NCBI GenBank assembly: GCA_003524085.1 | Contig: DOEC01000006.1 | Span: 1,146-65,145 of the forward strand | Direction: 5' to 3' | Origin: Bacillota bacterium | Lineage (GTDB): Bacteria > Bacillota_I > Bacilli_A > RF39 > UBA660 | Length of the DNA: 64,000 nt | Shown: positions 1 through 64,000 of the stretch, one piece after another | Numbering within the stretch: position 1 is the first letter of the stretch | Layout of the letters: each line of letters starts with the position of its first letter | Made by a program: the position numbers and the translations under genes | The notes under the pieces: generated by a model | Seen by the model: the letters and a program-made list of their open reading frames with translations, nothing else | The model's database searches: none | What the model was told of the DNA's origin: nothing

Positions 1-607
1 CAGTGACTACCCCATGAAATTATACCAAAACTTAAAAATGCAATTGCAGCTAGTCCTCCAGCAAGTCCGTCTTCTCCATCAGTTATATTAACCGCATTTG
101 ATGAGCCTACTAAAAGGAATAATATAAAGAAGCCATATGCCCATTTAAGGTCAATATCTAAGTTTAAACTTGTTACTATTAAATGAGTACTTCCACCATC
201 TTTCATATAAATATAAAAGAAAACTATTGCTATTAATATTTGTACAATTAACTTTTGTACAACAGTTAATCCATCATTATGATGCCTTTTAATCTTCTTT
301 AAATCATCTGCTAGTCCAAGTAGACTATAACTAATAAATACAAATAGTATAATTATAAGTGAAGACGATATTTCAAGTGATCCTCTTATATAAAGAAGTA
401 ACATTGCAATTATAGTAGGAATTATAAATATAAGTCCCCCTATAGTTGGAGTTCCTTCCTTTTGTAAGTGTCTTTCTGTAATCATTGTACAGATAGTTTG
501 TCTAAAATTTAATTTTTTCAATAATGGTAAAAGAATTAAGCCTGCGAATACTGATAAAAAGAAACCAAGCATTAACCCCAAAATTGATTTTGCTAGTATT
601 AACATTG
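1..607 (-). CDS. mraY: Phospho-N-acetylmuramoyl-pentapeptide transferase MraY, partial (gene continues beyond the window start)
   Basis: The minus-strand translation starts at the ATG at 605-607 and reads MLILAKSILGLMLGFFLSV...GLADDLKKIK...GSSNAVNITDGEDGL. It aligns along its length with B. subtilis MraY. It is missing from the ORF track because it is truncated by the window edge. Confidence 0.8.
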
Positions 608-678
608 TGTCTTCCTCCTTACTTCTAATTATACACTACTAATCACTATTATTTCAAATGTTTTAGTATAACTAATCA

Positions 679-2598
679 TTAATTTAACATTAATTTTACA
701 ACCGACCCTTCTTTTACACGTTTCCCACTTTCAGGATTAGTCATTATTACAGTTTCACCACTTCCAGAATATTCTAGTTTAAAACCATTTAATAGTTGTT
801 TTGCTTCTTTTATAGTTTTTCCCCTTACATCTGGTACTGTGGTATACTTTGTCTCATACCAAAAGTATTCTCTTGGCATACCTTCAGTTGTTGATTCTAA
901 GTTGTGTAGGTTAATTATTCCGTTAAATACGTTTCTTGCAATCGGAGCTGAAGTAGAGCCACCATATTGTGTTGCGCCTTTTGCTCCATCTACTCCGATA
1001 TAAACAATATATTCTGGATCGTTAGCTGGCATAAAGCCTATAAATGACAAAATGTAATTTCCAATCATGTATCTTCCATCACTTCCAACTTTTTGTGCTG
1101 TTCCAGTTTTTCCGCCTATTCTATATCCTTCAATGTATGCATTATGTCCACTTCCATTTGCAACAACGCTTTCTAGTGCGTATTTGACTAAGTTGCTTGT
1201 TTCTTTTGTAATTAAATTTTCTTTTTTTAATGTAGGATATATTTCTTTTATGATTAGTCCAGTTTCTCTTTCACTAATGCTTTTCATTACATATGGTGTA
1301 TACATATTTCCGTCATTTATTATACTACTTACGGCTAAGACTTGCTGCATTGCCGTTACTGAGACACCTTGACCAAAACTAGTTGTCGCAAGTTCTAGTG
1401 GTCCTACTTTATCTAAGGGAAATATAATTCCTTTGCTTTCTCCATTTAGATCTATTCCAGTTTTCTTACCAAAACCAAATTTATCTATGTAGTTAAAAAG
1501 CACATCTTTCCCAAGTTTATTACCAAGAACTACAAAACCGGGGTTACAAGAGTTTTCTACTACTTCTAAAAACGTTTCTTCACCGTGACCTCCTGCTTTC
1601 CAACAATGTAAAGTACTACCTGCTACTTTTATTTTTCCTGTGTCATAGTACTTATCTTCAAATAAATTAACCTTTCCCTCATTTATGGATGCGGCTAGTG
1701 TTAAAATTTTGAATGTTGAACCGGGCTCAAAGCTACTCCAAATAGCTAAGTTTCTATTTATTACTTCTACACTATAACTCTGGTATTTCTCTGGTTCAAA
1801 ACTAGGACGACTAGCCATTGCAAGTATTTCTCCAGTTTTAGGTTTCATAACTATTCCAATTGCGCCTTCCATGTTGTACTTAACCTCGGCATTATCAAGT
1901 TCACTTTCTAACATTAGTTGTAAATCTAAATCAATTGTTAAATTTATATCTAAACCTGATACTGGACTTGCGTATACTTCAGGCACTGAAAGTTTTTTAC
2001 CTTTGCCATCACTATAATATTTAATACTTCCATCTGTACCTGTCAAGTATTTGTCATACATTAACTCTAGCCCACTTAAACCTTGATTATCTATTCCAAC
2101 ATAACCGATTACATGGCTAAGTGTTTTACCGTATGGATAATTTCTTTTAGTTTCTTTAAGTAAATATACTCCGTCATAGTTTAGTTCATTAATTTTTGAT
2201 GCGATTTCGTAACTTAAATCTCTTCCTTCTGGGTGTACTCTTTCTATTGATGTTTTTTTAGAAACGTGTTTATACATATCTTCATAGCTTACTCCAAGAA
2301 TTTCACTAATATTTTTTGCAACAGTTTCTTTATCTTTAATCTGTGCTGGAATTAATATAAGGCTAGAAGTTGTTACGTTTCCTGCTATTACTTTCCCGTT
2401 TCTATCAAGTATTCTACCACGGTCAGCTCCAACGGGTAAGTTTCTACTCCATAAACTATTAGCGAGTGTATTTAATTTTCTGTATTCTATAACTTGTATG
2501 TAAAAAACTTTAATAATGACTATTAAAAATATCGCTATTACTATTAGAAAAACCAATTTAATTCTACTATTTTGCGTATTTTGAAACATATAATTCAC
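679..2598 (-). CDS. Class B penicillin-binding protein (FtsI/SpoVD family transpeptidase) with a C-terminal PASTA domain
   Basis: It has an N-terminal TM segment and the SxxK (GSTFK), SGN-like and KTGT motifs. A C-terminal PASTA-like segment is present. It lies immediately upstream of mraY. Confidence 0.9.
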   Translation of the reverse strand: MNYMFQNTQNSRIKLVFLIVIAIFLIVIIKVFYIQVIEYRKLNTLANSLWSRNLPVGADRGRILDRNGKVIAGNVTTSSLILIPAQIKDKETVAKNISEILGVSYEDMYKHVSKKTSIERVHPEGRDLSYEIASKINELNYDGVYLLKETKRNYPYGKTLSHVIGYVGIDNQGLSGLELMYDKYLTGTDGSIKYYSDGKGKKLSVPEVYASPVSGLDINLTIDLDLQLMLESELDNAEVKYNMEGAIGIVMKPKTGEILAMASRPSFEPEKYQSYSVEVINRNLAIWSSFEPGSTFKILTLAASINEGKVNLFEDKYYDTGKIKVAGSTLHCWKAGGHGEETFLEVVENSCNPGFVVLGNKLGKDVLFNYIDKFGFGKKTGIDLNGESKGIIFPLDKVGPLELATTSFGQGVSVTAMQQVLAVSSIINDGNMYTPYVMKSISERETGLIIKEIYPTLKKENLITKETSNLVKYALESVVANGSGHNAYIEGYRIGGKTGTAQKVGSDGRYMIGNYILSFIGFMPANDPEYIVYIGVDGAKGATQYGGSTSAPIARNVFNGIINLHNLESTTEGMPREYFWYETKYTTVPDVRGKTIKEAKQLLNGFKLEYSGSGETVIMTNPESGKRVKEGSVVKLMLN

Positions 2599-2662
2599 CG
2601 CTTAAGTATATGTTGCTTTTATAAATTTATAACTTTAGATAGGATAGTCTCTTTTTGATTCC

Positions 2663-2747
2663 TTAAAATCTTACGGTTAAAAGTCTTAAAATCTTACGGT
2701 TGAAAATCTTAAAATCTTACGGTTAGAATTCTTAAAAGTGTACGGTT
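2663..2747. repeat. Four tandem 23-bp direct repeats (core TTAAAATCTTACGGTT plus a 7-nt spacer), iteron-like
   Basis: Read directly from the sequence. Copies 1-3 have a perfect 16-bp core and copy 4 is TTAAAAGTGTACGGTT. The array sits just upstream of a TTGAAA-N17-TAAAAT promoter. Confidence 0.8.
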
Positions 2748-2800
2748 ATTATTGAAAATATGCTTATTTTATGGTAAAATTAATACAGGAGATGAGATAT

Positions 2801-4072
2801 ATGACTTTAACAAAAGAAGGATATAAAGATAGATTAATTGATAAAAAAATTAATGAGTGTTTGAAAGTTTTTGGGGCTGTTTCTATAAATGGACCTAAAT
2901 GGTGTGGGAAAACTTGGACTAGTTTAAATCACGCTAAAACAGTTAAGTATATTAATACAAACGATAAAAAATTATTTAATCTAGCTCAAATGGATGTTAA
3001 TCAAATACTTGTAGGTGATTATCCAATACTAATAGATGAATGGCAATTAATTCCACAGATATGGGATAGTGTTAGAAGAAAATGTGATGAAGATAAAATT
3101 AAAGGAAAATTCATTTTAACTGGCTCAGCTGTAGAAAAAGAAAATACAGTAGACCACTCAGGTGCTGGAAGAATATGCAAGTTAAATATGAAAACAATGT
3201 CTCTTTATGAATCTGGTGACTCAGATGGTTCTGTTTCTTTAAATGATTTGTTTAAAAATGCTGAAATTAAAAATCAACCTACTAGGGAATTAACACTTCT
3301 AGAAATATCAGATTTAATATTAAAAGGTGGTTGGCCTGAAAATACTGATAAATCAGCGAAGGACTCACAATTGATAGCTAAAAGTTATATTGAAGATATT
3401 TTAGATAAAGATATTAACGAAATAGATGGCGTTCAAAGAGATAGAAATAAGATGGAAATGTTGTTAAAGTCTCTTGCTAGAAATGAGTCAACATTAGCTT
3501 CTAACGAAACTTTAATAAAAGATATTATAGAGAATGAATATGACTCAATAAATAAAGAAACTGTTGGAGAATATTTAAATGTTTTAGATAAATTATTTTT
3601 AATTGAAAACCAACAAGCTTTTAATCCAAACGTCCGTTCAAGAGATAATGTAGGAAAAACTGCAAAGAGACACTTGACTGACCCTTCTTTAGCTTGTGCT
3701 TTACTTGGCTTAAACTATAATAAATTAATTAACGATTTAAATACTTTTGGTTTCTTGTTTGAAGCTCTAGTTGAAAGAGACTTAAGGATTTATTCAGAGT
3801 ATAATGACGGGGAATTAAGACACTTTAGAAATAATGTTAGTGGTTTAGAAGTTGACGCTATTGTAATTAACGAAGATGGAGAATATGGTGCTGTTGAAAT
3901 TAAGTTAGGTGCTAACCAAATTGAGGAAGCTAAGGAAAACCTTTTAAAATTTTATGAAAAAGTTGATAAGAAACCCAAGTTTATGTGTATCATATGTGGT
4001 TTATGGGGAAATGTAGTTAAGGACCCTGTTAGTGGAATTTATATATTACCTATAACTTCATTAAGACCTTAA
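2801..4072 (+). CDS. AAA+ superfamily ATPase (COG1373 / DUF4143-type)
   Basis: The Walker A motif is GPKWCGKTW and an hhhhDE Walker B motif (ILIDEW) is present. Start was chosen at MTLTKEGY, which has an AGGAG RBS. The upstream promoter is TTGAAA-N17-TAAAAT. Confidence 0.8.
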   Translation: MTLTKEGYKDRLIDKKINECLKVFGAVSINGPKWCGKTWTSLNHAKTVKYINTNDKKLFNLAQMDVNQILVGDYPILIDEWQLIPQIWDSVRRKCDEDKIKGKFILTGSAVEKENTVDHSGAGRICKLNMKTMSLYESGDSDGSVSLNDLFKNAEIKNQPTRELTLLEISDLILKGGWPENTDKSAKDSQLIAKSYIEDILDKDINEIDGVQRDRNKMEMLLKSLARNESTLASNETLIKDIIENEYDSINKETVGEYLNVLDKLFLIENQQAFNPNVRSRDNVGKTAKRHLTDPSLACALLGLNYNKLINDLNTFGFLFEALVERDLRIYSEYNDGELRHFRNNVSGLEVDAIVINEDGEYGAVEIKLGANQIEEAKENLLKFYEKVDKKPKFMCIICGLWGNVVKDPVSGIYILPITSLRP

Positions 4073-4124
4073 AATGTGATTAAACAAAATCGCATTTTTT
4101 TATGTCATAAAAAAAGCATTTGAA

Positions 4125-4640
4125 TTAGTTACATTCAAACACTTTATCACCAAACACATATACATTATCACTTTTTTTAGCAGTGTATTCTTTATCTTTA
4201 TACTTAAAAGTTATTTTCTTTCCTTTAATCTTACTAATTGTAACGTCTTTTTTTAGATTATCCATTAATGTATCATCTATTTGATAATCTAATATACATC
4301 CACCTGTTCCTGTAGTATAAAGTTCTGCATCTATTTCTCTATATTTTCTAGCTAAAACTTTGTTTAACTCTTCATTTAATTTTCCAGTAAATACTGAATT
4401 TATAGTATCCTCTATTTTTTCATAACTGTTATATGTACTATTAGCTGTTTTATACCAATTAACATCTTTTAATGTGACTTTTGAGTCTTCATAAACAGGT
4501 AACCCTACTCCTTCAGTAATATAAATTGACGCATAAGCTTTTTCTAATGAGTCATAAAACATTGTAGTTTTTTCTTCATCAGTTGTTCCGCATCCAGTTA
4601 ATAACACAAGTGATAAAATAACAATAATAATCTTTTTCAT
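4125..4640 (-). CDS. Lipoprotein of unknown function
   Basis: A signal peptide is present with the lipobox LLTGC. Confidence 0.6.
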   Translation of the reverse strand: MKKIIIVILSLVLLTGCGTTDEEKTTMFYDSLEKAYASIYITEGVGLPVYEDSKVTLKDVNWYKTANSTYNSYEKIEDTINSVFTGKLNEELNKVLARKYREIDAELYTTGTGGCILDYQIDDTLMDNLKKDVTISKIKGKKITFKYKDKEYTAKKSDNVYVFGDKVFECN

Positions 4641-4698
4641 TTCTTCATACTCTCCTTTATATTAATAATTTTATCATATTTTTTTATATTTTTATAGA

Positions 4699-6612
4699 CT
4701 ATTTTAACAATTTTTCTATTTTTTCTAATAGTAAGTCAAAATCAAATCCACTAGTTTCTAATACTTCTCTTTCTCTATTAGAATATACATAATCATTTAA
4801 AGTTATTAAATATTTATCACTATAAACAAATTTATTCCAAATATTATCACTACTCATTTCAATAGCTACCACTTTAGCGCCTACTGGAAATAACTCTTGC
4901 TTATACTCTTTTTCATTCTTTAAATATAAGTTAACGCTTGGCATTGATACTACTCTTGTAAATAAGCCTCTGTTTTCTAATTCATCACTTATTCTTAAAG
5001 ATAATTCTACTTCATTACCTGTTGAAACTATTACACCACCAAGTCTACCTTTTTCTTTCTTAATGATGTATGCTCCTTTACTTACTTCATTGATAGAAGA
5101 ATTATCTAACATTCCTTTATATTTTTTAGTTATAATTAATGCACTTGGTATTTTTTTATTTATAATATAGTCCCAAGAACCAACTAATTCATTCACATCA
5201 GCAGATCTCATTACATTTAAATTAGGAATACTTCTTAAATCGCTTAATTCATTAACTACTTCAGTATATTTATTATTACTTGTATCTATAAAAGTATCGT
5301 TAACAAAGATATAACTTACTGATTTTTTAATTATACTAGACATTTTAAGTGAAGACTTCATGTAGCTAGAATTACTTAAAGTTGTTTCTATTACTGGTTT
5401 TAAGTTTAGTAAAGACATTCCATTTGCTATCATACCACCTGATAAATATTTAGTACCTAAATATATAGTTTTATCTTTATCAAATTCTATTTTAGTTTCA
5501 TTTTTATTATATAAATCAATATTAATCATTAACGGGCACATACTAGAAATAGCATTAAGTAAATTATTATTTGTTTCTCTTAAGTCTTCTTGCATATTTT
5601 CATCAAATCCAACTTTGATATTTTTAATATTCATTTTAAAGTTATCTTCTTCTAATAAACTTATTATTTTTTTCTTTTCTTCATTCACTTCAATAATCTT
5701 ATTATATGTACTTACCCATTCATTATAGTAAGTGTTATTTTTTTCTAAGATATTTTTAAATTCATTATATGAACTTGCTGATATGTGATATGGCACTTGT
5801 GTAATACTCATTTTTTCTTTAACTAAAGCTAAATCGTTTTCACTTATTACATACTCATGACCCTTTGGACTTGCTTGCATACTTGTACCTATTGCTATCA
5901 TTGTTTTAATTTCAATTATGCTAGGTTTACCACTTTCTTTAGCTCTTGTAATAGCTTTATCTATTAAAGTATAATCTTCTGCATTAGTTACTGTTTCAAC
6001 AAAATAGCCTAGGCTTTCTAAATATTTAAGTTTGTTTGTGTAGCTAGATGTATCTTTTTTACCATCCACTGTAGTTTCAAATGAATTATATAAAATAATT
6101 AGATTATTTAAGTTTTCTTTAGCAGCTACTTCTAAAGATTCCATTGCTACAGGACTAGAGATGCACTCATCTGTTACTAATGTATAAGTGTAGAAATTAA
6201 TTAGTTCTTTACCAAGCAACTTTTGCATGTATTTACTACCAAGTGTAACTCCTACAGCCAAAGACAACCCTTCACCATTTTTTCCAGTTGTACTTTCAAT
6301 ACCAATACTAGGGTTAAGTTCAGGATACACACTTAGTTTACCACTTCCATAATTTTTAACATCTTCTAGTGTTATGTTGTAGCCTGAATATAAAAGTATA
6401 CTATATAATAAAGGTGCAGCACCTGGTGTGGACAATATAAATCTGTCTCTATTTATCCAAGTTGGATCAGTACTTACAAAATGCATGTGTTTTGTAAATA
6501 CCGTATATATTGTCGGTGCTAGAGAAAGCGTTAGTCCAGCGTCACCTAGTCCCCTATTATAAATCATGTCTACACTCAAACTTCTTAAAGAATTAATTAA
6601 CTTAGTATCCAT
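4699..6612 (-). CDS. Transketolase-family protein with degenerate catalytic and TPP-binding residues (putative pseudoenzyme)
   Basis: It aligns over its full length with transketolase, including the shared RDRF(V/I)LS and RVVSMPS blocks. However the motifs SGHPG, GHGS, HSKTPGHPE, GDG...N and DGPTHQ are all replaced. Confidence 0.7.
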   Translation of the reverse strand: MDTKLINSLRSLSVDMIYNRGLGDAGLTLSLAPTIYTVFTKHMHFVSTDPTWINRDRFILSTPGAAPLLYSILLYSGYNITLEDVKNYGSGKLSVYPELNPSIGIESTTGKNGEGLSLAVGVTLGSKYMQKLLGKELINFYTYTLVTDECISSPVAMESLEVAAKENLNNLIILYNSFETTVDGKKDTSSYTNKLKYLESLGYFVETVTNAEDYTLIDKAITRAKESGKPSIIEIKTMIAIGTSMQASPKGHEYVISENDLALVKEKMSITQVPYHISASSYNEFKNILEKNNTYYNEWVSTYNKIIEVNEEKKKIISLLEEDNFKMNIKNIKVGFDENMQEDLRETNNNLLNAISSMCPLMINIDLYNKNETKIEFDKDKTIYLGTKYLSGGMIANGMSLLNLKPVIETTLSNSSYMKSSLKMSSIIKKSVSYIFVNDTFIDTSNNKYTEVVNELSDLRSIPNLNVMRSADVNELVGSWDYIINKKIPSALIITKKYKGMLDNSSINEVSKGAYIIKKEKGRLGGVIVSTGNEVELSLRISDELENRGLFTRVVSMPSVNLYLKNEKEYKQELFPVGAKVVAIEMSSDNIWNKFVYSDKYLITLNDYVYSNREREVLETSGFDFDLLLEKIEKLLK

Positions 6613-6672
6613 ATTTTCACCTTCTTATTATAATTTAATTATAACACATGAGAAAATACTAAGCAACTATTT

Positions 6673-6828
6673 TTATGCGTAGTAAACTTCTACCTCTATT
6701 GGAGTTTTCACATTACTAGCATTTACATCTTCTATCTTTTTAGTAAGCATAAATGCAAGTATCGCTATAATAAAATAGAATAACAATATACCTTTCATAC
6801 TATTAAATAATTTTTCAACTTTTTCCAT
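6673..6828 (-). CDS. Small hydrophobic single-TM protein (51 aa), not in the ORF track
   Basis: The ATG at 6828 is preceded by AAGGAGAG at 8-nt spacing. The translation is MEKVEKLFNSMKGILLFYFIIAILAFMLTKKIEDVNASNVKTPIEVEVYYA. Confidence 0.35.
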   Translation of the reverse strand: MEKVEKLFNSMKGILLFYFIIAILAFMLTKKIEDVNASNVKTPIEVEVYYA

Positions 6829-6900
6829 TTCATTCACTCTCCTTATGCACCTATTTTATAACATATATTAGTTTGTGTCAATATTAAATCGCAAAAATGT

Positions 6901-6929
6901 TTGACAAATTTACATTTGTGTGTTAAACT
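6901..6929 (+). promoter_or_regulatory. Putative lexA promoter (TTGACA-N17-TAAACT) with an inverted repeat ACAAAT-N4-ATTTGT in the spacer (candidate operator)
   Basis: The hexamers and the inverted repeat at 6904-6919 are read directly. No canonical GAAC-N4-GTTC Cheo box is seen. Confidence 0.35.
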
Positions 6930-6952
6930 ATTATCAGAAAGGATGTGAAACT

Positions 6953-7570
6953 ATGGAAAAATTAACTAAAAAACAAGAAGAAGTCTTGACAGTTATTAAA
7001 AAATACATAGCTGAACACGGCTATGCTCCAAGTGTAAGAGAAGTTTGTGAACTTATGAATTTAAGTTCAACTGCAACTGTATTCGTACATATGAGACATC
7101 TTATGAAGAAAGGATATTTAAAACAAACAGATAATAAATTTAGAACACTAGAAGTTTTAGTACCAAACGAATACTTAGAAAAAAATGAAGACGTTGTAAA
7201 CGTTCCACTACTTGGAAAAGTTACATGTGGTAACCCTATTGAAGCTATTGAGTTTCCTGATGAATACATAGCTTTACCAGCATTCATGATACCTAAGAAA
7301 GAAGAAATATTTACATTAAAAACTGAAGGAATGAGCATGAAGAACGTTGGAATATATGATGGAGATATAGTTATAGTAAAAAGACAAAAGAATGCAAAAA
7401 ATGGAGATTATGTTGTAGCACTTGATGAAAATGGATTTACTACATTAAAGACATTTTATAAAGAAAATGGATATTTTAGACTACAACCAGAAAACGAAAC
7501 TATGGACCCTATTATACTTGATAAAGTTGAGATACTTGGAATTGCAATAGGTCTATATAGAAAGTTTTAG
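6953..7570 (+). CDS. lexA: LexA repressor (S24 peptidase)
   Basis: The N-terminal wHTH and the C-terminal Ser/Lys dyad region (GMSMKN...IVIVKRQ) are present. It aligns along its length with B. subtilis LexA. Start was chosen at MEKLTKKQ. Confidence 0.9.
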   Translation: MEKLTKKQEEVLTVIKKYIAEHGYAPSVREVCELMNLSSTATVFVHMRHLMKKGYLKQTDNKFRTLEVLVPNEYLEKNEDVVNVPLLGKVTCGNPIEAIEFPDEYIALPAFMIPKKEEIFTLKTEGMSMKNVGIYDGDIVIVKRQKNAKNGDYVVALDENGFTTLKTFYKENGYFRLQPENETMDPIILDKVEILGIAIGLYRKF

Positions 7571-7616
7571 TAAAAAAATATAGAAGCTAACTGATAACTT
7601 CTATATTTTTTTATGT

Positions 7617-8156
7617 CTAGCATTTGCTAATTTGAACTAAATCTACTTCTACTGGTGTTTCTTGTCCAAATAAATCTATTAAAACATTTAACTTTTCGTT
7701 TTCTAAATCAATACTTTGAACTTTACCAAACATTCCATTAAATGGTCCATCAACAATTTTAACTGAATCGCCTTCTTGTAAGTCTGTTTCAATGTCAAGT
7801 CTACTAAGTCCTTCACTAGCTAGAATTTTATCTATTTCTTGTGGAGATAATGGAATTGGTTTAGCACCCTTACCACTACTACCGATAAATCCAGTAACTC
7901 CTGGAGTATTTCTAACTGCATACCAAGCTTCGTCACTCATAATCATTTCAACAAGTACATAACCTGGAAACATCTTCTTTGTTTTTTCTTTCTTAATGCC
8001 ATCTTTAATTTCAACTTCTTTAGTTTCTGGAACAATAACTCTAAAAATATTATTTCCCATACCCATTGAGTCTTTTCTCATAAGTAAGTTTTCTTTTACT
8101 TTACTTTCATGGCCTGAATAAGTATTAACAACATACCATAACTTTTGATTTTCCAT
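7617..8156 (-). CDS. nusG: Transcription termination/antitermination factor NusG
   Basis: It is collinear with B. subtilis NusG, with the NGN and KOW domains (WYVVNTYSG, FPGYVLVEM, VDGPF). Confidence 0.9.
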   Translation of the reverse strand: MENQKLWYVVNTYSGHESKVKENLLMRKDSMGMGNNIFRVIVPETKEVEIKDGIKKEKTKKMFPGYVLVEMIMSDEAWYAVRNTPGVTGFIGSSGKGAKPIPLSPQEIDKILASEGLSRLDIETDLQEGDSVKIVDGPFNGMFGKVQSIDLENEKLNVLIDLFGQETPVEVDLVQISKC

Positions 8157-8159
8157 AAT

Positions 8160-8339
8160 TTATCCCACGATTCCTTTCAAGAAAGTAAATAATACATCTA
8201 GTAAGTAAAAATATCCACCAAAGAACACCATTAAAGTAAGAACCATTACTGAATACTTAAATAAATCTTTACCACTAGGCCACCTTACCATCTTTTTTTC
8301 TTTACTAACACCTTTAAAAAATGCCTTGATTTTTTTCAT
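8160..8339 (-). CDS. secE: Preprotein translocase subunit SecE
   Basis: It starts at MKKIKAFFKGVSKE with a GGAGGG RBS and has a single TM. It lies directly upstream of nusG. Confidence 0.8.
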   Translation of the reverse strand: MKKIKAFFKGVSKEKKMVRWPSGKDLFKYSVMVLTLMVFFGGYFYLLDVLFTFLKGIVG

Positions 8340-8418
8340 AAGTCCCTCCATAAAAAAAACACTTACGTGTTTCAGTAATTTAAATATACTACAAATTAAA
8401 GAAAAATACAAGTGTTTT

Positions 8419-9105
8419 TTAAACTTTCATTAAACTTTTTAGCCTTTTTATAGCTTTTTTTTCAATTCTTGAGATATAGCTTTGACTTATACCTAACATA
8501 TCAGCTACTTCTTTTTGAGTATATTCTTTTTGATTATATAAGCCATACCTAAGTGTTAGTATTTCTTTATCTCGTTTATTTAAGTTTTCTATTTCTTTAA
8601 TTAGAAGTTCTTTATCAACAATACTTTCATATTCCTTTTCTACTATATCATCAGGTGTTCCTAAAACATCTTCTAAATGTAGTTCGTTACCATCTTGATC
8701 TAAATTAATAGAGTCTTCAAATGAAATTTCAACTTTCCTTCTTTTATTCTTTCTTAAAAACATAAGTATTTCATTATCAATACATCTACTAGCGTATGTT
8801 GCTAGTTTTATGTTCTTGTCTAGTTTATATGTCTTAACTCCTTTGATAAGCCCGATTGTACCAATGCTAACTAAATCTTCTAAGTCATACATTGTATTAT
8901 CATACTTTTTAGCAAGAAAAACTACAAGTCTTAAGTTGTGCTCGATTAGTTTGTTTCTTGCATGCATATCTCCATTATTACTCTTAATGACTAGCTCTTC
9001 TTCCATGCTTTTTTCTAAAGGTGGTGGAAGTATATCGGTACTTCCTAAGTAAAAAACTTTTTCTTTATCCTTAAACAAACTACTTATAAAATCAAATATT
9101 TTCAT
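8419..9105 (-). CDS. sigE: RNA polymerase sporulation sigma factor, pro-sigma-E type
   Basis: The pro-sequence has the ILPPPL motif. The body resembles B. subtilis SigE (HARNKLIEHNLRLV, SIGTIGLIKG, ISQSYISR). It sits directly after spoIIGA. Confidence 0.85.
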   Translation of the reverse strand: MKIFDFISSLFKDKEKVFYLGSTDILPPPLEKSMEEELVIKSNNGDMHARNKLIEHNLRLVVFLAKKYDNTMYDLEDLVSIGTIGLIKGVKTYKLDKNIKLATYASRCIDNEILMFLRKNKRRKVEISFEDSINLDQDGNELHLEDVLGTPDDIVEKEYESIVDKELLIKEIENLNKRDKEILTLRYGLYNQKEYTQKEVADMLGISQSYISRIEKKAIKRLKSLMKV

Positions 9106-9106
9106 G

Positions 9107-9895
9107 TTATCCCTCCATTAATAAATAATTTAATAAAACTTCTACTTTGTTAGACTTTAACTTATCTTTTACTACACCTACTACTATATTCTTTTTTACT
9201 CCAATACCTTCTATAAATATTTTCTTAACTTTGTAACACCTCAACAATCCACCCTCATTAATACTTTGGTATGGTATATAGAAAAATGGAGTGTTTTTAA
9301 TTATACTTTCAAACTTTTTAGAATTAGTTATGATAACTGGTCTATTTGTATATGGATCTATTAAAGTGTTTCCTGTGTCCATGTAGCCTATGAGTTCTAG
9401 TTTACTTTCATTAATATAGATATCCACTTTATAATATAAACTATTAATTTCACGAATAACTTTCATTTGTTTATAATAGATATACATTATAATTGGAGTA
9501 CATATTAATATAAAGATGTAATTAATACTTATGCCTTTATGAAAAAATACCATACCAATATTCTTATAACTAAAGCTTACGTTTAAATAATATATAAACC
9601 CTCCTAAGATTATGCTTATTAAATAAAAATATACCAAGTTAGTTATAAAATACTTAAAGTCAGAATAACCAAATGTTATGAGTATTATCAAAACTGATAA
9701 AAATACCTTAAGTAAAAAGAGTGTTAAAGTAGTTAAGGGCACGAATAAAACAATGATAGTTATACTTCCTAGTAAAGAACCCAATACTATTTTTTTAATA
9801 GAAGTTCTTCTTTTAAGGACAATACTTGTAGTAAGTAAAAGTATAAAATCAAAAAAGAAGTTTAAAAATATTATTAAGTCAACATACACTTTCAT
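9107..9895 (-). CDS. spoIIGA: Sigma-E processing peptidase SpoIIGA
   Basis: It is a polytopic membrane N-terminus with a C-terminal aspartic protease DTGN motif (GYMDTGNTLIDP). It is adjacent to sigE. Confidence 0.8.
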   Translation of the reverse strand: MKVYVDLIIFLNFFFDFILLLTTSIVLKRRTSIKKIVLGSLLGSITIIVLFVPLTTLTLFLLKVFLSVLIILITFGYSDFKYFITNLVYFYLISIILGGFIYYLNVSFSYKNIGMVFFHKGISINYIFILICTPIIMYIYYKQMKVIREINSLYYKVDIYINESKLELIGYMDTGNTLIDPYTNRPVIITNSKKFESIIKNTPFFYIPYQSINEGGLLRCYKVKKIFIEGIGVKKNIVVGVVKDKLKSNKVEVLLNYLLMEG

Positions 9896-9954
9896 GTAAC
9901 CACCAATACAAGTATAATAAAAACGACAAGCATATTTTGTCGTTTTATAGTTTT

Positions 9955-10761
9955 TTATTTTCTTTTTAATCCTTTAGAATATAATTCGTTATATGACCCA
10001 TCCATTAAAGCTATTTGCATGTCTTCATAAATAGACTTTAATTCTTCTAAAGCAATATCTTTAAACATAGTCTGTCCATATATTTCTTCATTAACAGGCT
10101 CTAAAATATTTAAGTGACTCTTTAAAGTACTAGCTATTAATCTAAAGTTAAAGTAATTAAACTTACCTTTTTCATTGATAAACTTATGATAGAAATCAAT
10201 TAATGGACTAATAGATACTAATGTAGGATCATTATATTTTAGTGAGTCTCTTAAACATCTAAGTAAATCAAACTCATCTATACTGTCTCTTGAAGATGAC
10301 ATTATTTCTTTGCTTTTAATTAAGCTTTCAATATATTTTATGTCTCTTGAGTTTTCTCTAAGAGTTTTTTCTAACATTCCTCGGTTTAACAAATCCTTGT
10401 CTTTCTTATAAAATATTGGAAGTGTTCTAACATCTTTTTTAGCACGATACATAATTACTAATTTATGATTATTTCTTAAGTCAACGTCATAGTTAGACTT
10501 TAGTTCAAAGTCATTATTAAATCTAGTAGTAAAATTATCAATTTCTTCTAGTGTTGAAGGCATGGTTACTTTTAAATATTTAGTAAATTCTGCATAGCCT
10601 TCACTATAATGAAAGACTAAATTTCCAAGAAAATACTTGTTTTTAGCATCATCATTATATTTAGCAATTAACCTTTTAATTTCAGAAGTACTATACTTTT
10701 TAAAACTTCTAGTTTCAACCCCAGCCTTAATTCCAATACTATATCTATTAACTTTACCCAT
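9955..10761 (-). CDS. Hypothetical protein
   Basis: This is a long ORF with coding-like composition. No recognisable motif was found. Confidence 0.45.
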   Translation of the reverse strand: MGKVNRYSIGIKAGVETRSFKKYSTSEIKRLIAKYNDDAKNKYFLGNLVFHYSEGYAEFTKYLKVTMPSTLEEIDNFTTRFNNDFELKSNYDVDLRNNHKLVIMYRAKKDVRTLPIFYKKDKDLLNRGMLEKTLRENSRDIKYIESLIKSKEIMSSSRDSIDEFDLLRCLRDSLKYNDPTLVSISPLIDFYHKFINEKGKFNYFNFRLIASTLKSHLNILEPVNEEIYGQTMFKDIALEELKSIYEDMQIALMDGSYNELYSKGLKRK

Positions 10762-10845
10762 AAGACACCCCTTATCTAGTTAAAATTATACCATATTTTG
10801 TACAATATGTCAACTTTACACATAAAGGTACTTTATTTGAATATG

Positions 10846-10932
10846 ATTAATTTATGATAATTCTTAGCTGCTACTTTAGCATTTTCATTTATTATTTCAG
10901 TCTTTATATTACTTAAATATTTTTCTTCCATA
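10846..10932 (-). pseudogene. 5' remnant of a further DUF1016/YhcG-like gene copy
   Basis: The minus-strand translation MEEKYLSNIKTEIINENAKVAAKNYH then breaks off. The nucleotides are near-identical to the 5' ends of the downstream paralogs. Confidence 0.5.
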
Positions 10933-10943
10933 AGCTTTTCCTC

Positions 10944-11852
10944 CTAACTAATTTGCACAGTTTTATTTATTTTAAATTCTACTATAGTTACTTGATTATC
11001 TTTTACGTAATGAGCTTCAAACTTATTTACTGACTTTGTTATAATTATTCCAATAGTACTATTTTGAGTTATATTTTTTAAGTGTTCGTCAATATAGTTC
11101 ATATACGTTTTTATTTGACCATAGTCACTTTTCTTATATTCTCTTGATTTTATCTCTACTACACAATATCTACTTTCAACCACATTATAAAATAGATAGT
11201 CTATATAATTCTTTTTGTCTCCAATGTTAAGTTTATATTCTCTTCCGACGTAAAAATATCCACCGCCTAATTGTTTCATAAAACTATCTAAGTTTTCATA
11301 AATAATTTCTTGTAATATTTTTTCAGTATAAACTTCATAACTTTTATTAGGTGTTAACACTATTGGACTGGGGACACTTTGAATTAAAGAAAGTTCTTCT
11401 TTATTTAAAAGACTTTCTTTTGCTTCAGTTGAGAGTCTACCATACTCATTACTCTTTATTCTTTCAGCTAATGCTCTTTTACTTAAATTATCTCGTTTAG
11501 TAATATGAATATAATACTTAATTTCTTTGATATCTCTTAGTGATAATAAAATCTTGTAATGACTCCACGTCAATTGTCGCTCCAGTGGAGCGACTTTTTG
11601 AATTAATAAATAAAATTGTTGTATCTTATATAAATCTTTTTCCTTATATCCACTTCCAAATTCCTTAGTTAAAATACTTGCATATTTTTTTACTATTCCT
11701 TCTCCATAGTGTTTACCTGCTTCTACTAGTTCCCTTCCTATATTATAATTCATTGTAAGTTTTACATTATTTATCTGATAATTCTTAGCTACTACTTTAG
11801 CATTTCCATTTATTATTTCAGTCTTTATATTACTTAAATATTCGTCTATCAT
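10944..11852 (-). CDS. DUF1016/YhcG-family PD-(D/E)XK nuclease-like protein, tandem paralog 1
   Basis: The N-terminus has DUF1016_N hallmarks (LTWSHY, KRALAERI). The C-terminus has a PD-(D/E)XK-like D...EIK block (NYIDYLFYN...CVVEIKSREY). Confidence 0.75.
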   Translation of the reverse strand: MIDEYLSNIKTEIINGNAKVVAKNYQINNVKLTMNYNIGRELVEAGKHYGEGIVKKYASILTKEFGSGYKEKDLYKIQQFYLLIQKVAPLERQLTWSHYKILLSLRDIKEIKYYIHITKRDNLSKRALAERIKSNEYGRLSTEAKESLLNKEELSLIQSVPSPIVLTPNKSYEVYTEKILQEIIYENLDSFMKQLGGGYFYVGREYKLNIGDKKNYIDYLFYNVVESRYCVVEIKSREYKKSDYGQIKTYMNYIDEHLKNITQNSTIGIIITKSVNKFEAHYVKDNQVTIVEFKINKTVQIS

Positions 11853-11864
11853 AAATTTTCCCTC

Positions 11865-12773
11865 CTAACTAATTTGCACAGTTTTGTTTATTTTAAATTC
11901 TACTATAGTTACTTGATTATCTTTTACATAATGTGCTTCAAACTTGTTTACTGATTTTGTTATAATTATTCCAATAGTATTATTTTGAGTTATATTTTTT
12001 AAGTGTTCGTCAATGTAGTTCATATACGTTTTTATTTGACCATAATCGCTTTTTCTATATTCTCTTGCTTTTATTTCAACTACACAATATCTACTGTCAA
12101 CTACATTATAAAATAGATAATCTATATAATTCTTTTTGTCTCCAATGTTAAGTTTATATTCCCTACCAATAAAAGCGTAGCCTCCACCAAGTTGATGCAT
12201 AAAATCTTCTATATTTTCAAAGATTATTTCTTGTAATATTTTTTCAGTATAAACTTTATAACTTTTATTAGATGTCAACACTATTGGACTTGGGACACTT
12301 TGAATTAAAGAAAGTTCTTCTTTATTTAAAAGACTTTCTTTTGTTCCATCTGAAAGTCTATCATACTCATCACTTCTTATTATTTCAGCTAATTTTCTAT
12401 AACTTAAATTATCTCTTATAGAAATATTAGTATAATAATTGATTTTATTGATATCTTTTAAAGGTAAAAGTAATCTTATGTGTTCCCAAGTCAATTGGTG
12501 CGGCAATGCCGCACCTTTTTCAAAAAGAACATAAAATTGACGCATTCTCTTTAAATTAGATACAGAATATCCACTTCCAAATTCCTTAGTTAAAATACTT
12601 GCATATTTTTTTACTATTCCTTCTCCATAGTGTTTACCTGCTTCTACTAGTTTCCTTCCTATATTATAATTCATTGTAAGTTTTACATTATTTATCTGAT
12701 AATTCTTAGCTGCTACTTTAGCATTTCCATTTATTATTTCAGTCTTTATATTACTTAAATATTCGTCTATCAT
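11865..12773 (-). CDS. DUF1016/YhcG-family PD-(D/E)XK nuclease-like protein, tandem paralog 2
   Basis: It has the same architecture as paralog 1. The N- and C-terminal thirds are near-identical to paralog 1 and the central region is divergent. Confidence 0.75.
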   Translation of the reverse strand: MIDEYLSNIKTEIINGNAKVAAKNYQINNVKLTMNYNIGRKLVEAGKHYGEGIVKKYASILTKEFGSGYSVSNLKRMRQFYVLFEKGAALPHQLTWEHIRLLLPLKDINKINYYTNISIRDNLSYRKLAEIIRSDEYDRLSDGTKESLLNKEELSLIQSVPSPIVLTSNKSYKVYTEKILQEIIFENIEDFMHQLGGGYAFIGREYKLNIGDKKNYIDYLFYNVVDSRYCVVEIKAREYRKSDYGQIKTYMNYIDEHLKNITQNNTIGIIITKSVNKFEAHYVKDNQVTIVEFKINKTVQIS

Positions 12774-12785
12774 AAATTTTCCCTC

Positions 12786-13694
12786 CTAACTAATTTGCAC
12801 AGTTTTGTTTATTTTAAATCCTACTATAGTTACTTGATTATCTTTTACATAATGAGCTTCAAACTTATTTACTGATTTTGTTATAATTATTCCAATAGTA
12901 CTATTTTGAGTTATAGTTTTCAAGTGTTCGTCAATGTAGTTCATATACGTTTTTATTTGGCCATAATCGCTTTTCTTATACTCTCTTACTTTTATTTCAA
13001 CTACACAAAAACAGTTCATTTTGTAATTGTATAAAAGATAGTCTATATAATTCTTTTTATCTCCAATATTGAGTTTATATTCTCTACCAATAAAAGAGTA
13101 TTCTCCACCAAGTTGATGCATAAAATCTTCTATATTTTCAAATATTATTTCTTGTAATATCTTCTCATTATAAAATTCATAGCTTTTATTTGGTGTCAAT
13201 ACTATCGGACTGGGTATGCTTTGAATTATTGAAAGCTCTTCTTTGTTTAAAATACCCTCTTTCGTTTCAGTTGAAAGTCTGCCATACTCATTACTTCTTA
13301 TTCTTTCAGCCAATGCTCTTTTGCTTAAATTATCTCGTTTAGTAATACTAATATAATACTTGATTTCTTCTACATTTTTTAATGGTAAAAGTAATTTATA
13401 ATGAGACCAAGTCAAAAGTTGCCCCACTGGAGCAACTTTTTGACTTAAATCATAAAATTGCTTCATTCTTGTTAATTCTGTAAAAGTATATCCCTTACCA
13501 AATTCTACCGTTAATTCCTTTGCATATTTTTTTACTATTCCTTCTCCATAATGTTTACCAGCTTCTGCTAGTTCCTTACCAATATTATAGTTCATTGTAA
13601 GTTTTACATTGTTTATCTGATAATTTTTAGCTATTACTTTAGCATTACCATTTATTATTTCATTCTTTATATTTTCTAAATAATTGTCTATCAT
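12786..13694 (-). CDS. DUF1016/YhcG-family PD-(D/E)XK nuclease-like protein, tandem paralog 3
   Basis: It has the same architecture as paralog 1. It is preceded by the conserved about 90-bp leader. Confidence 0.75.
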   Translation of the reverse strand: MIDNYLENIKNEIINGNAKVIAKNYQINNVKLTMNYNIGKELAEAGKHYGEGIVKKYAKELTVEFGKGYTFTELTRMKQFYDLSQKVAPVGQLLTWSHYKLLLPLKNVEEIKYYISITKRDNLSKRALAERIRSNEYGRLSTETKEGILNKEELSIIQSIPSPIVLTPNKSYEFYNEKILQEIIFENIEDFMHQLGGEYSFIGREYKLNIGDKKNYIDYLLYNYKMNCFCVVEIKVREYKKSDYGQIKTYMNYIDEHLKTITQNSTIGIIITKSVNKFEAHYVKDNQVTIVGFKINKTVQIS

Positions 13695-13696
13695 AA

Positions 13697-13790
13697 ATTT
13701 TTCCTCCTAATATATTTATTCGACAAAAAACGCGAAAAGTCTTTTTTTTATTTTGACTTTACGCGAAATTCGACGTGTTTTTTTACATGT
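13697..13790 (-). promoter_or_regulatory. Conserved leader element (copy 1) upstream of paralog 3; it contains paired ACGCGAAA and TCGAC motifs
   Basis: It is near-identical to 26205-26300, as read directly from the sequence. Confidence 0.5.
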
Positions 13791-13925
13791 TTTGTGTAAA
13801 CTAAGTTATAAAAAAAGAAAGGATAAACAACTTATAAAAGCTATTTGCTCCTTCCCCATAAAAATTGATGCTTTAGCAAAAGTAAGCATCAATTATTTTT
13901 TATTTTTTTTTGATTATTTGATTTT

Positions 13926-15368
13926 TTAAACAATTGAGAATAACATCAATACTAAAATGTTTACTATTGCAATTGTTATAACTACTTTTAATGCCCATTT
14001 GAACCAAGTTGAATAGTCTACTTTAGCAAGAGCAAGTCCTCCCATTATTGCTCCACAAGTTGGAGTTATTAAGTTTACTAATCCATTTGCACTTACAATA
14101 GTCATAGCCGCTACTTCAGTTGAATAACCTAAGCTTGCAGCAAGTGGTCCAGTTATTGGAGTTGAAAGTGTTGCAAGTCCACTACTTGATGGTACTAAGA
14201 ATGATAACACTATATGTAGTAAGTAGTTTAGTGGAACGAATACTAATTCTGGTAGTTTACTTAAATGTTCAGTTGCATTATAAATAATGTAATTGTCTAA
14301 GTAAGTTTGTTTCATTAATACAGAAGCTCCTCTTGCTACTGCTATTACTAAGATAACACCTATCATATCTTTTGTTCCATCAATAAATGTATCTACAAAC
14401 TCTTTTTCTTTGTAACCATTGATTAAAGATATTACTATACTCATTAAGAAGAACCAAAGTGCAGACTCGTAGAAGTACCAGTTACCTAAACTAGAGCCTG
14501 TAAGCCATCCAGTAAATCCATCAAAGAAAGTTATGTCAAATTCTCCCCATGGAATAAATCCTATAATCATTATTAAGAATGTTAAAGCAAAAACACATAA
14601 AGTTATTTTTTGTTTTGTAGTTAAAACTTCTTTTTGCTTTGATTTTTCCTCAAATTTACCAAATTCTTTTTCAGCTTCTTCTTGCTCTCTTAAAGAAAGT
14701 ATAGTTGAACCTTTATCTTTTTTAACTTTACTTGCATAAGCTAACACAAACAATGTTGATATTAGGTAAGCTAATAACCATAAGATTATGCCTATAAATA
14801 ATACAGTTCCTTGATTATATTCTACACCAGCTGCTCTTAAAGCAGATAATACAGCTCCTGTTGCAAATGGGTTAACTGTTGAACCAAGAACACCAGTACC
14901 AGCACCTAATAAAACTACTGCTGCACCTACAAGTGGGTCCATTCCTGCGGCAAACATCGTAGCTGCTAGAAGTACGTAGAAGCCAACTGTTTCTTCAAGC
15001 ATTCCATATGTTGTACCACAAATTGAGAAGATAAACATTAATATTGGTATTAACCATAATTCTTTACCTTTTAATTTTTGTACTAAAACTTTGATACCTG
15101 TTTCTAAAGCCTTAGTTTTGTCTATTATTTTAAGGAATCCTCCTAAAATAAGTACGAATATTGCAACATCTACAGCATTTTCAAATCCCAATATTGGTGC
15201 TAGTAAGATTTGGCTTAATTTAGCCCCTACTGTACCACTTCCATTTACTATTTCTTCACCAACGAATTTAGCATCTGGTAGTAAATGTGAAAGAATTCCA
15301 AGTACTACTATAACTATCATTATAATAGTATATGCTGATAACATGCTTCTATTCTTTTTCTTTGTCAT
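13926..15368 (-). CDS. Polytopic membrane transporter, YfcC/DcuC-like anaerobic carrier family; putative arginine/ornithine exchanger of the ADI operon
   Basis: About 12 TM segments are present. It is co-oriented with and immediately upstream of arcC-arcB-arcA. The family assignment is from overall character, not from a diagnostic motif. Confidence 0.55.
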   Translation of the reverse strand: MTKKKNRSMLSAYTIIMIVIVVLGILSHLLPDAKFVGEEIVNGSGTVGAKLSQILLAPILGFENAVDVAIFVLILGGFLKIIDKTKALETGIKVLVQKLKGKELWLIPILMFIFSICGTTYGMLEETVGFYVLLAATMFAAGMDPLVGAAVVLLGAGTGVLGSTVNPFATGAVLSALRAAGVEYNQGTVLFIGIILWLLAYLISTLFVLAYASKVKKDKGSTILSLREQEEAEKEFGKFEEKSKQKEVLTTKQKITLCVFALTFLIMIIGFIPWGEFDITFFDGFTGWLTGSSLGNWYFYESALWFFLMSIVISLINGYKEKEFVDTFIDGTKDMIGVILVIAVARGASVLMKQTYLDNYIIYNATEHLSKLPELVFVPLNYLLHIVLSFLVPSSSGLATLSTPITGPLAASLGYSTEVAAMTIVSANGLVNLITPTCGAIMGGLALAKVDYSTWFKWALKVVITIAIVNILVLMLFSIV

Positions 15369-15369
15369 A

Positions 15370-16305
15370 TTATTTTCCTCCTTTTATGACTGTACCATTT
15401 TTATATTCTAATGCGTCACTAGCGCATTCTAGCGATGTAATTATTGCAGTTTTATTTCTGTTTTCTACAAAATTTATACATGCTTCTATTTTAGGCAGCA
15501 TACTTCCAGGAGCAAACTGGTTATCACTTATATACTTTCTTGCTTCTTCTACTGTGATAGTATCTAACCCAGTCATATTTTCTTTATTGTAGTTTAAGTA
15601 TACTTTATCAACAGCAGTTAATATAAGTAACACATCAGCATCTACTTCTTTAGCAAGTAAACTAGCTGACTTATCTTTATCAATTACTGCATCTACTCCT
15701 TTTAGAAGATTATTTTCCATTATAACTGGAACTCCTCCACCTCCAGCACATATAACAATTACATCATCTTCAACAAGTTTTTTTATAACTTTGTCATTTA
15801 GTATTTTTTTAGGTATAGGAGATGGTACTACTCTTCTATATCCACGGCCTGCGTCTTCTTTAAAAATGTAACCTTTTTCACTTTCTATTACACTGGCTTC
15901 TTCTTTAGTGTAAAACATTCCAATAGGTTTAGTAGGATTTTTAAAACATCCATCATTTTTATCAACTAAGACCTCTGTTATTAAGGCTACTATAGATTTG
16001 TCAATGTCTCTTTTGTTTAGTTCATTCATTATTGACTGTTCTATATGGTAACCAATATAACCTTCACTCATACTACCACACTCTGCAAATGGCATTGATG
16101 GAGTAGCAGCACTTCCATTACTAGCATACTCCATTGCAAGAGAGATTTGCCCAACTTGCGGTCCATTTCCATGTGTAAGTATTACTTTGTTACCTTTTTC
16201 TATAAGGTCCACTATTACTTTAGAAACACCCTCTAGAATAGATAATTGTTCACTAGGAGTCTTCCCTAGAGCATTTCCTCCTAGAGCTATAACTATTTTA
16301 CTCAT
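15370..16305 (-). CDS. arcC: Carbamate kinase
   Basis: The N-terminus is [13 protein letters not shown] and the protein is about 310 aa, typical of carbamate kinase. It lies in the ADI operon. Confidence 0.9.
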   Translation of the reverse strand: MSKIVIALGGNALGKTPSEQLSILEGVSKVIVDLIEKGNKVILTHGNGPQVGQISLAMEYASNGSAATPSMPFAECGSMSEGYIGYHIEQSIMNELNKRDIDKSIVALITEVLVDKNDGCFKNPTKPIGMFYTKEEASVIESEKGYIFKEDAGRGYRRVVPSPIPKKILNDKVIKKLVEDDVIVICAGGGGVPVIMENNLLKGVDAVIDKDKSASLLAKEVDADVLLILTAVDKVYLNYNKENMTGLDTITVEEARKYISDNQFAPGSMLPKIEACINFVENRNKTAIITSLECASDALEYKNGTVIKGGK

Positions 16306-17297
16306 TACTCTTCCCTCATTGTTAGATATATTACAGCTTTAATTGTATGTAATCTATTTTCAGCTTCATCAAATACTTTTGATTTTGGACTATTAAATAC
16401 TTCGTCAGTTACTTCCATTTCTTTTAGACCAAATTTTTCATATATCTCTTTTCCAATTGTTGTATTTAAATCATGAAATGATGGTAAGCAGTGTAAAAAT
16501 ATTGCGTTTTCGCTTGCATTTGACATAACACTCATGTTTACTTGATATGGACTAAGTAATTTAATACGACTAGCCCATACTTCATCTGCTTCTCCCATTG
16601 AAACCCATACGTCAGTATATATTACGTCAGCACTCTTAGTAGCAACATTTACGTCTTCTTCTAAAGTTATAGTACACCCATTAGTACTAGCAATTTCCTT
16701 ACAAGTATTAACTAACTCTTCTTGTGGCCATAATTCACGTGGAGCACATGCTACAAAGTTTATTCCCATTTTAGCACATACTACCATAAGTGAATTTGCA
16801 ACGTTGTTTCTAGCATCTCCCATAAATACTAACTTTAAGCCCTTTAAATATCCAAAGTTTTCTTCAATAGTCATAATATCTGCAAGCATTTGTGTTGGAT
16901 GAAATTCTGTTGTAAGTCCGTTCCATACAGGTACTCCAGCATTTTTGGCTAACTCTTCTACTATTGTTTGACTGTATCCACGATATTCTATTCCATCATA
17001 CATTCTACCTAATACTTTAGCAGTATCAGCAATACTTTCTTTTTTACCCATTTGACTAGCATTAGGATCTAAATACGTCACTCCCATACCAAGGTCAAGT
17101 GCAGCAACTTCAAAAGCACATCTTGTTCTAGTTGAAGTTTTTTCAAATAAAAGTACAATGTTTTTATTTGGTAAATATTTATGTTCAATATGTAATTTCT
17201 TTTTTTCTTTAAAATCTTTAGATATGTCTAGTAAAAACCTTATTTCTTCAGGTGTATAATCTAATAATTTTAAGAAATGTCTTCCTGTTAAATCCAT
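16305..17297 (-). CDS. arcB: Ornithine carbamoyltransferase (catabolic)
   Basis: The STRTR and HCLP motifs are present. It lies between arcA and arcC. Confidence 0.9.
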
Positions 17298-18541
17298 TAT
17301 ATATCCTCCCTAACTAGTGGCATACTCATACATCTTGGGCCACCTCTTCCACGTGATAATTCAGCACTTGGCATTTCAAGAACTTTTATTCCGTGTTCTC
17401 TTAGTATATTGTTAGTCATGTTGTTTCTATCGTATACTACTACTACACCAGGCGCTATACAAAGAGTGTTTGTTCCGTCATTCCATTGTTCTCTTTCACT
17501 AGATATTTTTTCTCCTCCAGCACATGGAATAAGTGTAATTTTCTTTCCAAGATATTTTTCTAATATTTCTTCTAAACTACCTTCTACTTTTTTAACATTT
17601 AAGTCTTCAAATGTAGTTGGATCATCTCCTTCAGTAATTTCGTAAACTTCTAGAGTGTTCATTATTCCTGGATGGTATGTAAACTTATCATAATCTATTT
17701 GTGTAAATACAGTGTCTAAATGCATAAATGCACGACTTTCTGGTATTTTGAAAGATAGTACTGTTTCTACTTCACAAGTAGGTTCTTTAAATAAGTTTTT
17801 AGCAAGTTCATCAATTGCGGCAGGCTCTGTTCTTTGTGAGATACCTACAGCAATAACTTTATTACTTATGTTTAATACGTCTCCACCTTCAATGTGGTAA
17901 GGTAGGTTTCTACTATAGTACCTTTTTACTTTACCCTTGAAGTCAGGATGATACTTGAATATAAAGTCAGCATATATAGTTTCTCTATTTCTAGTAACTG
18001 AATACATTCTATTTAGTATTGCCCCGTTACCACAGCTTGCGAATGGGTCTCTTGTAAAGTAGAGGTTTGGTATTGGGTCAGCTAAGAAGTCACTCTCATC
18101 ACTTACAAAGTCAACTAAGCTTTTTTCTACTTCTCTTTTTCTTAATGGTATTTCTTCTATTTTTATACCACTCATTGTTTTTAATACTAATTCTTTTTTA
18201 TCAGTAAAGCTATGTAAGTAGTCATATACTAGAGTTCTATATTTAGGAGTAGTTATTCCAGCTTCATAGATAAATTCTTTTAGAAATTCGTCTAGTATTT
18301 CTTCACTAATACTTAATACTTCACTAACTAGGTCTTCTAGATATACTACTTCTATACCATTTTCTTTTAGAATTCTTGCGAATTCGTCGTGTTCAGCTTG
18401 CGCGACTGGTAAGAAAGGTATATCATCAAATAAAAGTCTTCCTAATGTATCTGGAGTTAGATTAAGCAGTTCATTTCCAGGTCTATGAAGAAGTACTTTC
18501 TTAAGTGGACCTATTTCACTTTTAACATTAATTCCTTGCAT
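17297..18541 (-). CDS. arcA: Arginine deiminase
   Basis: It is a typical ADI of about 410 aa with the C-terminal catalytic Cys context ([11 protein letters not shown]). Confidence 0.9.
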
Positions 18542-18908
18542 AAATCATTTCCTTTCTTTTGTAGTGTTCCTACTATAATAAGTATACCAGTAAAACTTAA
18601 GTTTTTCAACTAAAAAAACATATAAACTATTATTAATTTATATATTTTAATTTTAAATTATTTATTATATTAATGCACTCTGTAAGTTGACAAGAAGTTT
18701 TCTTTTTTCTTACAAAACGCAAGAAAGAAAGACGTCTATCTGTTAGTATTAAGATAAATGTTAACAAATAACCAAAGATTGGCGTCTAATCACTAAACGT
18801 TCCTTACGTTTATATTGTATACTATTTTTTGTTTTATGCAAGTATTTTTACTATTATGTTAATTATTTCATCTTTCATTGCATTGTAATTTAAATCATGA
18901 TGTTTATG

Positions 18909-19430
18909 TTATACTACTACATAACAATAATTATCTACTAGTCCAATAATTATATGCACTTGTTCATTAATATGATATTCATTAAATCCATTATTTAAAA
19001 GTATTGTACTTATTTTTTCAGTTATCAATTGTTCTCTACTTTTAAATATATCACTTATTTCTGGGTCTAAGTGACTCATTGCCATTAATTCTTCGTGAGC
19101 TTCTTTTTTTATATTGTGTACACTAATAAACTTTTCTATTATTTTACTTAGTAGTAAATTAATACTAGTTTTATCAATTATTACATTGTCTATTATATCT
19201 ATCATTGGAAACATTATTTTATCAGTATAATCTTTTACTCCATGAATAAATATTTCTCTTTTATCTTTAAAATACTGATATATTATTCCAGTAGAAAAAC
19301 GTGCATATTTCGCAATATCAACACATGTTACATTATGGTAAGCTTTTTAACACATTAATAAAAAACCTTTTTCAATAATTGTTTTTTTCTTTTTTATTTA
19401 AGTCTTTTTTATAGGTTCATGTACATTCAT
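18909..19430 (-). pseudogene. TetR/AcrR-family regulator interrupted by two in-frame TAA stops
   Basis: The frame starts from an RBS-preceded ATG at 19430 and reads MNVHEPIKKT*IKKKKTIIEKGFLLMC*KAYHNVTCVDIAKYARFSTGIIYQYFKDK. The TetR HTH is intact and runs on into the 101-aa C-terminal ORF. The stops are at 19398-19400 and 19347-19349. Confidence 0.65.
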
Positions 19431-19440
19431 ATGAACCTCC

Positions 19441-20370
19441 TTATATTTTAGTATAGCATTTGGTTTTCAAAAAACTTTTAATTTCTTTTATATTTTTACT
19501 TTCATAATAATTAATTAAAAGAAGTTTAAATTCATCAGTTAATTCTGAAGGTATACTAATTATTCCTAAACCATTTTTAATAAGATAATGATTAGCAAAT
19601 ATAACTGCAGTTCTTTTGTTACCATCTACATATATTTGTTTTTTCATCGTATATAAAAGTAGTTCTATTGCTTTGTCAACTTTATTATTTTTTTTATTTA
19701 TAATTTTGTTAAGTTCGTCTTTAACATCACTTTCAATGGGTATACCAGGCATCCAAGAAGTTCCACCTATTTTAACTGGAACGCTTCTTATTTTGCCAGC
19801 TGTGCTATAAAATCCTTCTATACATAGTTTATTAATTTCACAAAGTAAATTATAGTCTGTTGGTGAAAGTAATACTCCTTCACTTAGAACAAATTCCCAT
19901 GCATGTTTTAAATCAAGAACTTTTAAAACGTCAGTAGAAGATATTCCACTTACTTCCCCACCTTCAATTATTGTTTCAGTAAGAGCAAAAGTTGTTGATA
20001 TTCCTTCTAAGACTGCTTGTTTGTAAATTGTATCAACTAAATTTCTTTTTGCAAAGTCAACATTTAATTTAACTTTATCGCTAAGAACAAAATTATCTAC
20101 ATTTTCTTCTTTTAAAATATTATTTAATCTTTTTATCTCTTTTTTTAATTCTTTAACTTTTATATTATTATTTAGTATTAGGTTATATAATTCATCACTA
20201 TATTCTCCTACATATCTACTTATTAGTTTTCCATTATCTCTATAGTGAACATAAATATATTTATTACATTCCTTATCTCTAACTTCAATTGAGCCATGTA
20301 TAATAGAAGAAACTTGAGTTTCTAATCTTTTTTTATCATCTAACATACCAATTAATTCAACATTTTTCAT
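19441..20370 (-). CDS. Fic/Doc-family protein with a Doc-type DGNKR motif in which the motif His is replaced by Gln
   Basis: The C-terminal motif reads QIYVDGNKRTAVIFANHYL, against the Doc consensus HxFx(D/N)(A/G)NKR. Confidence 0.45.
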   Translation of the reverse strand: MKNVELIGMLDDKKRLETQVSSIIHGSIEVRDKECNKYIYVHYRDNGKLISRYVGEYSDELYNLILNNNIKVKELKKEIKRLNNILKEENVDNFVLSDKVKLNVDFAKRNLVDTIYKQAVLEGISTTFALTETIIEGGEVSGISSTDVLKVLDLKHAWEFVLSEGVLLSPTDYNLLCEINKLCIEGFYSTAGKIRSVPVKIGGTSWMPGIPIESDVKDELNKIINKKNNKVDKAIELLLYTMKKQIYVDGNKRTAVIFANHYLIKNGLGIISIPSELTDEFKLLLINYYESKNIKEIKSFLKTKCYTKI

Positions 20371-20469
20371 ACTATATCTCCTTTATATACATTATAACAC
20401 ACCTTTAAAAAAATGTGAAACATTTTAAGTGTTTTTTCACTGATTTTGTTTCACATTTTGTTATACTAA

Positions 20470-21480
20470 TTATTTATTACTTTTTATTTCATTAACTAAG
20501 TCTTTAATTGTATATTTAATACTTCTTGTTTGATAATCTAAATCTTTTTTTGCTTTAGCATTTGTAAAGTTAGAATTAGCATTTAATGTATACAATGAAT
20601 ACCTAGTAAATAATGGTGTTGTTTTTCTAAGTCTATAATATAATTCAAATAAAAACGCAATATTTTTAACCATGTTTATTGAAATAACTTTTTTTATTGG
20701 TTTAGCTTTTCCATACTCACAAACCAAATCAGCTATTTTTTTAATAGTTACATATTCACCTGATAAAATATATCCTTCTCCTTTTTTACCTTTAGTACAA
20801 GCATTAATAACACCTCTAGCAACATCTCTTACATCAACAAAGTCATACCCACCCTCAGTTAATAAAGGAACTTTTTCATTTAAGATTTTTTTTATTAAAA
20901 CTGTCATATTAGTATTGGTAAAATCATTTACCCCTAATAAACCTGAGGGGAAAACAACACAAGCATTTAAATTATTGTTTTTAACTTCATTAAATACATA
21001 CCTAGTTGTTTCAGCTTTAGTCTTTGCATATAAACCAACAATTTTATTTGGATCAAAACTTGCATTTTCATCCATTACTTCATGATTTAATTTTTCTTCT
21101 ATTGCATGTACACTACTAACATAGATTAGTTTAGCATTTATTTCTTTGGCTTTTTTTATAATGTTTTTAGTACCTTCAACATTAACTTGATATACTCTTT
21201 CGTTATATTTACTATCAAGGTATACTATTGAAGCACAATGAATAACATAAATATTTGTTTTTTCTTTAACACTTTCATCAATATTAAATATATCCTTTAA
21301 TGTTTCTATCTTTGTTACATCACCAAGGAATTTTTCGCATTTAAGCCCTTTAAGAGCATCTATTTTATCGTTAGGCAAAACTAATGCTCTTATTTCATTT
21401 TCATTATTTTTTTCTAGTAACCTTACAATATTATTTCCAAGAAAGCCATTAGCGCCTGTTATTATATAAATATTTTTCAT
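20470..21480 (-). CDS. NAD(P)-dependent epimerase/dehydratase-family oxidoreductase (extended SDR)
   Basis: The N-terminus has a Rossmann GxxGxxG motif (ITGANGFLGNNIV) and a YxxxK motif is present. Confidence 0.75.
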   Translation of the reverse strand: MKNIYIITGANGFLGNNIVRLLEKNNENEIRALVLPNDKIDALKGLKCEKFLGDVTKIETLKDIFNIDESVKEKTNIYVIHCASIVYLDSKYNERVYQVNVEGTKNIIKKAKEINAKLIYVSSVHAIEEKLNHEVMDENASFDPNKIVGLYAKTKAETTRYVFNEVKNNNLNACVVFPSGLLGVNDFTNTNMTVLIKKILNEKVPLLTEGGYDFVDVRDVARGVINACTKGKKGEGYILSGEYVTIKKIADLVCEYGKAKPIKKVISINMVKNIAFLFELYYRLRKTTPLFTRYSLYTLNANSNFTNAKAKKDLDYQTRSIKYTIKDLVNEIKSNK

Positions 21481-21641
21481 ATATTACACCACCATTTCCT
21501 TATAAATTTTTCTAGAAATACCACCCCATCATAGTGTTCTTGTTCAAATATTAGTAATATATTTGAAATCTATTATTTAAATTCTTAGTAGACCTTTATA
21601 ACCAATTTAATATACAATATTTATTATTACACGTATTTTAT

Positions 21642-22364
21642 TTACCTTTTATGACTTTTCATAAAATCTTTTATTCTTTTATTTTTAGTTGTTTTTAATT
21701 CTTCACTTGTTCCATTAAATATAATATTACCATTTTCTAAAAACAATACTCTCGTTGATACTTCAGTTACAAATCTCATTTCATGACTTACTATAATAAG
21801 AGTCATTTTTTTATTTGCAAGTTCTTTTATTAAATCAAGTACCTCTTTTACCATTTCCGGATCAAGCGCACTAGTGGGTTCATCAAACAAGATTACTTCA
21901 GGTTTCATAATTAATGCTCTTACTATTGCTACTCTTTGTTTTTGACCACCTGAAAGTTCAGATGGATACGCATCTTTCTTATCAAGTAAACCAACACTTT
22001 CTAAAAGTTTTAATGCTTCACTAGTAGATTTTCCTTTACTCATAATTTTTAAATTTATAGGTGCTAAAGTAATGTTTTCTAATACTGTTAAATGTGGAAA
22101 CAAGTTAAAACTTTGAAATACCATACCCATTTTTTCTCTTACATGACTTACATTAATATTGTTTTTAGTTATATCCACTTTATGAAAAAGTATTGTTCCA
22201 TCATCAGGCTTTTCTAATAAATTTAAACATCTTAAAAGTGTTGATTTACCACATCCACTTGGACCAATTATACTTATAACATCTCCCTTTTTAACATCAA
22301 AAGAGACACCTTTTAGTACTTCTAAAGAACCAAAGCTTTTCTTCAAATTCTTAATTTTTAGCAT
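21642..22364 (-). CDS. Amino-acid ABC transporter ATP-binding protein
   Basis: The Walker A motif is GPSGCGKST, the signature is LSGGQKQR and the Walker B motif is ILFDEPTSALD. Confidence 0.9.
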   Translation of the reverse strand: MLKIKNLKKSFGSLEVLKGVSFDVKKGDVISIIGPSGCGKSTLLRCLNLLEKPDDGTILFHKVDITKNNINVSHVREKMGMVFQSFNLFPHLTVLENITLAPINLKIMSKGKSTSEALKLLESVGLLDKKDAYPSELSGGQKQRVAIVRALIMKPEVILFDEPTSALDPEMVKEVLDLIKELANKKMTLIIVSHEMRFVTEVSTRVLFLENGNIIFNGTSEELKTTKNKRIKDFMKSHKR

Positions 22365-23031
22365 TGTTTAGTCTCCTTTCCATTAGGTTTACTAATTTAG
22401 AAAGACCTAAAGTCATTATTAAATATATTATTGCTACAATTATAAGTGGGAAAAAGTAGTCATATGTTCTAGAAGAAATTATGTCCGAAGCTTTTGTTAG
22501 TTCTAAAATTCCAATATATGCTCCTACTGATGTTTCTTTTAAAAGTGTTATAAACTCATTACCTAATGCTGGAAGTATATTTTTTATAGCTTGTGGCAAG
22601 ATTATTAACTTCATAGTCTTATGATAGTTTAATCCTAAACTTAAACCTGCTTCTAATTGTCCGTTGTCTATGCTATTAATTCCAGAACGGATTATTTCAC
22701 TTACATAAGCACCCGAATTTATTCCAAAAGCTATTATCCCAACTAATGTTATATTAATGTTTACACTTTTAAATATTACATAATAGATTATCATTAACTG
22801 AAGTATTACTGGAGTTCCCCTTATTACATTAACATAAATTTCACATATTTTATTTAATATTTTTCCTTTTTTATTTACTTCATAATTATTTCTTATTAAT
22901 GAGACTAACGTTCCAATTATTATACCTATTATAACAGCAAAAAAAGCAATTATAACTGTAGTTGTTAATCCACTCAAAATATATTTATATCTATCATCTA
23001 CAATTAATGTTTTATATAAACTATCTTTCAC
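22351..23031 (-). CDS. Amino-acid ABC transporter permease
   Basis: It is a polytopic membrane protein with an EAA-like loop. It is translationally coupled to the ATPase. Confidence 0.85.
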   Translation of the reverse strand: MKDSLYKTLIVDDRYKYILSGLTTTVIIAFFAVIIGIIIGTLVSLIRNNYEVNKKGKILNKICEIYVNVIRGTPVILQLMIIYYVIFKSVNINITLVGIIAFGINSGAYVSEIIRSGINSIDNGQLEAGLSLGLNYHKTMKLIILPQAIKNILPALGNEFITLLKETSVGAYIGILELTKASDIISSRTYDYFFPLIIVAIIYLIMTLGLSKLVNLMERRLNNAKN

Positions 23032-23044
23032 TCTTTACTCCTTT

Positions 23045-23761
23045 TTATTTTGTATGATTAATTATATATTCTTCTATTTTCCCACTACTTTTTAACTCTT
23101 CTAAACACTCATTAATACTATTAAGTAATTCAGTATTTCCTTTTCTAACTATCATTCCATAAGAGTCAGTTACTAAGTAACCTGGTAATATTTTAAGTTC
23201 TGTATTTTCTTTTACAATTTCTTTAGCTGGTAACTCATCCATAACTAGTACAGTAACTTTTCCTCTTTTTAAGTCCTCTACTGCACTTAAATATTTCTTT
23301 TGTCTTACTATTTCAGTATCTTTAAAGTTTTTTGTTACATAAGAGTCAGCAATTGTACCTAGTTGTACTGCAATTTTTTCTTTTGAAATATTGTTTATAC
23401 TTTCTATATTGCTATCAGTTTTCACTAATACAACCTGTTTAGATGTAACATAATTTATGCTAAAGTCTACTTCTTCGTCTCTTTCAGGAGTATAACTAAT
23501 TCCTGCTGCAGCAAAGTCTGCCTTTTTAGTTTTCACTTCATTTATAAGTGAGTCAAAAGCCACATCCTTAATTACTAATTTCTTGTTTAATTTTTCAGCA
23601 ATATATTTAGCTATGTCAACATCTACTCCTACAATTTCCCCGTTTTCATAATATTCATAAGGAGCAAAACCTGCTTCTGTAACCATTACTAATTCATCAC
23701 TATTTTTAGTACATCCACATAGAATAAAAGTTATAACAATTAACACAAAAATTTTTTTCAT
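23045..23761 (-). CDS. Amino-acid ABC transporter substrate-binding lipoprotein
   Basis: A signal peptide is present with the lipobox LCGC. It has the size and composition of a family-3 SBP. Confidence 0.8.
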   Translation of the reverse strand: MKKIFVLIVITFILCGCTKNSDELVMVTEAGFAPYEYYENGEIVGVDVDIAKYIAEKLNKKLVIKDVAFDSLINEVKTKKADFAAAGISYTPERDEEVDFSINYVTSKQVVLVKTDSNIESINNISKEKIAVQLGTIADSYVTKNFKDTEIVRQKKYLSAVEDLKRGKVTVLVMDELPAKEIVKENTELKILPGYLVTDSYGMIVRKGNTELLNSINECLEELKSSGKIEEYIINHTK

Positions 23762-23835
23762 AATATACCTACTTTCTTAATAATAAATATACCACAAATT
23801 AGTTTCTTTTACAATAAAAAAAGTTAGACTTAACA

Positions 23836-25248
23836 CTAACTTTCTATATATTTTCCATTTAAGCTAAAACTATGAGCTTCAGTAATTATAACATCTACTA
23901 TTTGTCCGATTAAATCTTTATCACTTTCAATATTAACTAGCTTCATATTTTCAGTATATCCCATGTATTTTTTAGGATCTTTTTCGCTTGGAGAAACAAC
24001 TAGGCATTTAACAACTTTATCTACCATTTTTAAGTTACTCTCTAGGCTATATTTATTTACTAGTTCATTTAATTTGTATAGTCTACTTTCTTTTTCTTCT
24101 TTTGGAGTATCATCAGGTAGTTTCATAGCTGGTGTACCCACTCTTGGACTAAATATAAATGTGAAAGCTCCATCAAATTTGCAAGTGTTTACTACGTCAA
24201 GTGTCTCATTAAAATCACTTTCTGTTTCGCCTGGAAATCCAACTATTATATCAGTTGTTATACTTACACCTTTTACTTTAGTTCTTATTTTGTTATATAA
24301 AGTAAGATACTCTTCTTTTGTATACTTTCTTCCCATAAGTTTTAATATTCTATCGCTTCCACTTTGAATTGGTAAGTGCACGTATGGCATAACGTTATCA
24401 TATTTACTTATCACATCTATCATTTCATCAGTAAAGTCCCAAGGATGTGACGTAACAAACCTAATTCTCTCAATATTAGTTTTTGCTACATCTATAAGCA
24501 AGTTTGCTAAAGTATAGTCTTCATACAAGTCTTTTCCATAAGCGTTTACGTTTTGTCCAAGAAGAGTTACTTCTTTGTAGCCTTCACTTTTAAGTTTTTT
24601 TATTTCTTTAATGATGCTTTCCTTTTTTCTACTTCTTTGAGTACCTCTAGTGTAAGGGACTATACAGTATGTACAGAATTTATCACAACCTAATTGTATA
24701 TCTACCCATGCAGAATACTTGCTTTCTCTTTTTTCAGGTATTCCCTCACATATATTACCTTCTATACTATATACTTCTACGTTTTGTTTACCAGTTTTTA
24801 TAGAGTTATTTATTACATTAACCATATTATCTAAGTTGTGTGTTCCAAATACAAAGTCTACATATTTATATTTAGACATAATTTCATTTACTACACTTTC
24901 TTCTTGAGCCATACATCCACATATTCCAAGTAGTATATCATGATTTTCTTTTAATTTTTTAACTAGACCTAGAAAACCAAAGACTTTGTCATGGGCATTT
25001 TCTCTAATAGCACAGGTGTTTAAAATAACTATGCTTGCTTCTTCAATATTGTCAGTTTCAACCATTCCATTTTGTGATAATACTCCTTTTACTCTTTCTC
25101 CATCGTGGACGTTCATTTGACATCCATAAGTTCTTACATAGTATTTTTTCCCTATTAAACTTTCATCTAAACTTACATCTTTATATTCATAATTTATTGG
25201 TTTACTATTGTTTCTTTTTTTTGCTTCTAACATATTAGGTACTTGCAT
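23836..25248 (-). CDS. miaB: tRNA (i6A37) methylthiotransferase MiaB (radical SAM)
   Basis: The N-terminal MTTase block is TYGCQMN, the radical-SAM motif is CDKFCTYC, and a C-terminal TRAM domain is present. Start was chosen at MQVPNM with an AAGGAAG RBS. Confidence 0.85.
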   Translation of the reverse strand: MQVPNMLEAKKRNNSKPINYEYKDVSLDESLIGKKYYVRTYGCQMNVHDGERVKGVLSQNGMVETDNIEEASIVILNTCAIRENAHDKVFGFLGLVKKLKENHDILLGICGCMAQEESVVNEIMSKYKYVDFVFGTHNLDNMVNVINNSIKTGKQNVEVYSIEGNICEGIPEKRESKYSAWVDIQLGCDKFCTYCIVPYTRGTQRSRKKESIIKEIKKLKSEGYKEVTLLGQNVNAYGKDLYEDYTLANLLIDVAKTNIERIRFVTSHPWDFTDEMIDVISKYDNVMPYVHLPIQSGSDRILKLMGRKYTKEEYLTLYNKIRTKVKGVSITTDIIVGFPGETESDFNETLDVVNTCKFDGAFTFIFSPRVGTPAMKLPDDTPKEEKESRLYKLNELVNKYSLESNLKMVDKVVKCLVVSPSEKDPKKYMGYTENMKLVNIESDKDLIGQIVDVIITEAHSFSLNGKYIES

Positions 25249-25384
25249 AAATTCACTTCCTTTCAAGTAGTTACAAATATATCACTAAATGTGGTTATTG
25301 TCAATTATTTTAGGTGTTTTATAAGTTACAAAATTAAGTGAATTCATTGGAAAACCTTTAACAAAACTAAAGGCAGCTAAATCT

Positions 25385-25483
25385 TTGATTTCTGTCAAAA
25401 AGGTGTGACAGTTTCGCACTTTTTTGAAAACATCTTATATGAGCCATTTAAATTTCCAACCACTGGTTGGAATTTTTTTGAAA
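25385..25483 (+). other. Two strong hairpins followed by a T-run: CTGTCAaaaaggtgTGACAG and TTCCAACCAcuGGTTGGAA+TTTTTTT, a terminator-like structure with no upstream plus-strand CDS
   Basis: Both structures are perfect inverted repeats read directly from the sequence. Confidence 0.3.
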
Positions 25484-25559
25484 TTTGTTAGATGGTATTA
25501 TTATAGTACTAGGTACCATTTCTTTTGCTTGAGTTTCTGTTTTTTTCTTTTAATTTGAT

Positions 25560-25997
25560 TTCTTGTTTTCAAAGATAATTTATCGTATTCATTAATTTTT
25601 ATTTTTTTCTCTAAGTGCACGCTCACTTAAATTACCTCGTTTAAGTTATATTAATGTAATACTTGATTTCTCCTAAGTTTTTTAAAGGTAAAAGTAATTT
25701 ATAATGTGACCAAGTCAATTGGTCATCCAATGGATGACCTTTTTCAATAAAATTATGGAATAATCTCATGTATTTAAGATTTGTAATCCCGTAATTTGTA
25801 CCAAATTCTTTTGTTAATTCTTTTGCATACTTTTTAACTATACCTTCGCCGTAGTGTTTACCAGCTTCTGCTAATTCCTTTCCAATATTATAATTCATTG
25901 TTAGTTTTACATTGTTTATCTGATAATTCTTAACTATTAATTTAGCATTACCATTTATTATTTCACTCCTTATATTCTCTAAATAATTTTCTTCCAT
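25560..25997 (-). pseudogene. Fourth DUF1016/YhcG-like copy, frameshifted and 3'-truncated
   Basis: The intact 118-aa N-terminal ORF (MEENYLENIRSEIINGNAK...LTWSHYKLLLPLK) stops at 25638-25640. At that point a 1-nt insertion is present relative to paralog 3. Similarity decays downstream. Confidence 0.7.
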
Positions 25998-26204
25998 GAT
26001 TACATCCTTTCACCATTACAATTGCGTCTGTTTTAAATCTAGTGACAAAAATATTTTGTTTTAATATTCACGTATGTTTTCAAAATTAGTTTTCTCATAT
26101 TTTAAATATGAAATATAAACTTAGATAAATTCTTAATAAGAAATCTACTAGTTATCTTAAAAAATAATCTCATAATTTACTCTCCTTTCTAGGAAAGGCT
26201 TTTT

Positions 26205-26300
26205 AACCCTCCTAATATATTTATTCGACAAAAAACGTGAAAAGCCTTTTTTTATTTTAACTTTACGCGAAATTTAACGTGAAATTTTACACAAAAATGT
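26205..26300 (-). promoter_or_regulatory. Conserved leader element (copy 2), about 200 bp upstream of the truncated fourth copy
   Basis: It is near-identical to 13697-13790. The short TTACA...TGTAA segment is inverted relative to copy 1. Confidence 0.5.
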
Positions 26301-26372
26301 AAAATTTACTAGTGTTTTTATCATTGTCACTTAGTTGTCACTTTATATGTGATAAAATGACATAAATTTAGT

Positions 26373-26401
26373 TGATAAGTAAATTGATTTTTGCTATAAT
26401 A
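26373..26401 (+). promoter_or_regulatory. Sigma-A-type promoter of the Dlt-like cassette (TTGATA-N17-TATAAT)
   Basis: The hexamers were read directly. An AAGGAAG RBS lies before the ATG at 26430. Confidence 0.5.
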
Positions 26402-26429
26402 TTGATGTTTAAAAAAGGAAGTAAGAAGT

Positions 26430-27926
26430 ATGAAACAAGTATTAGAATATTTAGAAAAAAATGACAAAAATAAAACAGCAGTTATATGTGAAAATGAATC
26501 TATTACATATGAAGAGTTAATTAGTAAATCCAAACTAGTTGGGTCTAACCTTATAAATAAAGTTAAAATTAATGAACCAGTAATAGTTTTTATGGATAAA
26601 GGTATAACTACACTAGAAGTATTTTTTGGTATTTTATATAGTGGTGGGTGTTATAGTTTAGTAAATCCAGAGTTTCCTCAAAATAGAATTAAATCTATTT
26701 TAAATACTCTTGAAGCAAAATGCGTTATTACAAATATAGAAAACTATGAAAAAGCTAAAGAAGTTTTTAATGGAATAAATATAATTAAGTGTGAAGATTT
26801 AGTTAGTGGTAGTATTTTAGAAAGTGAATTAGAAAACATTAGAAGATCTAAACTAGACATAGACCCAGTATATATTAATTTTACAAGTGGTAGTACTGGG
26901 GTACCAAAAGGTGTTGTAGTAAGTAATAGAAGTATAATTGATTTTATTGATGTATTTACTAACCTATTTGATATTAAAGAAAGTGACATAATTGCAAACC
27001 AAGCACCATTTGATTTTGATGTTTCAGTAAAAGACATCTATAGCGCACTTTGTAAAGGTTCTACTTTGTTAATAGTACCAAAGAAATTATTTAGTAGTCC
27101 TGCTAATTTGCTTGATTACTTAGTTATAAACAACGCTACTACACTTATCTGGGCAGTCAGTGCATTATGTTTAATTACTACATTCCACGGCCTAGACTAC
27201 AAAGTTCCAACAAGTGTTAACAAAATAATCTATAGTGGTGAAGTAATGCCTCTTAAACACTTGAAAATATGGATGGATAAATTACCTAATGTAAGAGTAA
27301 TTAACGTATATGGTCCAACTGAAATAACTTGTAATTGTACATATCATGAAGTTGACAGAAGTAGAACTTATGTAGAAAATATTCCTATTGGTAAAAGTTT
27401 TCCTAATGAAAAAGTTTTCTTACTTGATGAAGAAAACAAACTAGTTAATACTCCTAATATTTCTGGAGAAATATGTGTAAGTGGAACTTGTCTTAGTTTA
27501 GGATACTATAATAATAAAGAAGTTACAGATAAAGTATTTATGCAAAACCCACTAAACAATAAATACATTGAACCTATTTATAAAACTGGAGACCTAGCAA
27601 TGTATGATGAAAATATGGACTTGTTTTTTAAAGGAAGAAAAGACTTTCAAATTAAATATATGGGCCACAGAATAGAGCTTGAAGAAATAGACACAGAAGT
27701 ACTTAAGTTAGATGGTGTTAAAAGATGTCTCACATTATTTGATGAAAAGAAAAGTAAACTTTGGTGTTTCTATGTAGGAGAAGTTACTAAAGAGGATATT
27801 ATATCTTTCTTAAAAGTAAATGTTCCAGAATACATGGTGCCTACTAAGTATGTTAAGTTAGAAGAGTTTACTCTTACTAAAAATGGTAAAATAGATAGAA
27901 ATGTATTAAAGGAGATGATTAAATGA
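26430..27926 (+). CDS. DltA-like carrier-protein ligase (adenylate-forming enzyme, AMP-binding superfamily)
   Basis: The AMP-binding motif is FTSGSTGVPKGV and YGPTE is present. The size (498 aa) and architecture match D-alanine--D-alanyl carrier protein ligase. Confidence 0.8.
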   Translation: MKQVLEYLEKNDKNKTAVICENESITYEELISKSKLVGSNLINKVKINEPVIVFMDKGITTLEVFFGILYSGGCYSLVNPEFPQNRIKSILNTLEAKCVITNIENYEKAKEVFNGINIIKCEDLVSGSILESELENIRRSKLDIDPVYINFTSGSTGVPKGVVVSNRSIIDFIDVFTNLFDIKESDIIANQAPFDFDVSVKDIYSALCKGSTLLIVPKKLFSSPANLLDYLVINNATTLIWAVSALCLITTFHGLDYKVPTSVNKIIYSGEVMPLKHLKIWMDKLPNVRVINVYGPTEITCNCTYHEVDRSRTYVENIPIGKSFPNEKVFLLDEENKLVNTPNISGEICVSGTCLSLGYYNNKEVTDKVFMQNPLNNKYIEPIYKTGDLAMYDENMDLFFKGRKDFQIKYMGHRIELEEIDTEVLKLDGVKRCLTLFDEKKSKLWCFYVGEVTKEDIISFLKVNVPEYMVPTKYVKLEEFTLTKNGKIDRNVLKEMIK

Positions 27927-29083
27927 ACTATGAAAATATTTTAAGTAAGTACTCTACTCCACTTTTTATCTATGACTGTGATAAGTTAGAACAAAGAGTT
28001 AATTACTTAAAAAATATGTTAGATACTGATTTATGTTATGCAATTAAAGCTAACTCATTTGTTATAAAAGAAATTGAACCATTAGTATCAAGAATTGAAA
28101 TATGTTCTTATGGAGAATACATGATATGTAAAGATAATGGTGTTAAAAATGATAAGATGGTATTAAGTGGGGTTAATAAAAACTATGATGAGTTTGAAAA
28201 AATTATAAAAGAAGAAAATAATATATTAAGATACACCATTGAAAGTATTACTCAGTTTAATATGTTAAAAGAGTTATCTAGTAAATATAAGAAGAATATT
28301 AATATACTACCTAGAATTACAAGTGGTAACCAGTTTGGAATTACAAAAGAAGAACTATATTATATAATAGAGAACTTAACAGAATTTATGACTTTAACAG
28401 GTATAGAATTCTTTAGTGGAACACAAAAACACAGTATTAAGAGAATTGTTAATGAGTTTACTCTAGTTAATGAGATATTTGATTATATAGAAAACACTTA
28501 TAAACTAACTGATTTAGAGTTAGAGTATGGTCCTGGGTTACCTGTTTACTATTTTGAAGAAGAGAGTTTTAATGAAGAAGAATTTTTAAATGAAGTTAAA
28601 AACAATATTCATACATTCTTTAAAGGTAGAAAAGTTATTCTTGAAATTGGAAGAAGTTTAGTAGCAAATTGTGGTGAATATATTACTAAAGTTGTTGATT
28701 TAAAAGAAAATAAGACTGGAAAATACGCTATTATTGATGGTGGAATTAATCATTTAGTATATTATGGTGGCACGATGGGAATGATGAGACCAAAGTTTGA
28801 AATACTAAACAAAAGTAATACCAAAGAAAATATATACAACATATTTGGGTCTCTTTGCACTATTAACGATATAATTGTTAAGAATGTAAGCTTGCCTGAG
28901 TTAGAAATAAATGATACATTTGTGTTTAAGAATACTGGAGCTTATTCAGTAACTGAAGGAATTAACCTATTTTTAAGTAGAGATATGCCTAAAGTGTTAC
29001 TGCTAAAAAATAAGAATGTGTTATTAGTAAGGGACAACATTAACACATATAAGCTAAATAGTCCTAATTATGGAGGTAAATAA
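27923..29083 (+). CDS. PLP-dependent fold-type III decarboxylase (Orn/DAP/Arg decarboxylase family 2, LysA-like)
   Basis: The PLP-lysine motif is YAIKANSF. An EIGRSLVANCGEY (EPGR) block, a DGG motif and a C-terminal GAYS block are also present. Confidence 0.75.
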   Translation: MNYENILSKYSTPLFIYDCDKLEQRVNYLKNMLDTDLCYAIKANSFVIKEIEPLVSRIEICSYGEYMICKDNGVKNDKMVLSGVNKNYDEFEKIIKEENNILRYTIESITQFNMLKELSSKYKKNINILPRITSGNQFGITKEELYYIIENLTEFMTLTGIEFFSGTQKHSIKRIVNEFTLVNEIFDYIENTYKLTDLELEYGPGLPVYYFEEESFNEEEFLNEVKNNIHTFFKGRKVILEIGRSLVANCGEYITKVVDLKENKTGKYAIIDGGINHLVYYGGTMGMMRPKFEILNKSNTKENIYNIFGSLCTINDIIVKNVSLPELEINDTFVFKNTGAYSVTEGINLFLSRDMPKVLLLKNKNVLLVRDNINTYKLNSPNYGGK

Positions 29084-29084
29084 A

Positions 29085-29315
29085 ATGGAAAAATTATTAG
29101 AAATATTAGAGGAAATCAAGCCTGGTGTAGACTATGAAAATATTGATACTTTAATTAATGACCACTACTTAGATTCACTTTCTATACTTTCTTTAATAAG
29201 TGAACTAGAAGATGAATTTGATATTGTTATACCAACAGTTGAAATAATACCAGATAACTTTAATTCAGTTAAAAGTATGATGGCTCTAATTAACAAATTA
29301 AAAGAGGAAGATTAA
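29085..29315 (+). CDS. Carrier protein (DltC/ACP-like, phosphopantetheine attachment site)
   Basis: The attachment motif is LDSLSILSLISELE and the protein is about 77 aa. An RBS GGAGG lies 8 nt before the ATG. Confidence 0.75.
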   Translation: MEKLLEILEEIKPGVDYENIDTLINDHYLDSLSILSLISELEDEFDIVIPTVEIIPDNFNSVKSMMALINKLKEED

Positions 29316-29317
29316 TT

Positions 29318-30883
29318 ATGCAATATAGTGAGTTATCTTACTTTCTTTTTTTACCTTTAGTAATGTTACTTTACACTTTTACTCCTAAGAAATTTAGATA
29401 CATTACTTTACTAGTAGCAAGTTTATTCTTCTTTTATACATTAAGTGGAAAATTATTAATTTATGTCGTATATAGTACTCTTATAATGTACTTTGCTTCT
29501 TTATTAATTGACCACTTTAATGAGTTAGAAGATAATATAAACGAAGAAATGCCTAAAGAAGAAAAGAAAGCTTTAAAATTAAAATATAACAAATATAAAA
29601 AAATAACTTTAGTAATTAGTATACTCTTGCTTTTGTCTACACTACTACTAACTAAATATTTGAACTTCTTTATTACAGTAATAAATGATGTATTTAAAAG
29701 TGGTTTATCTTTAACACGTATTCTAGCGCCTATTGGAATTAGTTTTTATACTTTTGAAGTATTGTCTTATTTAATAGATATATATCATAAAAAATATAAA
29801 GCTAATAAAAATATTTTGAAATGTGCCTTGTATATAGTGTTCTTCCCAACTTTAATGGAAGGACCAATTGCAAGGTATGAACAAATTAAAGATAGTTTAT
29901 TTAGTGGAGAAACAATTAATTATACTAATATGTGTTTTGCTCTTCAAAGAATAGTATATGGTCTTGGTAAAAAGCTTATTATTGCAGACAGATTAAATCC
30001 TATAGTAAAAATGATATTTAATAATTATAGTAACTATAATGGTGGAGTTGTTTTATTAGGTGGAATACTTTATACCATTCAGTTATATATGGACTTTTCT
30101 GGAATTATGGACATTGTAATTGGTAGTGGGCAGATATTTAATATTAAATTACCTGAAAACTTTAAACAACCATTTTTTTCTAAAAATATAAGTGATTTTT
30201 GGTCTAGGTGGCATATCACTCTTGGAACGTTTTTTAAAGACTATATCTTCTACCCTATTTCATTATCTAGAATTTCTAGAAATATTACTAAAATCCTAAG
30301 AAAAAAACTTGGTAGTCATTTTGGACCTTTAGTAAGTGGTTCAATTGCTTTATTAGCAGTTTGGCTAAGTAATGGTTTATGGCATGGAGCAGGATACCAA
30401 TACATCTTATTTGGAATGTATCACTTTGTACTAATCTTACTTGGTAATATATGTATGCCATTAATTAATAGATTTTATGATAAGACAAAAATAAATAAAG
30501 AAAGTGTTTTTGTTAAGTGTTTTAGCATTTTAAGAACTACTATATTAGTAATATTTGGAGAAATAATATTTAGATCAAACTCTGTAAAAGATGCATTATC
30601 TATGATTAAAAGAATATTTACTAACTTTAGTTTTGATATAGTTAAACCTTTAAATAAGATAGGACTAGACATATACGATATGATTATTATTTTAGTTACT
30701 CTTATTGTTATAGTGGTTATTAGTATTTTAAAAGAAAAGAATATTAACGTTAGAGAAATTATTAGTAAAAAGCCTATCTATATTAGATGGATAATCTATT
30801 ATGCTCTTATATTATATGTTTTAATCTTTGGTGCTTATTTGGGTCCATATATTCCGGTTGACCCAATGTATGCTAATTTTTAG
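29318..30883 (+). CDS. MBOAT-family membrane O-acyltransferase (DltB/AlgI-like)
   Basis: It is a polytopic 521-aa protein with a conserved His-containing MBOAT core (WSRWHITL, WHGAG). Confidence 0.8.
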   Translation: MQYSELSYFLFLPLVMLLYTFTPKKFRYITLLVASLFFFYTLSGKLLIYVVYSTLIMYFASLLIDHFNELEDNINEEMPKEEKKALKLKYNKYKKITLVISILLLLSTLLLTKYLNFFITVINDVFKSGLSLTRILAPIGISFYTFEVLSYLIDIYHKKYKANKNILKCALYIVFFPTLMEGPIARYEQIKDSLFSGETINYTNMCFALQRIVYGLGKKLIIADRLNPIVKMIFNNYSNYNGGVVLLGGILYTIQLYMDFSGIMDIVIGSGQIFNIKLPENFKQPFFSKNISDFWSRWHITLGTFFKDYIFYPISLSRISRNITKILRKKLGSHFGPLVSGSIALLAVWLSNGLWHGAGYQYILFGMYHFVLILLGNICMPLINRFYDKTKINKESVFVKCFSILRTTILVIFGEIIFRSNSVKDALSMIKRIFTNFSFDIVKPLNKIGLDIYDMIIILVTLIVIVVISILKEKNINVREIISKKPIYIRWIIYYALILYVLIFGAYLGPYIPVDPMYANF

Positions 30884-30894
30884 GAGGTAATGTT

Positions 30895-31818
30895 ATGAAA
30901 AATATATTAAAATCCACATTATTTTTAAGTATACTTTTAGTTATCATTATATATATGGGAAAAATCTTTACTCCTAAAGATAACACTTTAGAAAGTGGGA
31001 TGAATGAAGTAAGAGCTAATGGAATACTTGGAGAAAAAGATGATATTGATGTTATTATAATTGGAGACTCTTTAACATACAGTTCATTTATACCAATTGA
31101 GATGTATAAAGAATACGGGTTTACTTCATATGTAATGGGTACTCATGCACAAAGAAGTCATGATACTTATAAGTTACTTAAGAATGCTCTTAATTATCAA
31201 AAACCTAAAGTTGTAGTACTTGAAACTAATCTTTTATTTAGAAAATATAGTTTTAATAGAGATATGCTTAGTAAGCTTGAAACAATACTACCTTTCTTTG
31301 ATTATCATAATAGATGGAAAAATCTAAGTTTTAAAGATTTTACTAGTGAAATTAATTATACTTACACTGACCCGACTAAAGGATATATGTTAAAGAAAAG
31401 TGTTAAAAGTGGAAAGACTTATAATTATATGAAAAAAGATAGTAAAGTTACTCATATAGTTAATAGAAATTATGTTTATTTAGAGAAAATAAAAAAGTTA
31501 TGCAGTGAAAATAATATCAAGCTAATTTTGGTAAGCGCATCAAGTGAAAGGAATTATAACTTTAGTAAACATGAAAGTATTGAAAAATATGCAACCAAGA
31601 ATAAAATAGACTATATTGATTTAAACTTAGAAGATGTTAAAATTGACTGGGAAAAAGATACTACTGATAAAGGAGATCATTTGAATTATTTGGGAGCTTT
31701 AAAAGAAAGCAAGTTTTTTGGTAATATTTTAAAAGATAGGTATAATCTGGTAGATAAAAGAGGTACACTAGAAAGTTGGGATAAACTAGAAATGGTGTAC
31801 AATAAAAAAGCTAGATAG
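30895..31818 (+). CDS. Extracytoplasmic SGNH/GDSL-like protein (DltD/AlgJ-like partner of the MBOAT)
   Basis: It has a signal-anchor N-terminus and GDSL block I (VIIIGDSLTYSS). Confidence 0.6.
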   Translation: MKNILKSTLFLSILLVIIIYMGKIFTPKDNTLESGMNEVRANGILGEKDDIDVIIIGDSLTYSSFIPIEMYKEYGFTSYVMGTHAQRSHDTYKLLKNALNYQKPKVVVLETNLLFRKYSFNRDMLSKLETILPFFDYHNRWKNLSFKDFTSEINYTYTDPTKGYMLKKSVKSGKTYNYMKKDSKVTHIVNRNYVYLEKIKKLCSENNIKLILVSASSERNYNFSKHESIEKYATKNKIDYIDLNLEDVKIDWEKDTTDKGDHLNYLGALKESKFFGNILKDRYNLVDKRGTLESWDKLEMVYNKKAR

Positions 31819-32170
31819 TATAACATACTACACTAGCTACTGCATAAACTTCATCATGCGTAATTGAAAGGCTAAATTTTAGTCTTTCTTTTTTTATGTA
31901 TTCACTTAGTTTTCCATAGAAATTAAAGTAAGGCATGCCATTATTATGTAACACTTCTATATCAAGGATACTATATACGCTTAAATTTACTCCTAAGCTT
32001 TTTAAAAGAGCTTCTTTGGCAGCGAATACTCCCGCCTTTGTTTCTATGCTTTTATGACTAGCAAAATACTCTAATTCACTACTTGTAAACACACTACTTA
32101 ATTTTTTTATTTTGTTTATACTTTCAACCCTGACTATATCTATTCCATTAGTTATCATTTTTTTCCTCAA
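31811..32170 (-). CDS. acpS: Holo-[acyl-carrier-protein] synthase (4'-phosphopantetheinyl transferase)
   Basis: The GIDIVRV and FAAKEALLKSLG motifs are present and the protein is about 119 aa. Confidence 0.85.
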   Translation of the reverse strand: MRKKMITNGIDIVRVESINKIKKLSSVFTSSELEYFASHKSIETKAGVFAAKEALLKSLGVNLSVYSILDIEVLHNNGMPYFNFYGKLSEYIKKERLKFSLSITHDEVYAVASVVCYTI

Positions 32171-34127
32171 GAGTACTTTCTTTTTGCGCTACTTTTTTAA
32201 AGTAGTCTGTTTTTAATGTTAAATCATTCTTCTTTATTAATTCACTTATATAGTGGTTCATGTTTTCTAAGTCAGTTATATTTATCCATTTACCATTAGT
32301 TACTTCTCCACCCTCAACATAAACTTTTCCGTTATACCAAGAGTAATCACTAAAGAATACGTATCCATTATAATTTTTAGATAGAGCATTAGTACCTATA
32401 TAATTATTAGAATTATAGTCTATCCCATATAAATTAAGTATTGTTGGAAGTATATTTAACTGACTTGTTACATCAGTAACTGTCTTTTTACTCTTACCAT
32501 CATATATAAAGAATGGTGTATGATTTATCAAGTTATTTGATGTTTCCTTGTATTTATCTAGTATAGTTTGGTCACTTAATGTATATAAGTAATGATCAGT
32601 AAATACGACTATTGCTGTGTTAGACATAAGATTTTTTTCTTCAAGTTTATTTAGAAGAAGTTCTACCATATAGTCTGTTTCTTTTGCTTGTCTTAAAGCA
32701 CATTCTTCTTCTGTTAATGTAGGTAATTTATAGTCTTTTGGAAGTTTGTCAACATTCAAGTTTTCTAAAGCATCTAATTCTACTAATCTTTTACATACAC
32801 CTTTTTCAGTACTAAATGGTAAGTGACTACTATAAGTAATGATATAGTCTACAAATTTTTTTTCACTAAACATTCTATTACTAAAGTCCTCATTTAAAAT
32901 TAGTTCTCTATCTAACTCATATTCTTTATTTTTATACTCATACATATCAACTAGACCATAATAGTTATCATATCCCCAGTTTTTATAGTTAACTCCCCTA
33001 CTATAGAATTCGCTTGTATTCATGTGAAATGCATTAACCGAATAGCCTAAGTTCTTAAATAGTTTTGACAAAGTATAAGGAAATGTGTTTTTACTAAATG
33101 AATAAGCGTTTTGTGTATAACTTAGTGGTGTTATAAAACCAGTATTAACAGCAAATTCACTATTAAAAGTACTTCCTCCACCATTATAATATGAGTAATG
33201 ATTTTTAAAGTTTATTCCTTTATTCATTAGTTTATATAAAGTTGGAGTGTTTTCTTTAGTTAACATCCACGAGTCTACACCTTCTAATTGAAGTATTATT
33301 AAGTTTTTGTCTTTTAATAAACCAGTGTACCTATCTGTAGTTTTTTCATCTTCCATGTTATAAATACCATCTAAAAATGACATTTCTTCTTCGCTAGTTG
33401 TTTTTTTAGGTTTTAAGAATGTTACATAAAAATTTCTTACATTGTATTCATAAAATCCACTTATTCTCATACTTTTATTGTTATCATTAAAGCTTATGTA
33501 AATGTTTCTAGGATTACGCCAGGTTGACCAAGTAAGTTCTTTGTCAGATTTTCCGTACACTAGTGGTGTAAGAGTGTGTCCTACTAAGAAGATTACTAAA
33601 ATTACTGCTAGTTTTTTATATCTATTTTTTTCTACTTTTGGATAAAATTTAAATAAGTATATAGTTAAAGATAATATTAAAAGCATAAGTATGTAAACCC
33701 ATATGTTACAGTTAATAATCGCATCCATGAAGTAGCCTGAGCCTTCTCCTGCAAGTAATACTAGAGAAAAATCAAAGAATGTATCTGTCATACTATAGTA
33801 GACATTGTTTACTGTAAACAAGGCAAAACTAAGGATAAAAAATACTACGTATATAGATTTACCTATTTTTCCCTTAAATGAAGTACTAAGTCCAATTATT
33901 AGAGTTACCCATAATAAAGTAAATAAATTTGGGGCTAATCTATATATGCCATAAAAGTTTATTTTATATCCTAAAATTCTTGTAAACAAGTCCATCAATA
34001 TAAATGGAATACTTATTAATATTATACTTTTATTTCTTATAAAAAAGGCGATTATCTTTTTAAATATGTTATCTTTTTCTTTTATATTTTTCTTTTTTTC
34101 TTTCACATCTTTTTTCATTTTAATCAC
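32148..34127 (-). CDS. LtaS-like lipoteichoic acid synthase family protein (5-TM N-terminus plus extracellular sulfatase/alkaline phosphatase-like domain)
   Basis: It has an N-terminal polytopic segment followed by a large extracytoplasmic domain. Its size is 659 aa. Confidence 0.75.
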   Translation of the reverse strand: MIKMKKDVKEKKKNIKEKDNIFKKIIAFFIRNKSIILISIPFILMDLFTRILGYKINFYGIYRLAPNLFTLLWVTLIIGLSTSFKGKIGKSIYVVFFILSFALFTVNNVYYSMTDTFFDFSLVLLAGEGSGYFMDAIINCNIWVYILMLLILSLTIYLFKFYPKVEKNRYKKLAVILVIFLVGHTLTPLVYGKSDKELTWSTWRNPRNIYISFNDNNKSMRISGFYEYNVRNFYVTFLKPKKTTSEEEMSFLDGIYNMEDEKTTDRYTGLLKDKNLIILQLEGVDSWMLTKENTPTLYKLMNKGINFKNHYSYYNGGGSTFNSEFAVNTGFITPLSYTQNAYSFSKNTFPYTLSKLFKNLGYSVNAFHMNTSEFYSRGVNYKNWGYDNYYGLVDMYEYKNKEYELDRELILNEDFSNRMFSEKKFVDYIITYSSHLPFSTEKGVCKRLVELDALENLNVDKLPKDYKLPTLTEEECALRQAKETDYMVELLLNKLEEKNLMSNTAIVVFTDHYLYTLSDQTILDKYKETSNNLINHTPFFIYDGKSKKTVTDVTSQLNILPTILNLYGIDYNSNNYIGTNALSKNYNGYVFFSDYSWYNGKVYVEGGEVTNGKWINITDLENMNHYISELIKKNDLTLKTDYFKKVAQKESTLEEKNDN

Positions 34128-34252
34128 GTATATATTGTACCAAATATCTTACTGTTTGTCTAGATGGTCTTAACATATTTAAATATAACTAGTATTATTT
34201 TTTTCTAAATAAAAAGAAAAAACTTTAGTTAATTTTTATTTACTTTTAATAA

Positions 34253-34570
34253 TTATTTGACTAACTTTATATCAATTATATCTTTAATGTCTATTACTTC
34301 GTTGTTTATTGTTAATAATTTAGTTTTATCCCTAGCTATTAAAGTGCAAGATTTGTCTCCATTTTTTGTGGTTACACACACATTTACTTTATATATAAAG
34401 TTGTTACTTGAAAATATATCGTTAATCTTTTTTCTTATTAGTATTTCTTTCATGTTATCATCTATTATTTTTGTTTCATTTAAATTATCTTTTCCATAGT
34501 AAAATTCTTCATTGTTTTTTATTATTCCAGTATTTTTATTTACAAATATATTAGGTAGTTTTTTATTCAT
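34253..34570 (-). CDS. Hypothetical small protein
   Basis: ORF only. Confidence 0.35.
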   Translation of the reverse strand: MNKKLPNIFVNKNTGIIKNNEEFYYGKDNLNETKIIDDNMKEILIRKKINDIFSSNNFIYKVNVCVTTKNGDKSCTLIARDKTKLLTINNEVIDIKDIIDIKLVK

Positions 34571-34625
34571 AGTTTCCCCCTAGTAAAGTGTATGATTATT
34601 TTTTTATTTAATTCCATAATTTAGC

Positions 34626-34656
34626 AGTTGACTATACAAACAAAGACGTGTTATAC
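34626..34656 (+). promoter_or_regulatory. Sigma-A-type promoter of the Y-family polymerase operon (TTGACT-N17-TATACT)
   Basis: The hexamers were read directly. The spacer and downstream region contain AACA/TGTT inverted repeats but no canonical Cheo box. Confidence 0.45.
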
Positions 34657-34684
34657 TTAATGCGAACAAAGGATGGTGTTTGTC

Positions 34685-35929
34685 ATGGAAGAAAGAAATA
34701 TTTTATGTATTGATTTAAAGAGTTTTTTTGCTTCAGTTGAATGTATTGAAAGAAATTTAGACCCGTTTACTACTCCCTTAATTGTTGCTGATCCATCTAG
34801 AAAAGGTGGGGCGATTACTCTTGCAGTTACTCCATATATGAAAACTCTTGGTGTACCTTCTCGTGGAAGAGTTTTTGAGATACCTAAAGGAATTAAATAT
34901 ATTACAGCTACTCCTAGAATGAGTTTGTATGTTAAGAAAAGTAAAGAAGTTATTAATTGTTTTTTAGATTTTGTAAGTAAAGAAGATATGCATGTGTACT
35001 CTATAGACGAAGCGTTTTTAGATGTTACTGATTATTTAAAGTTATATAAGATGGATGATGTTACTTTAGCTAAAAACATAATGGCTAGAATTAAAGAGAA
35101 GACAGGACTTACTAGTACGTGTGGAATTGGGCCCAACTTACTTCTTGCTAAGGTTGCACTTGATATTGAGAGTAAACATAGTCCTGACTTTATCGCTAAG
35201 TGGACTTATGAAGATGTGAAGACTAAGTTATGGAATATAACACCATTAGACGAGATGTGGGGAATTGGATCTAAAACTATGAAAAAACTAAATGATCTAG
35301 GAATATATAAGGTTGGAGATATTAATAAGTATGGTAAAGAGTTTTATAAGAAAAGATTTGGTGTGTTAGGCGAAGAGTTGTATTTGCACGCGAATGGGAT
35401 AGATTATAGTAATATTAAAAATGATAGATATGAAGTTAAAAATAAAAGTTATGGACTTAGTCAGATATTATATAAAGATTATACTCCTAGTGAAGTTATT
35501 TTAATTGTTAAAGAGATGTGTGAGACCGCTACTAAAAGACTTAGAAGTAATAAAAAAGCATGCGAAGTAGTTGGTTTTGGTATTGGATACTCTAGAAGTG
35601 TTGGTGGTGGGTTTTATCATTCTAAGAAGTTATCTTCTCCTACTGATAAAGATAGCGTTATTTATGAAGTGTGCAAAAGTATACTTGATGCGTATATTGA
35701 AGAACTTCCTATTAGAAAGGTAAGTATTTCTCTTGGTAAATTAAGTGATAATAATTATGTACAGTTAAATTTATTTGATACAAACGAAGAAAGTTATGAT
35801 GAGACTATGAAAACAATTGACGAGATAACTAAGAGATTTGGGGATAATGCTATTTTAAAAGCGTCTAGTTTACTTGATTATAGTACAATTAAAATGCGTA
35901 ATAAGAAGATGGGTGGACATAATAAGTAA
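34685..35929 (+). CDS. Y-family DNA polymerase (UmuC/DinB-like, YqjW/UvrX-type)
   Basis: The N-terminus ILCIDLKSFFASVE is a palm-domain motif. The start chosen has an AAGGATGG RBS. Confidence 0.85.
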   Translation: MEERNILCIDLKSFFASVECIERNLDPFTTPLIVADPSRKGGAITLAVTPYMKTLGVPSRGRVFEIPKGIKYITATPRMSLYVKKSKEVINCFLDFVSKEDMHVYSIDEAFLDVTDYLKLYKMDDVTLAKNIMARIKEKTGLTSTCGIGPNLLLAKVALDIESKHSPDFIAKWTYEDVKTKLWNITPLDEMWGIGSKTMKKLNDLGIYKVGDINKYGKEFYKKRFGVLGEELYLHANGIDYSNIKNDRYEVKNKSYGLSQILYKDYTPSEVILIVKEMCETATKRLRSNKKACEVVGFGIGYSRSVGGGFYHSKKLSSPTDKDSVIYEVCKSILDAYIEELPIRKVSISLGKLSDNNYVQLNLFDTNEESYDETMKTIDEITKRFGDNAILKASSLLDYSTIKMRNKKMGGHNK

Positions 35930-35939
35930 TGGTGATATT

Positions 35940-36245
35940 ATGTATAGAAAAATGATTAAATGGAAACCATTTAATACCTTACTTAAGTATAAAGATATTT
36001 TAGAAATTGATAAAAATAGACAGTTAGTTGATAAGCCTGTTATTATGGAAGACAGGATATATGAAATTAATGATGTGTTAAAGAGTGTGAATTCTTCTAC
36101 TTTAGTTAGAGTAAAATATTTTAATAAAGGAATGCTATTATATAAAGAAGGATATGTTAGTAAAATTGATACAATAGAAAAATATATTCTAATAGATAGA
36201 TTTAGAATATATTTTAGGGAACTTATTAAAATTGAAGTTATTTAG
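35940..36245 (+). CDS. YolD-like protein (UmuD-like accessory partner of Firmicutes Y-family polymerases)
   Basis: It is small (about 100 aa), has an MIKWKPF-type N-terminus and lies immediately downstream of the polymerase. Confidence 0.55.
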   Translation: MYRKMIKWKPFNTLLKYKDILEIDKNRQLVDKPVIMEDRIYEINDVLKSVNSSTLVRVKYFNKGMLLYKEGYVSKIDTIEKYILIDRFRIYFRELIKIEVI

Positions 36246-36759
36246 TTAATGAATGTACGACCATGTTGTCTTGATATTCTACTAAGTCTGGATATATTTT
36301 AAATAGAGTGTCTAAATCTTTCTTCTCTACTACTCTGTGTCCTAGAGTGTTAAAGTGAGTGGGATTTCCCATTACTGCTAGTGAAGTATCTATTACTACT
36401 TTCTTGTTATTAAGTACTGTTTCTACTACCCAGTGGCCGCCGAAAGAGCTACCCTCCGTACCTTTGAAGTGTGGGTTTACTACGTACACGGCTTCACTAT
36501 ATATTCCAAGTTTATCTAGTAAAAGAACAAGTTCATATGAACAGGTTTTGCATCTTCCACCAGTTAAGCCTAGTCTAAAAAGGTCAATAAATGCAAGAGG
36601 GCCATACCCAGTTATTCTAATTGGTGTTTTGTCTTTTGAAATTATATCCCATAAAAGCTCGTCAAACTCAGTTAGTTTGTTTTTACTATAAAGTTCATTA
36701 AATACTTTTTTAAATTCTTTATTGTTTCTTAATAACTCTTCTCTAAATACATTTTTCAT
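36238..36759 (-). CDS. Hypothetical protein with conserved Cys/His (possible Cys-His hydrolase fold)
   Basis: ORF only. The GRCKTCSY and GGHWVVE elements are noted. Confidence 0.35.
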   Translation of the reverse strand: MKNVFREELLRNNKEFKKVFNELYSKNKLTEFDELLWDIISKDKTPIRITGYGPLAFIDLFRLGLTGGRCKTCSYELVLLLDKLGIYSEAVYVVNPHFKGTEGSSFGGHWVVETVLNNKKVVIDTSLAVMGNPTHFNTLGHRVVEKKDLDTLFKIYPDLVEYQDNMVVHSLTK

Positions 36760-36793
36760 TTGTTTTCTCCTAGAAATATTGTATCAATAAATT

Positions 36794-37102
36794 CTATAGT
36801 TTTAAAGTCTTTTCTTTACCTTTAATGATAATGTTGTTATTTTGTGTAAATGACATGTCATATTCCTTAAAGTTTATCTTATCTAAAATTTGTTTTGGAA
36901 TTTTTATTTTGTTACCTACTTTTTCAACACTATAAGTATTTGCTAGTATTATTCTATAAACTTTTCTATTTTGACTAGTCATACTTAAATTTATGTTTTG
37001 TTTTAAGTTTGAAAGGATAAGAGTGTTTTCGTCTATCAAAGTAATGGATGTGAAATTTAAGTTTTCTGGTATTATCAAAAAATTATTTTTTATTTCAAAC
37101 AT
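36794..37102 (-). CDS. Hypothetical protein
   Basis: ORF only. Confidence 0.3.
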   Translation of the reverse strand: MFEIKNNFLIIPENLNFTSITLIDENTLILSNLKQNINLSMTSQNRKVYRIILANTYSVEKVGNKIKIPKQILDKINFKEYDMSFTQNNNIIIKGKEKTLKL

Positions 37103-37220
37103 AATGTAGCCCCCTTAATTACTATAATTATACCATATTTGGTACTGTTTTGTCAAAAATTTGTGCTTTTATTTTTTAGGGTTAATTGATATAATTATAA
37201 TAGGTAAAGGTAGGGATTAT

Positions 37221-39230
37221 ATGGACAACGTTTTAAGTGAACTAGTGAAAAAACTAGAAAAAGGAGAAAGTGTAAGTAATTTAGTCAGTGAATTTAAAAT
37301 CAGTGAGTTTGAGCTTTTTGGTTATGTAAGAAAGTTAAAGGAAACTGGTATTAATGTTATTAGGACTGAAAAGAATAATGAAGTTAGACTAATAATTAAT
37401 CACCATCCTGATTATACAAAAGAAAATGTATATAATATTAATGTGGACGTAAACTTGAATACTAAGTTTGCTGTTATAAGTGATACTAGATTTGGTTCAA
37501 CAAACGAGCAAATTGCTATTTTAAATGACTTATATAAAAAGTTTTTAGAGTGTGGTGTTACATATGTAATTGTAGCAGGAAATTTACTTGAAGGCGAATA
37601 TAAAAACAACGATGTTTATGAATATGGTAAAAGTTTAATTAGTAATACTAGTATTGGGCAAGCTAATCATTTATTAGAGTTTTATCCTAAGGTAACTGGT
37701 ATTACTACTCTTTTTATTACAGGAAAAACTGACCATACTTGGAGTAAAGAGTTAAATGTTGGAGAATATATTAGTAGTAACAGAGATGATTTAATTTATT
37801 TAGGGCCTAAAAGTGCAACTATTAATTTTAATAAAGTTATGTTTAGGGTTGAGAATTTGAAAAAGCAAGGAGAAAGCTATACTATCGCATATCCACCACA
37901 GAAGTATTCTAGAAGTATGCCTAGTTATGAAGATTATGACGCGATATTTTTAGGTGGCACATTGACTGCACAGGAGTTTCCCACAATTAGAGATACTAAG
38001 ATGTTTGCAATACCTTCTGTAGTTGCTAGAACTCCAAAGATGAGAAATTTAAGTCAACAAAATACTATAGGTGCGTATGTTTTTGATATTAGTTATACTA
38101 AAAATGGAAAATTAAAGAGTATGAAGTCTACACTTATTCCCTACTACGTTCCTAGTAAAGAAAACTATATTACAATAAAGCCTCTTATAATAAGTGATAG
38201 TAAAGATAATGTTAAAGTTAAGCCTGTTAAAGATAATATGACTAGTATGTTAGATAGAATATATAGAAATATTAAGAAGGAAGAGAGTTTTAGTGATTTG
38301 ATGAATAGACTTTCAATTAATGAAAATGAACTTTATGGCGTGATTGACCTACTTCAAGAAAGAGGAAGAGATATTGGTATTAGTGAAATTGATGGGGTTC
38401 TTGTCGTTAGAAAAAATGTTAAAAAAATTAGAAAGACTGAGATAAAGCTACCTAAAGAAGAATTACATAAAAAGGTGTTTCTAGTTGTAAGTGATACGCA
38501 TTACGGAAGTATTTATAGTCAGCCTTCTATGGTAAATACATCTGTTTATGAAGCTTATAACCGTGGAATTACTGATATATTTCATGTTGGAGATATTACT
38601 GATGGAGATTATAGTAGAATTAGGCCAATACATAATTATGAAGTGTTTTTATATGGTGCGACTGGACAGCTTGAGTACACCTTAAATACTTTGCCTAAGT
38701 TTCCTGGAATGAAGTGGCACATTATTACTGGAAGTCATGATCAAACTCACCTATTTAATTATGGAGTCGATATTGGAAAAGAATTAGAAAAAAGAAGAGA
38801 CGATATTGAGTTTCTTGGGCAAGACAGAGGCTTTTATTATTTTGACAACTGCAAGATGGAGCTATTTCATCCAGGTGGTGGGACAAGCAGAATACTTTCT
38901 ACAAAGCCACAGAACGGAATTGATCAGATACCAAGTCATACTAAACCTAAAATCAGTTTAAGAGGACATTACCACAAGTCTTATTATATGTTTTATAGAA
39001 ATGTTCACACTTTCTTGTGTCCATGTAATGTTGATACATCTTCATTTATGATGAAAAATGAGATACCTAATTTGATGGGAAATTATTTCATTACTATTTG
39101 GTATGACGATAATGGAGATATTGAATATTTAGAAACTGAACCTATGATTTTTACTAATGAAGATGTGACTTACAGAGATTTTGAAAATCCTAAAAAGTTT
39201 ATAAAAAGCAAAATTAATAAAAAAATTTAA
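37221..39230 (+). CDS. Internally duplicated protein: two tandem modules, each an HTH-like domain followed by a calcineurin-like metallophosphatase domain
   Basis: Module 1 has VISDTRFGS...VIVAGNLLEG. Module 2 has LVVSDTHYGS...FHVGDITDGD. Each is preceded by a similar roughly 70-aa helical segment. Confidence 0.65.
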   Translation: MDNVLSELVKKLEKGESVSNLVSEFKISEFELFGYVRKLKETGINVIRTEKNNEVRLIINHHPDYTKENVYNINVDVNLNTKFAVISDTRFGSTNEQIAILNDLYKKFLECGVTYVIVAGNLLEGEYKNNDVYEYGKSLISNTSIGQANHLLEFYPKVTGITTLFITGKTDHTWSKELNVGEYISSNRDDLIYLGPKSATINFNKVMFRVENLKKQGESYTIAYPPQKYSRSMPSYEDYDAIFLGGTLTAQEFPTIRDTKMFAIPSVVARTPKMRNLSQQNTIGAYVFDISYTKNGKLKSMKSTLIPYYVPSKENYITIKPLIISDSKDNVKVKPVKDNMTSMLDRIYRNIKKEESFSDLMNRLSINENELYGVIDLLQERGRDIGISEIDGVLVVRKNVKKIRKTEIKLPKEELHKKVFLVVSDTHYGSIYSQPSMVNTSVYEAYNRGITDIFHVGDITDGDYSRIRPIHNYEVFLYGATGQLEYTLNTLPKFPGMKWHIITGSHDQTHLFNYGVDIGKELEKRRDDIEFLGQDRGFYYFDNCKMELFHPGGGTSRILSTKPQNGIDQIPSHTKPKISLRGHYHKSYYMFYRNVHTFLCPCNVDTSSFMMKNEIPNLMGNYFITIWYDDNGDIEYLETEPMIFTNEDVTYRDFENPKKFIKSKINKKI

Positions 39231-39310
39231 AAAATATTATAAAAAGTATTGACATAGGCACTAATTTTATGGTACACTTTTAATGCTTGATTTAATCAAG
39301 TGCCTACCGT

Positions 39311-39387
39311 GGGGAATTAGCTCAGTTGGCTAGAGCACCTGCCTTGCACGCAGGGGGTCGCGGGTTCAAGTCCCACATTCTCCACCA
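39311..39387 (+). tRNA. tRNA-Ala (UGC)
   Basis: A cloverleaf can be drawn by eye. The anticodon loop is CUUGCAC, the G3:U70 Ala identity pair is present, the CCA is encoded and there is one T-stem mismatch. Confidence 0.85.
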
Positions 39388-39395
39388 AATATATC

Positions 39396-39430
39396 TATAG
39401 AAGTCCTTTTTTCTAAGGACTTTTTTTGTT
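39396..39430 (+). terminator. Rho-independent terminator after tRNA-Ala
   Basis: AGTCCTT-ttttct-AAGGACT followed by TTTTTTT. Confidence 0.5.
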
Positions 39431-39504
39431 ATACTACTAGTGAAGTGTTAATTAATTTAGTTAAAGATACAAAAGACGTTAAAGTAAAAACTATGAGACT
39501 TTGA

Positions 39505-39540
39505 TGTCTTTTTTTAAAGAAAAAAAAGAACTATTTGGTT
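39505..39540 (-). terminator. Rho-independent terminator after yvcK
   Basis: AAGAAC-tatttg-GTTCTT preceded by an A-run on the plus strand, which is a T-run on the minus strand. Confidence 0.4.
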
Positions 39541-39544
39541 CTTC

Positions 39545-40489
39545 TTAGTATTTAAAGACTTCTACAAATATGTTAAAAGCTACTTTAAGAGCGTCATGTC
39601 TTACCATGCCATTATCTATTATAAAATAGTTGTCTTCTATTACAGTGATGTCTTTTAAGTTTTCTTTATCTAGTAAGACTTGGTCTTTTTGTTCACTAGT
39701 TTGATATTTTTCTAATATATTTTTATCTATCTTTTTATTGTTTGCAAGTACTACGTCTACTTTTCTTTTGCCTAAGTATGAGTTTAATAAATTTACGTGG
39801 TCGCTTACTTTAAAGTTATCTGTTTCGCCTGGTTGAGTAACCATGTTTGATACGTATATTATTTTGGCATTTGACTCGTCTATTGCGTCTATGATTTCTT
39901 TGTTTATTAAATTTGGTATGATACTTGTAAATATGCTACCCATGCTTAGTATGATGGCGTCTGCATTTTTAATTACTTTTATTGCTTCAGGTGTTATTAC
40001 TGGTGCTTCCTTATAGAAAACTTTTTTTATTTTCTTTGGACTTAGAGATATTTCTTTTTCGCCTTCAACAATTGTTTTATCTTTCATCTCTGCCATTAAT
40101 GTAACGTTATCTTCTGTTAATGGAACAACTTTTCCTTTCAAGTTAAATACTTTTGATAAAGCTTCTATTCCATCACTTAAATTGCCAGTTATTTCTTTTG
40201 CAGCTGTTAATATTAAATTCCCTACTGCGTGACCATTTAAATCGCTATATGTGCTGAACCTGTAATTAAATAGTTTTTCTACGAGTGGCTCAGTTTCACT
40301 TAGTGAAATTAATACTCTTCTAATGTCGCCTACTGCTGGCGTTTTAAATTCTTCTCTTAATTTACCAGTTGAAGAACCATTATCGCATACACTTACTATT
40401 GCAGTTATGTCTAACGGAAATTTTTTAAGGCCCTGTAAAAGTACAGAAAGGCCTGTTCCTCCACCTAGTACTACTACTTTTTTATTCAT
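39545..40489 (-). CDS. yvcK: Gluconeogenesis factor / YvcK (CofD-like, UPF0052) family protein
   Basis: The N-terminus is VVLGGGTGLSVLLQGLK and the family size is typical. Confidence 0.85.
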   Translation of the reverse strand: MNKKVVVLGGGTGLSVLLQGLKKFPLDITAIVSVCDNGSSTGKLREEFKTPAVGDIRRVLISLSETEPLVEKLFNYRFSTYSDLNGHAVGNLILTAAKEITGNLSDGIEALSKVFNLKGKVVPLTEDNVTLMAEMKDKTIVEGEKEISLSPKKIKKVFYKEAPVITPEAIKVIKNADAIILSMGSIFTSIIPNLINKEIIDAIDESNAKIIYVSNMVTQPGETDNFKVSDHVNLLNSYLGKRKVDVVLANNKKIDKNILEKYQTSEQKDQVLLDKENLKDITVIEDNYFIIDNGMVRHDALKVAFNIFVEVFKY

Positions 40490-41443
40490 TTATCCCCCAT
40501 AATTAATATAATATTCATAATATTCATCAAATGTTATATTCTCATTATGTATAATTCTTGCAGCATTTGAGCCAACATATCTTAGTCTCCATGCATCATA
40601 TGAGAATCCTGTTATGTTTTCTTTATCCTTTGGATATCTTAAAATAAAGCCATATTTGTAAGCATTTTCCAAAATCCATGTGTGTTCTGGACTGTTTTCC
40701 ATGTCTGAGCCTTCTGTATAAAGTGGCTTTACTACAACACTTAGACCAGTTTGATATTCTGAGTGACCAGGACGTGCTGCAACTTTATCGGCATAGTCTA
40801 CACCACTACTTGCTTCAATATCATTATATGCTTCTTCTTGATCAGCATAACTTCTATATCCTTGACTTACTACTAAATTATATCCACTTTCTTTAGCAGC
40901 GTCTAGCATATTTGTAAGACTATCATACATCATTTTACTTACTTGTTTTCCTTCATATGCATAGCTTAAACTAACGTCTACTAAATCACTTGGCACGTAG
41001 GTTTCTGATAGCTTGTAAAATTTATTTACTAACATCAATTCTCCTTTTGAAGTGTCTGTATCTGCTATACTTTTGTACCAGCCTAAAGATGCTTTTGTGT
41101 TTACTTTAGCTACTATATCAGTTAAATTACCATTATTTTCATTTATATAATCCAAGTATTTATCTAAGTTTGCAAATATAAACTTTTTTTCTTTCATTAG
41201 TTTTGTTATGTTTACATTGTATTTATGATTTAGTAATGTGTTAATCTCGTCTTCTTTTAAAGTCTTAATGTATTCTATTTCATTATCAGAATAGCCTACT
41301 TCGCCCAGTTTGTATTCTATGGTTTTTCTCAAATTGCTTTCATCTATTAAAGATTTAATACCTATTATAACTACTACCAAAATTACTACAACAATACCTA
41401 CAAATACTCCTAATTTTTTAACATTTAATTTTTTCTTTGTCAA
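40490..41443 (-). CDS. Membrane-anchored D-alanyl-D-alanine carboxypeptidase (VanY / M15B family)
   Basis: It has an N-terminal TM and M15-like SxGYRS (SQGYRSYADQ) and H..E (PGHSEYQTG) blocks. Confidence 0.65.
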   Translation of the reverse strand: MTKKKLNVKKLGVFVGIVVVILVVVIIGIKSLIDESNLRKTIEYKLGEVGYSDNEIEYIKTLKEDEINTLLNHKYNVNITKLMKEKKFIFANLDKYLDYINENNGNLTDIVAKVNTKASLGWYKSIADTDTSKGELMLVNKFYKLSETYVPSDLVDVSLSYAYEGKQVSKMMYDSLTNMLDAAKESGYNLVVSQGYRSYADQEEAYNDIEASSGVDYADKVAARPGHSEYQTGLSVVVKPLYTEGSDMENSPEHTWILENAYKYGFILRYPKDKENITGFSYDAWRLRYVGSNAARIIHNENITFDEYYEYYINYGG

Positions 41444-41513
41444 ATCTTATCACCTTAAGTATATTATACAAAAAAACTTCAAATTTCTCAATATTAAAAG
41501 AAGACTTTTTAAA

Positions 41514-42242
41514 CTAAGTTGTTAAAATTAGGTCTTTTAATTTTTTTAGTTTATCTTTGTCTTCTTTTGATACTCTAAATGAGTCATTCACTTTGCTTGT
41601 TGCTTTTCTTACAATAAAATCCGGTAATTTAGTGTTTTTTATAAATTCGTAAGTGTCACTTGTAAACTTTACGTATAGTTCACAAAGTAGCCACGATATT
41701 GCCATGTCTACGTAATAAGCATGTGTTGTCTCTTTTTTTATTAAATCAAATATGACGCTTAAATTTTCTTTTTTTAAATAATGGTCTAATATTATAACGT
41801 AGCCAAATCTTTTTGTAAATTCATGAGAACTTTTTAGAAAATTGAATGAATATTCAATAGTTGTGTTATCTAATATTTTTGAAGAATTGCTAATCATGTC
41901 AGTAAAGCTCCACGAGTCCATTTTCTTTGTATAATTCTTTATGTATTTGGTATACTCTTTTAAATCTGACATGTTTGAAATCACTAATCCTGACAAAATT
42001 TGTACTTCATATATATTAGAACTATTTGCAAAAGTTATGAAATCCAAGTAATTAGTTTTCATTATTTCCTTTGAAATTTTTTTCAAAACTGGAATACGCA
42101 AACCTAGAGTTTTGTAACTGGTATTAATTATTTTATCGTTAAAGTTTTTGTATTTTTCATCACTCAATGTTTGTAAATAATTGGTTAACTCAAGAAAGGT
42201 TTGTTCCTTCCATTCATTACACATTAATATTGTATTCCCCAT
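41514..42242 (-). CDS. DNA alkylation repair protein (AlkC/AlkD HEAT-repeat family)
   Basis: It is about 240 aa with a composition and pattern typical of DNA_alkylation proteins. This is a moderate call. Confidence 0.6.
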   Translation of the reverse strand: MGNTILMCNEWKEQTFLELTNYLQTLSDEKYKNFNDKIINTSYKTLGLRIPVLKKISKEIMKTNYLDFITFANSSNIYEVQILSGLVISNMSDLKEYTKYIKNYTKKMDSWSFTDMISNSSKILDNTTIEYSFNFLKSSHEFTKRFGYVIILDHYLKKENLSVIFDLIKKETTHAYYVDMAISWLLCELYVKFTSDTYEFIKNTKLPDFIVRKATSKVNDSFRVSKEDKDKLKKLKDLILTT

Positions 42243-43645
42243 ACCACTACTTCTTTAGCTGGTCTACCACATATTGCACATTTTCCTGTTATTTTTTCTT
42301 CATTTTCAAGTATGCATCTAGATTTTATGCCTGTTTTGTCCTTTAGTTTAATTTCACATTCAGTATTTCCACACCAGTCTGCTTTTATAAACCCCGGATG
42401 TTGTTTAATAATTGATGACATTTCATCCATATTTGTAGCAGTGTATGTTAGTGTATTCATTCTTTCTAGAGCTTTTTTGTATAAGTTATTTTGAATGTCT
42501 TCTAATAAAAATTCTATTTTGTTTAAAAGTTCTTCTATTTTTACTGTTATTTTTTCTCTACTATCTCTTCTTACTAATGTGACTTCGTTATTTTCTAGAT
42601 CTCTTGTACCCATTTCTATTCTAATAGGTGTGCCATTAACTTCACTTTCGGCAAATTTGAAACCTGGTGATTTTTCTGAGTCATCCACTCTAAATGTTAT
42701 GTTATTTTCTTTTAATTTAGTTTTTATTATTTCTAGAGCACTACTTACAGAAATGTCACTGCCAATCGGAATTATATCAACTTTTATTGGAGCTACTTTT
42801 GGTGGAAGAACAAGTCCATAATCATCTCCGTGTACCATAATAACTGCACCTATCATTCTATTTGATGAACCCCAAGAAGTTTGATATGCATATTCATAGT
42901 TGTTGTCTTTATTTAAGAATTTTATGTCGTAAGCTTTGCTAAATTTTTGTCCAAAATAATGTGACGTTCCACTTTGAAGGCATATTCCATTATACATTAA
43001 CGCTTCAATTGTTAAAGTGTATTCTGCACCTGCAAATTTTTCTTTTTCTGTTTTTCTTCCTGACATAACTGGTACTGCTAGATAGTCAGTAAAGAACTTT
43101 TTATAGATATTTAGCATATCGTGTGTTTCTTTTTCAGCTTCTATTTGTGTTGCATGTACTGTGTGACCTTCTTGCCAAAAAAATTCTCTACTTCTTAAAA
43201 ATGGCCTTGTTTCCTTTTCCCATCTTACTACACTGCACCATTGATTGTATTTAAGTGGTAAATCTCTATATGATTTTACTACATCGTGGTAGTAATCGCT
43301 AAATAACGTCTCACTTGTTGGGCGAACAGCTAATTTTTCTTCAAGTGGTTTCGAACCACCTATTGTTACCCAGGCTACTTCTGGTGCAAAACCTTCTACT
43401 AACTCGCCTTCCTTTTTTAGTAAGTTTTCTGGTATAAACATTGGCATCATGACATTTTTATGTCCAGTTTCTTTAAACATTTTATCCATGTTTTCTTTAA
43501 TACTTTCCCATAAAGCACATCCATTTGGTTCAAAAATTGTGCAACCTTTCACATTTGAATATCTTGCTAAATGAGCTGCGTTAACTACATCTGTGTACCA
43601 AGCTGCAAAGTCAACATCTCTACTTGTTATTTTGTTATTTTTCAT
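42224..43645 (-). CDS. proS: Proline--tRNA ligase (archaeal/eukaryotic-like class II ProRS)
   Basis: Class II motifs are present and a C-terminal zinc-binding Cys cluster is seen. Start was chosen at MKNNKITSRD with an AGGAGG RBS. Confidence 0.9.
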   Translation of the reverse strand: MKNNKITSRDVDFAAWYTDVVNAAHLARYSNVKGCTIFEPNGCALWESIKENMDKMFKETGHKNVMMPMFIPENLLKKEGELVEGFAPEVAWVTIGGSKPLEEKLAVRPTSETLFSDYYHDVVKSYRDLPLKYNQWCSVVRWEKETRPFLRSREFFWQEGHTVHATQIEAEKETHDMLNIYKKFFTDYLAVPVMSGRKTEKEKFAGAEYTLTIEALMYNGICLQSGTSHYFGQKFSKAYDIKFLNKDNNYEYAYQTSWGSSNRMIGAVIMVHGDDYGLVLPPKVAPIKVDIIPIGSDISVSSALEIIKTKLKENNITFRVDDSEKSPGFKFAESEVNGTPIRIEMGTRDLENNEVTLVRRDSREKITVKIEELLNKIEFLLEDIQNNLYKKALERMNTLTYTATNMDEMSSIIKQHPGFIKADWCGNTECEIKLKDKTGIKSRCILENEEKITGKCAICGRPAKEVVVWGIQY

Positions 43646-43654
43646 AAAATCTTT

Positions 43655-43850
43655 CCTCCTAAAATAAAAAGGACAGCATAAGGAGTGCAAAAGTGCACGG
43701 TGCCATCCCTTGTTTTTCTTTATTATTTATAACGGTTTTTAGCCGGGAATACTTTTATATTCCACTTTAGAAAGTAGGAAAATTTATTCTTATTATTAGT
43801 TTTCACCAAACACTAACTCTCTATAAATAAAAAGATAAATTCATTCTTTC
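43655..43850 (-). promoter_or_regulatory. T-box riboswitch leader of proS (candidate Pro specifier CCU)
   Basis: On the minus strand there is an AGAGAG stem-I element and a CCU-A candidate specifier. The T-box sequence AAGGGATGGCACCGTG is followed by a GTGCA-cttt-TGCAC hairpin and a U-run. Confidence 0.55.
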
Positions 43851-43876
43851 ATCACAAGTTTTACATTGTTATTTTA

Positions 43877-44641
43877 TCATTTTTTTCTTAAAGTTGCAAC
43901 ATAATTGTATGAGTTTGTGTCCTGAACAGCGTCAACTTTATCAATAATATAGCCGTTTTCTTTAAAACCAGTGAAAAAGTCACTGTATTCATGCCACACA
44001 TAGTTTGCCTGAACTTCGCCAGTTTCGTTTAAATGTGTAAAAACATTCTTCATAATTTCGTTGTACTTCGTCACATCTATTCCTAAAAATGAATAAATAT
44101 TTGACAATAAGATTAAATCATAGTCATTAGTTATTTCATTTAATATATTTGGAAATACTCCTATAATGAAGTTTGGAAGTGGCTTGATGTGCAATAGTTC
44201 TTTTAACTCATTGTAGTTATTTTTATCTAAATAAGGTATTACTCTTCCAGACATAGTGTTTACTTTATTGTTAAATCCGATTACAATATATGTTAGTTTG
44301 TTAAGTCCACGCTTGTAAGCAAAATCAAAGAAAGTTTTTACATCTTTTGGTAAATGTTTTCTTAGTTTTTGATATATAGCTTTGTTTTTCATATTTGATT
44401 TAATAAAAAATTCTACAAATTCTTCATATGTCAAAACTTTAATTGCAATGTATTTAAAAATTAAATAGTACTTTGAAGGAGCGAACATATCAAAACAGGT
44501 AACTTCTTCTGCTCCATATAAAATGCTTGAAAAATACTGATCTCCACTGCCTATTACACTCAAGACTTTCTTGTTTTTGAAATCGTATAAATCTTGATAA
44601 CTCGTTAAGTTTTCGTTACTAAATCTATATAATTTATTCAT
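43877..44641 (-). CDS. Hypothetical protein (possible Rossmann-like SAM methyltransferase, weak)
   Basis: ORF only. VLSVIGSGDQ is weakly motif-I-like. Confidence 0.35.
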   Translation of the reverse strand: MNKLYRFSNENLTSYQDLYDFKNKKVLSVIGSGDQYFSSILYGAEEVTCFDMFAPSKYYLIFKYIAIKVLTYEEFVEFFIKSNMKNKAIYQKLRKHLPKDVKTFFDFAYKRGLNKLTYIVIGFNNKVNTMSGRVIPYLDKNNYNELKELLHIKPLPNFIIGVFPNILNEITNDYDLILLSNIYSFLGIDVTKYNEIMKNVFTHLNETGEVQANYVWHEYSDFFTGFKENGYIIDKVDAVQDTNSYNYVATLRKK

Positions 44642-44656
44642 ACCAAGACCCCATTT

Positions 44657-45145
44657 TTATTTTCTGACTGCATTTTTTTGAAATTCAGGAAATTTGTCAT
44701 AGTCTAATTTGTTTATTATTTCTATTGTTGGCTTTTTATTAGAATATGAACTAAACCTTGTATAGTTACCATCCTCATATGAAAAACTTATAATTTCGCC
44801 TAATTCTGTTGTGGTTGTAATGTTGTTGTACCTCGTTATATTAAACAATAATATCACTTCACCATTTTTAAATTTTATAGTTCCAGTGATATCTCTATTT
44901 TCTATGATTTCTCCATCTGTTACATAATATATGCCACTTATATACCCATATTCTTTTCCTTCAGGTGTAACTTGTAAACCCATTAGCACACTTTTGACAG
45001 GTTTACTACTAATTTTTAATTCAGTGTCTGTAAACTCTTTACTGTTTAAAATAACGCGTATTATATTGTTCAAATCAAGTCCACTATTTATGTTGTCTTT
45101 GCTAAAGCAAAAGAAATTTTCAAACAAAATATTATATTCATTCAT
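44657..45145 (-). CDS. Hypothetical protein
   Basis: ORF only. Confidence 0.35.
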   Translation of the reverse strand: MNEYNILFENFFCFSKDNINSGLDLNNIIRVILNSKEFTDTELKISSKPVKSVLMGLQVTPEGKEYGYISGIYYVTDGEIIENRDITGTIKFKNGEVILLFNITRYNNITTTTELGEIISFSYEDGNYTRFSSYSNKKPTIEIINKLDYDKFPEFQKNAVRK

Positions 45146-45278
45146 TTTAACTCCCCCTCAATCAAAATAATTATACCATATTTGGTACAAAAAAGTCAAA
45201 TTTTAAATTAAATTATTAATAAGTAAAAACATTTTAACTATTGGTTATTTAAATAAAAGTCTTATTTATAAACATTCA

Positions 45279-46043
45279 CTAATGAGTTTTTTTGGTTTTC
45301 TGCTTTTCTTTAAAGCCTTTAATATCATTTTCTGGAGATACCCATTTGACACATACTTCATATCTGTCTTTTGTCTTATTTTCAGTTGTTAAACATCTCT
45401 TTTTAGGGCCAATTGTTAAACAAGAAATATGAGGAGTTTTATAATTCAAACATTTTTTATCTAAAAATAAATCATATAAATCATATTTGTTAATCCAAAC
45501 ATATTTGTCAGGTGTTCCACAAATTAAAGCATCAATATCGTATTTTGAATTTCTTCCTCTTATAACAAATCTATCAACCATTTCTATTATTATTTTCGTC
45601 TTATTAATATATTTGTTAAATATATCTACTTCGTCTTGATATAATAGGCGATAATCTTCAGAACTTAATTTTTTACTGTAATCACGAGTTCCATCACTAT
45701 TTCTTCTATAGCCATAATGAAAACTTAAATAATAATCTATCACTTTGTATGGGATATTTAAATTAATCAAAAACCTTTCAAACTCTTTAACTGGTTCTTG
45801 ACTAACTGAATTATAATGTCCTGATTTTATGCTAATACCTTTAGTATATTTTTTAAATTGAATAAATATATCAGCTTTCTGAAGTTTTTTGTTTTTATAG
45901 CAAATTATTGGTTCACTATTATCAATGGTGCCATCAAATATATTGGTTAAGAATTCTTGAGTGTTAGAATCAAATTCATATAAATATTTTTTATTAAAAA
46001 AATTTACAAAATCTCTTTCGTTTTTAAAACCATTATTGCGCAT
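45279..46043 (-). CDS. Hypothetical protein
   Basis: ORF only. Confidence 0.35.
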   Translation of the reverse strand: MRNNGFKNERDFVNFFNKKYLYEFDSNTQEFLTNIFDGTIDNSEPIICYKNKKLQKADIFIQFKKYTKGISIKSGHYNSVSQEPVKEFERFLINLNIPYKVIDYYLSFHYGYRRNSDGTRDYSKKLSSEDYRLLYQDEVDIFNKYINKTKIIIEMVDRFVIRGRNSKYDIDALICGTPDKYVWINKYDLYDLFLDKKCLNYKTPHISCLTIGPKKRCLTTENKTKDRYEVCVKWVSPENDIKGFKEKQKTKKTH

Positions 46044-46130
46044 TCAACACCTCCTTTATAAATTGAAAATCAATACCTAAATAGAACCTAAAAAAATAAA
46101 ACCCCGTAAACATGGAGTTAAATTACTAAA

Positions 46131-46207
46131 TGGTCGGGAAGACAGGATTTGAACCTGCAACCACTCGGTCCCAAACCGAGTGCTCTACCAAGTTGAGCCA
46201 CTTCCCG
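46131..46207 (-). tRNA. tRNA-Pro (UGG)
   Basis: A cloverleaf can be drawn by eye. The anticodon loop is UUUGGGA and the CCA is encoded. Confidence 0.85.
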
Positions 46208-46212
46208 ATAAA

Positions 46213-46289
46213 TGGCGTCCCCAAGAGGAGTCGAACCCCTAACCTTTTGATCCGTAGTCAAACGCTCTATCCAGTTGAGCTATGAGGAC
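46213..46289 (-). tRNA. tRNA-Arg (ACG)
   Basis: The anticodon stem-loop UUUGA-CUACGGA-UCAAA is identical to B. subtilis tRNA-Arg(ACG). The CCA is encoded. Confidence 0.85.
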
Positions 46290-46332
46290 AGCCTGTCCAA
46301 AATATATATAAGCTCCGGCTGGCTTTTAAAAA

Positions 46333-46408
46333 TGGTGGCTTCAGTTGGAATCGAACCAACGACACCAAGATTTTCAGTCTTGTGCTCTGCCAACTGAGCT
46401 ATGAAGCC
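46333..46408 (-). tRNA. tRNA-Phe (GAA)
   Basis: The anticodon loop is CUGAAAA and the 5' end is GGCUUCAUAGCUCAGUUGG. Confidence 0.85.
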
Positions 46409-46412
46409 ACAA

Positions 46413-46488
46413 TGGCGGTTCCGACGGGAATTGAACCCGCGATCCCTCGCGTGACAGGCGAGTGTGATAACCGCTACACCACGGAACC
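46413..46488 (-). tRNA. tRNA-Asp (GUC)
   Basis: The anticodon loop is CUGUCAC. Confidence 0.85.
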
Positions 46489-46495
46489 TTATTTT

Positions 46496-46572
<77 letters not shown>

Positions 46573-46590
46573 ATGTTAGTTTTTTAATTT

Positions 46591-46683
46591 TGGCGGAGGA
46601 AAAGGGATTTGAACCCCTGCGCCGCTTTCACGACCTCCTGGTTTTCAAGACCAGTCCCTTCAGCCAGACTTGGGTATTCCTCC
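46591..46683 (-). tRNA. tRNA-Ser (UGA)
   Basis: It has a long variable arm and the anticodon loop CUUGAAA. The acceptor is GGAGGAA/UUCCUCC. Confidence 0.85.
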
Positions 46684-46690
46684 AACAAGA

Positions 46691-46779
46691 TGGTGCCTCG
46701 GGCCGGACTTGAACCGGCACGGTATTTAACTACCGAGGGATTTTAAGTCCCTTGCGTCTACCAATTTCGCCACCGAGGC
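46691..46779 (-). tRNA. tRNA-Leu (UAA)
   Basis: It has a long variable arm and the anticodon loop CUUAAAA. Confidence 0.85.
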
Positions 46780-46803
46780 GTGTCACAATTTTTTATTAAA
46801 AAA

Positions 46804-46879
46804 TGGTGACCCGCTGGAGATTCGAACTCCAGACCCCTTGATTAAAAGTCAAGTGCTCTACCGGCTGAGCTAGCGGGTC
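46804..46879 (-). tRNA. tRNA-Lys (UUU)
   Basis: The anticodon loop is CUUUUAA. Confidence 0.85.
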
Positions 46880-46891
46880 AATATTATAAAT

Positions 46892-46967
46892 TGGTTGCCT
46901 CGGCGGGATTCGAACCAGCGAAATGCACGAGTCAAAGTCGTGTGCCTTACCACTTGGCTACGAGGCA
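46892..46967 (-). tRNA. tRNA-Gln (UUG)
   Basis: The anticodon loop is CUUUGAC and U1:A72 is present. Confidence 0.8.
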
Positions 46968-46974
46968 ATCTAAG

Positions 46975-47058
46975 TGGTGGAGAGACATGGATTCGAACCA
47001 TGGAACCCGAAGGAACAGATTTACAGTCTGCCGCGTTTAGCCTCTTCGCTATCTCTCC
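46975..47058 (-). tRNA. tRNA-Tyr (GUA)
   Basis: The anticodon loop is CUGUAAA and the variable arm is extended. Confidence 0.8.
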
Positions 47059-47065
47059 AAAAAAA

Positions 47066-47141
<76 letters not shown>

Positions 47142-47147
47142 AAATTA

Positions 47148-47224
47148 TGGTGGGCGACGAGAGACTCGAACTCCCGACCTCCTGCTTGTAAGGCAGATGC
47201 TCTAACCAACTGAGCTAGTCGCCC
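47148..47224 (-). tRNA. tRNA-Val (UAC)
   Basis: The anticodon loop is CUUACAA. Confidence 0.85.
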
Positions 47225-47284
47225 ATGTCACTGCTGACATGATTAAGTGTACCATTTTATTTTTAATATGTCAACATTTTTTCG

Positions 47285-47647
47285 TTAATTTTCTTTGTTT
47301 TTTTTTATTTCTTTTATTTTTTGGTTTGTCCAGTTCTTCAAATTAGCATGCAACAGTCCAAAACCACTGCCAGATTCCGGTATCATTGACAATTGTTGCT
47401 CAACTTTGTAGTCTATTTTCTTTATAGAAAGTTTGACTTCTCTTTTATCCTCATTAATATCTAAAACCTTAACATTTATTATATCTCCAATGCTAAACAA
47501 ATCGTTAAGATTTTTAACAAATTGGTTTGAAACCTCAGAAATATGAACTAACCCACTATAATCATCTTCCAAGCTCACAAAAACACCATAAGGGGTTATA
47601 CCTGTTACCTGACCTTTCACAATATTGTTAAGTTTAATACTATTCAT
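47285..47647 (-). CDS. S1 RNA-binding domain protein (general stress protein 13 / YugI-like)
   Basis: There is a single S1 domain (VKGQVTGITPYGVFVSL...HISE). Confidence 0.7.
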   Translation of the reverse strand: MNSIKLNNIVKGQVTGITPYGVFVSLEDDYSGLVHISEVSNQFVKNLNDLFSIGDIINVKVLDINEDKREVKLSIKKIDYKVEQQLSMIPESGSGFGLLHANLKNWTNQKIKEIKKNKEN

Positions 47648-47689
47648 ACGACATCACATGTACATTATACCAAATTTTTGTTATTTAGT

Positions 47690-48592
47690 CTACATATTTT
47701 CTAACCATTCTACTTTGGGTATGTTATATTTTTTGTTAATCATATTAAACACATCAAATAATAGTATTTCATAATCCCTAGACTTACTTATAAACTTCAT
47801 AAGCGTTTTCTCATCAACTTCTTCTTCTAAAATTAATTTAACCTGGTCGAAATAATATACCGGATACAGTAATCTAGAAAACAATAATCTTAAATTTACA
47901 CGATTAAATTTTTTTAACGTTTCAACAACTTCCTCTAAATCCAATGTCCCATCAAAAAATTTTGTTTCAATATAAAGCGCTGTATCTCTTATTTCATAGT
48001 CAAATGTAAAGTTAATCGCGTTGTTAATTAAACCACTTAAAACATATTTGTTTAGTCTCTTATGGCCTAATGAAACCTTAGCGTCGTTCATATTTTCAGT
48101 TTCTTTTATATCAACATAGTAACTAATTGCGTTTTCAGCTAGGCCTACATAATAATCAAATGATTCTTGAATAAGTGGATAGTCTATGTTAAGGTCTGCC
48201 ATTTCACTTTCAAACACATCTATTTTCTTGCCCCATAGAACATCATAAGGTACGACATTATTGTTTTTTAGTATTAATAAATTATTAAAGTATATTAAAT
48301 CTTTTAACGAATATTTATCATTTTCTAGTGAATTTACCCTTAATAATACATATATCTTATCATTTAGTGCTACATAGAAAGTCTTGTTTTTATTAATTAT
48401 AAATGTGTCCACGAATATATTTCTTTTATATAACGAATTTGTTACTTTTACTAAAAATTCTATTTCTTCTATAGATTTTGACGTTTCTACAAAGTAATAT
48501 TTAAAGTCATTAAAATAAAAGTAGCAACCATTGTTAATTTCTACTATTTTACTAGGATAAATATTGTAATAATAGTTTATTGTTTCTTTCAT
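47690..48592 (-). CDS. Hypothetical protein (possibly CotS/YutH-like kinase-fold spore protein; weak)
   Basis: ORF only. The suggestion rests on family-level resemblance. Confidence 0.35.
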   Translation of the reverse strand: MKETINYYYNIYPSKIVEINNGCYFYFNDFKYYFVETSKSIEEIEFLVKVTNSLYKRNIFVDTFIINKNKTFYVALNDKIYVLLRVNSLENDKYSLKDLIYFNNLLILKNNNVVPYDVLWGKKIDVFESEMADLNIDYPLIQESFDYYVGLAENAISYYVDIKETENMNDAKVSLGHKRLNKYVLSGLINNAINFTFDYEIRDTALYIETKFFDGTLDLEEVVETLKKFNRVNLRLLFSRLLYPVYYFDQVKLILEEEVDEKTLMKFISKSRDYEILLFDVFNMINKKYNIPKVEWLENM

Positions 48593-48628
48593 AGTATCAC
48601 TAGTAAATTATATACAAAAAAACTGCAA

Positions 48629-49621
48629 TTATGCAGCTTGTTTATATGATAATGTTTGGTCAGGCATTGATTTTTGGTAATTCATGTTCTGTGCACTTTC
48701 CAACTTTTTTATTTTAGCTTGAAGTTCAGCTATTATTTCGTCTTTTTTCATTAGCTCTGCTCTTATTCTCTCAAAGCATATTTCTACGGCGTCTTTTTGT
48801 TTTTCTGTCTTTTCTTCTTGTTTGTATAATTCTTGTGGTGTAACAAGTTTTTCACTGCTTACTTCAGGCATATCAAATGCAGGCTCAGACACTGGTCCTG
48901 ATGTGACATCAACTACTGGTTCATTAGCAGATTCAGGTATAGGTGTTGATGTTTCTGTAGAAGGTACATCTACAACTGGTTCAGAAATAGCTGGCATTGC
49001 TGAAACTTCTGGGGTTACAGGTACAACTGGTTCTGCTGGACTAGCAGCTGCGATTTGGTCAAATATATTAGTACTTTCTAATGCAGGTTCAGCTTCTGCT
49101 GGTTTTACTTCTTCTTTTGCTTCTGACACTACTGGAGTTGGTTCTTGTACTGGTGCTGGTTCAGCAGGTGTTTGTACTATTGTTTCAGGGGTAACAGCAG
49201 GTTCTGGTGTTACACTCACTTCTGGTGTTTCAGAAGGAGTTTCAATTGTAAATGAGCTTTCCAAAGAAATACTTGCAAATTTTTCTTTATCAGTATCTTT
49301 TATTCCAATTACTCTTGAACCTAATAATTCTACAACACCACTTATATTCTTTGAACTATCCATTTTATTTCCTTGAATAATTGATTTCATAGCTGCTTTT
49401 ACATTATCCCATACGCTTTCATCAGTTATAGCAACAAATTTAAATAACCCTGGAGTTTCTTCAGTTACTTCAGAAATATAAACTTTACTCATTCCTTCTT
49501 TTAATCTCTCATTTTTTGATATTATAGCAAATGTCTTATTTAAATCTTTTATATCAAAATAATATACTATTTCTACATTTTCATTTGTTCCATCTAAATT
49601 TTTAACAGTGATTGTTTTCAT
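48629..49621 (-). CDS. Protein with a structured N-terminal domain, a Pro/Thr/Glu/Val-rich low-complexity linker and a C-terminal coiled coil
   Basis: The linker is 48850-49260 and is locally GC-enriched. The C-terminus is heptad-like. Confidence 0.5.
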   Translation of the reverse strand: MKTITVKNLDGTNENVEIVYYFDIKDLNKTFAIISKNERLKEGMSKVYISEVTEETPGLFKFVAITDESVWDNVKAAMKSIIQGNKMDSSKNISGVVELLGSRVIGIKDTDKEKFASISLESSFTIETPSETPEVSVTPEPAVTPETIVQTPAEPAPVQEPTPVVSEAKEEVKPAEAEPALESTNIFDQIAAASPAEPVVPVTPEVSAMPAISEPVVDVPSTETSTPIPESANEPVVDVTSGPVSEPAFDMPEVSSEKLVTPQELYKQEEKTEKQKDAVEICFERIRAELMKKDEIIAELQAKIKKLESAQNMNYQKSMPDQTLSYKQAA

Positions 49622-49693
49622 TATCTCACTCTCCTACTATTAACATCATACCATAAAAAAACATTTTTTACAAATGTTTTTTGAATTTTTTAG

Positions 49694-49990
49694 CTATTTT
49701 TTTTCTAAAATGAAGTATTTACAACCATAAGCACAATTTTCTTCTATATATTTATCTATTTTTTGATAGTCATTTATGCTATTATTAATCTTGTTTTCTT
49801 TTTTTGTAAATCCTTTTAGTCTTAATTTTGAATAAGCATAATCTCCCACAATATAATCGTAATCTTTAAAGTAATCAGTTACCAATTGTGTTACTTCTTC
49901 AATATCAAAACATTCACCTTTATCTTTTATTAATTTATATTCTTGCTCTAATAAGGTCATCATTTTCCTCCTAATAAAATTATACAACAA
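49694..49990 (-). CDS. Hypothetical small protein
   Basis: ORF only. Confidence 0.35.
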   Translation of the reverse strand: MLYNFIRRKMMTLLEQEYKLIKDKGECFDIEEVTQLVTDYFKDYDYIVGDYAYSKLRLKGFTKKENKINNSINDYQKIDKYIEENCAYGCKYFILEKK

Positions 49991-49997
49991 ATTTATA

Positions 49998-50726
49998 CTA
50001 ATTGCTACTAGTAATTGGACTAGTTACTGCATAAGACCCACCGTACACGTTTGGAATTTTACCCTGTATTATTTTTACCACTAACGGAATACTATTATTT
50101 ACTAATACGTCTTTTGAAATAAGTGGTAACATAAATCTCATATTTACTGTCACGTCAATGTAAACTTTTAGTAAAGAGTTGTTTATTCCATATGATGACA
50201 CTTCTGTTTTAATATTGCTTACTATACTACCTATTACTTTAGCTTTTAGTGGAACTTTTGGGCCAATATTTGAAAGTGTATAGTTTCCTGTAATATATCC
50301 CAATGGTATTTTGTATATTAAGTCCTCTGTTTCAATCTCGGTATCTTCAAGTTTATATCTTCCGTTTTCAAATGATTTTAAATCTTTGTATACTGCTTTA
50401 TTTAATTTCACTAGGCTTTTATTTATTTTAGCTGTGTTAAAGTCTACGCTTATTACTTCATCATTCTTATTTGTAAGTGTATTAAAAAAAGACATTGTTT
50501 CTTCTTCAGAAAATGAAATACTTTCTACAGCGTCACTTATTATTAATGAACTTATCTTTTTTACTTCGTTTTCGGCATACACTTCTAATGGTGGCACAAT
50601 TTTCGTATTTATGTATTTAAAGGTTAAACTGACTATTAGTAAAACTAGAAATGTCACAATTAAAATGGTATCTTTTTTTGTTAGTTTTATTAACAAATTT
50701 CGTTTTAATCTCATTTTCTTTTTCAT
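49998..50726 (-). CDS. yunB: Sporulation protein YunB-like
   Basis: It has an N-terminal signal-anchor and the C-terminus IIQGKIPNVYGG typical of YunB. Confidence 0.55.
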   Translation of the reverse strand: MKKKMRLKRNLLIKLTKKDTILIVTFLVLLIVSLTFKYINTKIVPPLEVYAENEVKKISSLIISDAVESISFSEEETMSFFNTLTNKNDEVISVDFNTAKINKSLVKLNKAVYKDLKSFENGRYKLEDTEIETEDLIYKIPLGYITGNYTLSNIGPKVPLKAKVIGSIVSNIKTEVSSYGINNSLLKVYIDVTVNMRFMLPLISKDVLVNNSIPLVVKIIQGKIPNVYGGSYAVTSPITSSN

Positions 50727-50760
50727 ATTAAATTATATAATAAAAATAAAAGAACTATTA

Positions 50761-51672
50761 CTAAAATAGTTCCAAATCAAACACGTAGTTACCTATTATT
50801 ATTAGTGAAGCCACTATTGATAAAATAAGTATTATTATCAAGAATGTTTTTATAAATGAAGACTTTTTCACACTTTTTTCTAATTCATCAAAACCTTCAA
50901 AATCATCTTTACTAAATGTCATTGAGTTTGTGTAAAAGCTCTTGTCTAAGTCACTCATTTTTTCTTTTAGGTTAACTAATTCTTCAGTTTTTTGTTCTTG
51001 TAAACTTTCAGTTTCTTTAGTCTCAAGCTTTTTAGCGTCAATGTACTCGCTTATTTCATTTGTTAAGTCTTTTTTACTTTGTTCTTCTTCAATTGGTCCA
51101 GTTGTATCTCCGCCTGCCATTAATTCTTCTAGTAAGTTTACGTCTCCTTTATGTATTGTTACAGTGTTTATTAAATCCACTATTGTTCTTTCGTCTGTAT
51201 TCAAAGTTGCTGTTGGCTCATCAACGTCATCGTTGTCTATCTCTTTATACATCTTTATTTTGTCAAGAATATCATATTCACTACTTCTTACTTGTTTATA
51301 TCTTTCTTCACTATATTCAATACTTCTATTTTCTCTTGCTTTTTCTAAAACGGAATTAATGTCATAAACTTTTTTAACTTCAGTTTTTGGTAGCGAAGTT
51401 GGTTCTTCTTCAGGTAAGGAAATCATTTTTCTTCTAACTTTATTTTTTTCGTTATTTTCATTAATGTATTTTTTAATTTTTTCTAGGTCAATTGTTTTAC
51501 CAGTTTGCTCAATTATTTTAACATTTGAATTATTGTTTACACGTGAAAGCTCACACTCTTTTACTTCGTCATATAAAGCAATATTTTTGCTTACTCTACT
51601 TTGAGTGTTTTCTACTTGCTCATTATTTAAATAATTATATTTTTCCATTCTAGAACTCATATTTTTCACCAT
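50761..51672 (-). CDS. Hypothetical acidic protein with a C-terminal TM anchor
   Basis: ORF only. The C-terminus is hydrophobic. Confidence 0.4.
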   Translation of the reverse strand: MVKNMSSRMEKYNYLNNEQVENTQSRVSKNIALYDEVKECELSRVNNNSNVKIIEQTGKTIDLEKIKKYINENNEKNKVRRKMISLPEEEPTSLPKTEVKKVYDINSVLEKARENRSIEYSEERYKQVRSSEYDILDKIKMYKEIDNDDVDEPTATLNTDERTIVDLINTVTIHKGDVNLLEELMAGGDTTGPIEEEQSKKDLTNEISEYIDAKKLETKETESLQEQKTEELVNLKEKMSDLDKSFYTNSMTFSKDDFEGFDELEKSVKKSSFIKTFLIIILILSIVASLIIIGNYVFDLELF

Positions 51673-51757
51673 ACTAATTTTATCATATTTTTTGCGAAAA
51701 TAGAAGTATATTAATTGATTTTCTTTAAATTTAATTATATAATATTTTTAGGAGGAA

Positions 51758-51961
51758 ATGAAAATGGAAAAGATAGAAATTAATAAGGATGCGTGTATCG
51801 GATGTGGAATGTGTGTGCATGACCACCCAAATTATCTAATTTTTGATGAAAACGGGCAAGCTGAGCCTGTTGGAAAGGAAGTTAAACCAGAGGACAAGAA
51901 AAGCTTTTTAGATACAATTGAAAGCTGCCCTACAGAAGCTATTTCAATAGTTCAAGAATAG
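51758..51961 (+). CDS. Ferredoxin (single [4Fe-4S] cluster type)
   Basis: The motif CIGCGMC...CP is present and the protein is 67 aa. Confidence 0.8.
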   Translation: MKMEKIEINKDACIGCGMCVHDHPNYLIFDENGQAEPVGKEVKPEDKKSFLDTIESCPTEAISIVQE

Positions 51962-51991
51962 AAATAAAGTCTTACATAATGTAAGGCTCTT

Positions 51992-52702
51992 TTATTTTAG
52001 ACTGTATAATTTTTTTACTTCTTTTAAAGATAACTCTCTATATTCTCCACTTTTTAATCCACTTAAATCTAAAAATGCGTACTTTTCTCTTTTTAATTTT
52101 TCTACGTCATAATTTAAAGCGTTAAACATATCTTTTACTTGATGGTTTCTACCTTCAGTTATTACAACTTTAACATAACTTACGTCTGTTTTTTTGTCGT
52201 ACCTATCTAATTTAAAGATAGCTTTCTTTGTTTTTTTACCATTTAAAAGTATTCCACTACTTAAAGTAAGAGCGTCTTCTTTTTTAAAGAAACCTTTAAC
52301 TTTTGCGTAGTACTCTTTTGTAACATCATGTTTTGGATGAGTTAAAATATTAGATAGTTCTCCATCATTTGTAAGTAAGATTATGCCTGTTGTATCATAG
52401 TCAAGTCTGCCAACTGAAAACACTCTTTTTTCACTTTTTACTAAATCGCAAACTGTTTTTCTTCCCTTATCATCTGTTACTGAACTTATTACGCTGCGTG
52501 GTTTATAAAGAAGAAAATATGAGTGATCCTGTTTTCTTAAAATTTGATTATCTATTTCTATTAAATCTGCGTCAGTTACTTTAGTACCAAGCTCTTTTAC
52601 AACACTTCCATTTACTTTTACTTTTCCTTTTAAAATTAATTCTTCAGCTTTTCTTCTGCTAGTATAGCCGCATTCACTTATATATTTTTGTAATCTTTCC
52701 AT
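51992..52702 (-). CDS. rRNA pseudouridine synthase (RsuA/RluB family)
   Basis: The S4 domain N-terminus is RLQKYISECGYTSRRKAEELI and the catalytic Asp is in GRLDYDTTG. Confidence 0.85.
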   Translation of the reverse strand: MERLQKYISECGYTSRRKAEELILKGKVKVNGSVVKELGTKVTDADLIEIDNQILRKQDHSYFLLYKPRSVISSVTDDKGRKTVCDLVKSEKRVFSVGRLDYDTTGIILLTNDGELSNILTHPKHDVTKEYYAKVKGFFKKEDALTLSSGILLNGKKTKKAIFKLDRYDKKTDVSYVKVVITEGRNHQVKDMFNALNYDVEKLKREKYAFLDLSGLKSGEYRELSLKEVKKLYSLK

Positions 52703-52726
52703 AAATAACACCACTTACATTATAAA

Positions 52727-53782
52727 TTATTTTTTCCAAAAAAACAACTTACTTTTTAGTGAATGTTCTTTTTGATGTTTAGAAATTATAAATATATTAG
52801 CTTCTGTTACATATTTATTGTCAACATAAACTATGGCTTTTCCTATTACTTCTTTATCTTTTACTTTCTTCTTTTTTATAATATCTATATCTATTTTGAT
52901 CTTGTCTCTTTCATCTTTTTTTAGCATTACTTCCACGTCTTCATTGATATATAAATGGTAACTCTTATAATATTCACTTTTTACATTAAATGTTTTTTTA
53001 TTCAATATTTTATAACTATCATACTCTTTAAAATATTCTTCATATAACTTTTTGTGAGTATTAAATCTATCTTTTTCTTTCATTGTTACTACAATTAAGT
53101 TTTCTCCTGCTTTAGTTGCACTTGAAACAAACATATACCCTGCTTTTTCTGTATAGCCAATTTTTCCACCTGTTAAAAATTTATAACTTCTTAATAGTTC
53201 GTTTTTGTTATACCAAATGTGAGCTTCTATGTTCGAAGTAAGCATATACTTTTTTAATTTTGTAATTTCCATAAATGTCTTATTTGTAGTTGCATATCTC
53301 ATTAGAAGAGCTAAATCATGGGCAGTGCTTATATTTTCTGTTTCATTATCTAGTCCATGCGGATTTTTAAAATTGGTAGATGTCATTCCTAGCTTATTTG
53401 CAAGGATATTCATTTCTTTTATAAAGTTATCATACCCAATAGTCTCTGTAGCTATTACCATTGCCGCGTCATTACCACTTCGTAAGTTGAGTCCAACCAG
53501 TAAATCATATAAAGTCATGCATTCTCCAATATCTAAATAAATCATTGAACCGTAGACACTTAGTACTTCTTTTCCAGCACAAAGTACGTCAGTAGTGCTT
53601 GCGTTTTCTAAAGCCACCAAAGACGTCATTATTTTTGTAGTACTTGCAATTAACATCTTTTCGTCCATGTTTTTTGAAGACAAAATTCTAGAACTTTTAG
53701 TGTCCATTACAACGTAACTTTCTAGTGCATCAATTTTTAAAATTGGAATTAATAAAATAACAAATAATATAATCTTTTTCAT
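52727..53782 (-). CDS. Serine-type D-Ala-D-Ala carboxypeptidase (PBP5/DacF-like, S11)
   Basis: A signal peptide is present with SxxK (ASTTK), SGN (RSGND) and KTG-like motifs. Confidence 0.85.
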   Translation of the reverse strand: MKKIILFVILLIPILKIDALESYVVMDTKSSRILSSKNMDEKMLIASTTKIMTSLVALENASTTDVLCAGKEVLSVYGSMIYLDIGECMTLYDLLVGLNLRSGNDAAMVIATETIGYDNFIKEMNILANKLGMTSTNFKNPHGLDNETENISTAHDLALLMRYATTNKTFMEITKLKKYMLTSNIEAHIWYNKNELLRSYKFLTGGKIGYTEKAGYMFVSSATKAGENLIVVTMKEKDRFNTHKKLYEEYFKEYDSYKILNKKTFNVKSEYYKSYHLYINEDVEVMLKKDERDKIKIDIDIIKKKKVKDKEVIGKAIVYVDNKYVTEANIFIISKHQKEHSLKSKLFFWKK

Positions 53783-53817
53783 AGCAAATTTTATGTTTTA
53801 AATAAAGAAAAAAGAAC

Positions 53818-54363
53818 TTATTCTTGTTCATAATTATAAGTTCCATGTATTTTTTCTAATGTGGTTTTGTCAAGTGGCGACACTTTCCAACTACCATCTT
53901 CTTTAGTTAAATTTATTTCTATTGTGTATTCTACTCGGTCAGTAGTGTTTTGCATAGATTTAAGTTTGTAATCCATAAATTTGTCGTTATCGTATGAGTC
54001 ATTTGTTAAAAATTCACTTTCATGAGTACTCTTATAACTTTCAGCATCTTTTTGTGCTTTATAGAAATCGTACACAGTAATTTTAGCTTTAACCGTTGCA
54101 TCGTCACCATTTACTGTTTCGTCTTCTATAGTATACTTTAAGTCTGAGTACTGCATTTTCATAATATTAGTGTATGTAGTTTTTTGATAATCAGTTGTTA
54201 ATGTTGTTCCTTCTACAACTAATTCTAAATCGTCTAAAACTGCATTATCTAGATTTTGATATTTTTTAAATAACTCTTCTACTTTCTTTGTTGGAGTATT
54301 TTTATTTAGACTACACCCTACTAATAAGAACACACTTAAACATATAACTAAAATTTTCTTCAT
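53818..54363 (-). CDS. Lipoprotein of unknown function
   Basis: A signal peptide is present with the lipobox LLVGCS. Confidence 0.55.
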   Translation of the reverse strand: MKKILVICLSVFLLVGCSLNKNTPTKKVEELFKKYQNLDNAVLDDLELVVEGTTLTTDYQKTTYTNIMKMQYSDLKYTIEDETVNGDDATVKAKITVYDFYKAQKDAESYKSTHESEFLTNDSYDNDKFMDYKLKSMQNTTDRVEYTIEINLTKEDGSWKVSPLDKTTLEKIHGTYNYEQE

Positions 54364-54408
54364 TATTCCACCTCTAGTTATAGATTAACCAAAAATTTCT
54401 AATATATA

Positions 54409-55041
54409 CTATTTTTTTACAGTTAACATATTTAATAGAGAATAGAATTCACGATGTTTATCTGTATAATCTTTTTTTATAGATTTTACTAGCAAAGTGT
54501 AGGCATTTATTGCTGCTTCTTTATTAAACCATTCATAATATAAATAATTAATTTTTTCTTCATCTAATTTTATAATTTCTAATTCTTCTAGTATTTTGTC
54601 GACTAAACTGTTTTCGTCTCTTAGCATTTTGTTTTTAGTGATATTATTATTAATTACATTATATGCTAAAGCAGTCATTCTCATTGTTTTAGACATATTA
54701 GATATTTCTACTTCTTCATTAATTAAAAACTTACTTTTCTTAATAACTAAACCCTTTTTATCAACTAGCACCATAAGGCTATTTATTCCATCAGTTACTA
54801 TAAATGAATACTCTAGTGTTTCTACATTTTTGGATGTAAAGACCTGGGTTTTATCTTTTACTACACTTAGAAACTCTTTATCTATTCTTACTTTTTTGTA
54901 TGTCAAATCTCCTAAAATATTAGTTTTCACCTTAAATAATGGGCACCTTCTTACGTGATAAAAATCGTCTGTTGTTTTCCAGTCATAAAAATCATAAAGC
55001 ATATCATTAAAATTTACTAATATATCGTACACATATACCAT
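54409..55041 (-). CDS. Hypothetical protein
   Basis: ORF. The start chosen is MVYVYDIL with an AAGGAAAGG RBS. Confidence 0.4.
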   Translation of the reverse strand: MVYVYDILVNFNDMLYDFYDWKTTDDFYHVRRCPLFKVKTNILGDLTYKKVRIDKEFLSVVKDKTQVFTSKNVETLEYSFIVTDGINSLMVLVDKKGLVIKKSKFLINEEVEISNMSKTMRMTALAYNVINNNITKNKMLRDENSLVDKILEELEIIKLDEEKINYLYYEWFNKEAAINAYTLLVKSIKKDYTDKHREFYSLLNMLTVKK

Positions 55042-55043
55042 TG

Positions 55044-55244
55044 TTATTTTCCTTTCCTTAAAGCATAAATTATTAAAAGTACTCCAGGAATTATAAGTAA
55101 GCATTCCCACCTTCTAGATATATAGTTTACATAATTTATAAAAGTATACCCGATGCTTAATAAATTTATGTATATTATAATGAATGTTAAACTAAATCCA
55201 GTTAGAAGTATTCCTATAATTAAAGTTAAAAATTTGAATAACAT
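55044..55244 (-). CDS. Small two-TM membrane protein (66 aa), translationally coupled to the downstream ORF
   Basis: ORF only. It is hydrophobic. Confidence 0.3.
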   Translation of the reverse strand: MLFKFLTLIIGILLTGFSLTFIIIYINLLSIGYTFINYVNYISRRWECLLIIPGVLLIIYALRKGK

Positions 55245-55313
55245 ATTTACACTCCCTACTTAAATAGTATTTATTTATCACAAGTTTTAGTATATAATTA
55301 TATTGGTGATATT

Positions 55314-56117
55314 ATGAAAGAAATATTAATTTATGTATTTTTGGGAATTGTGCAAGGTTTAACCGAGCCATTACCAATTAGTTCAAGTGGACACGTTTTT
55401 GTTTTGAAGAAACTTCTTGGAATTACCGCAAGTGACTTAAACTTTGAAATTGTTGTTAATTTTGGTAGTTTACTTGCAATTTTGCTTATTTATAAAGACG
55501 ATTTGATTAGACTTATTAAGAATTTCTTTATGTATTTTAAGGTAAAGAATGAAGAAACTAAAAGAGATTTTAAGTATTGCTGGTTAATTGTACTTGGTAG
55601 TATTCCAGTTGGTATAATGGGATTATTATTTAAAGACATGATAGAAGAAAAACTTAATAATATGACAATTGTAGGAATTGCATTTTTAGTTACAAGTTTA
55701 TTTTTACTTTTAGTTAGTAACATCAGAGGTAAAAGAAAAGAAAGTGATATGAACATAATGGACTCAGTTGTTATTGGACTTACTCAAGTTGTAGCTTTAA
55801 TTCCTGGAATTAGTAGAAGCGGTTCTACACTAATTGGTGGCTTATTTAGAAAACTTGATAGAGAAACAGCATTAAAATACTCATTTATGCTTTATATTCC
55901 AGTCAGTGTTGGTACTACACTACTTGGTTTCAAAGACTTATTAGAAACATCTAACTTACACGACATCGTACTTCCTTATGGACTTGGATTTATTGCTTCA
56001 ATGGTAGTGTCATACTTTACTTTAAGATGGTTTATAGGCGTGGTTAAAAAAGGTAATTTAAAATATTTCAGTTTATACACTTTAATACTTGGAATTTTAA
56101 TTCTAATATTTATGTAA
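55314..56117 (+). CDS. uppP: Undecaprenyl-diphosphatase
   Basis: The GLTEPLPISSSGH motif is present along with a polytopic BacA architecture. Confidence 0.9.
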   Translation: MKEILIYVFLGIVQGLTEPLPISSSGHVFVLKKLLGITASDLNFEIVVNFGSLLAILLIYKDDLIRLIKNFFMYFKVKNEETKRDFKYCWLIVLGSIPVGIMGLLFKDMIEEKLNNMTIVGIAFLVTSLFLLLVSNIRGKRKESDMNIMDSVVIGLTQVVALIPGISRSGSTLIGGLFRKLDRETALKYSFMLYIPVSVGTTLLGFKDLLETSNLHDIVLPYGLGFIASMVVSYFTLRWFIGVVKKGNLKYFSLYTLILGILILIFM

Positions 56118-56179
56118 GCAAAAGAAAACTCTAGAATAATATCTAGAGTTTTTTAATAAAAAAAGCCTTATTTAGGCTC

Positions 56180-57715
56180 TTATTCAAAATAATCAATATC
56201 TTCTAGAAAGTCGTCGTCAGTATTTTCTTCTTTGGTTTCTTGTTCTTCACTACTATTTACTTTTTTCTCAGTTGTATTTTCAATTTCTACAGGCTCTTCA
56301 CTAGATGTTTCTTGAGTCTCTACAGAACTACTTTCTTTAGTTTCTTCTTCGTCTTCATCATACATTGAAGTTTTAACTAATTCTTCTTTTATTTTAGGAG
56401 CTTTATTTGTTTGTGTGTCGTCTCCTCTAGACCAAATACTTTCTATTTCTTCTTTTATAACATCAACGTTAACATATAAGTATTGTTGTTCATTATATAA
56501 ACTATTTATTCTGTTAGTGTATTCAAGTTGTTTAATCTTGTCTTCAAATTTACTTAAAGTATCTACTCCATCATTTTGAATTCTATCGTTAAGTATCTCT
56601 AGACTTCTTTCTTCTTTAATTATTTCGTTATGTAAGTTATTGTAGTTTATATCCAAGTTTCTTAACTCTTCATTAAAGTTTTCTATATCTAGTTCATACT
56701 TATTTTCTAAGAATTTATCACTATTTATTTCGTCGTTTAATAAATTTATGATACTAGCATATTCGCTTTCTAAGTTGTTTAAATTTGACTCATTAAATAA
56801 TAATTCTTCAAGAGTTTTAAGCTTTTCTTCTTTTTTAAGTCTTTCAATTCTAGTACTAAGGAAAAGATTTTTTGACTCGTCAATAAGAGTATTTAACTCT
56901 TCTTTTCTTTTTTCTATTCCAGTAATAGTACTTTTAAATGTTTCAATTCTTTTGTTATGATATTTAGTTTTCTCAAATAAACTTTCTTTGATTTCGTCAC
57001 TTGAGTAATTATTTTTTTCTAAAACGTTAGTTATATCATTTTTCTTGTTGTTGTATAGATCAATTAATTCAAAGATATTGCTACCTTTTATTTCATCTAA
57101 AGTACGTTCGTAATTATTTTTAGCACGTTCTGTTAAAGTATCAAGTAAGTCTTTTACTTCCACTAAAGATCTATTGTTTTTAAAAGCACTAAGTAGTTCA
57201 GTTCCAATTAATATAGAATTCTTTTCTTTGTTATCAAGTGCTTCATTTACTAAAGATAATTCTCTTTCTAAAGTGTTAAGATAAACTTCATCCTTACTTT
57301 TGTCTGAATCATCAGTATAACTTAAATTATCAAGTTTGTAGTTTACTACTTCTATTAGTTCTTCAACACTATTAAGTTCTTTAGTAATAACTTCAATGTC
57401 GCCAGTAGTTTTTGCTTTAACTTTGCATTTTAAAGTTTTATCATTTAGCTTAAGTTCTAATTCACTCTTCTGATTTTTTAAATTGTTTAATGTTTCTGTT
57501 AAGTATTTTTTTTCTTCTTCGTCTTTAATCTTCTTATCTTTGTCAATATAGTCGTGAGTGTCTAGCTTACTTTTAATACTATCTATTTCTTCAGTTAAGT
57601 AGTTCTTTCTTGACTCTAGATAGTCAGTATCTTCTAGTACTCTTAAGTCAGTTATTTTGTAACCACTCTTTTTGACAAGTATACCAATTAAGTCTTCTAA
57701 TGCACGATAGTTCAT
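56180..57715 (-). CDS. Long coiled-coil protein with an acidic C-terminal tail (paralog A)
   Basis: It is heptad-rich throughout. Its N-terminus is LVKKSGY-like, similar to the neighbouring gene. Confidence 0.5.
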   Translation of the reverse strand: MNYRALEDLIGILVKKSGYKITDLRVLEDTDYLESRKNYLTEEIDSIKSKLDTHDYIDKDKKIKDEEEKKYLTETLNNLKNQKSELELKLNDKTLKCKVKAKTTGDIEVITKELNSVEELIEVVNYKLDNLSYTDDSDKSKDEVYLNTLERELSLVNEALDNKEKNSILIGTELLSAFKNNRSLVEVKDLLDTLTERAKNNYERTLDEIKGSNIFELIDLYNNKKNDITNVLEKNNYSSDEIKESLFEKTKYHNKRIETFKSTITGIEKRKEELNTLIDESKNLFLSTRIERLKKEEKLKTLEELLFNESNLNNLESEYASIINLLNDEINSDKFLENKYELDIENFNEELRNLDINYNNLHNEIIKEERSLEILNDRIQNDGVDTLSKFEDKIKQLEYTNRINSLYNEQQYLYVNVDVIKEEIESIWSRGDDTQTNKAPKIKEELVKTSMYDEDEEETKESSSVETQETSSEEPVEIENTTEKKVNSSEEQETKEENTDDDFLEDIDYFE

Positions 57716-57719
57716 ATTA

Positions 57720-59045
57720 TCACCAATCCAATTCTATTCTTTTATTTTTCTTTTCTTCTGCTTTTACTTCTTCTTTAATAACTTCTTTAGTTTCTTCTTT
57801 TACAGGTTTTTCTTCTAAAGCTAGTTCTTCTTTTCCTAAAATTTCTTCTAAACTTTTAACAGGTTCAGCTTTAATAACTTCTGGGACTATTTGTTTAGTC
57901 TCTTCTATTACTTCACTAGGTATTTCTTCTTCACTGCTAATAACTACTTCTTTATCAACATTTTTTTCTGTAAAAGTATCACTTTCTTTAAAATCATTGT
58001 TAACAACTTCTTGTTTATCCACATTTATTTTTGTGTTTGACCATTCTTTTATAAGTTCTTCTTTAACTTTACTAGCGTCAACATAGATTACATCTTTTTT
58101 ATTTTTTAAATAATCTATTTCAAGTCTAATCTTTTCTTTCTCATTGATGTCTATTATTCTTTCCGTCGTGTTAACGTAATTATCTTCTTTTAGTTTGTTA
58201 GATACATTATTCATTTTTGTAGTACATTTATCAAGCTCGTCTAGTAAAATTTCTTTTTTATTATTATTGTTAGTTCTGTTATTTCTAACATTTTCTAACA
58301 TCTTTTCTGCTTTTTCTAATGTATCTTTATTTCTTTCTTGTTTGCTTTCTAAATCATTTTTTGCATTTTCTAGTCTTTCGTATACTTCAAATGAGATGTC
58401 TGTATTTACTCCTTCATTAAGAACTCTGTCTATTCTTGTAAGGTCTTTATCTAACTTATCAATGTAATCTTTTATCTTATTAACAATGTTTACATCTTTT
58501 AACTCTACTTCTCTTAATTCGTCTAATTCCTTATTAACTGTTTTTAATTCAGCATTAAGTGAGTCTATTTTGTTGTCAAGATAAGCTTTGTATTTCTCGT
58601 CCATTTCTCTTTCTTCAGTATTCTTGTATTCGTAAGTATTAATTTTATCATTTAGTTCATTATACTTACTTTCAAGTTCATTAAGTCTTGTGTAAAGATT
58701 ACCAGCACTTAAGTTTTCTGTTCCTTTACTTGCAAGATTACCAAGAAGTTCTATTCTAGCTTTAACACTTGTATACTCTTTCCCTTCTTTATATGCATTA
58801 AGTAAGCTTTTACCAACTATTTCAGCGTTGTTTTCCCAATTTGCTTGTCTTAGTTTTAATGCATCTATTATTTTACTAAGAGTTTTTTGATTATTGCTAC
58901 CTTCTTTTTCACTTTGTAATTTCTTTATACTTTCTTTTGTCTTAGCAAGTTCTTCTTCACTATAGTTACTGTTAATGTCAAATCCAGCTTTCTTTACAAG
59001 TAAACTTACTAAACTTTTTATTGCTTCAAAATTATTGTTCATCAC
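57720..59045 (-). CDS. Long coiled-coil protein with an acidic/lysine-rich C-terminal tail (paralog B)
   Basis: Its N-terminus LVKKAGF is similar to paralog A. Confidence 0.5.
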   Translation of the reverse strand: MMNNNFEAIKSLVSLLVKKAGFDINSNYSEEELAKTKESIKKLQSEKEGSNNQKTLSKIIDALKLRQANWENNAEIVGKSLLNAYKEGKEYTSVKARIELLGNLASKGTENLSAGNLYTRLNELESKYNELNDKINTYEYKNTEEREMDEKYKAYLDNKIDSLNAELKTVNKELDELREVELKDVNIVNKIKDYIDKLDKDLTRIDRVLNEGVNTDISFEVYERLENAKNDLESKQERNKDTLEKAEKMLENVRNNRTNNNNKKEILLDELDKCTTKMNNVSNKLKEDNYVNTTERIIDINEKEKIRLEIDYLKNKKDVIYVDASKVKEELIKEWSNTKINVDKQEVVNNDFKESDTFTEKNVDKEVVISSEEEIPSEVIEETKQIVPEVIKAEPVKSLEEILGKEELALEEKPVKEETKEVIKEEVKAEEKKNKRIELDW

Positions 59046-59178
59046 TAACCACCTTATTTTCCTATTAATATGATATCATAATTATTTGTCAATTACAATT
59101 TTCATTTTTTAGACAATGAGTTTACAAAAAAAGCTAGACAAAGTGTCTAGTTAAAATGTCTTATTTTTGTAAATTATA

Positions 59179-60177
59179 CTATAATGTTTTCGTTTCATTA
59201 TTAAGTTCAGTTTTGTATGAAGTGATAGCTTCTTTTAAATCACTTTCTATTTTATATATTCCTAATGCTTTAGAAAAACTTTGTAAGTCAGTCCTGTAAG
59301 GTATGGAGAATGCTTGGTAAATGTTGTTTATATATGCTTTATCACTCTTTAATTTATCATACATATAATAACCATACACACATCCGAAAATATAATATAA
59401 ACTTCTTTGTGGGTGTAAGTCTTCTATTTCACTAGCAAAATAATCTTTTATTTTTGATAACTCTCTGTTATAGCTTTCTTCAGTCATTTTCCCGTATAGT
59501 TTTTTATAACTATCATACTCGAAGTCTCCAAAAGTAAAGTAAACATTAATGAATGCCATAATACGTATTAAATAACTTTTATTTAAAGTGTTCTTAAACC
59601 TTAGTTTTCTAACATACTTCATTTCTTCATTGTATCCCATACTGGATAACTCGTCTTCCATCAAGAATTCAGTAAATATTGCTAGGCTTTCACTCACCAT
59701 ATGGTCAGTTGTATTTTCAGGTATTCCAACAGTGTAATGAGCTAGTTCATGGGCAAATATTACTGCGTCAGTTATGTATCCTGAGTTTGGTATAGAGATA
59801 AATCTAAAATCGTCTTTTATTCCTGCACATCCAGCAACTATACCTTCATGTATACTTGGTAAATAGTCTTTATCATACTCATATTCTCTAAAATCAATTG
59901 TACCATCAGATAATATTTTATCAATTGTTTCATTACTTATTGGATAGTTATACTTTTTAAAAATTTTTTTAACTAAATCTATTTTTGTAAGTAAATCAAG
60001 TCTTTTATAATTTTCTAAGTCAACTTTGCTAAACTTTACATCAGCTAATTCTTCTTTTAGGTCTAAATATAATTCACTTATTTTAATAATTAAATTCAAG
60101 TTAGCTAATGTAATACCACTTAGTTTATTTTTAGATAAAAATTCATCTAACTTTATCTTTAATTCTTCGTTAGTCAT
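59179..60177 (-). CDS. Putative HExxH...E (gluzincin-type) zinc metallopeptidase, family uncertain (paralog 1)
   Basis: It carries AHELAHY, then ESLAIFTEF about 18 aa downstream. It is paralogous to 60958-61959. Confidence 0.5.
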   Translation of the reverse strand: MTNEELKIKLDEFLSKNKLSGITLANLNLIIKISELYLDLKEELADVKFSKVDLENYKRLDLLTKIDLVKKIFKKYNYPISNETIDKILSDGTIDFREYEYDKDYLPSIHEGIVAGCAGIKDDFRFISIPNSGYITDAVIFAHELAHYTVGIPENTTDHMVSESLAIFTEFLMEDELSSMGYNEEMKYVRKLRFKNTLNKSYLIRIMAFINVYFTFGDFEYDSYKKLYGKMTEESYNRELSKIKDYFASEIEDLHPQRSLYYIFGCVYGYYMYDKLKSDKAYINNIYQAFSIPYRTDLQSFSKALGIYKIESDLKEAITSYKTELNNETKTL

Positions 60178-60922
60178 TCTTTTTAGTCAATCCTTCTATT
60201 GCTTTTAATACTTCAATAGGAAGTGCAAATATTACTGTGTTACTTTGATCACTACTTAAATCGTTTAGAGTTTCAAGAGTTCTTAAATGTAAAGCACCAG
60301 GCGCCATGCTTAAGTTTTCTGCTGCCTTTTTAAGGTTCTCACTTGCTTCTACTTCACCGTGGGCTTTTGTGATAACTGCTAGTTTTTCTCTTTCAGCTTC
60401 TGCAACACGAGCAATTACTCTTTTCATTTCTTCAGGTAAACTGATATCTTTTAATTCTACGTTTTCAACTTTTATTCCCCATGGGTCAGTTGCCTCGTCT
60501 ACTATTTTACATATTTCAGTACTTATTTTATCTCTTTCACTTAATAATTCGTCTAGGCTTACACTACCAACTGCATTTCTCATTGTTGTCTGCGCTAGTT
60601 GACTTACTGCATAATTAAAGTTTTCAACTGCAAGTATTGCTTTAGATGCATCAAATATCTTATAGTATAATACTGCATTAATTTTAATTGATACGTTATC
60701 TTTTGTAATTGCTTCTTGTTCTGGTACGTCCACTGCTTTTGTTCTTATGTCAACTTTTTTAAATGAGTCAATAACCGGTAAGATTAAATTCCAACCTGGG
60801 TTCATTATCTTTTTAAACTTACCAAATCTAAATTTTATTCCCCTTTCATATTCGTTAATTTGTCTTATAGAACTAAATATTACAATTAGTACTATAACTG
60901 CTACAGGTATTAACAATTCCAT
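60170..60922 (-). CDS. SPFH/band-7 (stomatin/prohibitin-like) domain protein
   Basis: It has an N-terminal TM, an SPFH core and a C-terminal coiled coil. Confidence 0.8.
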   Translation of the reverse strand: MELLIPVAVIVLIVIFSSIRQINEYERGIKFRFGKFKKIMNPGWNLILPVIDSFKKVDIRTKAVDVPEQEAITKDNVSIKINAVLYYKIFDASKAILAVENFNYAVSQLAQTTMRNAVGSVSLDELLSERDKISTEICKIVDEATDPWGIKVENVELKDISLPEEMKRVIARVAEAEREKLAVITKAHGEVEASENLKKAAENLSMAPGALHLRTLETLNDLSSDQSNTVIFALPIEVLKAIEGLTKKND

Positions 60923-60957
60923 ATTCTTCTCCTCCTTTATTTTAACGGTACTATTTT

Positions 60958-61959
60958 TTACCTTATTTTTTCATGTCTATTTAATTCATCTATTGTGTCA
61001 GCAACCTCTTTTTTTAAATCAAACAACGTTACTTCTATTGCTTTTAAAAACTCAATTAGATCGTATTCACTATACTTATAAGACTTTTTAATTACATTAA
61101 TATACGACTTATCACTTATAAATCTTTTTGCAATATTTCTACCTACTAGACATCCAATTAAGTATCTCATTTTAATTGTAATGTTAGTTCTTCTATCATA
61201 TGCATCTTCTGTTTCATTTTCTCTCTTTTCTAGAAAATACTTTACATCATTTATTATATAATCATATTCTTCAAAAGATAACCCAGGAAACAATCTAGAC
61301 ATTCTTTCTTTTGAAATATCTTTAAAAGCCATATATGTTTCTAAAACGTATAATGTGTTATAGATTTCTTTAGTGCAGCTATATGCATTAGCAACTCTTA
61401 TTTTTGTAAATAAACGTGTATCTTTTTGATAGCCCATTTTATCAAGATTTTCAAGCATTAAACTTTCTACAAAAATTGCATATATTTCTGACTTAAATGT
61501 GTCGTTATAAGATTCTGGACAACCATAAATGTAATGTGCTAGCTCATGTGAAAGCATTACTGCATCTGTAACTTTGCCATTGTTTGTTATAGTTACTTTG
61601 GGAGTTTCATTCCAAACCACACTAGTAGAACCAATAATTTTATCATAGTCACTTCTACTATTTGATGGGTCATTAAATACAATTACACCATTATTAATTA
61701 GCTTATCTATATCAATATTTTCAAGCTGCACACAATATTTAGAAAACAATTCTTTAGTTAACTTAATTGAACTACTAATATCCATGTCACTTATTTGTCT
61801 CATATTAATATCTTTATATTTAAAATCTATTAAATATGGTCCTAATTTAATATACTTTTTGGCTATTTGTATAAATGCGCCTAAATCATTTAATAATTCT
61901 TCGTCGTCTATTTTATCAACTAGTTCTTTTACTTTTTCTTTTAGCTCATCATCACTCAT
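60958..61959 (-). CDS. Putative HExxH...E zinc metallopeptidase, family uncertain (paralog 2)
   Basis: It carries SHELAHY, then EIYAIFVESL. Its size and architecture match 59179-60177. Confidence 0.5.
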   Translation of the reverse strand: MSDDELKEKVKELVDKIDDEELLNDLGAFIQIAKKYIKLGPYLIDFKYKDINMRQISDMDISSSIKLTKELFSKYCVQLENIDIDKLINNGVIVFNDPSNSRSDYDKIIGSTSVVWNETPKVTITNNGKVTDAVMLSHELAHYIYGCPESYNDTFKSEIYAIFVESLMLENLDKMGYQKDTRLFTKIRVANAYSCTKEIYNTLYVLETYMAFKDISKERMSRLFPGLSFEEYDYIINDVKYFLEKRENETEDAYDRRTNITIKMRYLIGCLVGRNIAKRFISDKSYINVIKKSYKYSEYDLIEFLKAIEVTLFDLKKEVADTIDELNRHEKIR

Positions 61960-61963
61960 TTAT

Positions 61964-63049
61964 TCACTCCCCTATTTCTTTATTTTTCTCTATATTAACA
62001 CTACTAATCTCGTCAAATCTTTTGCTTATTTTATCAGTAGTAATATGGATATCTCTAACATCTTTGTTAACTGTCTCCATGTGTTGACTAAGTTTATCCC
62101 ACCTTTCTTTATAACGCATAAATTCTTCTCCTAGTTTATTTAATTCAGTGTGAATAATACTTGTATATTTATCTCTTTCCATACCCATTAAAATTGCTTG
62201 AACAAGTGTAAGTAAACTCATTAATGTAGTAGGACTTGCAATATAAACGTGCCTTGAATAGGCGTAGTTGATAAGGTTTGGATGGTATGCATTTATTTCA
62301 GCAAATATAGCTTCAGCTGGTAAAAACATTATTGCTTCATCTGATGTTTCTCCACTTATTATGTACTTACTTCCAATTGCATCAATATGTTTTTTCACAT
62401 CACTTTCAAACATCTTTTCTCTTCTTATTCTTTCTTCATCTGTTATTCCTTTTTCTAGCATATATCTATAGTTCTCCAATGGAAACTTTGAGTCAATACA
62501 AATTCTACCTAATGGAGATGGTGCAAAAACTATCGCGTCAGCAATAACGCCCGTACTTAAAGAATATTGTAAACTATAAACTTTATCATTCTTATCTCCG
62601 AAAACACTAGATAATATTTGATGCAAATTAACTTCTCCAAAAATACCACGACTTTTCTTATCCGTTAACACTGACTGTAAACTCACTATATCATTAGATA
62701 GCCCATCTATTTTCTTTTGTGCCTCGTCTATTTTAGCAAGACGCTCTAAAACTGACGCAAAAGTCTTGTTAGTCTTTTCAAAATTCACATCAAGTCTTTC
62801 ATTAACTTTATCATTAATCATATTAAGTTTGTGCTCTATTCTATCATTTAGTTTATCAAAGTCACTAGTTAAATCTCTAGAAAAATTTAACTTAAAATCT
62901 CCAATTTCCCTTATAATATCTCCTTCTACCTTACTTAAAGAAATATCATTTTCCTTATTCTTTTTAATATTTAATAACACTATAATTAACAATATTACTA
63001 CTAATACAACTAAACCTAATATTACATACTCCATACTATCACTCCTCAT
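61964..63049 (-). CDS. rmuC: DNA recombination protein RmuC
   Basis: It has an N-terminal TM, a coiled coil and the RmuC core ICIDSKFPLENY. Confidence 0.75.
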   Translation of the reverse strand: MRSDSMEYVILGLVVLVVILLIIVLLNIKKNKENDISLSKVEGDIIREIGDFKLNFSRDLTSDFDKLNDRIEHKLNMINDKVNERLDVNFEKTNKTFASVLERLAKIDEAQKKIDGLSNDIVSLQSVLTDKKSRGIFGEVNLHQILSSVFGDKNDKVYSLQYSLSTGVIADAIVFAPSPLGRICIDSKFPLENYRYMLEKGITDEERIRREKMFESDVKKHIDAIGSKYIISGETSDEAIMFLPAEAIFAEINAYHPNLINYAYSRHVYIASPTTLMSLLTLVQAILMGMERDKYTSIIHTELNKLGEEFMRYKERWDKLSQHMETVNKDVRDIHITTDKISKRFDEISSVNIEKNKEIGE

Positions 63050-63314
63050 AATTCAATTTTAACATAAGCCAATTACATTGTCAACCTTTTGTTCGCTAAT
63101 TTTGTAATAAAAAAATTCTACTACAAACATCTTTCACTTCTCATATTTAAATAACAAATATAAAACAGTAGAGTTTTAGTTCTACTGCTTTATATTGGTA
63201 AATACCTAGATCCGTTATTTACTCTGTTTCGGGTTTCCTACTAAAGAGTAAGGACTGACATTTACTGTATTCAAGTTATTTCTAACTTAGGAAATAAACT
63301 TGTTTCTCTACATC

Positions 63315-63572
63315 TTAGTCTACTATAACATTTGTTATGACTTTTCTTTTAAATTTAAACTCATTAACGAAATAATTTTTACAATATATTTCAAGCTTAA
63401 CTCTAGAGAAGTTGGCGGGACGCACGGCGTTAGTGTTGTCCACGTTGTTGTTGTTCAAATTCGCATTGTCGGAATTCCAGTTCCACACGTTCGCGTTCCC
63501 ATTGTTCCAATTGTTAGGAGACAAGGACCACACGAGTAAGGCAAGCTGAAGCCACGCGTACTTTATAGCTTA
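63315..63572 (-). pseudogene. Truncated copy of the C-terminal segment of the gene at 63741-64000 (DUF1566/Fib_succ_major-like tail)
   Basis: It encodes ...YAWLQLALLVWSLSPNNWNNGNANVWNWN...NAVRPA, parallel to the downstream copy. In-frame stops lie immediately upstream. Confidence 0.3.
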
Positions 63573-63740
63573 TTCCTATATCAAAAGTGTTTTCACACTT
63601 GATACCAAAATTAAATTTTCACAACTGGCACTCACGCGCCAGAAAGTATTAGTCTTTCTAGCACAGGTTAGTCAGTATTCATTTTTTTGCTTACCACCAA
63701 CTTACGTCGGTGGAGCCGTCCGGATTACAAGAGTCTCAGT

Positions 63741-64000
63741 TTAGCATCCACTTGAAGTTTCCACTATTTCATATGGTGTCTCATATGTCCCATCTCCTGT
63801 ACTATATTTGATACAAGATTTGAGAGAAATGGCGGGACGCACGGCGCTTGCGGGGCGGACGCGGCGGTAGTCCAAGTACACATTGCCGGAAGCCCAGTAC
63901 CACACGTACGCGCTAGACCCATACCATTGAATAGGCGACAAGGACCACCAATATGTTGATACTTGAGAACCAGTACTATTACTAATAAACCATGCATATG
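63741..64000 (-). CDS. C-terminal part of a protein running off the window end (Trp/Tyr/Gly/Asn-rich tail resembling DUF1566 / Fibrobacter-paralogous domain)
   Basis: The minus-strand frame reads ...YAWFISNSTGSQVSTYWWSLSPIQWYGSSAYVWYWASGNVYLDYRRVRPASAVRPA... and is open to the window edge. It is locally GC-rich. Confidence 0.35.
   Translation of the reverse strand, partial: YAWFISNSTGSQVSTYWWSLSPIQWYGSSAYVWYWASGNVYLDYRRVRPASAVRPAISLKSCIKYSTGDGTYETPYEIVETSSGC

Follow-up and report, generated by a model that had tools for sequence, protein, structure and literature searches.

Canonical transketolases (Tkt; EC 2.2.1.1), among them those of B. anthracis (3M49), S. aureus (8R3S), S. pneumoniae (8R3R) and E. 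coli (TktA), share one architecture: a diphosphate-binding (PP) domain, an aminopyrimidine-binding (Pyr) domain and a C-terminal domain. Their active sites lie between the two subunits of the dimer. Many Firmicutes have additional or split tkt genes. Further, transketolase can do more than its chemistry; the active E. coli TktA has been reported to moonlight, binding the MarR repressor and affecting chromosome topology.

Transketolase homologs whose catalytic competence is compromised are also known. Human TKTL1 is a vertebrate paralog that stands beside an active TKT. A 38-residue deletion in its PP domain cost it its function, while most of its other catalytic residues are kept. A TKT variant that mimics TKTL1 is inactive and binds no thiamine diphosphate (ThDP; PMC3485151). 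TKTL1 itself has been reported to work not through catalysis but through heterodimers with TKT (PMC6555833). For bacteria, no published description of a transketolase pseudoenzyme was found in the literature searched.

Here, a candidate is described from a 64-kb stretch of DNA (the window) belonging to an uncultured bacterium from the human gut. The gene lies at 4699..6612 on the minus strand. It starts with ATG and encodes 637 amino acids, an intact open reading frame, as an earlier sequence-only reading of this DNA had stated. The likely interpretation, developed below, is that the gene descends from the tkt of the same locus and encodes a transketolase-derived pseudoenzyme that selection maintains for a non-catalytic role.

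That the protein is a transketolase homolog from end to end is not in doubt. Its PP domain (aa 2-315; 5668..6609, minus strand) matches Pfam PF00456 (Transketolase_N) at 2e-57, and its C-terminal domain (aa 513-624; 4741..5076, minus strand) matches PF22613 (Transketolase_C_1) at 1.6e-21. Between them, the Pyr domain (aa 346-510; 5083..5577, minus strand) is degenerate enough to fall below the Pfam threshold, scoring 24.0 bits against PF02779, whose cutoff is 27. The NCBIfam model TIGR00232 aligns with residues 4-636, canonical Tkt sequences align over the whole length with E values from 2e-85 to 1e-59, and the best sequence match in the PDB is 8r3r (HMMER; E = 2.3e-85, residues 5-633). The structural signature blocks are in place (WINRDRFILS, YTY..V and RVVSMPS), and those that the sequence-only reading had quoted were located as RDRFILS at residue 55, YTYTLV at 141 and RVVSMPS at 553. 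Structure prediction, which that reading had proposed as a check, returned a three-domain transketolase fold. The AF2 model (pLDDT 91, pTM 0.91) superimposes on solved Tkt structures with TM 0.93-0.95; its input alignment contained canonical transketolases, and its confidence speaks to the compatibility of sequence and fold and says nothing about closure of the pocket. Locally, pLDDT falls to 56 at aa 441-450 in the Pyr domain. Pfam and NCBIfam profile searches found no other known family or motif in the protein.

Homology, of course, is not function. The TIGR00232 score is 401.1 bits, 281 bits short of the equivalog cutoff of 682.25 that marks a functional transketolase; NF004558 gives 386.8 against a cutoff of 788. 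The reason for caution becomes evident when residues are compared one by one with E. coli TktA, using the 23 cofactor and catalytic sites of that enzyme as reference (MAFFT alignment). Just 5 of the 23 are kept (G114, D155, H261, R358 and Y440 in TktA numbering, where D155, H261 and R358 are D148, H252 and R345 of the protein itself). On the PP side, the replacements are H26 to D24, H66 to G64, H100 to Y96, L116 to N, G156 to E149, E160 to S, N185 to F178 and I187 to T180. Elsewhere they are D381 to Y, S385 to E, E411 to Y389, F434 to T411, F437 to N414, H461 to N438, D469 to N446, H473 to T450 and R520 to K. Canonical relatives, conversely, keep 19-22 of the same positions and thus lose 1-4, where the protein described here has lost 18. 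This loss is far in excess of the variation normal for the family.

These replacements strike each part of the active site. Where canonical enzymes have His66 and the ThDP/Mg motif G-D-G-X(25-30)-N, this protein has Gly64 and T147-D148-E149...F178, with the Asp as sole survivor. The activating Glu and the pyrimidine pocket have become Y389, T411 and N414, with Y440 kept. Among the catalytic and substrate residues (H26, H100, H261, H461, D469, H473, R358, S385 and R520), H261 and R358 alone remain. Binding of Mg2+-thiamine diphosphate would accordingly be expected to fail, given the change of GDG to TDE, of the Mg-ligand Asn185 to Phe and of His66 to Gly, with further damage probable from Glu411 to Tyr and from the exchange of the stacking Phe434 and Phe437 for Thr and Asn. 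Ketol transfer should likewise be lost with His26 to Asp, His100 to Tyr, His461 to Asn, Asp469 to Asn and His473 to Thr. The replacement motifs from which the sequence-only reading had argued are all present (LGDAG at 22, TPGAAPL at 62, SGKLSVYPE at 90, TDECISSP at 147, YNSFETTVDG at 175 and DTSNNKY at 443). Its claim that the residues needed for catalysis and cofactor binding are gone holds for 18 of 23 positions, but two of the residues in question remain, the active-site H261 and, within GDG, the Asp that ligates Mg. Further, it had paired DGPTHQP with DTSNNKY, which is two residues off; EDGPTHQP aligns with SNNKYTEV, a correction that leaves the conclusion untouched. The DGPTH loop is replaced. 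Clear homology to an active family is thus combined with loss of the residues essential to it, as in a pseudoenzyme.

The resemblance to TKTL1 is a limited one. Both are transketolase homologs with compromised catalytic competence, predicted from sequence in the present case. Unlike TKTL1, however, the bacterial protein has no internal deletion of some 38 residues in its PP domain and was altered through point replacements. Nor is it a paralog; by its position, the gene is orthologous to the canonical tkt found in sister gut Bacilli. In these bacteria a shared gene order runs from lexA, transcribed outward, to a divergent unit comprising a 50-aa open reading frame, tkt and a lipoprotein of ~175 aa, followed by a SpoVD-type penicillin-binding protein and MraY. 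The same order surrounds both degenerate genes and canonical sister tkt genes (L087 and L088), and in the tree the clade of dead sequences is nested among canonical ones. The sister genes (P0018-P0064; L087, L088) occupy the same slot, encode proteins 39-49% identical to this one, share with it the C-terminal tail LLEKxEKLLK and appear still active.

The lexA gene adjoins at 14 of 33 loci, all in the uncultured gut-Bacilli group, and was absent within 10 kb of tkt at the Bacillus, Streptococcus and Helcococcus loci compared. The claim of ancestral synteny is for this reason confined to the uncultured group. Proximity of tkt and lexA in Bacillus and Staphylococcus found no confirmation at the loci compared. 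Within the 64-kb window there is no second transketolase, and no transketolase or pentose-phosphate gene among the other open reading frames of at least 150 aa. A 659-aa frame considered for that part proved to be a sulfatase-family protein, and an adjoining 314/317-aa pair proved to be CofD and VanY. A search of the window for a TPP riboswitch returned none, the only RNAs found being tRNAs.

If the gene has lost its chemistry, the next question is whether natural selection still cares about it. Comparison with relatives, another check that had been proposed, gave dN/dS values of 0.08-0.16 within the clade (NG86), indicating purifying selection: 0.081 (bootstrap 95% interval 0.058-0.105) at dS 0.68, 0.152 at dS 0.11 and 0.164 at dS 1.14, with bootstrap upper bounds at or below 0.26. 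By domain, informative pairs give 0.06-0.19, always under 0.3 (Pyr 0.11-0.19; C-terminal 0.06-0.16). Pairs of canonical tkt genes give 0.045-0.18, similar to the dead clade. Each of the 15 full-length clusters has an open frame, of 632-641 aa; the clusters are 54-100% identical and contain hundreds of member sequences. The constraint is real but moderate, because the protein evolves some 2-3 times faster than its housekeeping neighbours: its identity is 89% where LexA, NusG, SigE and the penicillin-binding protein are at 95-99%. A Tajima test likewise finds 3-4.4 times as many lineage-specific substitutions as in the canonical sister (p <= 1e-10). Kept by purifying selection, the gene is no pseudogene.

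The place of the constraint has changed as well. It has shifted from the active-site positions onto residues ~181-360, the C-terminal half of the PP domain together with the PP-Pyr linker helices (5533..6072, minus strand). Sliding dN/dS in this segment is 0.018-0.026 against L083 and 0.08-0.10 against L085, at dS 0.8-2.3; a DNA or RNA element embedded in the gene was rejected as the cause of its conservation, since dS is high there. Over aa 261-360, entropy is 0.5-0.9 in the dead clade versus 1.0-1.7 in canonical relatives. For pocket sites the relation is reversed, with 1.14 in the dead clade against 0.21 in canonical relatives, while over the whole protein the two are about equal (0.89 and 0.85). 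Selection in this protein is thus off the pocket, as it is not in canonical Tkt.

Two readings would deny that this is a maintained pseudoenzyme, and they deny it from opposite sides. According to one, the protein is a transketolase that still works, using non-canonical or shifted residues. Its fold is preserved and D155, H261 and R358 are retained; precedent for unorthodox chemistry is available as well, as glyoxylate carboligase is a ThDP enzyme that works without the canonical Glu. Such an enzyme would, however, have lost all at once its diphosphate/Mg motif, its activating Glu, the pair of stacking Phe and five residues of catalysis or substrate binding (five of six active-site His are gone, as is Asp469), and it scores 281 bits under the equivalog cutoff. 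Shifted residues offer no escape. HMMER alignment to PDB sequences, MAFFT and structure-based alignment agree on the register, and the 637-aa protein has just four His (42, 44, 252 and 276), two of them structural, which excludes catalytic histidines at shifted positions. Residual transketolase activity is therefore scarcely to be expected. The other reading sees a non-functional gene in slow decay, from which selection was relaxed once the need for the pentose-phosphate step was lost, and which no stop has yet interrupted. This is what the missing catalytic residues, the 3-4-fold substitution rate relative to the sister clade and the faster evolution relative to adjoining housekeeping genes might suggest, in AT-rich, host-associated organisms whose genomes commonly erode. 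Against it stand confidence limits on dN/dS far under 1 in every domain, and a frame that stays open in all clade members across ~45% amino-acid divergence. At the observed dS, neutral simulations predict 14-49 premature stops, and none of 400 kept the frame open. The gene has also retained a promoter-like site and strong Shine-Dalgarno sequences. Slow decay is thus strongly disfavoured and, judged from these sequence comparisons, very improbable; the assertion that this is not a decaying gene stands.

Two further readings accept that the gene is maintained and differ over what it does. One would make it a neo-functionalized enzyme or ligand-binding protein, in which a remodelled PP pocket serves ThDP-independent chemistry or the sensing of a sugar phosphate or other metabolite. 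Some features of the pocket speak for it: the replacements H26 to D24, H100 to Y/F96, N185 to F178 and I187 to T180 are fixed in the clade, D148 (D155) and H252 (H261) are equally invariant, R358, a ligand of the substrate phosphate, is mostly kept, and PP pocket sites hardly differ in conservation from their domain as a whole (entropy 0.74 versus 0.79). These invariant residues could mark a new ligand site. The other half of the cleft, however, tells against it, as Pyr pocket sites are more variable than the remainder of the protein (1.57 versus 1.12), and aa 121-180, which bear the GDG/Asn motif, have some of the highest dN/dS values of all. Further, other, independent dead lineages have quite different residues at these positions, which means that no new site has arisen by convergence; and the profile searches brought up no family or motif to suggest a new activity. 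A new pocket function is improbable on this evidence. Slightly better placed, and still unlikely, is the proposal that the protein has a regulatory rather than a catalytic part, pairing with an active transketolase from another place in the genome in heterodimers that tune pentose-phosphate flux. The TKTL1-TKT heterodimer is a precedent for it (PMC6555833). Purifying selection on the whole three-domain fold, Pyr and C-terminal domains included, fits an architecture competent to dimerize, and the frequency of extra or split tkt genes in Firmicutes lends the partner some plausibility. The gene is nevertheless the positional ortholog of the sole tkt seen at its locus rather than an extra paralog, the window holds no second transketolase, and relaxation is greatest in the Pyr segments, which in canonical enzymes supply a large share of the interface and the active site.

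The neighbours of this probable pseudoenzyme might say something about its role. The lipoprotein gene (4125..4640, minus strand; 171 aa, lipobox LLTGC) begins 58 nt past the stop of the transketolase-like gene, with its own Shine-Dalgarno sequence and with no terminator seen between the two. Its product (LPAM_1, 21.3 bits) belongs to a narrow family with 14 matches; the AF2 model (pLDDT 88) has a sole significant fold match, to IseA (E 6.3e-4, TM 0.40). The sequence-only reading had taken the tandem with this gene as a sign of repurposing. That argument fails, because in sister lineages canonical tkt is followed by a lipoprotein gene too, and the tandem is therefore ancestral. The core of that reading, a catalytically dead yet maintained homolog, is supported on other evidence, in so far as death can be predicted from residues.

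Upstream, the unit opens with a gene for a small single-pass membrane protein (6673..6828, minus strand; 51 aa from ATG 6828, the mechanical reading frame starting at GTG 6837). A frame of 49-51 aa occupies the same place at seven related loci (L083, L085, L087, L088, L089, L092 and L093). It is divergent from lexA (6953..7570, plus strand; 205 aa from ATG 6953, mechanical frame from GTG 6920), whose product matches LexA_DNA_bind at 6.8e-21 and Peptidase_S24 at 4.4e-28 (Pfam) and is 82-100% identical in relatives. In position and topology the small protein resembles SosA and YneA, the SOS division inhibitors encoded divergently from lexA (PMC6851548). A promoter-like site, TTGACA-17-TAAAAT (6853..6881, minus strand; 11 of 12 matches), precedes it and is conserved in relatives. 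Another, TTCTCA-16-TATAAT (6627..6654, minus strand; 10 of 12), lies directly upstream of the transketolase-like gene, whose Shine-Dalgarno sequence GAAGGTGA is at 6617-6624; it is weak evidence, as the region holds 21 promoter-like sites where shuffled sequence is expected to hold 21.2.

A LexA operator of the Cheo type in Bacilli is CGAAC-N4-GTTCG overlapping a promoter. The exact core GAAC-N4-GTTC has no match in the 64-kb window. The intergenic region between lexA and the small gene does, however, contain three conserved Cheo-box-like elements, candidate LexA operators (6862..6919), at 6904-6919, 6890-6903 and 6862-6875, the last within the promoter spacer. Relatives have CGAAC-N4-(A/G)TA(T/C)G at the same place, and weakened elements resembling CGAAC/CAAAC-N4-ATATG are conserved at or near the promoter spacer in the window and at 9 related loci. 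Taken together, a LexA-box-like promoter, a SosA/YneA-like protein and a lipoprotein make a link between the transketolase-like protein and SOS response, cell division or envelope possible but speculative.

Loss of this kind has not happened only once. Among 138 full-length representatives at 50% identity, the closest ones, 28 have no more than 4 of 10 core residues left. Some of these dead representatives, several in number, are nearer to a canonical sequence than to any other dead one, and one clade is both diversified and entirely dead. Dead lineages besides the present one include P0039, P0040/P0032, P0023, P0078-81, P0100-120 and L032, and lexA still adjoins every dead lineage inspected. 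This suggests that full-length dead Tkt is a general phenomenon in gut Bacilli, and no curiosity. An apparent dN/dS of ~1.07 between L090 and L091, in a second dead lineage, is an artefact. Of the 23 differences, 20 crowd into the final ~30 residues, where a contig of 3x coverage runs out, which leaves 3 differing sites for the remainder of the gene; the lineage is a single species (median identity 99.7%), in which a selection test is powerless.

The course of events may be pictured as follows. Substitutions would have come in a burst along the stem branch of the clade, before a return to purifying selection, which now ignores the old active site and acts most strongly on aa ~181-360. The function so selected would be binding without catalysis, to another protein or the like, on a surface distinct from the former active site. 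To call the protein a scaffold, as the sequence-only reading did, is something we infer on these grounds. Since catalytic death with retention of the gene recurs at the same locus, the function probably goes back to an additional, moonlighting role of Tkt in these bacteria, held while the enzyme was still active. The pseudoenzyme would then have been retained when transketolase chemistry was no longer needed or came from a different gene. TktA, which binds a protein while fully active, is a precedent by analogy only. A bolder proposal, doubtful for the present, is that dead transketolases are recurrent and long-lived in host-associated, low-GC Bacilli, always divergent from lexA, and are kept for a second, non-metabolic function of Tkt that outlives catalysis and is perhaps tied to the SOS, division or envelope genes of their transcription unit.

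Such a protein would extend the list of bacterial pseudoenzymes by a ThDP enzyme of central metabolism. The evolutionary evidence for it is unusually clean: the locus is shared, the sister clade looks active and selection can be measured. In practice, annotation based on homology will call these genes transketolase, and metabolic reconstructions would then wrongly credit their owners, uncultured gut organisms, with a functioning non-oxidative pentose-phosphate pathway and with a thiamine requirement at that step. The recurrence of dead genes also offers a natural experiment from which a role of transketolase beyond catalysis might be learned. If the proposal is true, the protein described here is a natural separation-of-function allele, one that exposes a role hidden in the active enzyme.

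The transketolase-like (TK-like) gene, at 4699..6612 on the minus strand, starts with ATG and encodes a product of 637 amino acids that is homologous to transketolase over its whole length. Pfam places Transketolase_N over residues 2-315 (2e-57) and the transketolase C-terminal domain over residues 513-624 (1.6e-21); the central pyrimidine-binding (Pyr) domain scores 24.0 bits, under the cutoff of 27. The NCBIfam transketolase equivalog aligns with residues 4-636 at 401 bits, well under its 682-bit cutoff, and all 41 sequence matches in the PDB are transketolases (top E = 2.3e-85). Such a protein should not, on its sequence, be filed as EC 2.2.1.1, since it fails four of the five sequence-testable features that define a functional transketolase.

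Active-site residues were read from an alignment to E. coli TktA at 23 positions that we take, from the structural literature on TktA and yeast TKL1, to bind Mg2+-thiamine diphosphate (ThDP) or substrate. Five are kept (G114, D155, H261, R358 and Y440, in TktA numbering); canonical relatives keep 19-22. The substitutions include H26→D, H66→G, H100→Y, G156→E, E160→S, N185→F, I187→T, D381→Y, S385→E, E411→Y, F434→T, F437→N, H461→N, D469→N, H473→T and R520→K. The motif strings quoted in the sequence-only reading are all present in the protein, although its pairing for DGPTHQP was out of register by two residues, which is immaterial to the outcome. That reading would have fallen had catalytic histidines been retained at shifted positions; with just four histidines in the protein, this is impossible.

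The nearest genome, L003, is the MAG of an uncultured member of the Bacilli, from a Hadza gut sample, and carries the gene at 96% identity; the next GTDB representative, at 41%, is canonical. In the protein search, degenerate sites are found in all relatives at 100, 89, 73 and 54-56% identity (P0001-P0017), and nearly all those at 39-49% (P0018-P0064) are canonical and have the same C-terminal tail. A neighbour-joining tree puts the window-type degenerate sequences in a single clade nested among canonical ones. In an exhaustive profile search the whole clade falls into one 50%-identity representative at 1124 bits, the next match scoring 588, which argues that the clade is compact.

Degenerate genes at 89, 73 and 55% identity share one gene order: lexA and, divergent from it, a 50/51-aa ORF, the TK-like gene and a gene for a 171-172-aa lipoprotein, usually followed by PBP and MraY. 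The 56% relative keeps the pair of TK-like and 172-aa lipoprotein genes, on a contig that begins too near the gene for lexA and the small ORF to show. P0018 and P0034, both canonical tkt genes, lie in identical order; between their group and the degenerate one, LexA identity is 88-90%. This identity of order argues that the dead gene is the descendant of an ordinary tkt at the same locus, an ortholog and not a paralog. The lipoprotein tandem, once offered as an argument for repurposing, fails in that role; it is ancestral, stands beside P0018 and P0034 as well, and is therefore uninformative.

A strong promoter-like site (TTGACA-17-TAAAAT, 6881→6853) lies upstream of the 51-aa ORF (6673-6828, minus strand), and a second, weaker one directly ahead of the TK-like gene; such sites are no more frequent in the region than in shuffled sequence, and so are suggestive only. 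Good Shine-Dalgarno sequences precede both the TK-like and lipoprotein genes, and no terminator was found between genes of the unit. The lipoprotein (4125-4640, minus strand) belongs to a narrow family with no sequence family assigned. Its confident AlphaFold2 model has a single significant but loose match, to IseA (E 6.3e-4, TM 0.40), the B. subtilis inhibitor of DL-endopeptidases. The region between lexA and the small ORF is conserved over ten related loci and holds three conserved Cheo-box-like elements (6862-6919), one within the promoter spacer. These are of CGAAC-N4-… type in relatives; the half-sites in the window have drifted to CAAAC/CAAAT, and exact GAAC-N4-GTTC has zero matches in all 64 kb. 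This AT-rich lineage may have a diverged LexA operator. The 51-aa single-pass membrane protein is conserved in degenerate and canonical lineages and has no Pfam family. In several Gram-positives, small single-pass membrane proteins divergent from lexA are SOS-induced division inhibitors (PMC6851548); the 51-aa ORF is like SosA and YneA in position and topology only.

The window also codes for a SpoVD-type PBP, SigE, SpoIIGA and YunB, and its G+C is 25-33% apart from a peak at 46-48 kb, due to a cluster of 12 tRNA genes (46134-47224, minus strand). These features mark the organism as a low-GC spore-forming gut Firmicute. A lone tRNA lies at 39311-39384 (plus strand); no riboswitch or Rfam family besides tRNA was found in the window. 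Three tandem 302-aa paralogs with near-identical N-termini occupy 10944-13694 (minus strand); the one scanned has DUF1016_N and YhcG PDDEXK nuclease domains. A gene cluster at 13926-18541 (minus strand) encodes the complete arginine deiminase pathway, with arginine deiminase, ornithine carbamoyltransferase, carbamate kinase and, where an antiporter is usual, a carrier of the DcuC family. At 26430-31818 (plus strand), an AMP-binding enzyme, an Orn/DAP/Arg-type PLP decarboxylase, an MBOAT acyltransferase and a family-less 307-aa protein resemble the Dlt cell-envelope modification system, where the decarboxylase would be unusual. ORFs of 181-511 aa at 47690-49621, 53818-55110, 56180-60177 and 60958-61959 (minus strand) have no Pfam match at E <= 1e-5.

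Selection on the TK-like gene was estimated by the Nei-Gojobori method against three related loci. The dN/dS is 0.081 against L083 (dS 0.68, bootstrap 95% 0.058-0.105), 0.152 against L003 (dS 0.11, 0.09-0.26) and 0.164 against L085 (dS 1.14); informative pairs give 0.06-0.19 per domain. Constraint is of similar order among canonical tkt genes, whose pairs give 0.045-0.18. It is tighter in housekeeping neighbours (0.02-0.07), than which the TK-like protein has diverged 2-3 times faster. Length stays within 632-641 residues in 15/15 full-length clusters of the clade. At the observed dS, neutrality would have put 14-49 premature stops in this AT-rich gene, and none of 400 neutral simulations ended with an open frame. 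In Tajima's relative-rate test, lineage-specific substitutions are 3-4.4 times those of the canonical sister (p ≤ 1e-10). Together these results trace a burst of change, after which constraint was renewed.

This constraint has moved. Overall column entropy does not differ between the dead clade (0.89) and canonical sequences (0.85); at the 23 pocket positions it rises from 0.21, near invariant, to 1.14, above average, the most variable being those of the Pyr domain (1.57). In the PP domain, the replacements D24, Y/F96, F178 and T180 (window numbering) are fixed across the clade, as are the retained D148 and H252. Residues 261-360 have entropy of 0.5-0.9 in the dead clade versus 1.0-1.7 in active relatives. 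Sliding-window dN/dS is lowest over 181-360 (0.018-0.026, with dS near 0.8-1.1; 0.08-0.10 in a deeper pair); because dS there is high, the constraint acts on the protein. It is highest, up to 0.30, in segments that formerly bore cofactor motifs. An AlphaFold2 model (pLDDT 91, pTM 0.91) has one weak stretch, residues 441-450, the one-time DGPTH loop, and matches solved transketolases at TM 0.93-0.95; active homologs were in its alignment, so it shows fold compatibility only.

Site loss recurs elsewhere. Among further first-search matches, P0039 keeps 6 of 23 sites, P0040 8, P0032 14, P0023 13, P0061 17, P0078-81 14 and P0100-120 10; locus L032 (9992-11992) keeps 7. These lineages have differing replacement residues and separate tree positions. 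A census scored 10 core residues in the 138 full-length 50%-identity representatives nearest the clade profile; 94 have all ten and 28 at most four, some none, although 28/138 is not a frequency, since the query profile favours dead forms. Several dead representatives are closer to canonical sequence than to other dead ones, and one all-dead group has diversified to an internal identity of 48-63%. In related uncultured Bacilli, many further full-length homologs of transketolase have lost most catalytic residues independently, among them P0100-P0120, L090:6001-7995, the L032 gene, P0039 (L092:4770-6722) and P0167 (L093:6001-7968). In every dead lineage whose context was inspected, the gene has stayed within the lexA-divergent unit. 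The one selection estimate from outside the window's clade, in a second dead lineage, was rejected, since it reflected the diverged end of a contig. In two dead lineages, at L093:4850-5980 and L094:906-2057, an MGDG-synthase/glycosyltransferase-28 gene, UgtP-like by domains, lies between lexA/small ORF and the TK-like gene. In the P0112 lineage (L090:5352-5864, L091:3276-3788), the product of the lexA-like gene beside the dead transketolase has just 170 aa and matches the DNA-binding domain of LexA and not Peptidase_S24; this LexA may be incapable of self-cleavage.

What, then, is the protein for? Slow decay would fit the faster divergence, of course, but is strongly disfavoured: dN/dS of 0.081-0.164, the intact frame and the neutral simulations bear out the claim that the gene is not decaying. 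Residual transketolase activity, for all the retained fold, is very unlikely with so few sites kept. That the remodelled PP pocket, where some replacements are fixed, now binds a new ligand or catalyses a new reaction is weakly supported; the pocket as a whole is now more variable than average. A role in the manner of TKTL1, as regulatory partner to an active Tkt whose gene lies elsewhere in the genome, is improbable. The protein is like human TKTL1 in outline, as a pseudoenzyme (PMC3485151, PMC6555833), but TKTL1 is defined by an internal deletion and by paralogy, and the protein here has neither.

The reading with the best support is that of a pseudoenzyme derived from transketolase, a tkt ortholog maintained by selection and predicted neither to bind ThDP nor to catalyse. 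Site losses, dN/dS and frame retention thus sustain the earlier view of a maintained non-catalytic homolog. Searches of the open-access literature found no bacterial transketolase described as a pseudoenzyme. The selected role would be non-catalytic and dependent on the fold, chiefly on the surface formed by 181-360. That catalysis was lost repeatedly while the gene was kept at one locus suggests, in turn, that this role may already have been present in the active Tkt before its catalytic death.

Follow-up and report, generated by a model that had tools for sequence, protein, structure and literature searches.

A tandem array of YhcG/DUF1016 nuclease paralogs and a conserved hairpin within their coding sequences

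Three intact 302-aa genes of the YhcG/DUF1016 family of PD-(D/E)XK nucleases lie head-to-tail, with a period of 921 nt, on the minus strand of the window (the whole 64-kb stretch of DNA that was analysed), and each carries a GC-rich hairpin in the middle of a variable patch. The locus is fairly probably explained as a whole by a recombining tandem nuclease array combined with a hairpin that would serve as a cis element at the level of the nucleic acid. Sequence comparisons indicate that the region holds standing, recombining paralog diversity and no programmed switch. The same comparisons show that the hairpin is ancient and that its position and structure, though not its sequence, are conserved throughout the DUF1016 family, a widespread family of unknown function found in E. 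coli K-12, on many plasmids and in type I R-M operons.

All three array genes were identified by their ORFs, by Pfam and PADLOC matches and by their catalytic residues. The first, g3 (12786-13694, minus strand; variable type 'KVAPVGQL'), is followed by g2 (11865-12773, minus strand; 'KGAALPHQ') and g1 (10944-11852, minus strand; 'KVAPLERQ'), each full length, with its own RBS and in direct repeat. Identical 12-nt spacers, GAGGGAAAATTT (Shine-Dalgarno), separate g3 from g2 (12774-12785, minus strand) and g2 from g1 (11853-11864, minus strand), and ORFs and spacer comparison together confirm the three complete genes and 12-bp spacers of the original prediction. A variant spacer, GAGGAAAAGCTT (10932-10943, minus strand), lies between g1 and the remnant of a fourth copy in the array; recognised by repeat and identity comparison, it comprises a 32-aa ORF at 10833-10931 (minus strand). 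The remnant had been predicted and is real: over its first 78 nt it matches the 5' end of g1 and g2 at 91-92% identity, homology ends thereafter, and it is seen in all syntenic assemblies. Upstream of the array is a conserved leader (13703-13800, minus strand; repeat families D6 and D9), in which an extended -10-like box TGTAAAAA is followed by a terminator-like hairpin (CGCGTAAAGTC...GACTTTTCGCG), T6 and an RBS. This element is also found upstream of other DUF1016 loci, and a second copy in the window (26208-26291, minus strand), 83-92% identical to 13703-13787, precedes a further, decayed family member, copy 4. The genes g1-g3 are probably co-transcribed.

The array is chromosomal, and its host is a gut Firmicute of low GC content, uncultured and related to Clostridium sp. 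CAG:628. Around the array lie housekeeping genes (spoIIGA-sigE, an arginine deiminase operon, an ABC transporter and MiaB-like genes); neither a defence island nor adjoining defence genes were found there, with only a Fic gene about 6 kb away. An assembly artefact is ruled out by the nucleotide differences of 13-17% between the copies and by the agreement of independent assemblies, four of which hold an identical array. The three genes and the remnant recur in metagenome assemblies made independently from other samples (L008, L010 and L011, and partly L012 and L013).

Assignment of the genes to the DUF1016/YhcG PD-(D/E)XK family, as originally proposed, is upheld by both Pfam domains, the catalytic residues and an EndoMS/NucS-like fold model. 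DUF1016_N (PF17761) scores 88-96 bits in g1-g3 (gathering cut-off 32.8) and YhcG_C PDDEXK (PF06250) 100-108 bits (cut-off 32.5), with E-values of 1e-25 to 1e-31, and the PADLOC profile HMMs of the candidate anti-phage gene PDC-S02 match all three over their full length (E 1e-52 to 1e-56). Residues E205, D218 and E233-I-K235 are intact in each copy, and the catalytic E-D-E(I/L/V)K motif is invariant in diverse relatives. The AF2 model has a pLDDT of 80-94 in the C-domain, for which Foldseek returned EndoMS/NucS (5gke, 2vld; E 4e-4) and also MGME1 and Hjc; the N-domain (residues 1-67) is poorly modelled. A tentative reading, rather short of an even chance, is that the paralogs may be nucleases that differ in substrate preference and target foreign DNA. 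The housekeeping surroundings count against this, as does a published test in which one PDC-S02 representative failed to protect against T4, T5 or T7 (bioRxiv 10.1101/2024.09.26.614923). No relatives of these genes were found on viral contigs.

Divergence between the copies is distributed unevenly along the gene. Over nt 1-180 g1 and g2 are 98-100% identical and g3 about 88%, every pair is 93-98% identical over the last ~190 nt, and two patches are divergent, nt 175-354 (aa 59-118) and nt 552-690 (aa 185-230). The near-identical termini originally described thus hold for the last ~190 nt of every pair and for the N-terminus of g1 and g2 but not for that of g3, and the single diverged centre is real as divergence but consists of two patches. 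Patch 1 (13341-13520 in g3, 12420-12599 in g2 and 11499-11678 in g1, all minus strand) has nucleotide identities among the copies of 58-78%, is marked by column entropy as well and lies in the helical N-domain, and aa 185-230 lie beside the catalytic D...ExK. The mosaic, cassette-like pattern was borne out, as the closest pair shifts along the gene (g1 and g3 at nt 331-420, g2 and g3 at nt 541-630) and blocks reassort among 135 distinct family sequences, where most of the block boundaries show 6-11 combinations in excess. Variable types are discrete, common to several strains and reassorted among them. Synonymous divergence is zero in aa 1-58 of g1 and g2 and reaches 0.5-1.8 in central blocks; in patch 1 dS is 0.5-0.7 and dN/dS 0.5-0.8, raised yet below 1 there, as everywhere, which falls short of demonstrating diversifying selection. 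The central segment may, as originally proposed, be a putative target-recognition module. On this sequence evidence the copies are old paralogs, homogenised in patches by gene conversion. The family grows and shrinks through tandem duplication and unequal crossing-over, gene conversion homogenises the gene ends, the two patches remain type-specific, and the variable types pass as blocks between copies and strains.

The frameshifted, truncated copy predicted 12 kb away is likewise real. Copy 4 (25480-25997, minus strand) comprises a 118-aa ORF (25641-25997) and a frameshifted tail recognisable to about 25480. In two loci with flanks 99% identical to the window (L022 and L044), an intact gene and a degenerate second copy occupy its position, and the deletion junction, at gene nt 330-356, falls inside a homologous stretch; by these alignments copy 4 arose as a deletion product when an intact gene and a degenerate second copy underwent unequal crossing-over. 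Strain comparison for copy number and chimeric copies found that both array composition and copy number vary between strains, the composition differing in L001, L003, L015 and L018. Some of these comparisons use metagenome contigs that are possibly chimeric or collapsed, and two loci were left out of the primary evidence, as either real rearrangement or metagenome mis-assembly is possible: in L009 the first copy and the upstream flank are different, and L017, at 1.4x coverage, carries one chimeric copy only. The array had been considered unusual for this nuclease family, a view that does not stand, since 29 of 104 related loci hold 2-4 tandem paralogs and clusters were already described in Rickettsia, which has five YhcG/DUF1016 paralogs in two clusters (PMC1189080). 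The array is a well-documented case of diversification in a defence-associated nuclease family, through duplication, conversion, block reassortment and unequal crossing-over.

The hairpin of each copy has an 8-bp stem and a 3-nt loop and lies at codons 87-93. It is perfect in g1 (GTCGCTCC-ACT-GGAGCGAC, 11576-11594) and g2 (GGTGCGGC-ATT-GCCGCACC, 12497-12515) and includes one G.T in g3 (GTTGCTCC-AGT-GGGGCAAC, 13418-13436; gene nt 259-277, codons 87-93), all on the minus strand. Copy 4 retains a perfect stem despite being a dead gene (GGTCATCC-ATT-GGATGACC, 25721-25739, minus strand), and another perfect hairpin lies just beyond its tail (TTCCAACC-AGT-GGTTGGAA, 25454-25472, minus strand), in a region with weak similarity to family aa 90-101 (E 0.02); judged by this similarity, it is probably the vestige of a further decayed copy. 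Dead copies in L001c and L022 (second copy) also keep the hairpin, and elsewhere in the 64-kb window perfect hairpins of this kind are almost lacking. Among related genes, a perfect hairpin of at least 7 bp occurs at the same codons in 88 of 107, with 0.56 per kb elsewhere in the genes, and synonymous resampling yields a hairpin at the site in 0.47% of trials. All 20 diverse DUF1016 genes surveyed, from 8 phyla and with GC contents of 27-69%, have the hairpin, with stems that reach 14-18 bp; E. coli K-12 yhcG is among them, with 17 of 18 stem positions paired. Across 64 distinct sequences 93.9% of cells are Watson-Crick, falling to 27-42% with the partner slid; double-sided changes number 200, and none of 500 shuffles attained the observed value. 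G-U pairs are very scarce, and in many cases the palindrome continues through the loop-closing A/T.

Conservation of position and structure with free sequence shows that the hairpin is selected or maintained at the nucleic-acid level. Seven codons of the variable patch are constrained by the palindrome, and part of the protein variation in the patch is therefore a by-product of hairpin covariation; the encoded residues form a low-confidence loop between two helices in the AF2 model. No Rfam match was found in the window region or at seven diverse loci, even at permissive thresholds, and no paper was found on any palindrome or hairpin in connection with DUF1016 or YhcG. As far as these searches reach, the intragenic hairpin of YhcG/DUF1016 seems undescribed.

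On balance, and by a small measure, the hairpin may be regarded as a cis element that tunes production of the full-length nuclease. Such a structure-specific element in a nuclease gene would limit or adjust synthesis by one of two routes, taken here jointly: through the universal transcription and translation machinery, or through the structure-specific nuclease, which would bind its own gene or mRNA at the hairpin. Template-switching between the arms during replication, which is documented as creating and maintaining perfect stems (PMC8794818), would keep the palindrome perfect and would turn single arm mutations into paired changes, giving a hypervariable protein loop. A hairpin of conserved structure but free sequence, placed at one codon position throughout 8 phyla, offers a strong clue to control of the gene or to the target of its product, and is directly testable in E. 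coli. It also represents an unusually clean natural case in which nucleic-acid-level selection, or self-maintenance of a palindrome, shapes a protein loop. A narrower proposal, which is rather unlikely, would make the palindrome a family-defining cis element and the structure-specific operator or substrate of the encoded nuclease, recognised independently of sequence. The encoded enzyme, a relative of Holliday-junction resolvases and NucS, would then recognise the hairpin or cruciform in its own gene or mRNA, leading to autoregulation or self-marking. If true, self-recognition would explain why the palindrome travels with the gene across all phyla and why it covaries freely, and arm correction by template switch would at the same time supply the gene with its own source of paired codon changes in a surface loop.

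Several observations that count against a function also fit a functionless, self-maintaining palindrome, namely the scarcity of G-U pairs, the inclusion of the loop-closing A/T and the persistence of perfect hairpins in decayed pseudogenes. Under a neutral explanation the paralogs would be redundant, with a relaxed centre, and the ancestral palindrome would be kept by intrastrand template-switch correction, a documented mechanism (PMC8794818, PMC8604942), with frame constraints blocking its deletion. That dN/dS is below 1 everywhere and that the encoded residues are modelled in what appears to be a tolerant loop are in keeping with this. However, occurrence in every gene of so diverse a survey, with such long stems, is hard to reach without selection, and the near absence of similar hairpins from the remainder of the genes and of the window also argues against it. 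Moreover, every array holds only different types and the types are conserved across strains, which points to purifying selection within each type, and neutrality is an unlikely account.

Less probable still is that the hairpin is an antisense intrinsic terminator, which would end a repressing cis-antisense RNA or shield the 5' half of the gene against convergent transcripts. Restriction endonuclease genes, EcoRI for instance, are known to be regulated by intragenic reverse promoters and antisense RNA, and in the low-GC clade T5 follows the stem on the antisense strand in 68 of 90 genes (a sense-strand U-tract follows it in 1 of 90). On the plus strand, the sites in g1 and g2 were picked out by a terminator scan, which counted 3 terminator-like sites in the region where 0.4 would be expected by chance; one of the three is in the leader upstream of g3. 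Nevertheless, proteobacterial, actinobacterial and cyanobacterial genes have no T-run on either strand, and in AT-rich genomes a conserved Lys codon can account for the A-run. A conserved antisense promoter downstream of the hairpin gained no support, as promoter-like motifs occur everywhere in these AT-rich genes and the antisense ones have no positional conservation. It is very unlikely that the palindrome is a recombination or gene-conversion hotspot, in which a cruciform or replication-stalling hairpin drives mosaic exchange. Its place at the centre of the variable patch would suit this role, as would types D and D', which share the block upstream of the hairpin and differ downstream, a ~40-aa insertion directly after the hairpin in the E. 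coli, Burkholderia and Acidisarcina lineage, and a second hairpin in E. coli. Set against these, only 1 of 75 identical-tract endpoints between diverged copies falls at nt 241-300 (a small survey), linkage between the upstream block and the hairpin type is almost complete, only 1 combination being in excess, and the junction in copy 4 lies away from the hairpin. A stimulatory hairpin for -1 frameshifting was also rejected: no conserved slippery heptamer lies 5-9 nt upstream, the A-run lies directly at the stem (0-1 nt away) and does not occur in other phyla, and the zero frame runs through the hairpin into the conserved LxWxH motif.

Least credible is programmed diversification, in which a shufflon, pilS-like silent cassettes or a DGR would switch nuclease specificity on demand; the mosaic pattern, a remnant and truncated copy that could resemble silent cassettes, and a GC-rich hairpin by variable sequence, recalling the hairpin that lies downstream of DGR variable regions, are outweighed by full-length, catalytically intact copies in direct repeat with their own RBS, by a lack of invertase, integrase or reverse transcriptase within about 15 kb, by the identity of the array in four assemblies, and by types that are discrete and shared between strains, not newly generated. 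No recombinase domain was found in ORFs at 7.6-29 kb or in the scanned ORFs at 29-41.4 kb, a scan that excluded ORFs of at least 100 aa at 31811-32170, 34253-34570 and 35874-37102. Inverted repeats and opposed partial cassettes were likewise sought and only direct repeats found, the sole inverted pair being a 31-nt, 71% chance match. A DGR was rejected since the neighbours include no reverse transcriptase and the differences between copies involve all bases and are not adenine-specific, and a polymorphic toxin/immunity array since the variable part is N-terminal and helical and the 12-nt spacers hold no ORFs. The likeness to hsdS shufflons and polymorphic toxin/immunity arrays drawn in the original prediction is therefore not sustained, given complete copies in direct repeat, an array identical in four assemblies and no recombinase or reverse transcriptase nearby.

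Among known systems, the genes share with the YhcG/DUF1016 family (PF17761 + PF06250, COG4804; PDC-S02) the same domains, the E...D...ExK residues, a PD-(D/E)XK C-domain and a length of ~300 aa. They differ from other members in lying among housekeeping genes, not in a type I R-M operon or mobile element, and in forming 3-4 diverged copies in strict tandem behind a shared leader. As in hsdS shufflons, several partly identical copies have conserved ends and variable middles, and DUF1016 genes are statistically enriched beside hsdS-type inversion loci (PMC9881135). However, the array has neither recombinase nor inverted repeats, its copies are complete and point in the same direction, and it varies over evolutionary time through ordinary homologous recombination and unequal crossing-over. 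Tandem paralogs in concerted evolution by gene conversion and unequal crossing-over (for example tuf, rRNA operons and surface-protein families) likewise have stretches of dS = 0 beside old divergence, copy-number differences between strains and a deletion junction within a homologous stretch; in the array, by contrast, two patches escape homogenisation and are kept as discrete types across strains. The hairpin resembles intrinsic terminators and recoding hairpins (dnaX, IS3-type -1 signals) as a GC-rich 7-14 bp stem-loop within a coding region, and in the low-GC clade the A-run before the stem is a T-run on the other strand. It differs in having no sense U-tract, no slippery heptamer, a continuous frame and few G-U pairs, and in being conserved across phyla whose terminators are built differently. 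Perfect arms and paired changes without wobble intermediates, within coding sequence, are also known from quasi-palindrome template-switch hotspots and coding palindromes, examples being the coding palindromes of Nematomorpha mitochondria (PMC6649704) and RNA hairpins kept by template switching (PMC8794818). The DUF1016 palindrome, in contrast, is single, short and tied to one codon position of one protein family, and its retention across the bacterial domain suggests a function rather than a lineage-specific mutational quirk.

The three tandem YhcG/DUF1016 nuclease genes are complete 302-aa ORFs on the minus strand (g1, 10944-11852; g2, 11865-12773; g3, 12786-13694, the first in transcription order), repeated with a period of 921 nt and separated by identical 12-nt spacers (GAGGGAAAATTT) that provide the Shine-Dalgarno sequence. 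After g1, a variant spacer precedes a remnant with a 32-aa ORF (10833-10931, minus strand), whose initial 78 nt match the start of g1 and g2 at 91-92% identity, with no homology beyond. The array was found as the original prediction had described it, together with the remnant and a truncated, frameshifted fourth copy (copy 4) lying approximately 12 kb away. Array and remnant recur in L008, L010 and L011, which were assembled independently from different samples, and this rules out an assembly artefact. The proposed family assignment is confirmed, as each protein scores far over the Pfam cut-offs for both DUF1016_N and YhcG_C; each also matches PDC-S02, a PADLOC candidate defence family, and retains the complete motif E205...D218...E233-x-K235. 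No solved structure is sequence-related to the array proteins. The AlphaFold model (mean pLDDT 70.8) is good for the C-domain and poor for residues 1-67, and its C-domain resembles the nuclease domain of EndoMS/NucS. Associations of the DUF1016 family with type I R-M operons and mobile elements (PMC9881135, PMC3424549), together with the PADLOC candidate status, make a putative defence role plausible; a PDC-S02 gene tested in one published study gave a negative result (bioRxiv 10.1101/2024.09.26.614923).

Identity between g1 and g2 is 98-100% over nt 1-180, falls to 58-78% for all gene pairs at nt 181-330 and stands at 93-98% for all pairs in the final 190 nt. The nearest pair switches along the gene: at nt 331-420 it is g1 and g3, at nt 541-630 it is g2 and g3. 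The result is a mosaic, in which g3 is divergent at nt 631-720. Synonymous divergence between g1 and g2 is zero in codons 1-58, and values in the two variable patches are 0.5-0.7 (codons 59-118) and up to 1.8 (codons 185-230). In the first variable patch dN/dS lies at 0.5-0.8, which does not demonstrate positive selection; the conserved ends have 0.05-0.27. Zero and high synonymous divergence in different blocks, with this dN/dS pattern, indicate that the array genes are old paralogs that have undergone patchy gene conversion. Metagenomes contain over 120 protein clusters with 80-98% identity. Across 135 distinct members of 302 aa, most boundaries show reassortment of block types, with codons 59-86 and 87-93 staying linked. 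Arrays of 2-4 paralogs occur at 29 of 104 related loci, so that the arrangement, supposed to be unusual, is not so for this clade; no same-type pair was found within any of the 29 arrays.

Copy number varies between strains. Copy 4 (25641-25997, minus strand) runs for 118 codons to a stop, with a frameshifted tail traceable to about 25480. At the same locus in two assemblies with 99% identical flanks (L022, L044), the 302-aa gene is intact and has a degenerate second copy behind it. Copy 4 is a fusion of those two genes, with its junction at GAAATCAAGTATTAYATTAATATAAC (gene nt ~330-356), and is the product of an unequal-crossover deletion in which the nuclease domain was lost. In a Hadza MAG, the copy-4 locus (L001) has at least two full copies and a pseudogene, and the array locus (L003) differs in composition. 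On the related contig L009 (1-7064), a first copy and upstream flank from another DUF1016 locus, 94.6% identical to L004, are joined to g2-g1, reflecting either recombination between loci or a metagenome assembly that became chimeric at the repeat. Similarly, the single chimeric copy of L017, at low coverage, may be a genuine rearrangement or the result of mis-assembly. A conserved leader of ~100 nt accompanies DUF1016 loci at differing chromosomal sites (13703-13800 and 26208-26291 in the window, and 5' of the first DUF1016 gene in L003, L004, L009, L021 and L023). It consists, in order, of an extended -10-like TGTAAAAW box, an 11-bp hairpin (CGCGTAAAGTC...GACTTTTCGCG), T6 and an RBS, and looks like a terminator or attenuator governing the array. 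At the copy-4 locus, ~200 nt including a small ORF (MRLFFKITSRFLIKNLSKFIFHI) separate leader and gene start (26009-26207), an insert shared with L022 and L044.

GC-rich stem-loops within g1 and g2 were picked up in a scan for terminators, and every copy has a stem-loop at gene nt 259-277 (codons 87-93), immediately 5' of a conserved QLTWSH motif. The stem sequence varies by copy (GTCGCTCC/GGAGCGAC in g1, GGTGCGGC/GCCGCACC in g2, GTTGCTCC/GGGGCAAC in g3 and GGTCATCC/GGATGACC in copy 4), and the encoded residues are modelled as a low-confidence loop joining two helices. Hairpin sequence also differs in every paralog of three gut-metagenome contigs, L075 with four tandem DUF1016 paralogs (2979-6573) and L046 and L052 with three. 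Within the 64-kb window, similar perfect hairpins occur only at the gene-copy sites, in one vestige beside copy 4 and in one tRNA, and the hairpin is still perfect in dead copies. The vestige, a perfect 8-bp hairpin (TTCCAACC-AGT-GGTTGGAA, 25454-25472) with the family flanking pattern, lies past the decayed copy-4 tail and is probably the sole leftover of another gene copy, the palindrome having outlasted the gene.

Relatives at 42-98% protein identity all carry the hairpin at the same codons. With 64 distinct sequences in a codon-anchored alignment free of gaps, 93.9% of cells in the 8-bp helix form Watson-Crick pairs, and only 27-42% do so once the partner is slid. Double-sided changes affect all eight pairs (200 cells), G-U pairs are almost absent and no shuffle matches the observed pairing score. 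At the site, 88 of 107 distinct genes have a hairpin with 7 or more perfectly paired bp; outside it, the frequency within the genes is 0.56 per kb. Synonymous resampling of the same peptides yields a hairpin in only 0.47% of trials, and selection at the protein level is therefore unable to explain it. The hairpin is conserved in structure without conservation of sequence; its arms are nearly always perfectly Watson-Crick, and complementarity often extends to the positions that close the loop, as in a true 9-N-9 palindrome.

The hairpin extends outside the clade. In E. coli K-12 yhcG (NC_000913 3367827-3368954) the stem, GGCAAAGATTTGGCAGAC-GCT-GTCTGCCAAATCTTT, is paired at 17 of 18 positions, and all 19 plasmid-borne DUF1016 genes sampled have a 7-16-bp stem at the same position (7-18 bp counting E. 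coli), the loop nearly always being 3 nt. These diverse genes span GC contents of 27-69% and belong to Pseudomonadota, Actinomycetota, Cyanobacteriota, Bacteroidota, Fusobacteriota, Acidobacteriota, Campylobacterota and Bacillota. E. coli yhcG has a second, shorter hairpin beside the first (gene nt ~300-420); the two encode IHQTMSGEL and KIWQTLSAKS, and the ~20 extra codons between them are part of a larger, lineage-specific insertion of ~40 aa. An insertion of this size begins directly 3' of the hairpin in the lineage of E. coli, Burkholderia and Acidisarcina, which suggests palindrome-associated duplication or insertion. No Rfam family matches the hairpin in the window region or at seven diverse loci, no paper in the literature searched connects DUF1016 or YhcG to a palindrome, and the family-wide intragenic hairpin appears to be undescribed so far.

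A cis element following one gene family through every phylum would need an equally universal partner. This could be the transcription, translation or replication machinery, or the gene's own product, which comes from a superfamily rich in structure-specific nucleases. Because the hairpin accompanies the family in every phylum, we lean, with restrained confidence, towards a structure-specific regulatory element limiting nuclease expression; self-recognition by the encoded nuclease takes a minor share of that reading and is itself doubtful. It is similarly improbable that the hairpin is a functionless palindrome kept by template-switch correction. Template switching makes and repairs perfect stems and gives paired substitutions in one step (PMC8794818); tandem neighbours at L035, which over 48 nt differ solely by one compensatory pair and a loop base, fit such a process, and it likely contributes whichever reading holds. 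An antisense terminator is a weaker candidate still, with an antisense T-run in 68 of 90 AT-rich-clade genes and none in GC-rich phyla; on the sense strand, a U-tract follows the stem in 1 of 90. A recombination hotspot is very unlikely, as block linkage and a small survey of tract endpoints (1 of 75 at nt 241-300) both speak against the hairpin as a breakpoint. The function of the hairpin, a regulatory element on the favoured reading, is open to direct testing in E. coli K-12.

The array neighbourhood is ordinary chromosome, with genes for PBP, transketolase, LexA, NusG/SecE, sigE-spoIIGA and an arginine deiminase operon, and further an ABC transporter, a tRNA cluster and a DinB-like polymerase. 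Twelve tRNA genes are clustered on the minus strand (46131-47224), with a separate tRNA-Ala at 39311-39387. Among public genomes, those nearest to this organism are labelled as uncultured gut 'Bacilli' MAGs and Clostridium sp. CAG:628; the organism itself has sigE and spoIIGA, which encode sporulation sigma-E and the protease processing it (8419-9895). Directly past the remnant, a 268-aa protein (9955-10761) adjoins the array in all syntenic assemblies; it has no match in Pfam, NCBIfam or PADLOC, and its promoter (10785-10813) is a perfect sigma-70-type TTGACA-17-TATAAT with a TG extension. Two genes alone in the surroundings recall defence or toxin functions, and only loosely: one for a Fic/DOC-domain protein ~6 kb from the array (19441-20370) and, farther off, one for an AAA_14/DUF4143 ATPase (2771-4072). 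The original prediction had also suggested that the divergent segment may be a target-recognition module; seven of the variable codons are under nucleic-acid constraint, which complicates this idea. Its analogy with programmed hsdS shufflons is unsupported, given that the neighbouring ORFs examined include no recombinase or reverse transcriptase close to the array; the cassette-like mosaicism on which it drew is borne out, both along the array genes and across the family.

Follow-up and report, generated by a model that had tools for sequence, protein, structure and literature searches.

An in-frame palindrome at a fixed codon position in DUF1016/YhcG nuclease genes

A palindrome lies at homologous codons in every DUF1016/YhcG nuclease gene that we sampled, E. 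coli yhcG included. The four hairpins that occur in the 64-kb stretch of DNA analysed here (the window) are local copies of this one ancient in-frame DNA palindrome, and the phenomenon is far larger than these four paralogs, extending across a widespread bacterial nuclease gene family. We found no prior description in the literature of a palindrome within DUF1016/YhcG genes. The core design is 8 bp + 3 nt + 8 bp around a central C-A-N-T-G, and in most family members CAATT/AATTG flanks lengthen the arms to 13-14 bp. The sequence of the arms varies freely, yet both arms shift together.

In the window, three intact genes of 302 codons form a tandem array on the minus strand, in the order paralog 3 (12786..13694), paralog 2 (11865..12773) and paralog 1 (10944..11852). 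They were identified from the open reading frame list and Pfam, with support from PADLOC (PDC-S02) for paralog 1 and from alignment for the other two, and all contain PF17761 (DUF1016_N) and PF06250 (YhcG_C). A 12-nt intergenic spacer, GAGGGAAAATTT, which includes a Shine-Dalgarno sequence, separates the array genes. The initial annotation had counted four paralogous genes. Three of these are the intact DUF1016_N+YhcG_C genes of the array, and the fourth (copy 4; 25641..25997, minus strand) is truncated, with an intact N-terminal ORF of 118 aa beyond which homology runs on, with frameshifts, to about 25475. Downstream of paralog 1, a tblastn search also located what is left of one more DUF1016 copy, 26 N-terminal codons (10854..10931, minus strand); this remnant is without a hairpin, and its counterpart in related contigs is a called ORF of 32 aa.

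The palindrome of paralog 1 (11576-11594) reads GTCGCTCC-AGT-GGAGCGAC on the plus strand and GTCGCTCC-ACT-GGAGCGAC in the sense direction. The corresponding sequences are GGTGCGGC-AAT-GCCGCACC and GGTGCGGC-ATT-GCCGCACC for paralog 2 (12497-12515) and GGTCATCC-AAT-GGATGACC and GGTCATCC-ATT-GGATGACC for copy 4 (25721-25739), and in each of these three cases the 8-bp stem is perfect. The core in paralog 3 (13418-13436), GTTGCCCC-ACT-GGAGCAAC on the plus strand, has one C/A mismatch, while its sense strand, GTTGCTCC-AGT-GGGGCAAC, has one T.G pair; the flanks AAGTCAAAA/TTTTGACTT extend this palindrome to about 17 bp (13409-13446). The four hairpins were thus confirmed where they had been reported, and at the same codon position: they occupy identical alignment columns, directly ahead of L-T-W-S/E-H. 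They encode VAPLER+Q in paralog 1 (residues 87-93), GAALPH+Q in paralog 2 and GHPLDD+Q in copy 4. In an AF2 model of paralog 1 (pLDDT 89.5), residues 88-95 lie between the helices H71-87 and H96-103, and the encoded heptapeptide is a variable loop on the surface of the N-terminal domain, between two of its helices. The window has a GC content of 28.3%, and Markov-1 simulations predict that 0.045 perfect 8/3 hairpins containing 4 or more G-C pairs should occur within it; there are 4, all in DUF1016-derived DNA. Folding z-scores of the window hairpins range from -3.1 to -5.5 on either strand.

The initial annotation left out the family-wide scope of the element. Close relatives of the window genes possess the palindrome, with new compensated stems: the sequence of paralog 1 recurs unchanged in 22 related contigs, and a relative carries a compensated variant of the paralog 2 palindrome, GGTGCGCC-ACT-GGCGCACC. 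About 100 metagenomic homologs, picked by their flanking codons alone, have an in-frame palindrome at the homologous codons. In 87 flank-selected metagenomic ORFs the stems average 7.15 Watson-Crick pairs out of 8 in register, compared with at most 3.5 in shifted registers. When positions along the genes were binned, 99 stems fell in the canonical bin and no more than 8 in any other; the background density of stems is 3.6 per 100 kb. All 15 of the distant plasmid and phage homologs, which span 32-64% GC and several phyla (Actinomycetota, Beta/Gammaproteobacteria, Cyanobacteriota, Bacteroidota, Chlamydiota and Spirochaetota, together with phage WO), contain the palindrome, and E. coli K-12 yhcG has three tandem units, one with a perfect 14-bp arm. 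The codon ahead of the stem is ATT in 46 of 75 cases, giving AATTGG on the antisense strand, and AAA in 15 of 75.

It had been proposed that a nucleic-acid structure is kept within this coding sequence by compensatory changes while the peptide varies, and this is strongly supported. Double-sided changes number 213, compared with 64.5 +/- 6.6 in shuffles, and the covariation score is 0.542, compared with 0.125 in shuffles and at most 0.11 in slid registers. The two arms change together at the same codon position, and therefore it is a nucleic-acid hairpin that is preserved and not a peptide. The effect is most evident at the pairs that include a synonymous third position, where 4.63 of 5 are Watson-Crick against 1.63 +/- 0.10 when synonymous codons are resampled (z about 30). 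For all 8 pairs of the 87 ORFs this resampling yields 3.76, and perfect stems, present in 37 of the 87, are expected in 0.1. Within the stem, ACA or ACG is used and never ACC or ACT, ATT is used and not ATC, NAA and not NAG, TTG or TTA and not CTN, and CCA is likewise chosen. This pairing-driven choice holds against codon bias in genomes of 59-64% GC. Complementarity is apparent even at the protein level, where first bases are complementary in 70-77 of 92 cases compared with 32-39 in shuffles. That the stems arose by chance, or as a by-product of a conserved peptide or of codon usage, is scarcely credible. Gly, Ala and Pro codons are indeed GC-rich and partly self-complementary, and the invariably hydrophobic residue 4 requires a codon with T as its second base. 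However, the peptide is hypervariable across the family, and this explanation is refuted by the synonymous resampling, by the window simulations and by the collapse of pairing in shifted and slid registers.

The same covariation and synonymous-site pairing would suit an RNA helix equally well. A hairpin in the sense DUF1016 transcript might act as a pause site for the ribosome or RNA polymerase, as a barrier to exonucleases, as an RNase III-type site when the stem is extended to 13-14 bp, or as an autoregulatory site at which the protein binds the stem and represses or cleaves its own mRNA. DUF1016 genes are transcribed, often inside operons with overlapping start and stop codons, and the triple tandem units of E. 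coli K-12 recall repeated RNA modules. The paralog 3 sequence, including its sense-strand U.G pair, is kept in 11 related contigs, and the initial annotation had taken this wobble pair as a sign of structure at the RNA level. Family-wide this argument fails. On the sense strand there are 12 G.U and 30 A.C mismatches, where a coding-aware null predicts 62% A.C (P=0.21), and the G.U share of transition mismatches is 29% compared with 38% in that null; the asymmetry between G.U and A.C is a consequence of the genetic code. Silent wobble alternatives were taken in 17 of 261 and 24 of 399 opportunities, that is, in 6-7% on either strand. Further, in 67 of 75 cases the first and third positions of the loop are complementary to each other, a feature that an RNA triloop does not need and that makes the repeat symmetric about a single base. 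Truncated gene fragments still hold perfect hairpins, the sense strand lacks a U-tract after the stem, and no Rfam family matched. A strongly selected RNA helix could likewise shun G.U, and the wobble tests therefore do no more than disfavor an mRNA structure, which we regard as rather unlikely. Wobble avoidance, central symmetry and the junctions at hairpin edges described below favor a DNA-level palindrome over an mRNA hairpin. We infer that what is conserved is the capacity of the DNA for strict Watson-Crick pairing with itself, by which either strand can fold as a hairpin or cruciform. Of the earlier interpretation as a whole, the conserved nucleic-acid structure stands and the RNA-level wobble argument does not. 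The symmetry of the center is partly forced, because the Leu, Val or Met residue encoded by codon 4 dictates a T as the second base there.

A palindrome might also persist without serving the gene. In that case, biased mutation through template switching within a strand (correction of a quasipalindrome, or conversion of one arm by the other) could have kept perfect an inverted repeat that was ancestrally present in a tolerant loop, and the repeat would simply have been inherited. Hotspots of template-switch mutation at quasipalindromes are an established phenomenon in E. coli, and they resemble the DUF1016 element in that their arms become or stay complementary through coupled changes and in their association with indels. 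Concerted changes of the arms, including some that distinguish near-identical genes and cluster in the 7 central nt, would be explained in this way, as would the symmetric, Watson-Crick-only complementarity, the perfect copies in truncated genes and as a solo remnant, and, as for an unstable palindrome, the variable unit number and hairpin-edge junctions in E. coli. However, the E. coli sites are described as mutational hotspots and not as elements conserved over long range, whereas the DUF1016 stems are more conserved than nearby synonymous sites. Between genes that are at least 93% identical (42 non-independent pairs), stem sites differ by 0.4-0.5%, compared with 2.7-11% at flanking third positions, and this slow divergence, far from near-neutral, favors selection rather than neutrality. 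Mismatches also persist across strains; a mismatched GGC variant is present in 5 contigs. Finally, essentially all lineages that we sampled have kept the palindrome, whatever their phylum or GC content, against codon bias and despite the proneness of palindromes to deletion, and we know of no other protein family with a comparably "immortal" in-frame palindrome. Non-adaptive persistence is therefore an unlikely explanation.

Structural variants have junctions at the edges of the hairpin. Alleles of E. coli yhcG contain 1, 2 or 3 units of 39 nt, depending on the strain, and the two edges of hairpin 3 coincide with an IS1 junction (nt 385) and with the site of an allele replacement (nt 406); only about four independent events underlie these variants. 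In the window, a fifth hairpin of the same design (25454-25472; sense CAAAAAAA-TTCCAACC-AGT-GGTTGGAA-ATTTAAATGG) stands alone at the truncation point of copy 4, where homology to the intact genes ends at about residue 172, and it represents either a leftover solo hairpin or the junction of a rearrangement. The roles of recombination hotspot and cis-recognition site, both suggested by the initial annotation, stay compatible with these junctions. One may ask whether the palindrome serves as a site of module exchange, at which breakage or template switching swaps the N-terminal 90 or so residues or alters copy number, thereby diversifying a defense gene. The E. coli alleles truncated or replaced exactly at hairpin 3, their varying unit number, the solo hairpin and the array of 2 to 3 copies, depending on the strain, would accord with this, as would two mosaic genes (L118 and L107) with C-parts about 80% identical and N-parts about 40% identical; no mosaic outliers of this kind appeared across a control boundary. 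DUF1016 genes are also enriched beside programmed-inversion loci (PMC9881135). Several points make module exchange quite unlikely. The arms differ between genes and so cannot supply homology for exchange. Mosaic lineages numbered only one or two, and the N-part evolves faster anyway. The hairpins of the window paralogs lie inside the most divergent block and not at a block boundary, and the genes show no consistent association with a recombinase. Selection for evolvability is, in general, weak.

On the plus strand, antisense to the genes, a TTTTT tract abuts the 3' side of the paralog 1 stem (11595..11599), and the same tract adjoins each of the other stems (12516-12520, 13437-13441 and 25740-25744). 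They derive from the Gln/Glu-Lys codons CAAAAA/GAAAAA, make the hairpins terminator-like for plus-strand transcription, and also accompany the stems of close relatives; the initial annotation did not mention them. The stems might thus be intrinsic terminators that end plus-strand transcripts in each gene, either ending a regulatory antisense RNA or insulating the nuclease genes against antisense read-through, and antisense RNAs do regulate some restriction-nuclease genes. In an 18-kb scan the window stems rank top on the plus strand (10 sites compared with 3.0 +/- 1.5 in shuffles), and each paralog has, some 530 nt upstream on this strand, a promoter-like TTCAAA-18-TATAAT that includes an extended TG. 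However, promoter-like sites are at chance level in this AT-rich DNA (126 compared with 115.6 +/- 11.6), the candidate sits in gene-converted, conserved sequence, T5 is short for a terminator, and the neighboring genes are all on the minus strand. Most family members lack the T-tract, so that antisense termination cannot explain the conserved palindrome; as the reason for the stems it is very improbable. Like rho-independent terminators, the window copies have a GC-rich stem of 8 bp closed by a 3-nt loop, with TTTTT following on the plus strand; unlike them, they are inside coding sequence and antisense to the gene. In the window subfamily the flanks have turned into A5 (sense) and T5 (antisense), so that the stems also resemble antisense-direction terminators.

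As a whole, the best explanation is at the DNA level, and we tentatively propose that the palindrome is a cis-acting hairpin or cruciform element tied to the DUF1016 nuclease gene. Such a structural element would travel with a potentially toxic, horizontally mobile nuclease gene and could be read by universal DNA transactions (supercoiling-driven extrusion or replication) or by the dimeric nuclease itself. The benefit would be self-limiting expression, a control independent of promoter and genomic context, and as a by-product the site would become a hotspot for indels and rearrangements. The lasting presence of mismatched variants in populations, with the paralog 3 T.G pair in 11 contigs and the GGC variant in 5, speaks against this proposal too.

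Several known systems resemble this element in part. Integron attC sites are likewise palindromes, imperfect or perfect, that conserve structure while sequence varies; their outer boxes are conserved in sequence (as CAATT/AATTG is here) and their inner arms are free to vary, they act as folded DNA, and they are tied to horizontally mobile genes. Yet attC sites are 57-141 bp long, occupy the 3' ends of cassettes, carry strand-marking extrahelical bases and need IntI, whereas the DUF1016 element is 19-31 bp, perfect or nearly so, located at a fixed codon inside a domain-coding region and inherited with one protein family without an integron integrase. Rickettsia palindromic elements, REP/BIME and Correia-type elements are also translated palindromic DNA, tolerated because it encodes a surface segment, and the tandem units of E. 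coli yhcG recall clustered REPs. Those elements, however, are multi-copy, sequence-conserved, mobile and scattered over unrelated genes or intergenic DNA, while the DUF1016 palindrome occupies one site per gene, the same one throughout a family that spans many phyla, with arms unrelated between genes; no further copies were seen elsewhere within the 64-kb window. RNA hairpins in coding regions, such as viral cis-acting replication elements and autoregulatory RNase sites, share the fixed position, the compensatory substitutions and the varying peptide; the DUF1016 stems differ from them in lacking G.U tolerance on the transcribed strand, in their complementary loop ends and in being kept in truncated fragments. 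Short perfect inverted repeats are also found among cruciform and DNA-hairpin elements, including the ColE1-type 13-bp inverted repeat, the pT181 origin cruciform and the phage N4 hairpin promoters with 3-nt loops. The Vibrio exsA cruciform, which is attenuated by HlyU (PMC10325908), offers a comparison system of this cis-element class. The known examples are intergenic, in origins or promoters, and belong to one replicon each, none being in-frame and co-inherited with a protein family. They have centers of 3-5 nt and function through extrusion or folding of DNA, and in size the DUF1016 arms of 13-14 bp around a 3-nt loop fall into their class. At 8 bp, the arms of the window copies are short for extruding as a cruciform, but as single strands they fold readily.

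Three tandem genes on the minus strand of the window, at 10944-11852 (paralog 1), 11865-12773 (paralog 2) and 12786-13694 (paralog 3), each comprise 302 codons and encode a DUF1016_N domain together with a YhcG_C nuclease domain of the PD-(D/E)xK type. The Pfam matches to PF17761 (DUF1016_N) and PF06250 (YhcG_C) score 88-96 and 100-108 bits, above the gathering scores; PADLOC assigns the DUF1016/YhcG genes to its defence candidate PDC-S02, and the closest folds to that of the nuclease are those of EndoMS/NucS, Can2/Card1 and the Shedu nucleases. The three genes are separated by 12-nt spacers with a Shine-Dalgarno sequence. Directly after paralog 1, on the same strand and behind its own Shine-Dalgarno-like spacer, lie the 26 N-terminal codons of a further copy (10854-10931), called as a 32-aa ORF in related contigs; the array was therefore once longer, or is under erosion from its 3' side. 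The organism's relatives are uncultured human-gut Bacilli / Clostridium sp. CAG:628, and in related gut metagenome contigs (L156-L165) the array occupies the same chromosomal site, flanked by a DcuC-type transporter gene and spoIIGA/sigE genes, but is polymorphic in size, with three copies, two copies, or three of which the first is frameshifted. A truncated fourth copy, at 25641-25997, contains only the N-domain by Pfam. The leader upstream of paralog 3 (...CGCGTAAAGTCAAAATAAAAAAAAGACTTTTCGCGTTTTTTGTCGAATAAATATATTAGGAGG; 13700-13790) is found again upstream of copy 4 (26215-26290), where about 215 extra nucleotides separate it from the start codon.

Each of these four genes carries a hairpin with 8-bp arms and a 3-nt loop. 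The positions reported in the initial annotation, 11576-11594, 12497-12515 and 13418-13436 for paralogs 1 to 3 and 25721-25739 for copy 4, are exact, and all four fall in the same alignment columns. On the sense strand the hairpins are set between a conserved AAAAAG on one side and TTGACNTGG on the other. Given the 28.3% GC content of the window, 0.045 perfect palindromes of this geometry with at least four G-C pairs would be expected, and four were observed; all the GC-rich 8/3 palindromes of the window lie within DUF1016-derived DNA, and their arms differ. Folding z-scores range from -3.1 to -5.5 on either strand. In paralog 3 a change from CAA to CTT pairs with the A-run and extends the palindrome to about 17 bp, a change more in keeping with selection for self-complementarity than with selection for a free T-tract. 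A fifth perfect hairpin of the same dimensions, TTCCAACC-ACT-GGTTGGAA at 25454-25472, has the canonical centre, A-run/AATT flanks and a run of seven T residues next to it on the plus strand, and stands exactly where the match of copy 4 to the intact genes is lost, at about residue 172. It is located about 150 nt upstream of the promoter-like site of a miaB-like gene (-35 at 25304). In another strain group (L166-L174) a 160-aa N-terminal DUF1016 fragment comes after a gene resembling paralog 1; the fragment is seen in 9 contigs, keeps the perfect compensated hairpin GGTGCGCC-ACT-GGCGCACC and adjoins a convergent TetR-family gene.

A scan of the genome collection with the paralog alignment returned five close loci only. 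In close relatives the same codons hold stems of new sequence, in which both sides have been swapped exactly, as in GGTGCGGC...GCCGCACC versus GGTGCGCC...GGCGCACC, and TTGGGGGC...GCCCCCAA versus TTGGGGCC...GGCCCCAA. Among 92 family representatives with mutual identity below 50%, the seven residues before L-[ST]-W-x-H are hypervariable, and the first codon bases of residues 1/7, 2/6 and 3/5 can nevertheless pair in 70, 74 and 77 of the 92, compared with 39, 32 and 38 in a column-shuffled control. Metagenomes were then scanned as degenerate DNA with the flanking codons only (F-Y, 12 free codons, L-[ST]-W-S-H-Y), which gave 120 stretches. From these, 87 unique ORFs of 23-64% GC have, in the fixed register, 7.15 of 8 Watson-Crick pairs, as against at most 3.5 in any shifted register; 37 of the 87 have perfect stems where 0.1 would be expected, and 44 distinct arm sequences occur among them. 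The initial annotation made its proposal contingent on finding a palindrome at this codon position in other genomes, and one is present in 15 of 15 homologs that are very remote, at 20-30% protein identity; their perfect arms reach 14 bp in length. These homologs come from plasmids and a phage, and represent Rhodococcus, Arthrobacter, Cnuibacter, Burkholderia, Hydrogenophaga, Comamonas, Citrobacter, Serratia, Legionella, Thiodictyon, Nostoc, Chryseobacterium, Simkania, Thiospirochaeta and Wolbachia phage WO. When perfect stems are counted in 30-nt bins along the gene, 99 are in the canonical bin and at most 8 in any other, and the surrounding DNA (782 kb) has a background of 3.6 per 100 kb. 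Taken together, the close relatives, the 92 representatives, the metagenomic ORFs and the distant homologs establish that the palindrome is no peculiarity of the window paralogs. The Arthrobacter plasmid homolog (L151 2902-3945) consists of separate N-domain and nuclease ORFs, split about 25 codons past a perfect 13-bp palindrome.

The geometry of the core allows selection on pairing to be separated from selection on the peptide, as in five of the eight pairs a base set by the protein faces a synonymous third position. At these positions 4.63 of 5 pairs are formed, whereas codons resampled from each gene's own usage give 1.63 +/- 0.10, so that chance does not produce comparable stems. The outer helix, which runs through CAATT/AATTG, uses the pairing base at every synonymous site (ATT not ATC, NAA not NAG, TTG/TTA not CTN, and CCA), and the pairing codons in CAATT/AATTG are kept even in genomes of 59-64% GC, where they are disfavoured. 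In an alignment of 75 distinct hairpins, 87.6% of cells are paired (64.1 +/- 0.9% in shuffles) and the covariation score is 0.542 (0.125 in shuffles and at most 0.11 in slid registers). Two-sided changes affect 12 of the 13 pairs, and the 213 double-sided changes, compared with 64.5 +/- 6.6 in shuffles, bear out the proposal that base pairing is kept by compensatory change while the peptide varies. Chance and peptide constraint are both excluded as explanations. In an AlphaFold model (pLDDT 89.5) the heptapeptide lies in the only long loop (residues 88-95), which joins two N-domain helices; its location in this tolerant surface loop explains why the protein can follow a nucleic-acid constraint. 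As a whole, these results show that the element is a family-wide, in-frame Watson-Crick palindrome, selected at synonymous as well as non-synonymous sites.

A palindrome might also persist without adaptive value, if template switching copied one arm onto the other. The concerted change of both arms is what such a process would yield, and at greater distance stem changes are indeed mostly two-sided (163, versus 55 one-sided). However, between genes with flanks at least 93% identical the stems diverge by 0.4-0.5%, as against 2.7-11% at flanking third positions, although these pairs are few and not independent. Small as the close-pair sample is, this is the pattern of purifying plus compensatory selection and not that of a neutral self-converting repeat, and we regard non-adaptive maintenance by template switching as distinctly unlikely.

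Whether the structure is formed in DNA or in RNA can be addressed from its symmetry and its mismatches. The loop is mostly A-N-T, with complementary first and third bases in 67 of 75 hairpins; codon 3 always ends in a purine (for Thr, ACA 56 times, ACG 7 times, ACC or ACT never), and the centre C-A-N-T-G is near-universal. Because the loop ends are complementary and codon 3 is purine-ending, the element is a palindrome about a single base. A hairpin in the sense mRNA would account for the compensatory pairs, and the initial annotation had taken the U.G wobble of paralog 3 as a sign of RNA-level structure. Such a hairpin should tolerate G.U over A.C, yet the non-Watson-Crick pairs read on the sense strand comprise 12 G.U, 30 A.C and 16 others. 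The A.C share of 71% is to be compared with 62% under a null that weights transitions by amino-acid acceptability (p=0.21), and since it falls within this coding-aware null there is no wobble preference on either strand, and certainly none for the mRNA. For the same reason the excess of A.C over G.U, which at first sight points to an antisense-strand structure, was rejected as evidence for either strand. Wobble at silent third positions is avoided: it is taken up at only 17 of 261 opportunities of the sense type and at 24 of 399 of the antisense type. With G.U no commoner than the null and silent wobble avoided, the paralog-3 pair is therefore not representative. A search of Rfam 15 at E<=1 matched no described RNA family, apart from one spurious miRNA match located elsewhere. 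We therefore consider a functional sense-mRNA hairpin rather unlikely. The symmetry of the centre, the lack of wobble preference and the avoidance of silent wobble instead argue for DNA-type complementarity, and the sequence features of DNA hairpin or cruciform elements are present: a perfect inverted repeat, a spacer no longer than 3-5 nt, both-strand symmetry, Watson-Crick pairing only, and arms of up to 14 bp.

Several other readings of the site were rejected. The E. coli ncRNA G0-10703 overlaps only the 5' UTR of yhcG and not the hairpins. Programmed frameshifting at the A-AAA-AG run is contradicted by the zero frame, which matches the Pfam domain through the site, by the spacing of 0-1 nt to the stem, and by the fact that the A-run is not family-wide. 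Internal translation initiation from a GGAG in the 3' arm would apply to paralog 1 only, where alone this sequence occurs, and matS-like or restriction-site readings of single stems are coincidental, as the arms are not conserved.

The stems might also terminate antisense transcripts. In the window, each 8-bp stem with its 3-nt loop is followed by TTTTT on the plus strand, and in a consensus scan these stems are the best terminator-like sites of that strand. The T-tract derives from Gln/Glu-Lys codons that replace, in the window subfamily, the usual Pro-Ile (CCAATT); among the 75 hairpins, the codon that precedes the stem is ATT 46 times and AAA 15 times. Most members and all GC-rich homologs have AATTGG as the antisense flank, and in most members a T-tract is found on neither side. 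Because the T-tract is not kept with the hairpin across the family, antisense termination cannot be the reason why the palindrome exists, and we judge this explanation very improbable; termination may be a local extra in the window subfamily. A promoter-like TTCAAA and TATAAT with extended TG, spaced by 18 nt, is present on the plus strand in the conserved 3' part of each paralog (11016-11045, 11937-11966 and 12858-12887), about 530 nt upstream of the terminator-like hairpin. An antisense promoter was discarded as a candidate, as promoter-like sites occur at chance frequency in the region. Another palindrome, 11 bp and A/T-flanked (AAAACGACAAGCATATTTTGTCGTTTT; 9920-9946), lies between a spoIIGA-like gene and the upstream 268-aa ORF; on either strand it scores as terminator-like, and it probably represents an ordinary terminator that works in both directions.

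In E. coli yhcG alleles (L006 5828-6955; L175-L178) the palindrome varies in number as well as in sequence. The gene yhcG is present in 4,465 of 5,426 complete genomes, but at least 80% of the K-12 gene is found in only 3,349. The O157:H7 allele has one perfect 12-bp unit, AATTCGCCAGAC-AGT-GTCTGGCGAATT, followed by ...LPWSTY. Compared with this allele, that of K-12 is longer by 78 bp, that is by two extra 39-nt units, and so has three tandem in-frame units built on CAGAC-NNN-GTCTG, one with a perfect 14-bp arm. A 92%-identical allele has another set of units. Length alleles of yhcG have been reported (PMC3514354), and the gene is one of the LSPA-6 length markers used in O157:H7 typing. In one truncated class the gene stops precisely behind ...GTCTGCCAAAT (nt 406), where unrelated DNA begins, and in another an IS1 end abuts TGGCAGAC (nt 385); nt 385 and nt 406 are the two edges of hairpin 3. 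These junctions, the junction of copy 4 and the variation in array size suggest that the palindrome behaves as a hotspot for structural change, and in the sequences compared it appears to create one, which makes its universal retention more remarkable. The position of rearrangement junctions at hairpin edges is also indirect evidence that the structure may form in the cell and act in cis. The yhcG junctions would also be expected if the palindrome were a site of recombination or module exchange. However, when the whole family was tested for mosaic genes, a break near the hairpin turned up in only one or two lineages, too few to carry this idea, and we hold it to be quite improbable.

Comparison with described systems places the element in none of them. 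Integron attC sites measure 57-141 bp, contain extrahelical bases and lie at the end of a cassette; the DUF1016 palindrome measures 19-31 bp, is mostly perfect and lies at about codons 87-93 of a gene of 300-375 codons, and no integrase is annotated next to the DUF1016 copies of the window. It resembles REP/RPE-type repeats in being in-frame and in occupying a tolerant, surface-exposed segment, but REP, RPE and MITE-like repeats exist as many similar dispersed copies, whereas here the arms differ. With intrinsic terminators, which combine a GC-rich stem and a T/U tract, it shares both features in the window copies, but the tract is not conserved family-wide; with quasipalindromes formed by template switching it shares the concerted change of arms but not a neutral stem rate. 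Thus, the element shares features with attC sites, RPE/REP repeats, terminators, coding RNA hairpins, cruciform elements and quasipalindrome hotspots, and lacks at least one defining feature of each. It is a structure-conserved, sequence-variable nucleic-acid element, and the possibility that it represents an altogether new category is a real one. Full-text literature searches turned up neither a hairpin nor a palindrome in descriptions of DUF1016/YhcG/PDC-S02/COG4804 genes, and a sequence search of the PDB returned nothing on the hairpin. Apart from its listing as PDC-S02 in PADLOC, DUF1016/YhcG is known only as a predicted nuclease that rides on mobile elements and restriction-modification loci (PMC4316617, PMC9881135).

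What the palindrome does may be considered in this light. That it has a cis function at the level of DNA is a serious but tentative reading, which we would place somewhat short of probable; we infer that it would act at that level, folded into a hairpin on single strands or extruded as a cruciform. The palindrome would then provide context-independent cis control for a mobile and potentially toxic nuclease gene, with either universal DNA mechanics or the dimeric nuclease serving as the reader of the structure. A more specific proposal, which we think fairly doubtful, has the DUF1016 nuclease itself bind the palindrome as its cognate nucleic-acid ligand; every gene in the family would have, in its own reading frame, a site recognised by its dimeric product. 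The hairpin or cruciform site would in that case serve as a portable, promoter-independent operator or 'self' site, and wherever the gene arrives, be it in restriction-modification operons, plasmids or prophages, its target would be co-inherited as part of one unit. If correct, this would reveal the substrate class and control logic of PDC-S02/YhcG and a cis element of undescribed kind, a family-wide in-frame DNA palindrome. Should either the nuclease or DNA supercoiling read the structure, this would be a novel means by which toxic mobile genes bring their regulation with them.

These questions concern one of the commonest uncharacterised families of bacterial nucleases, which E. coli K-12 possesses, which is enriched at loci for restriction-modification and defence, and which is listed as the defence candidate PDC-S02. 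With a palindrome of 19-31 bp fixed across phyla at a single codon position, selection for DNA or RNA structure within a gene is seen here with unusual clarity, and since the protein sequence yields to this constraint, part of the family alignment is shaped by base pairing and not by protein function. The palindrome also offers a concrete and cheap experimental handle on an orphan family, as natural E. coli alleles with one, two and three units exist.

Some DUF1016 genes overlap their neighbours. A site-specific (tyrosine) integrase gene shares 4 nt with the start of the DUF1016 gene on conjugative plasmids of the IncHI/IncP type from Citrobacter, Hydrogenophaga, Klebsiella, Pseudomonas and Salmonella (L149 1754-4017, L150 1697-3957), an arrangement that looks like an integrase-DUF1016 operon. 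At two other loci the DUF1016 gene is situated inside a restriction-modification operon, with start/stop overlaps with both neighbours, which are the methyltransferase and helicase genes in one (L179) and hsdM and hsdS in the other (L180).
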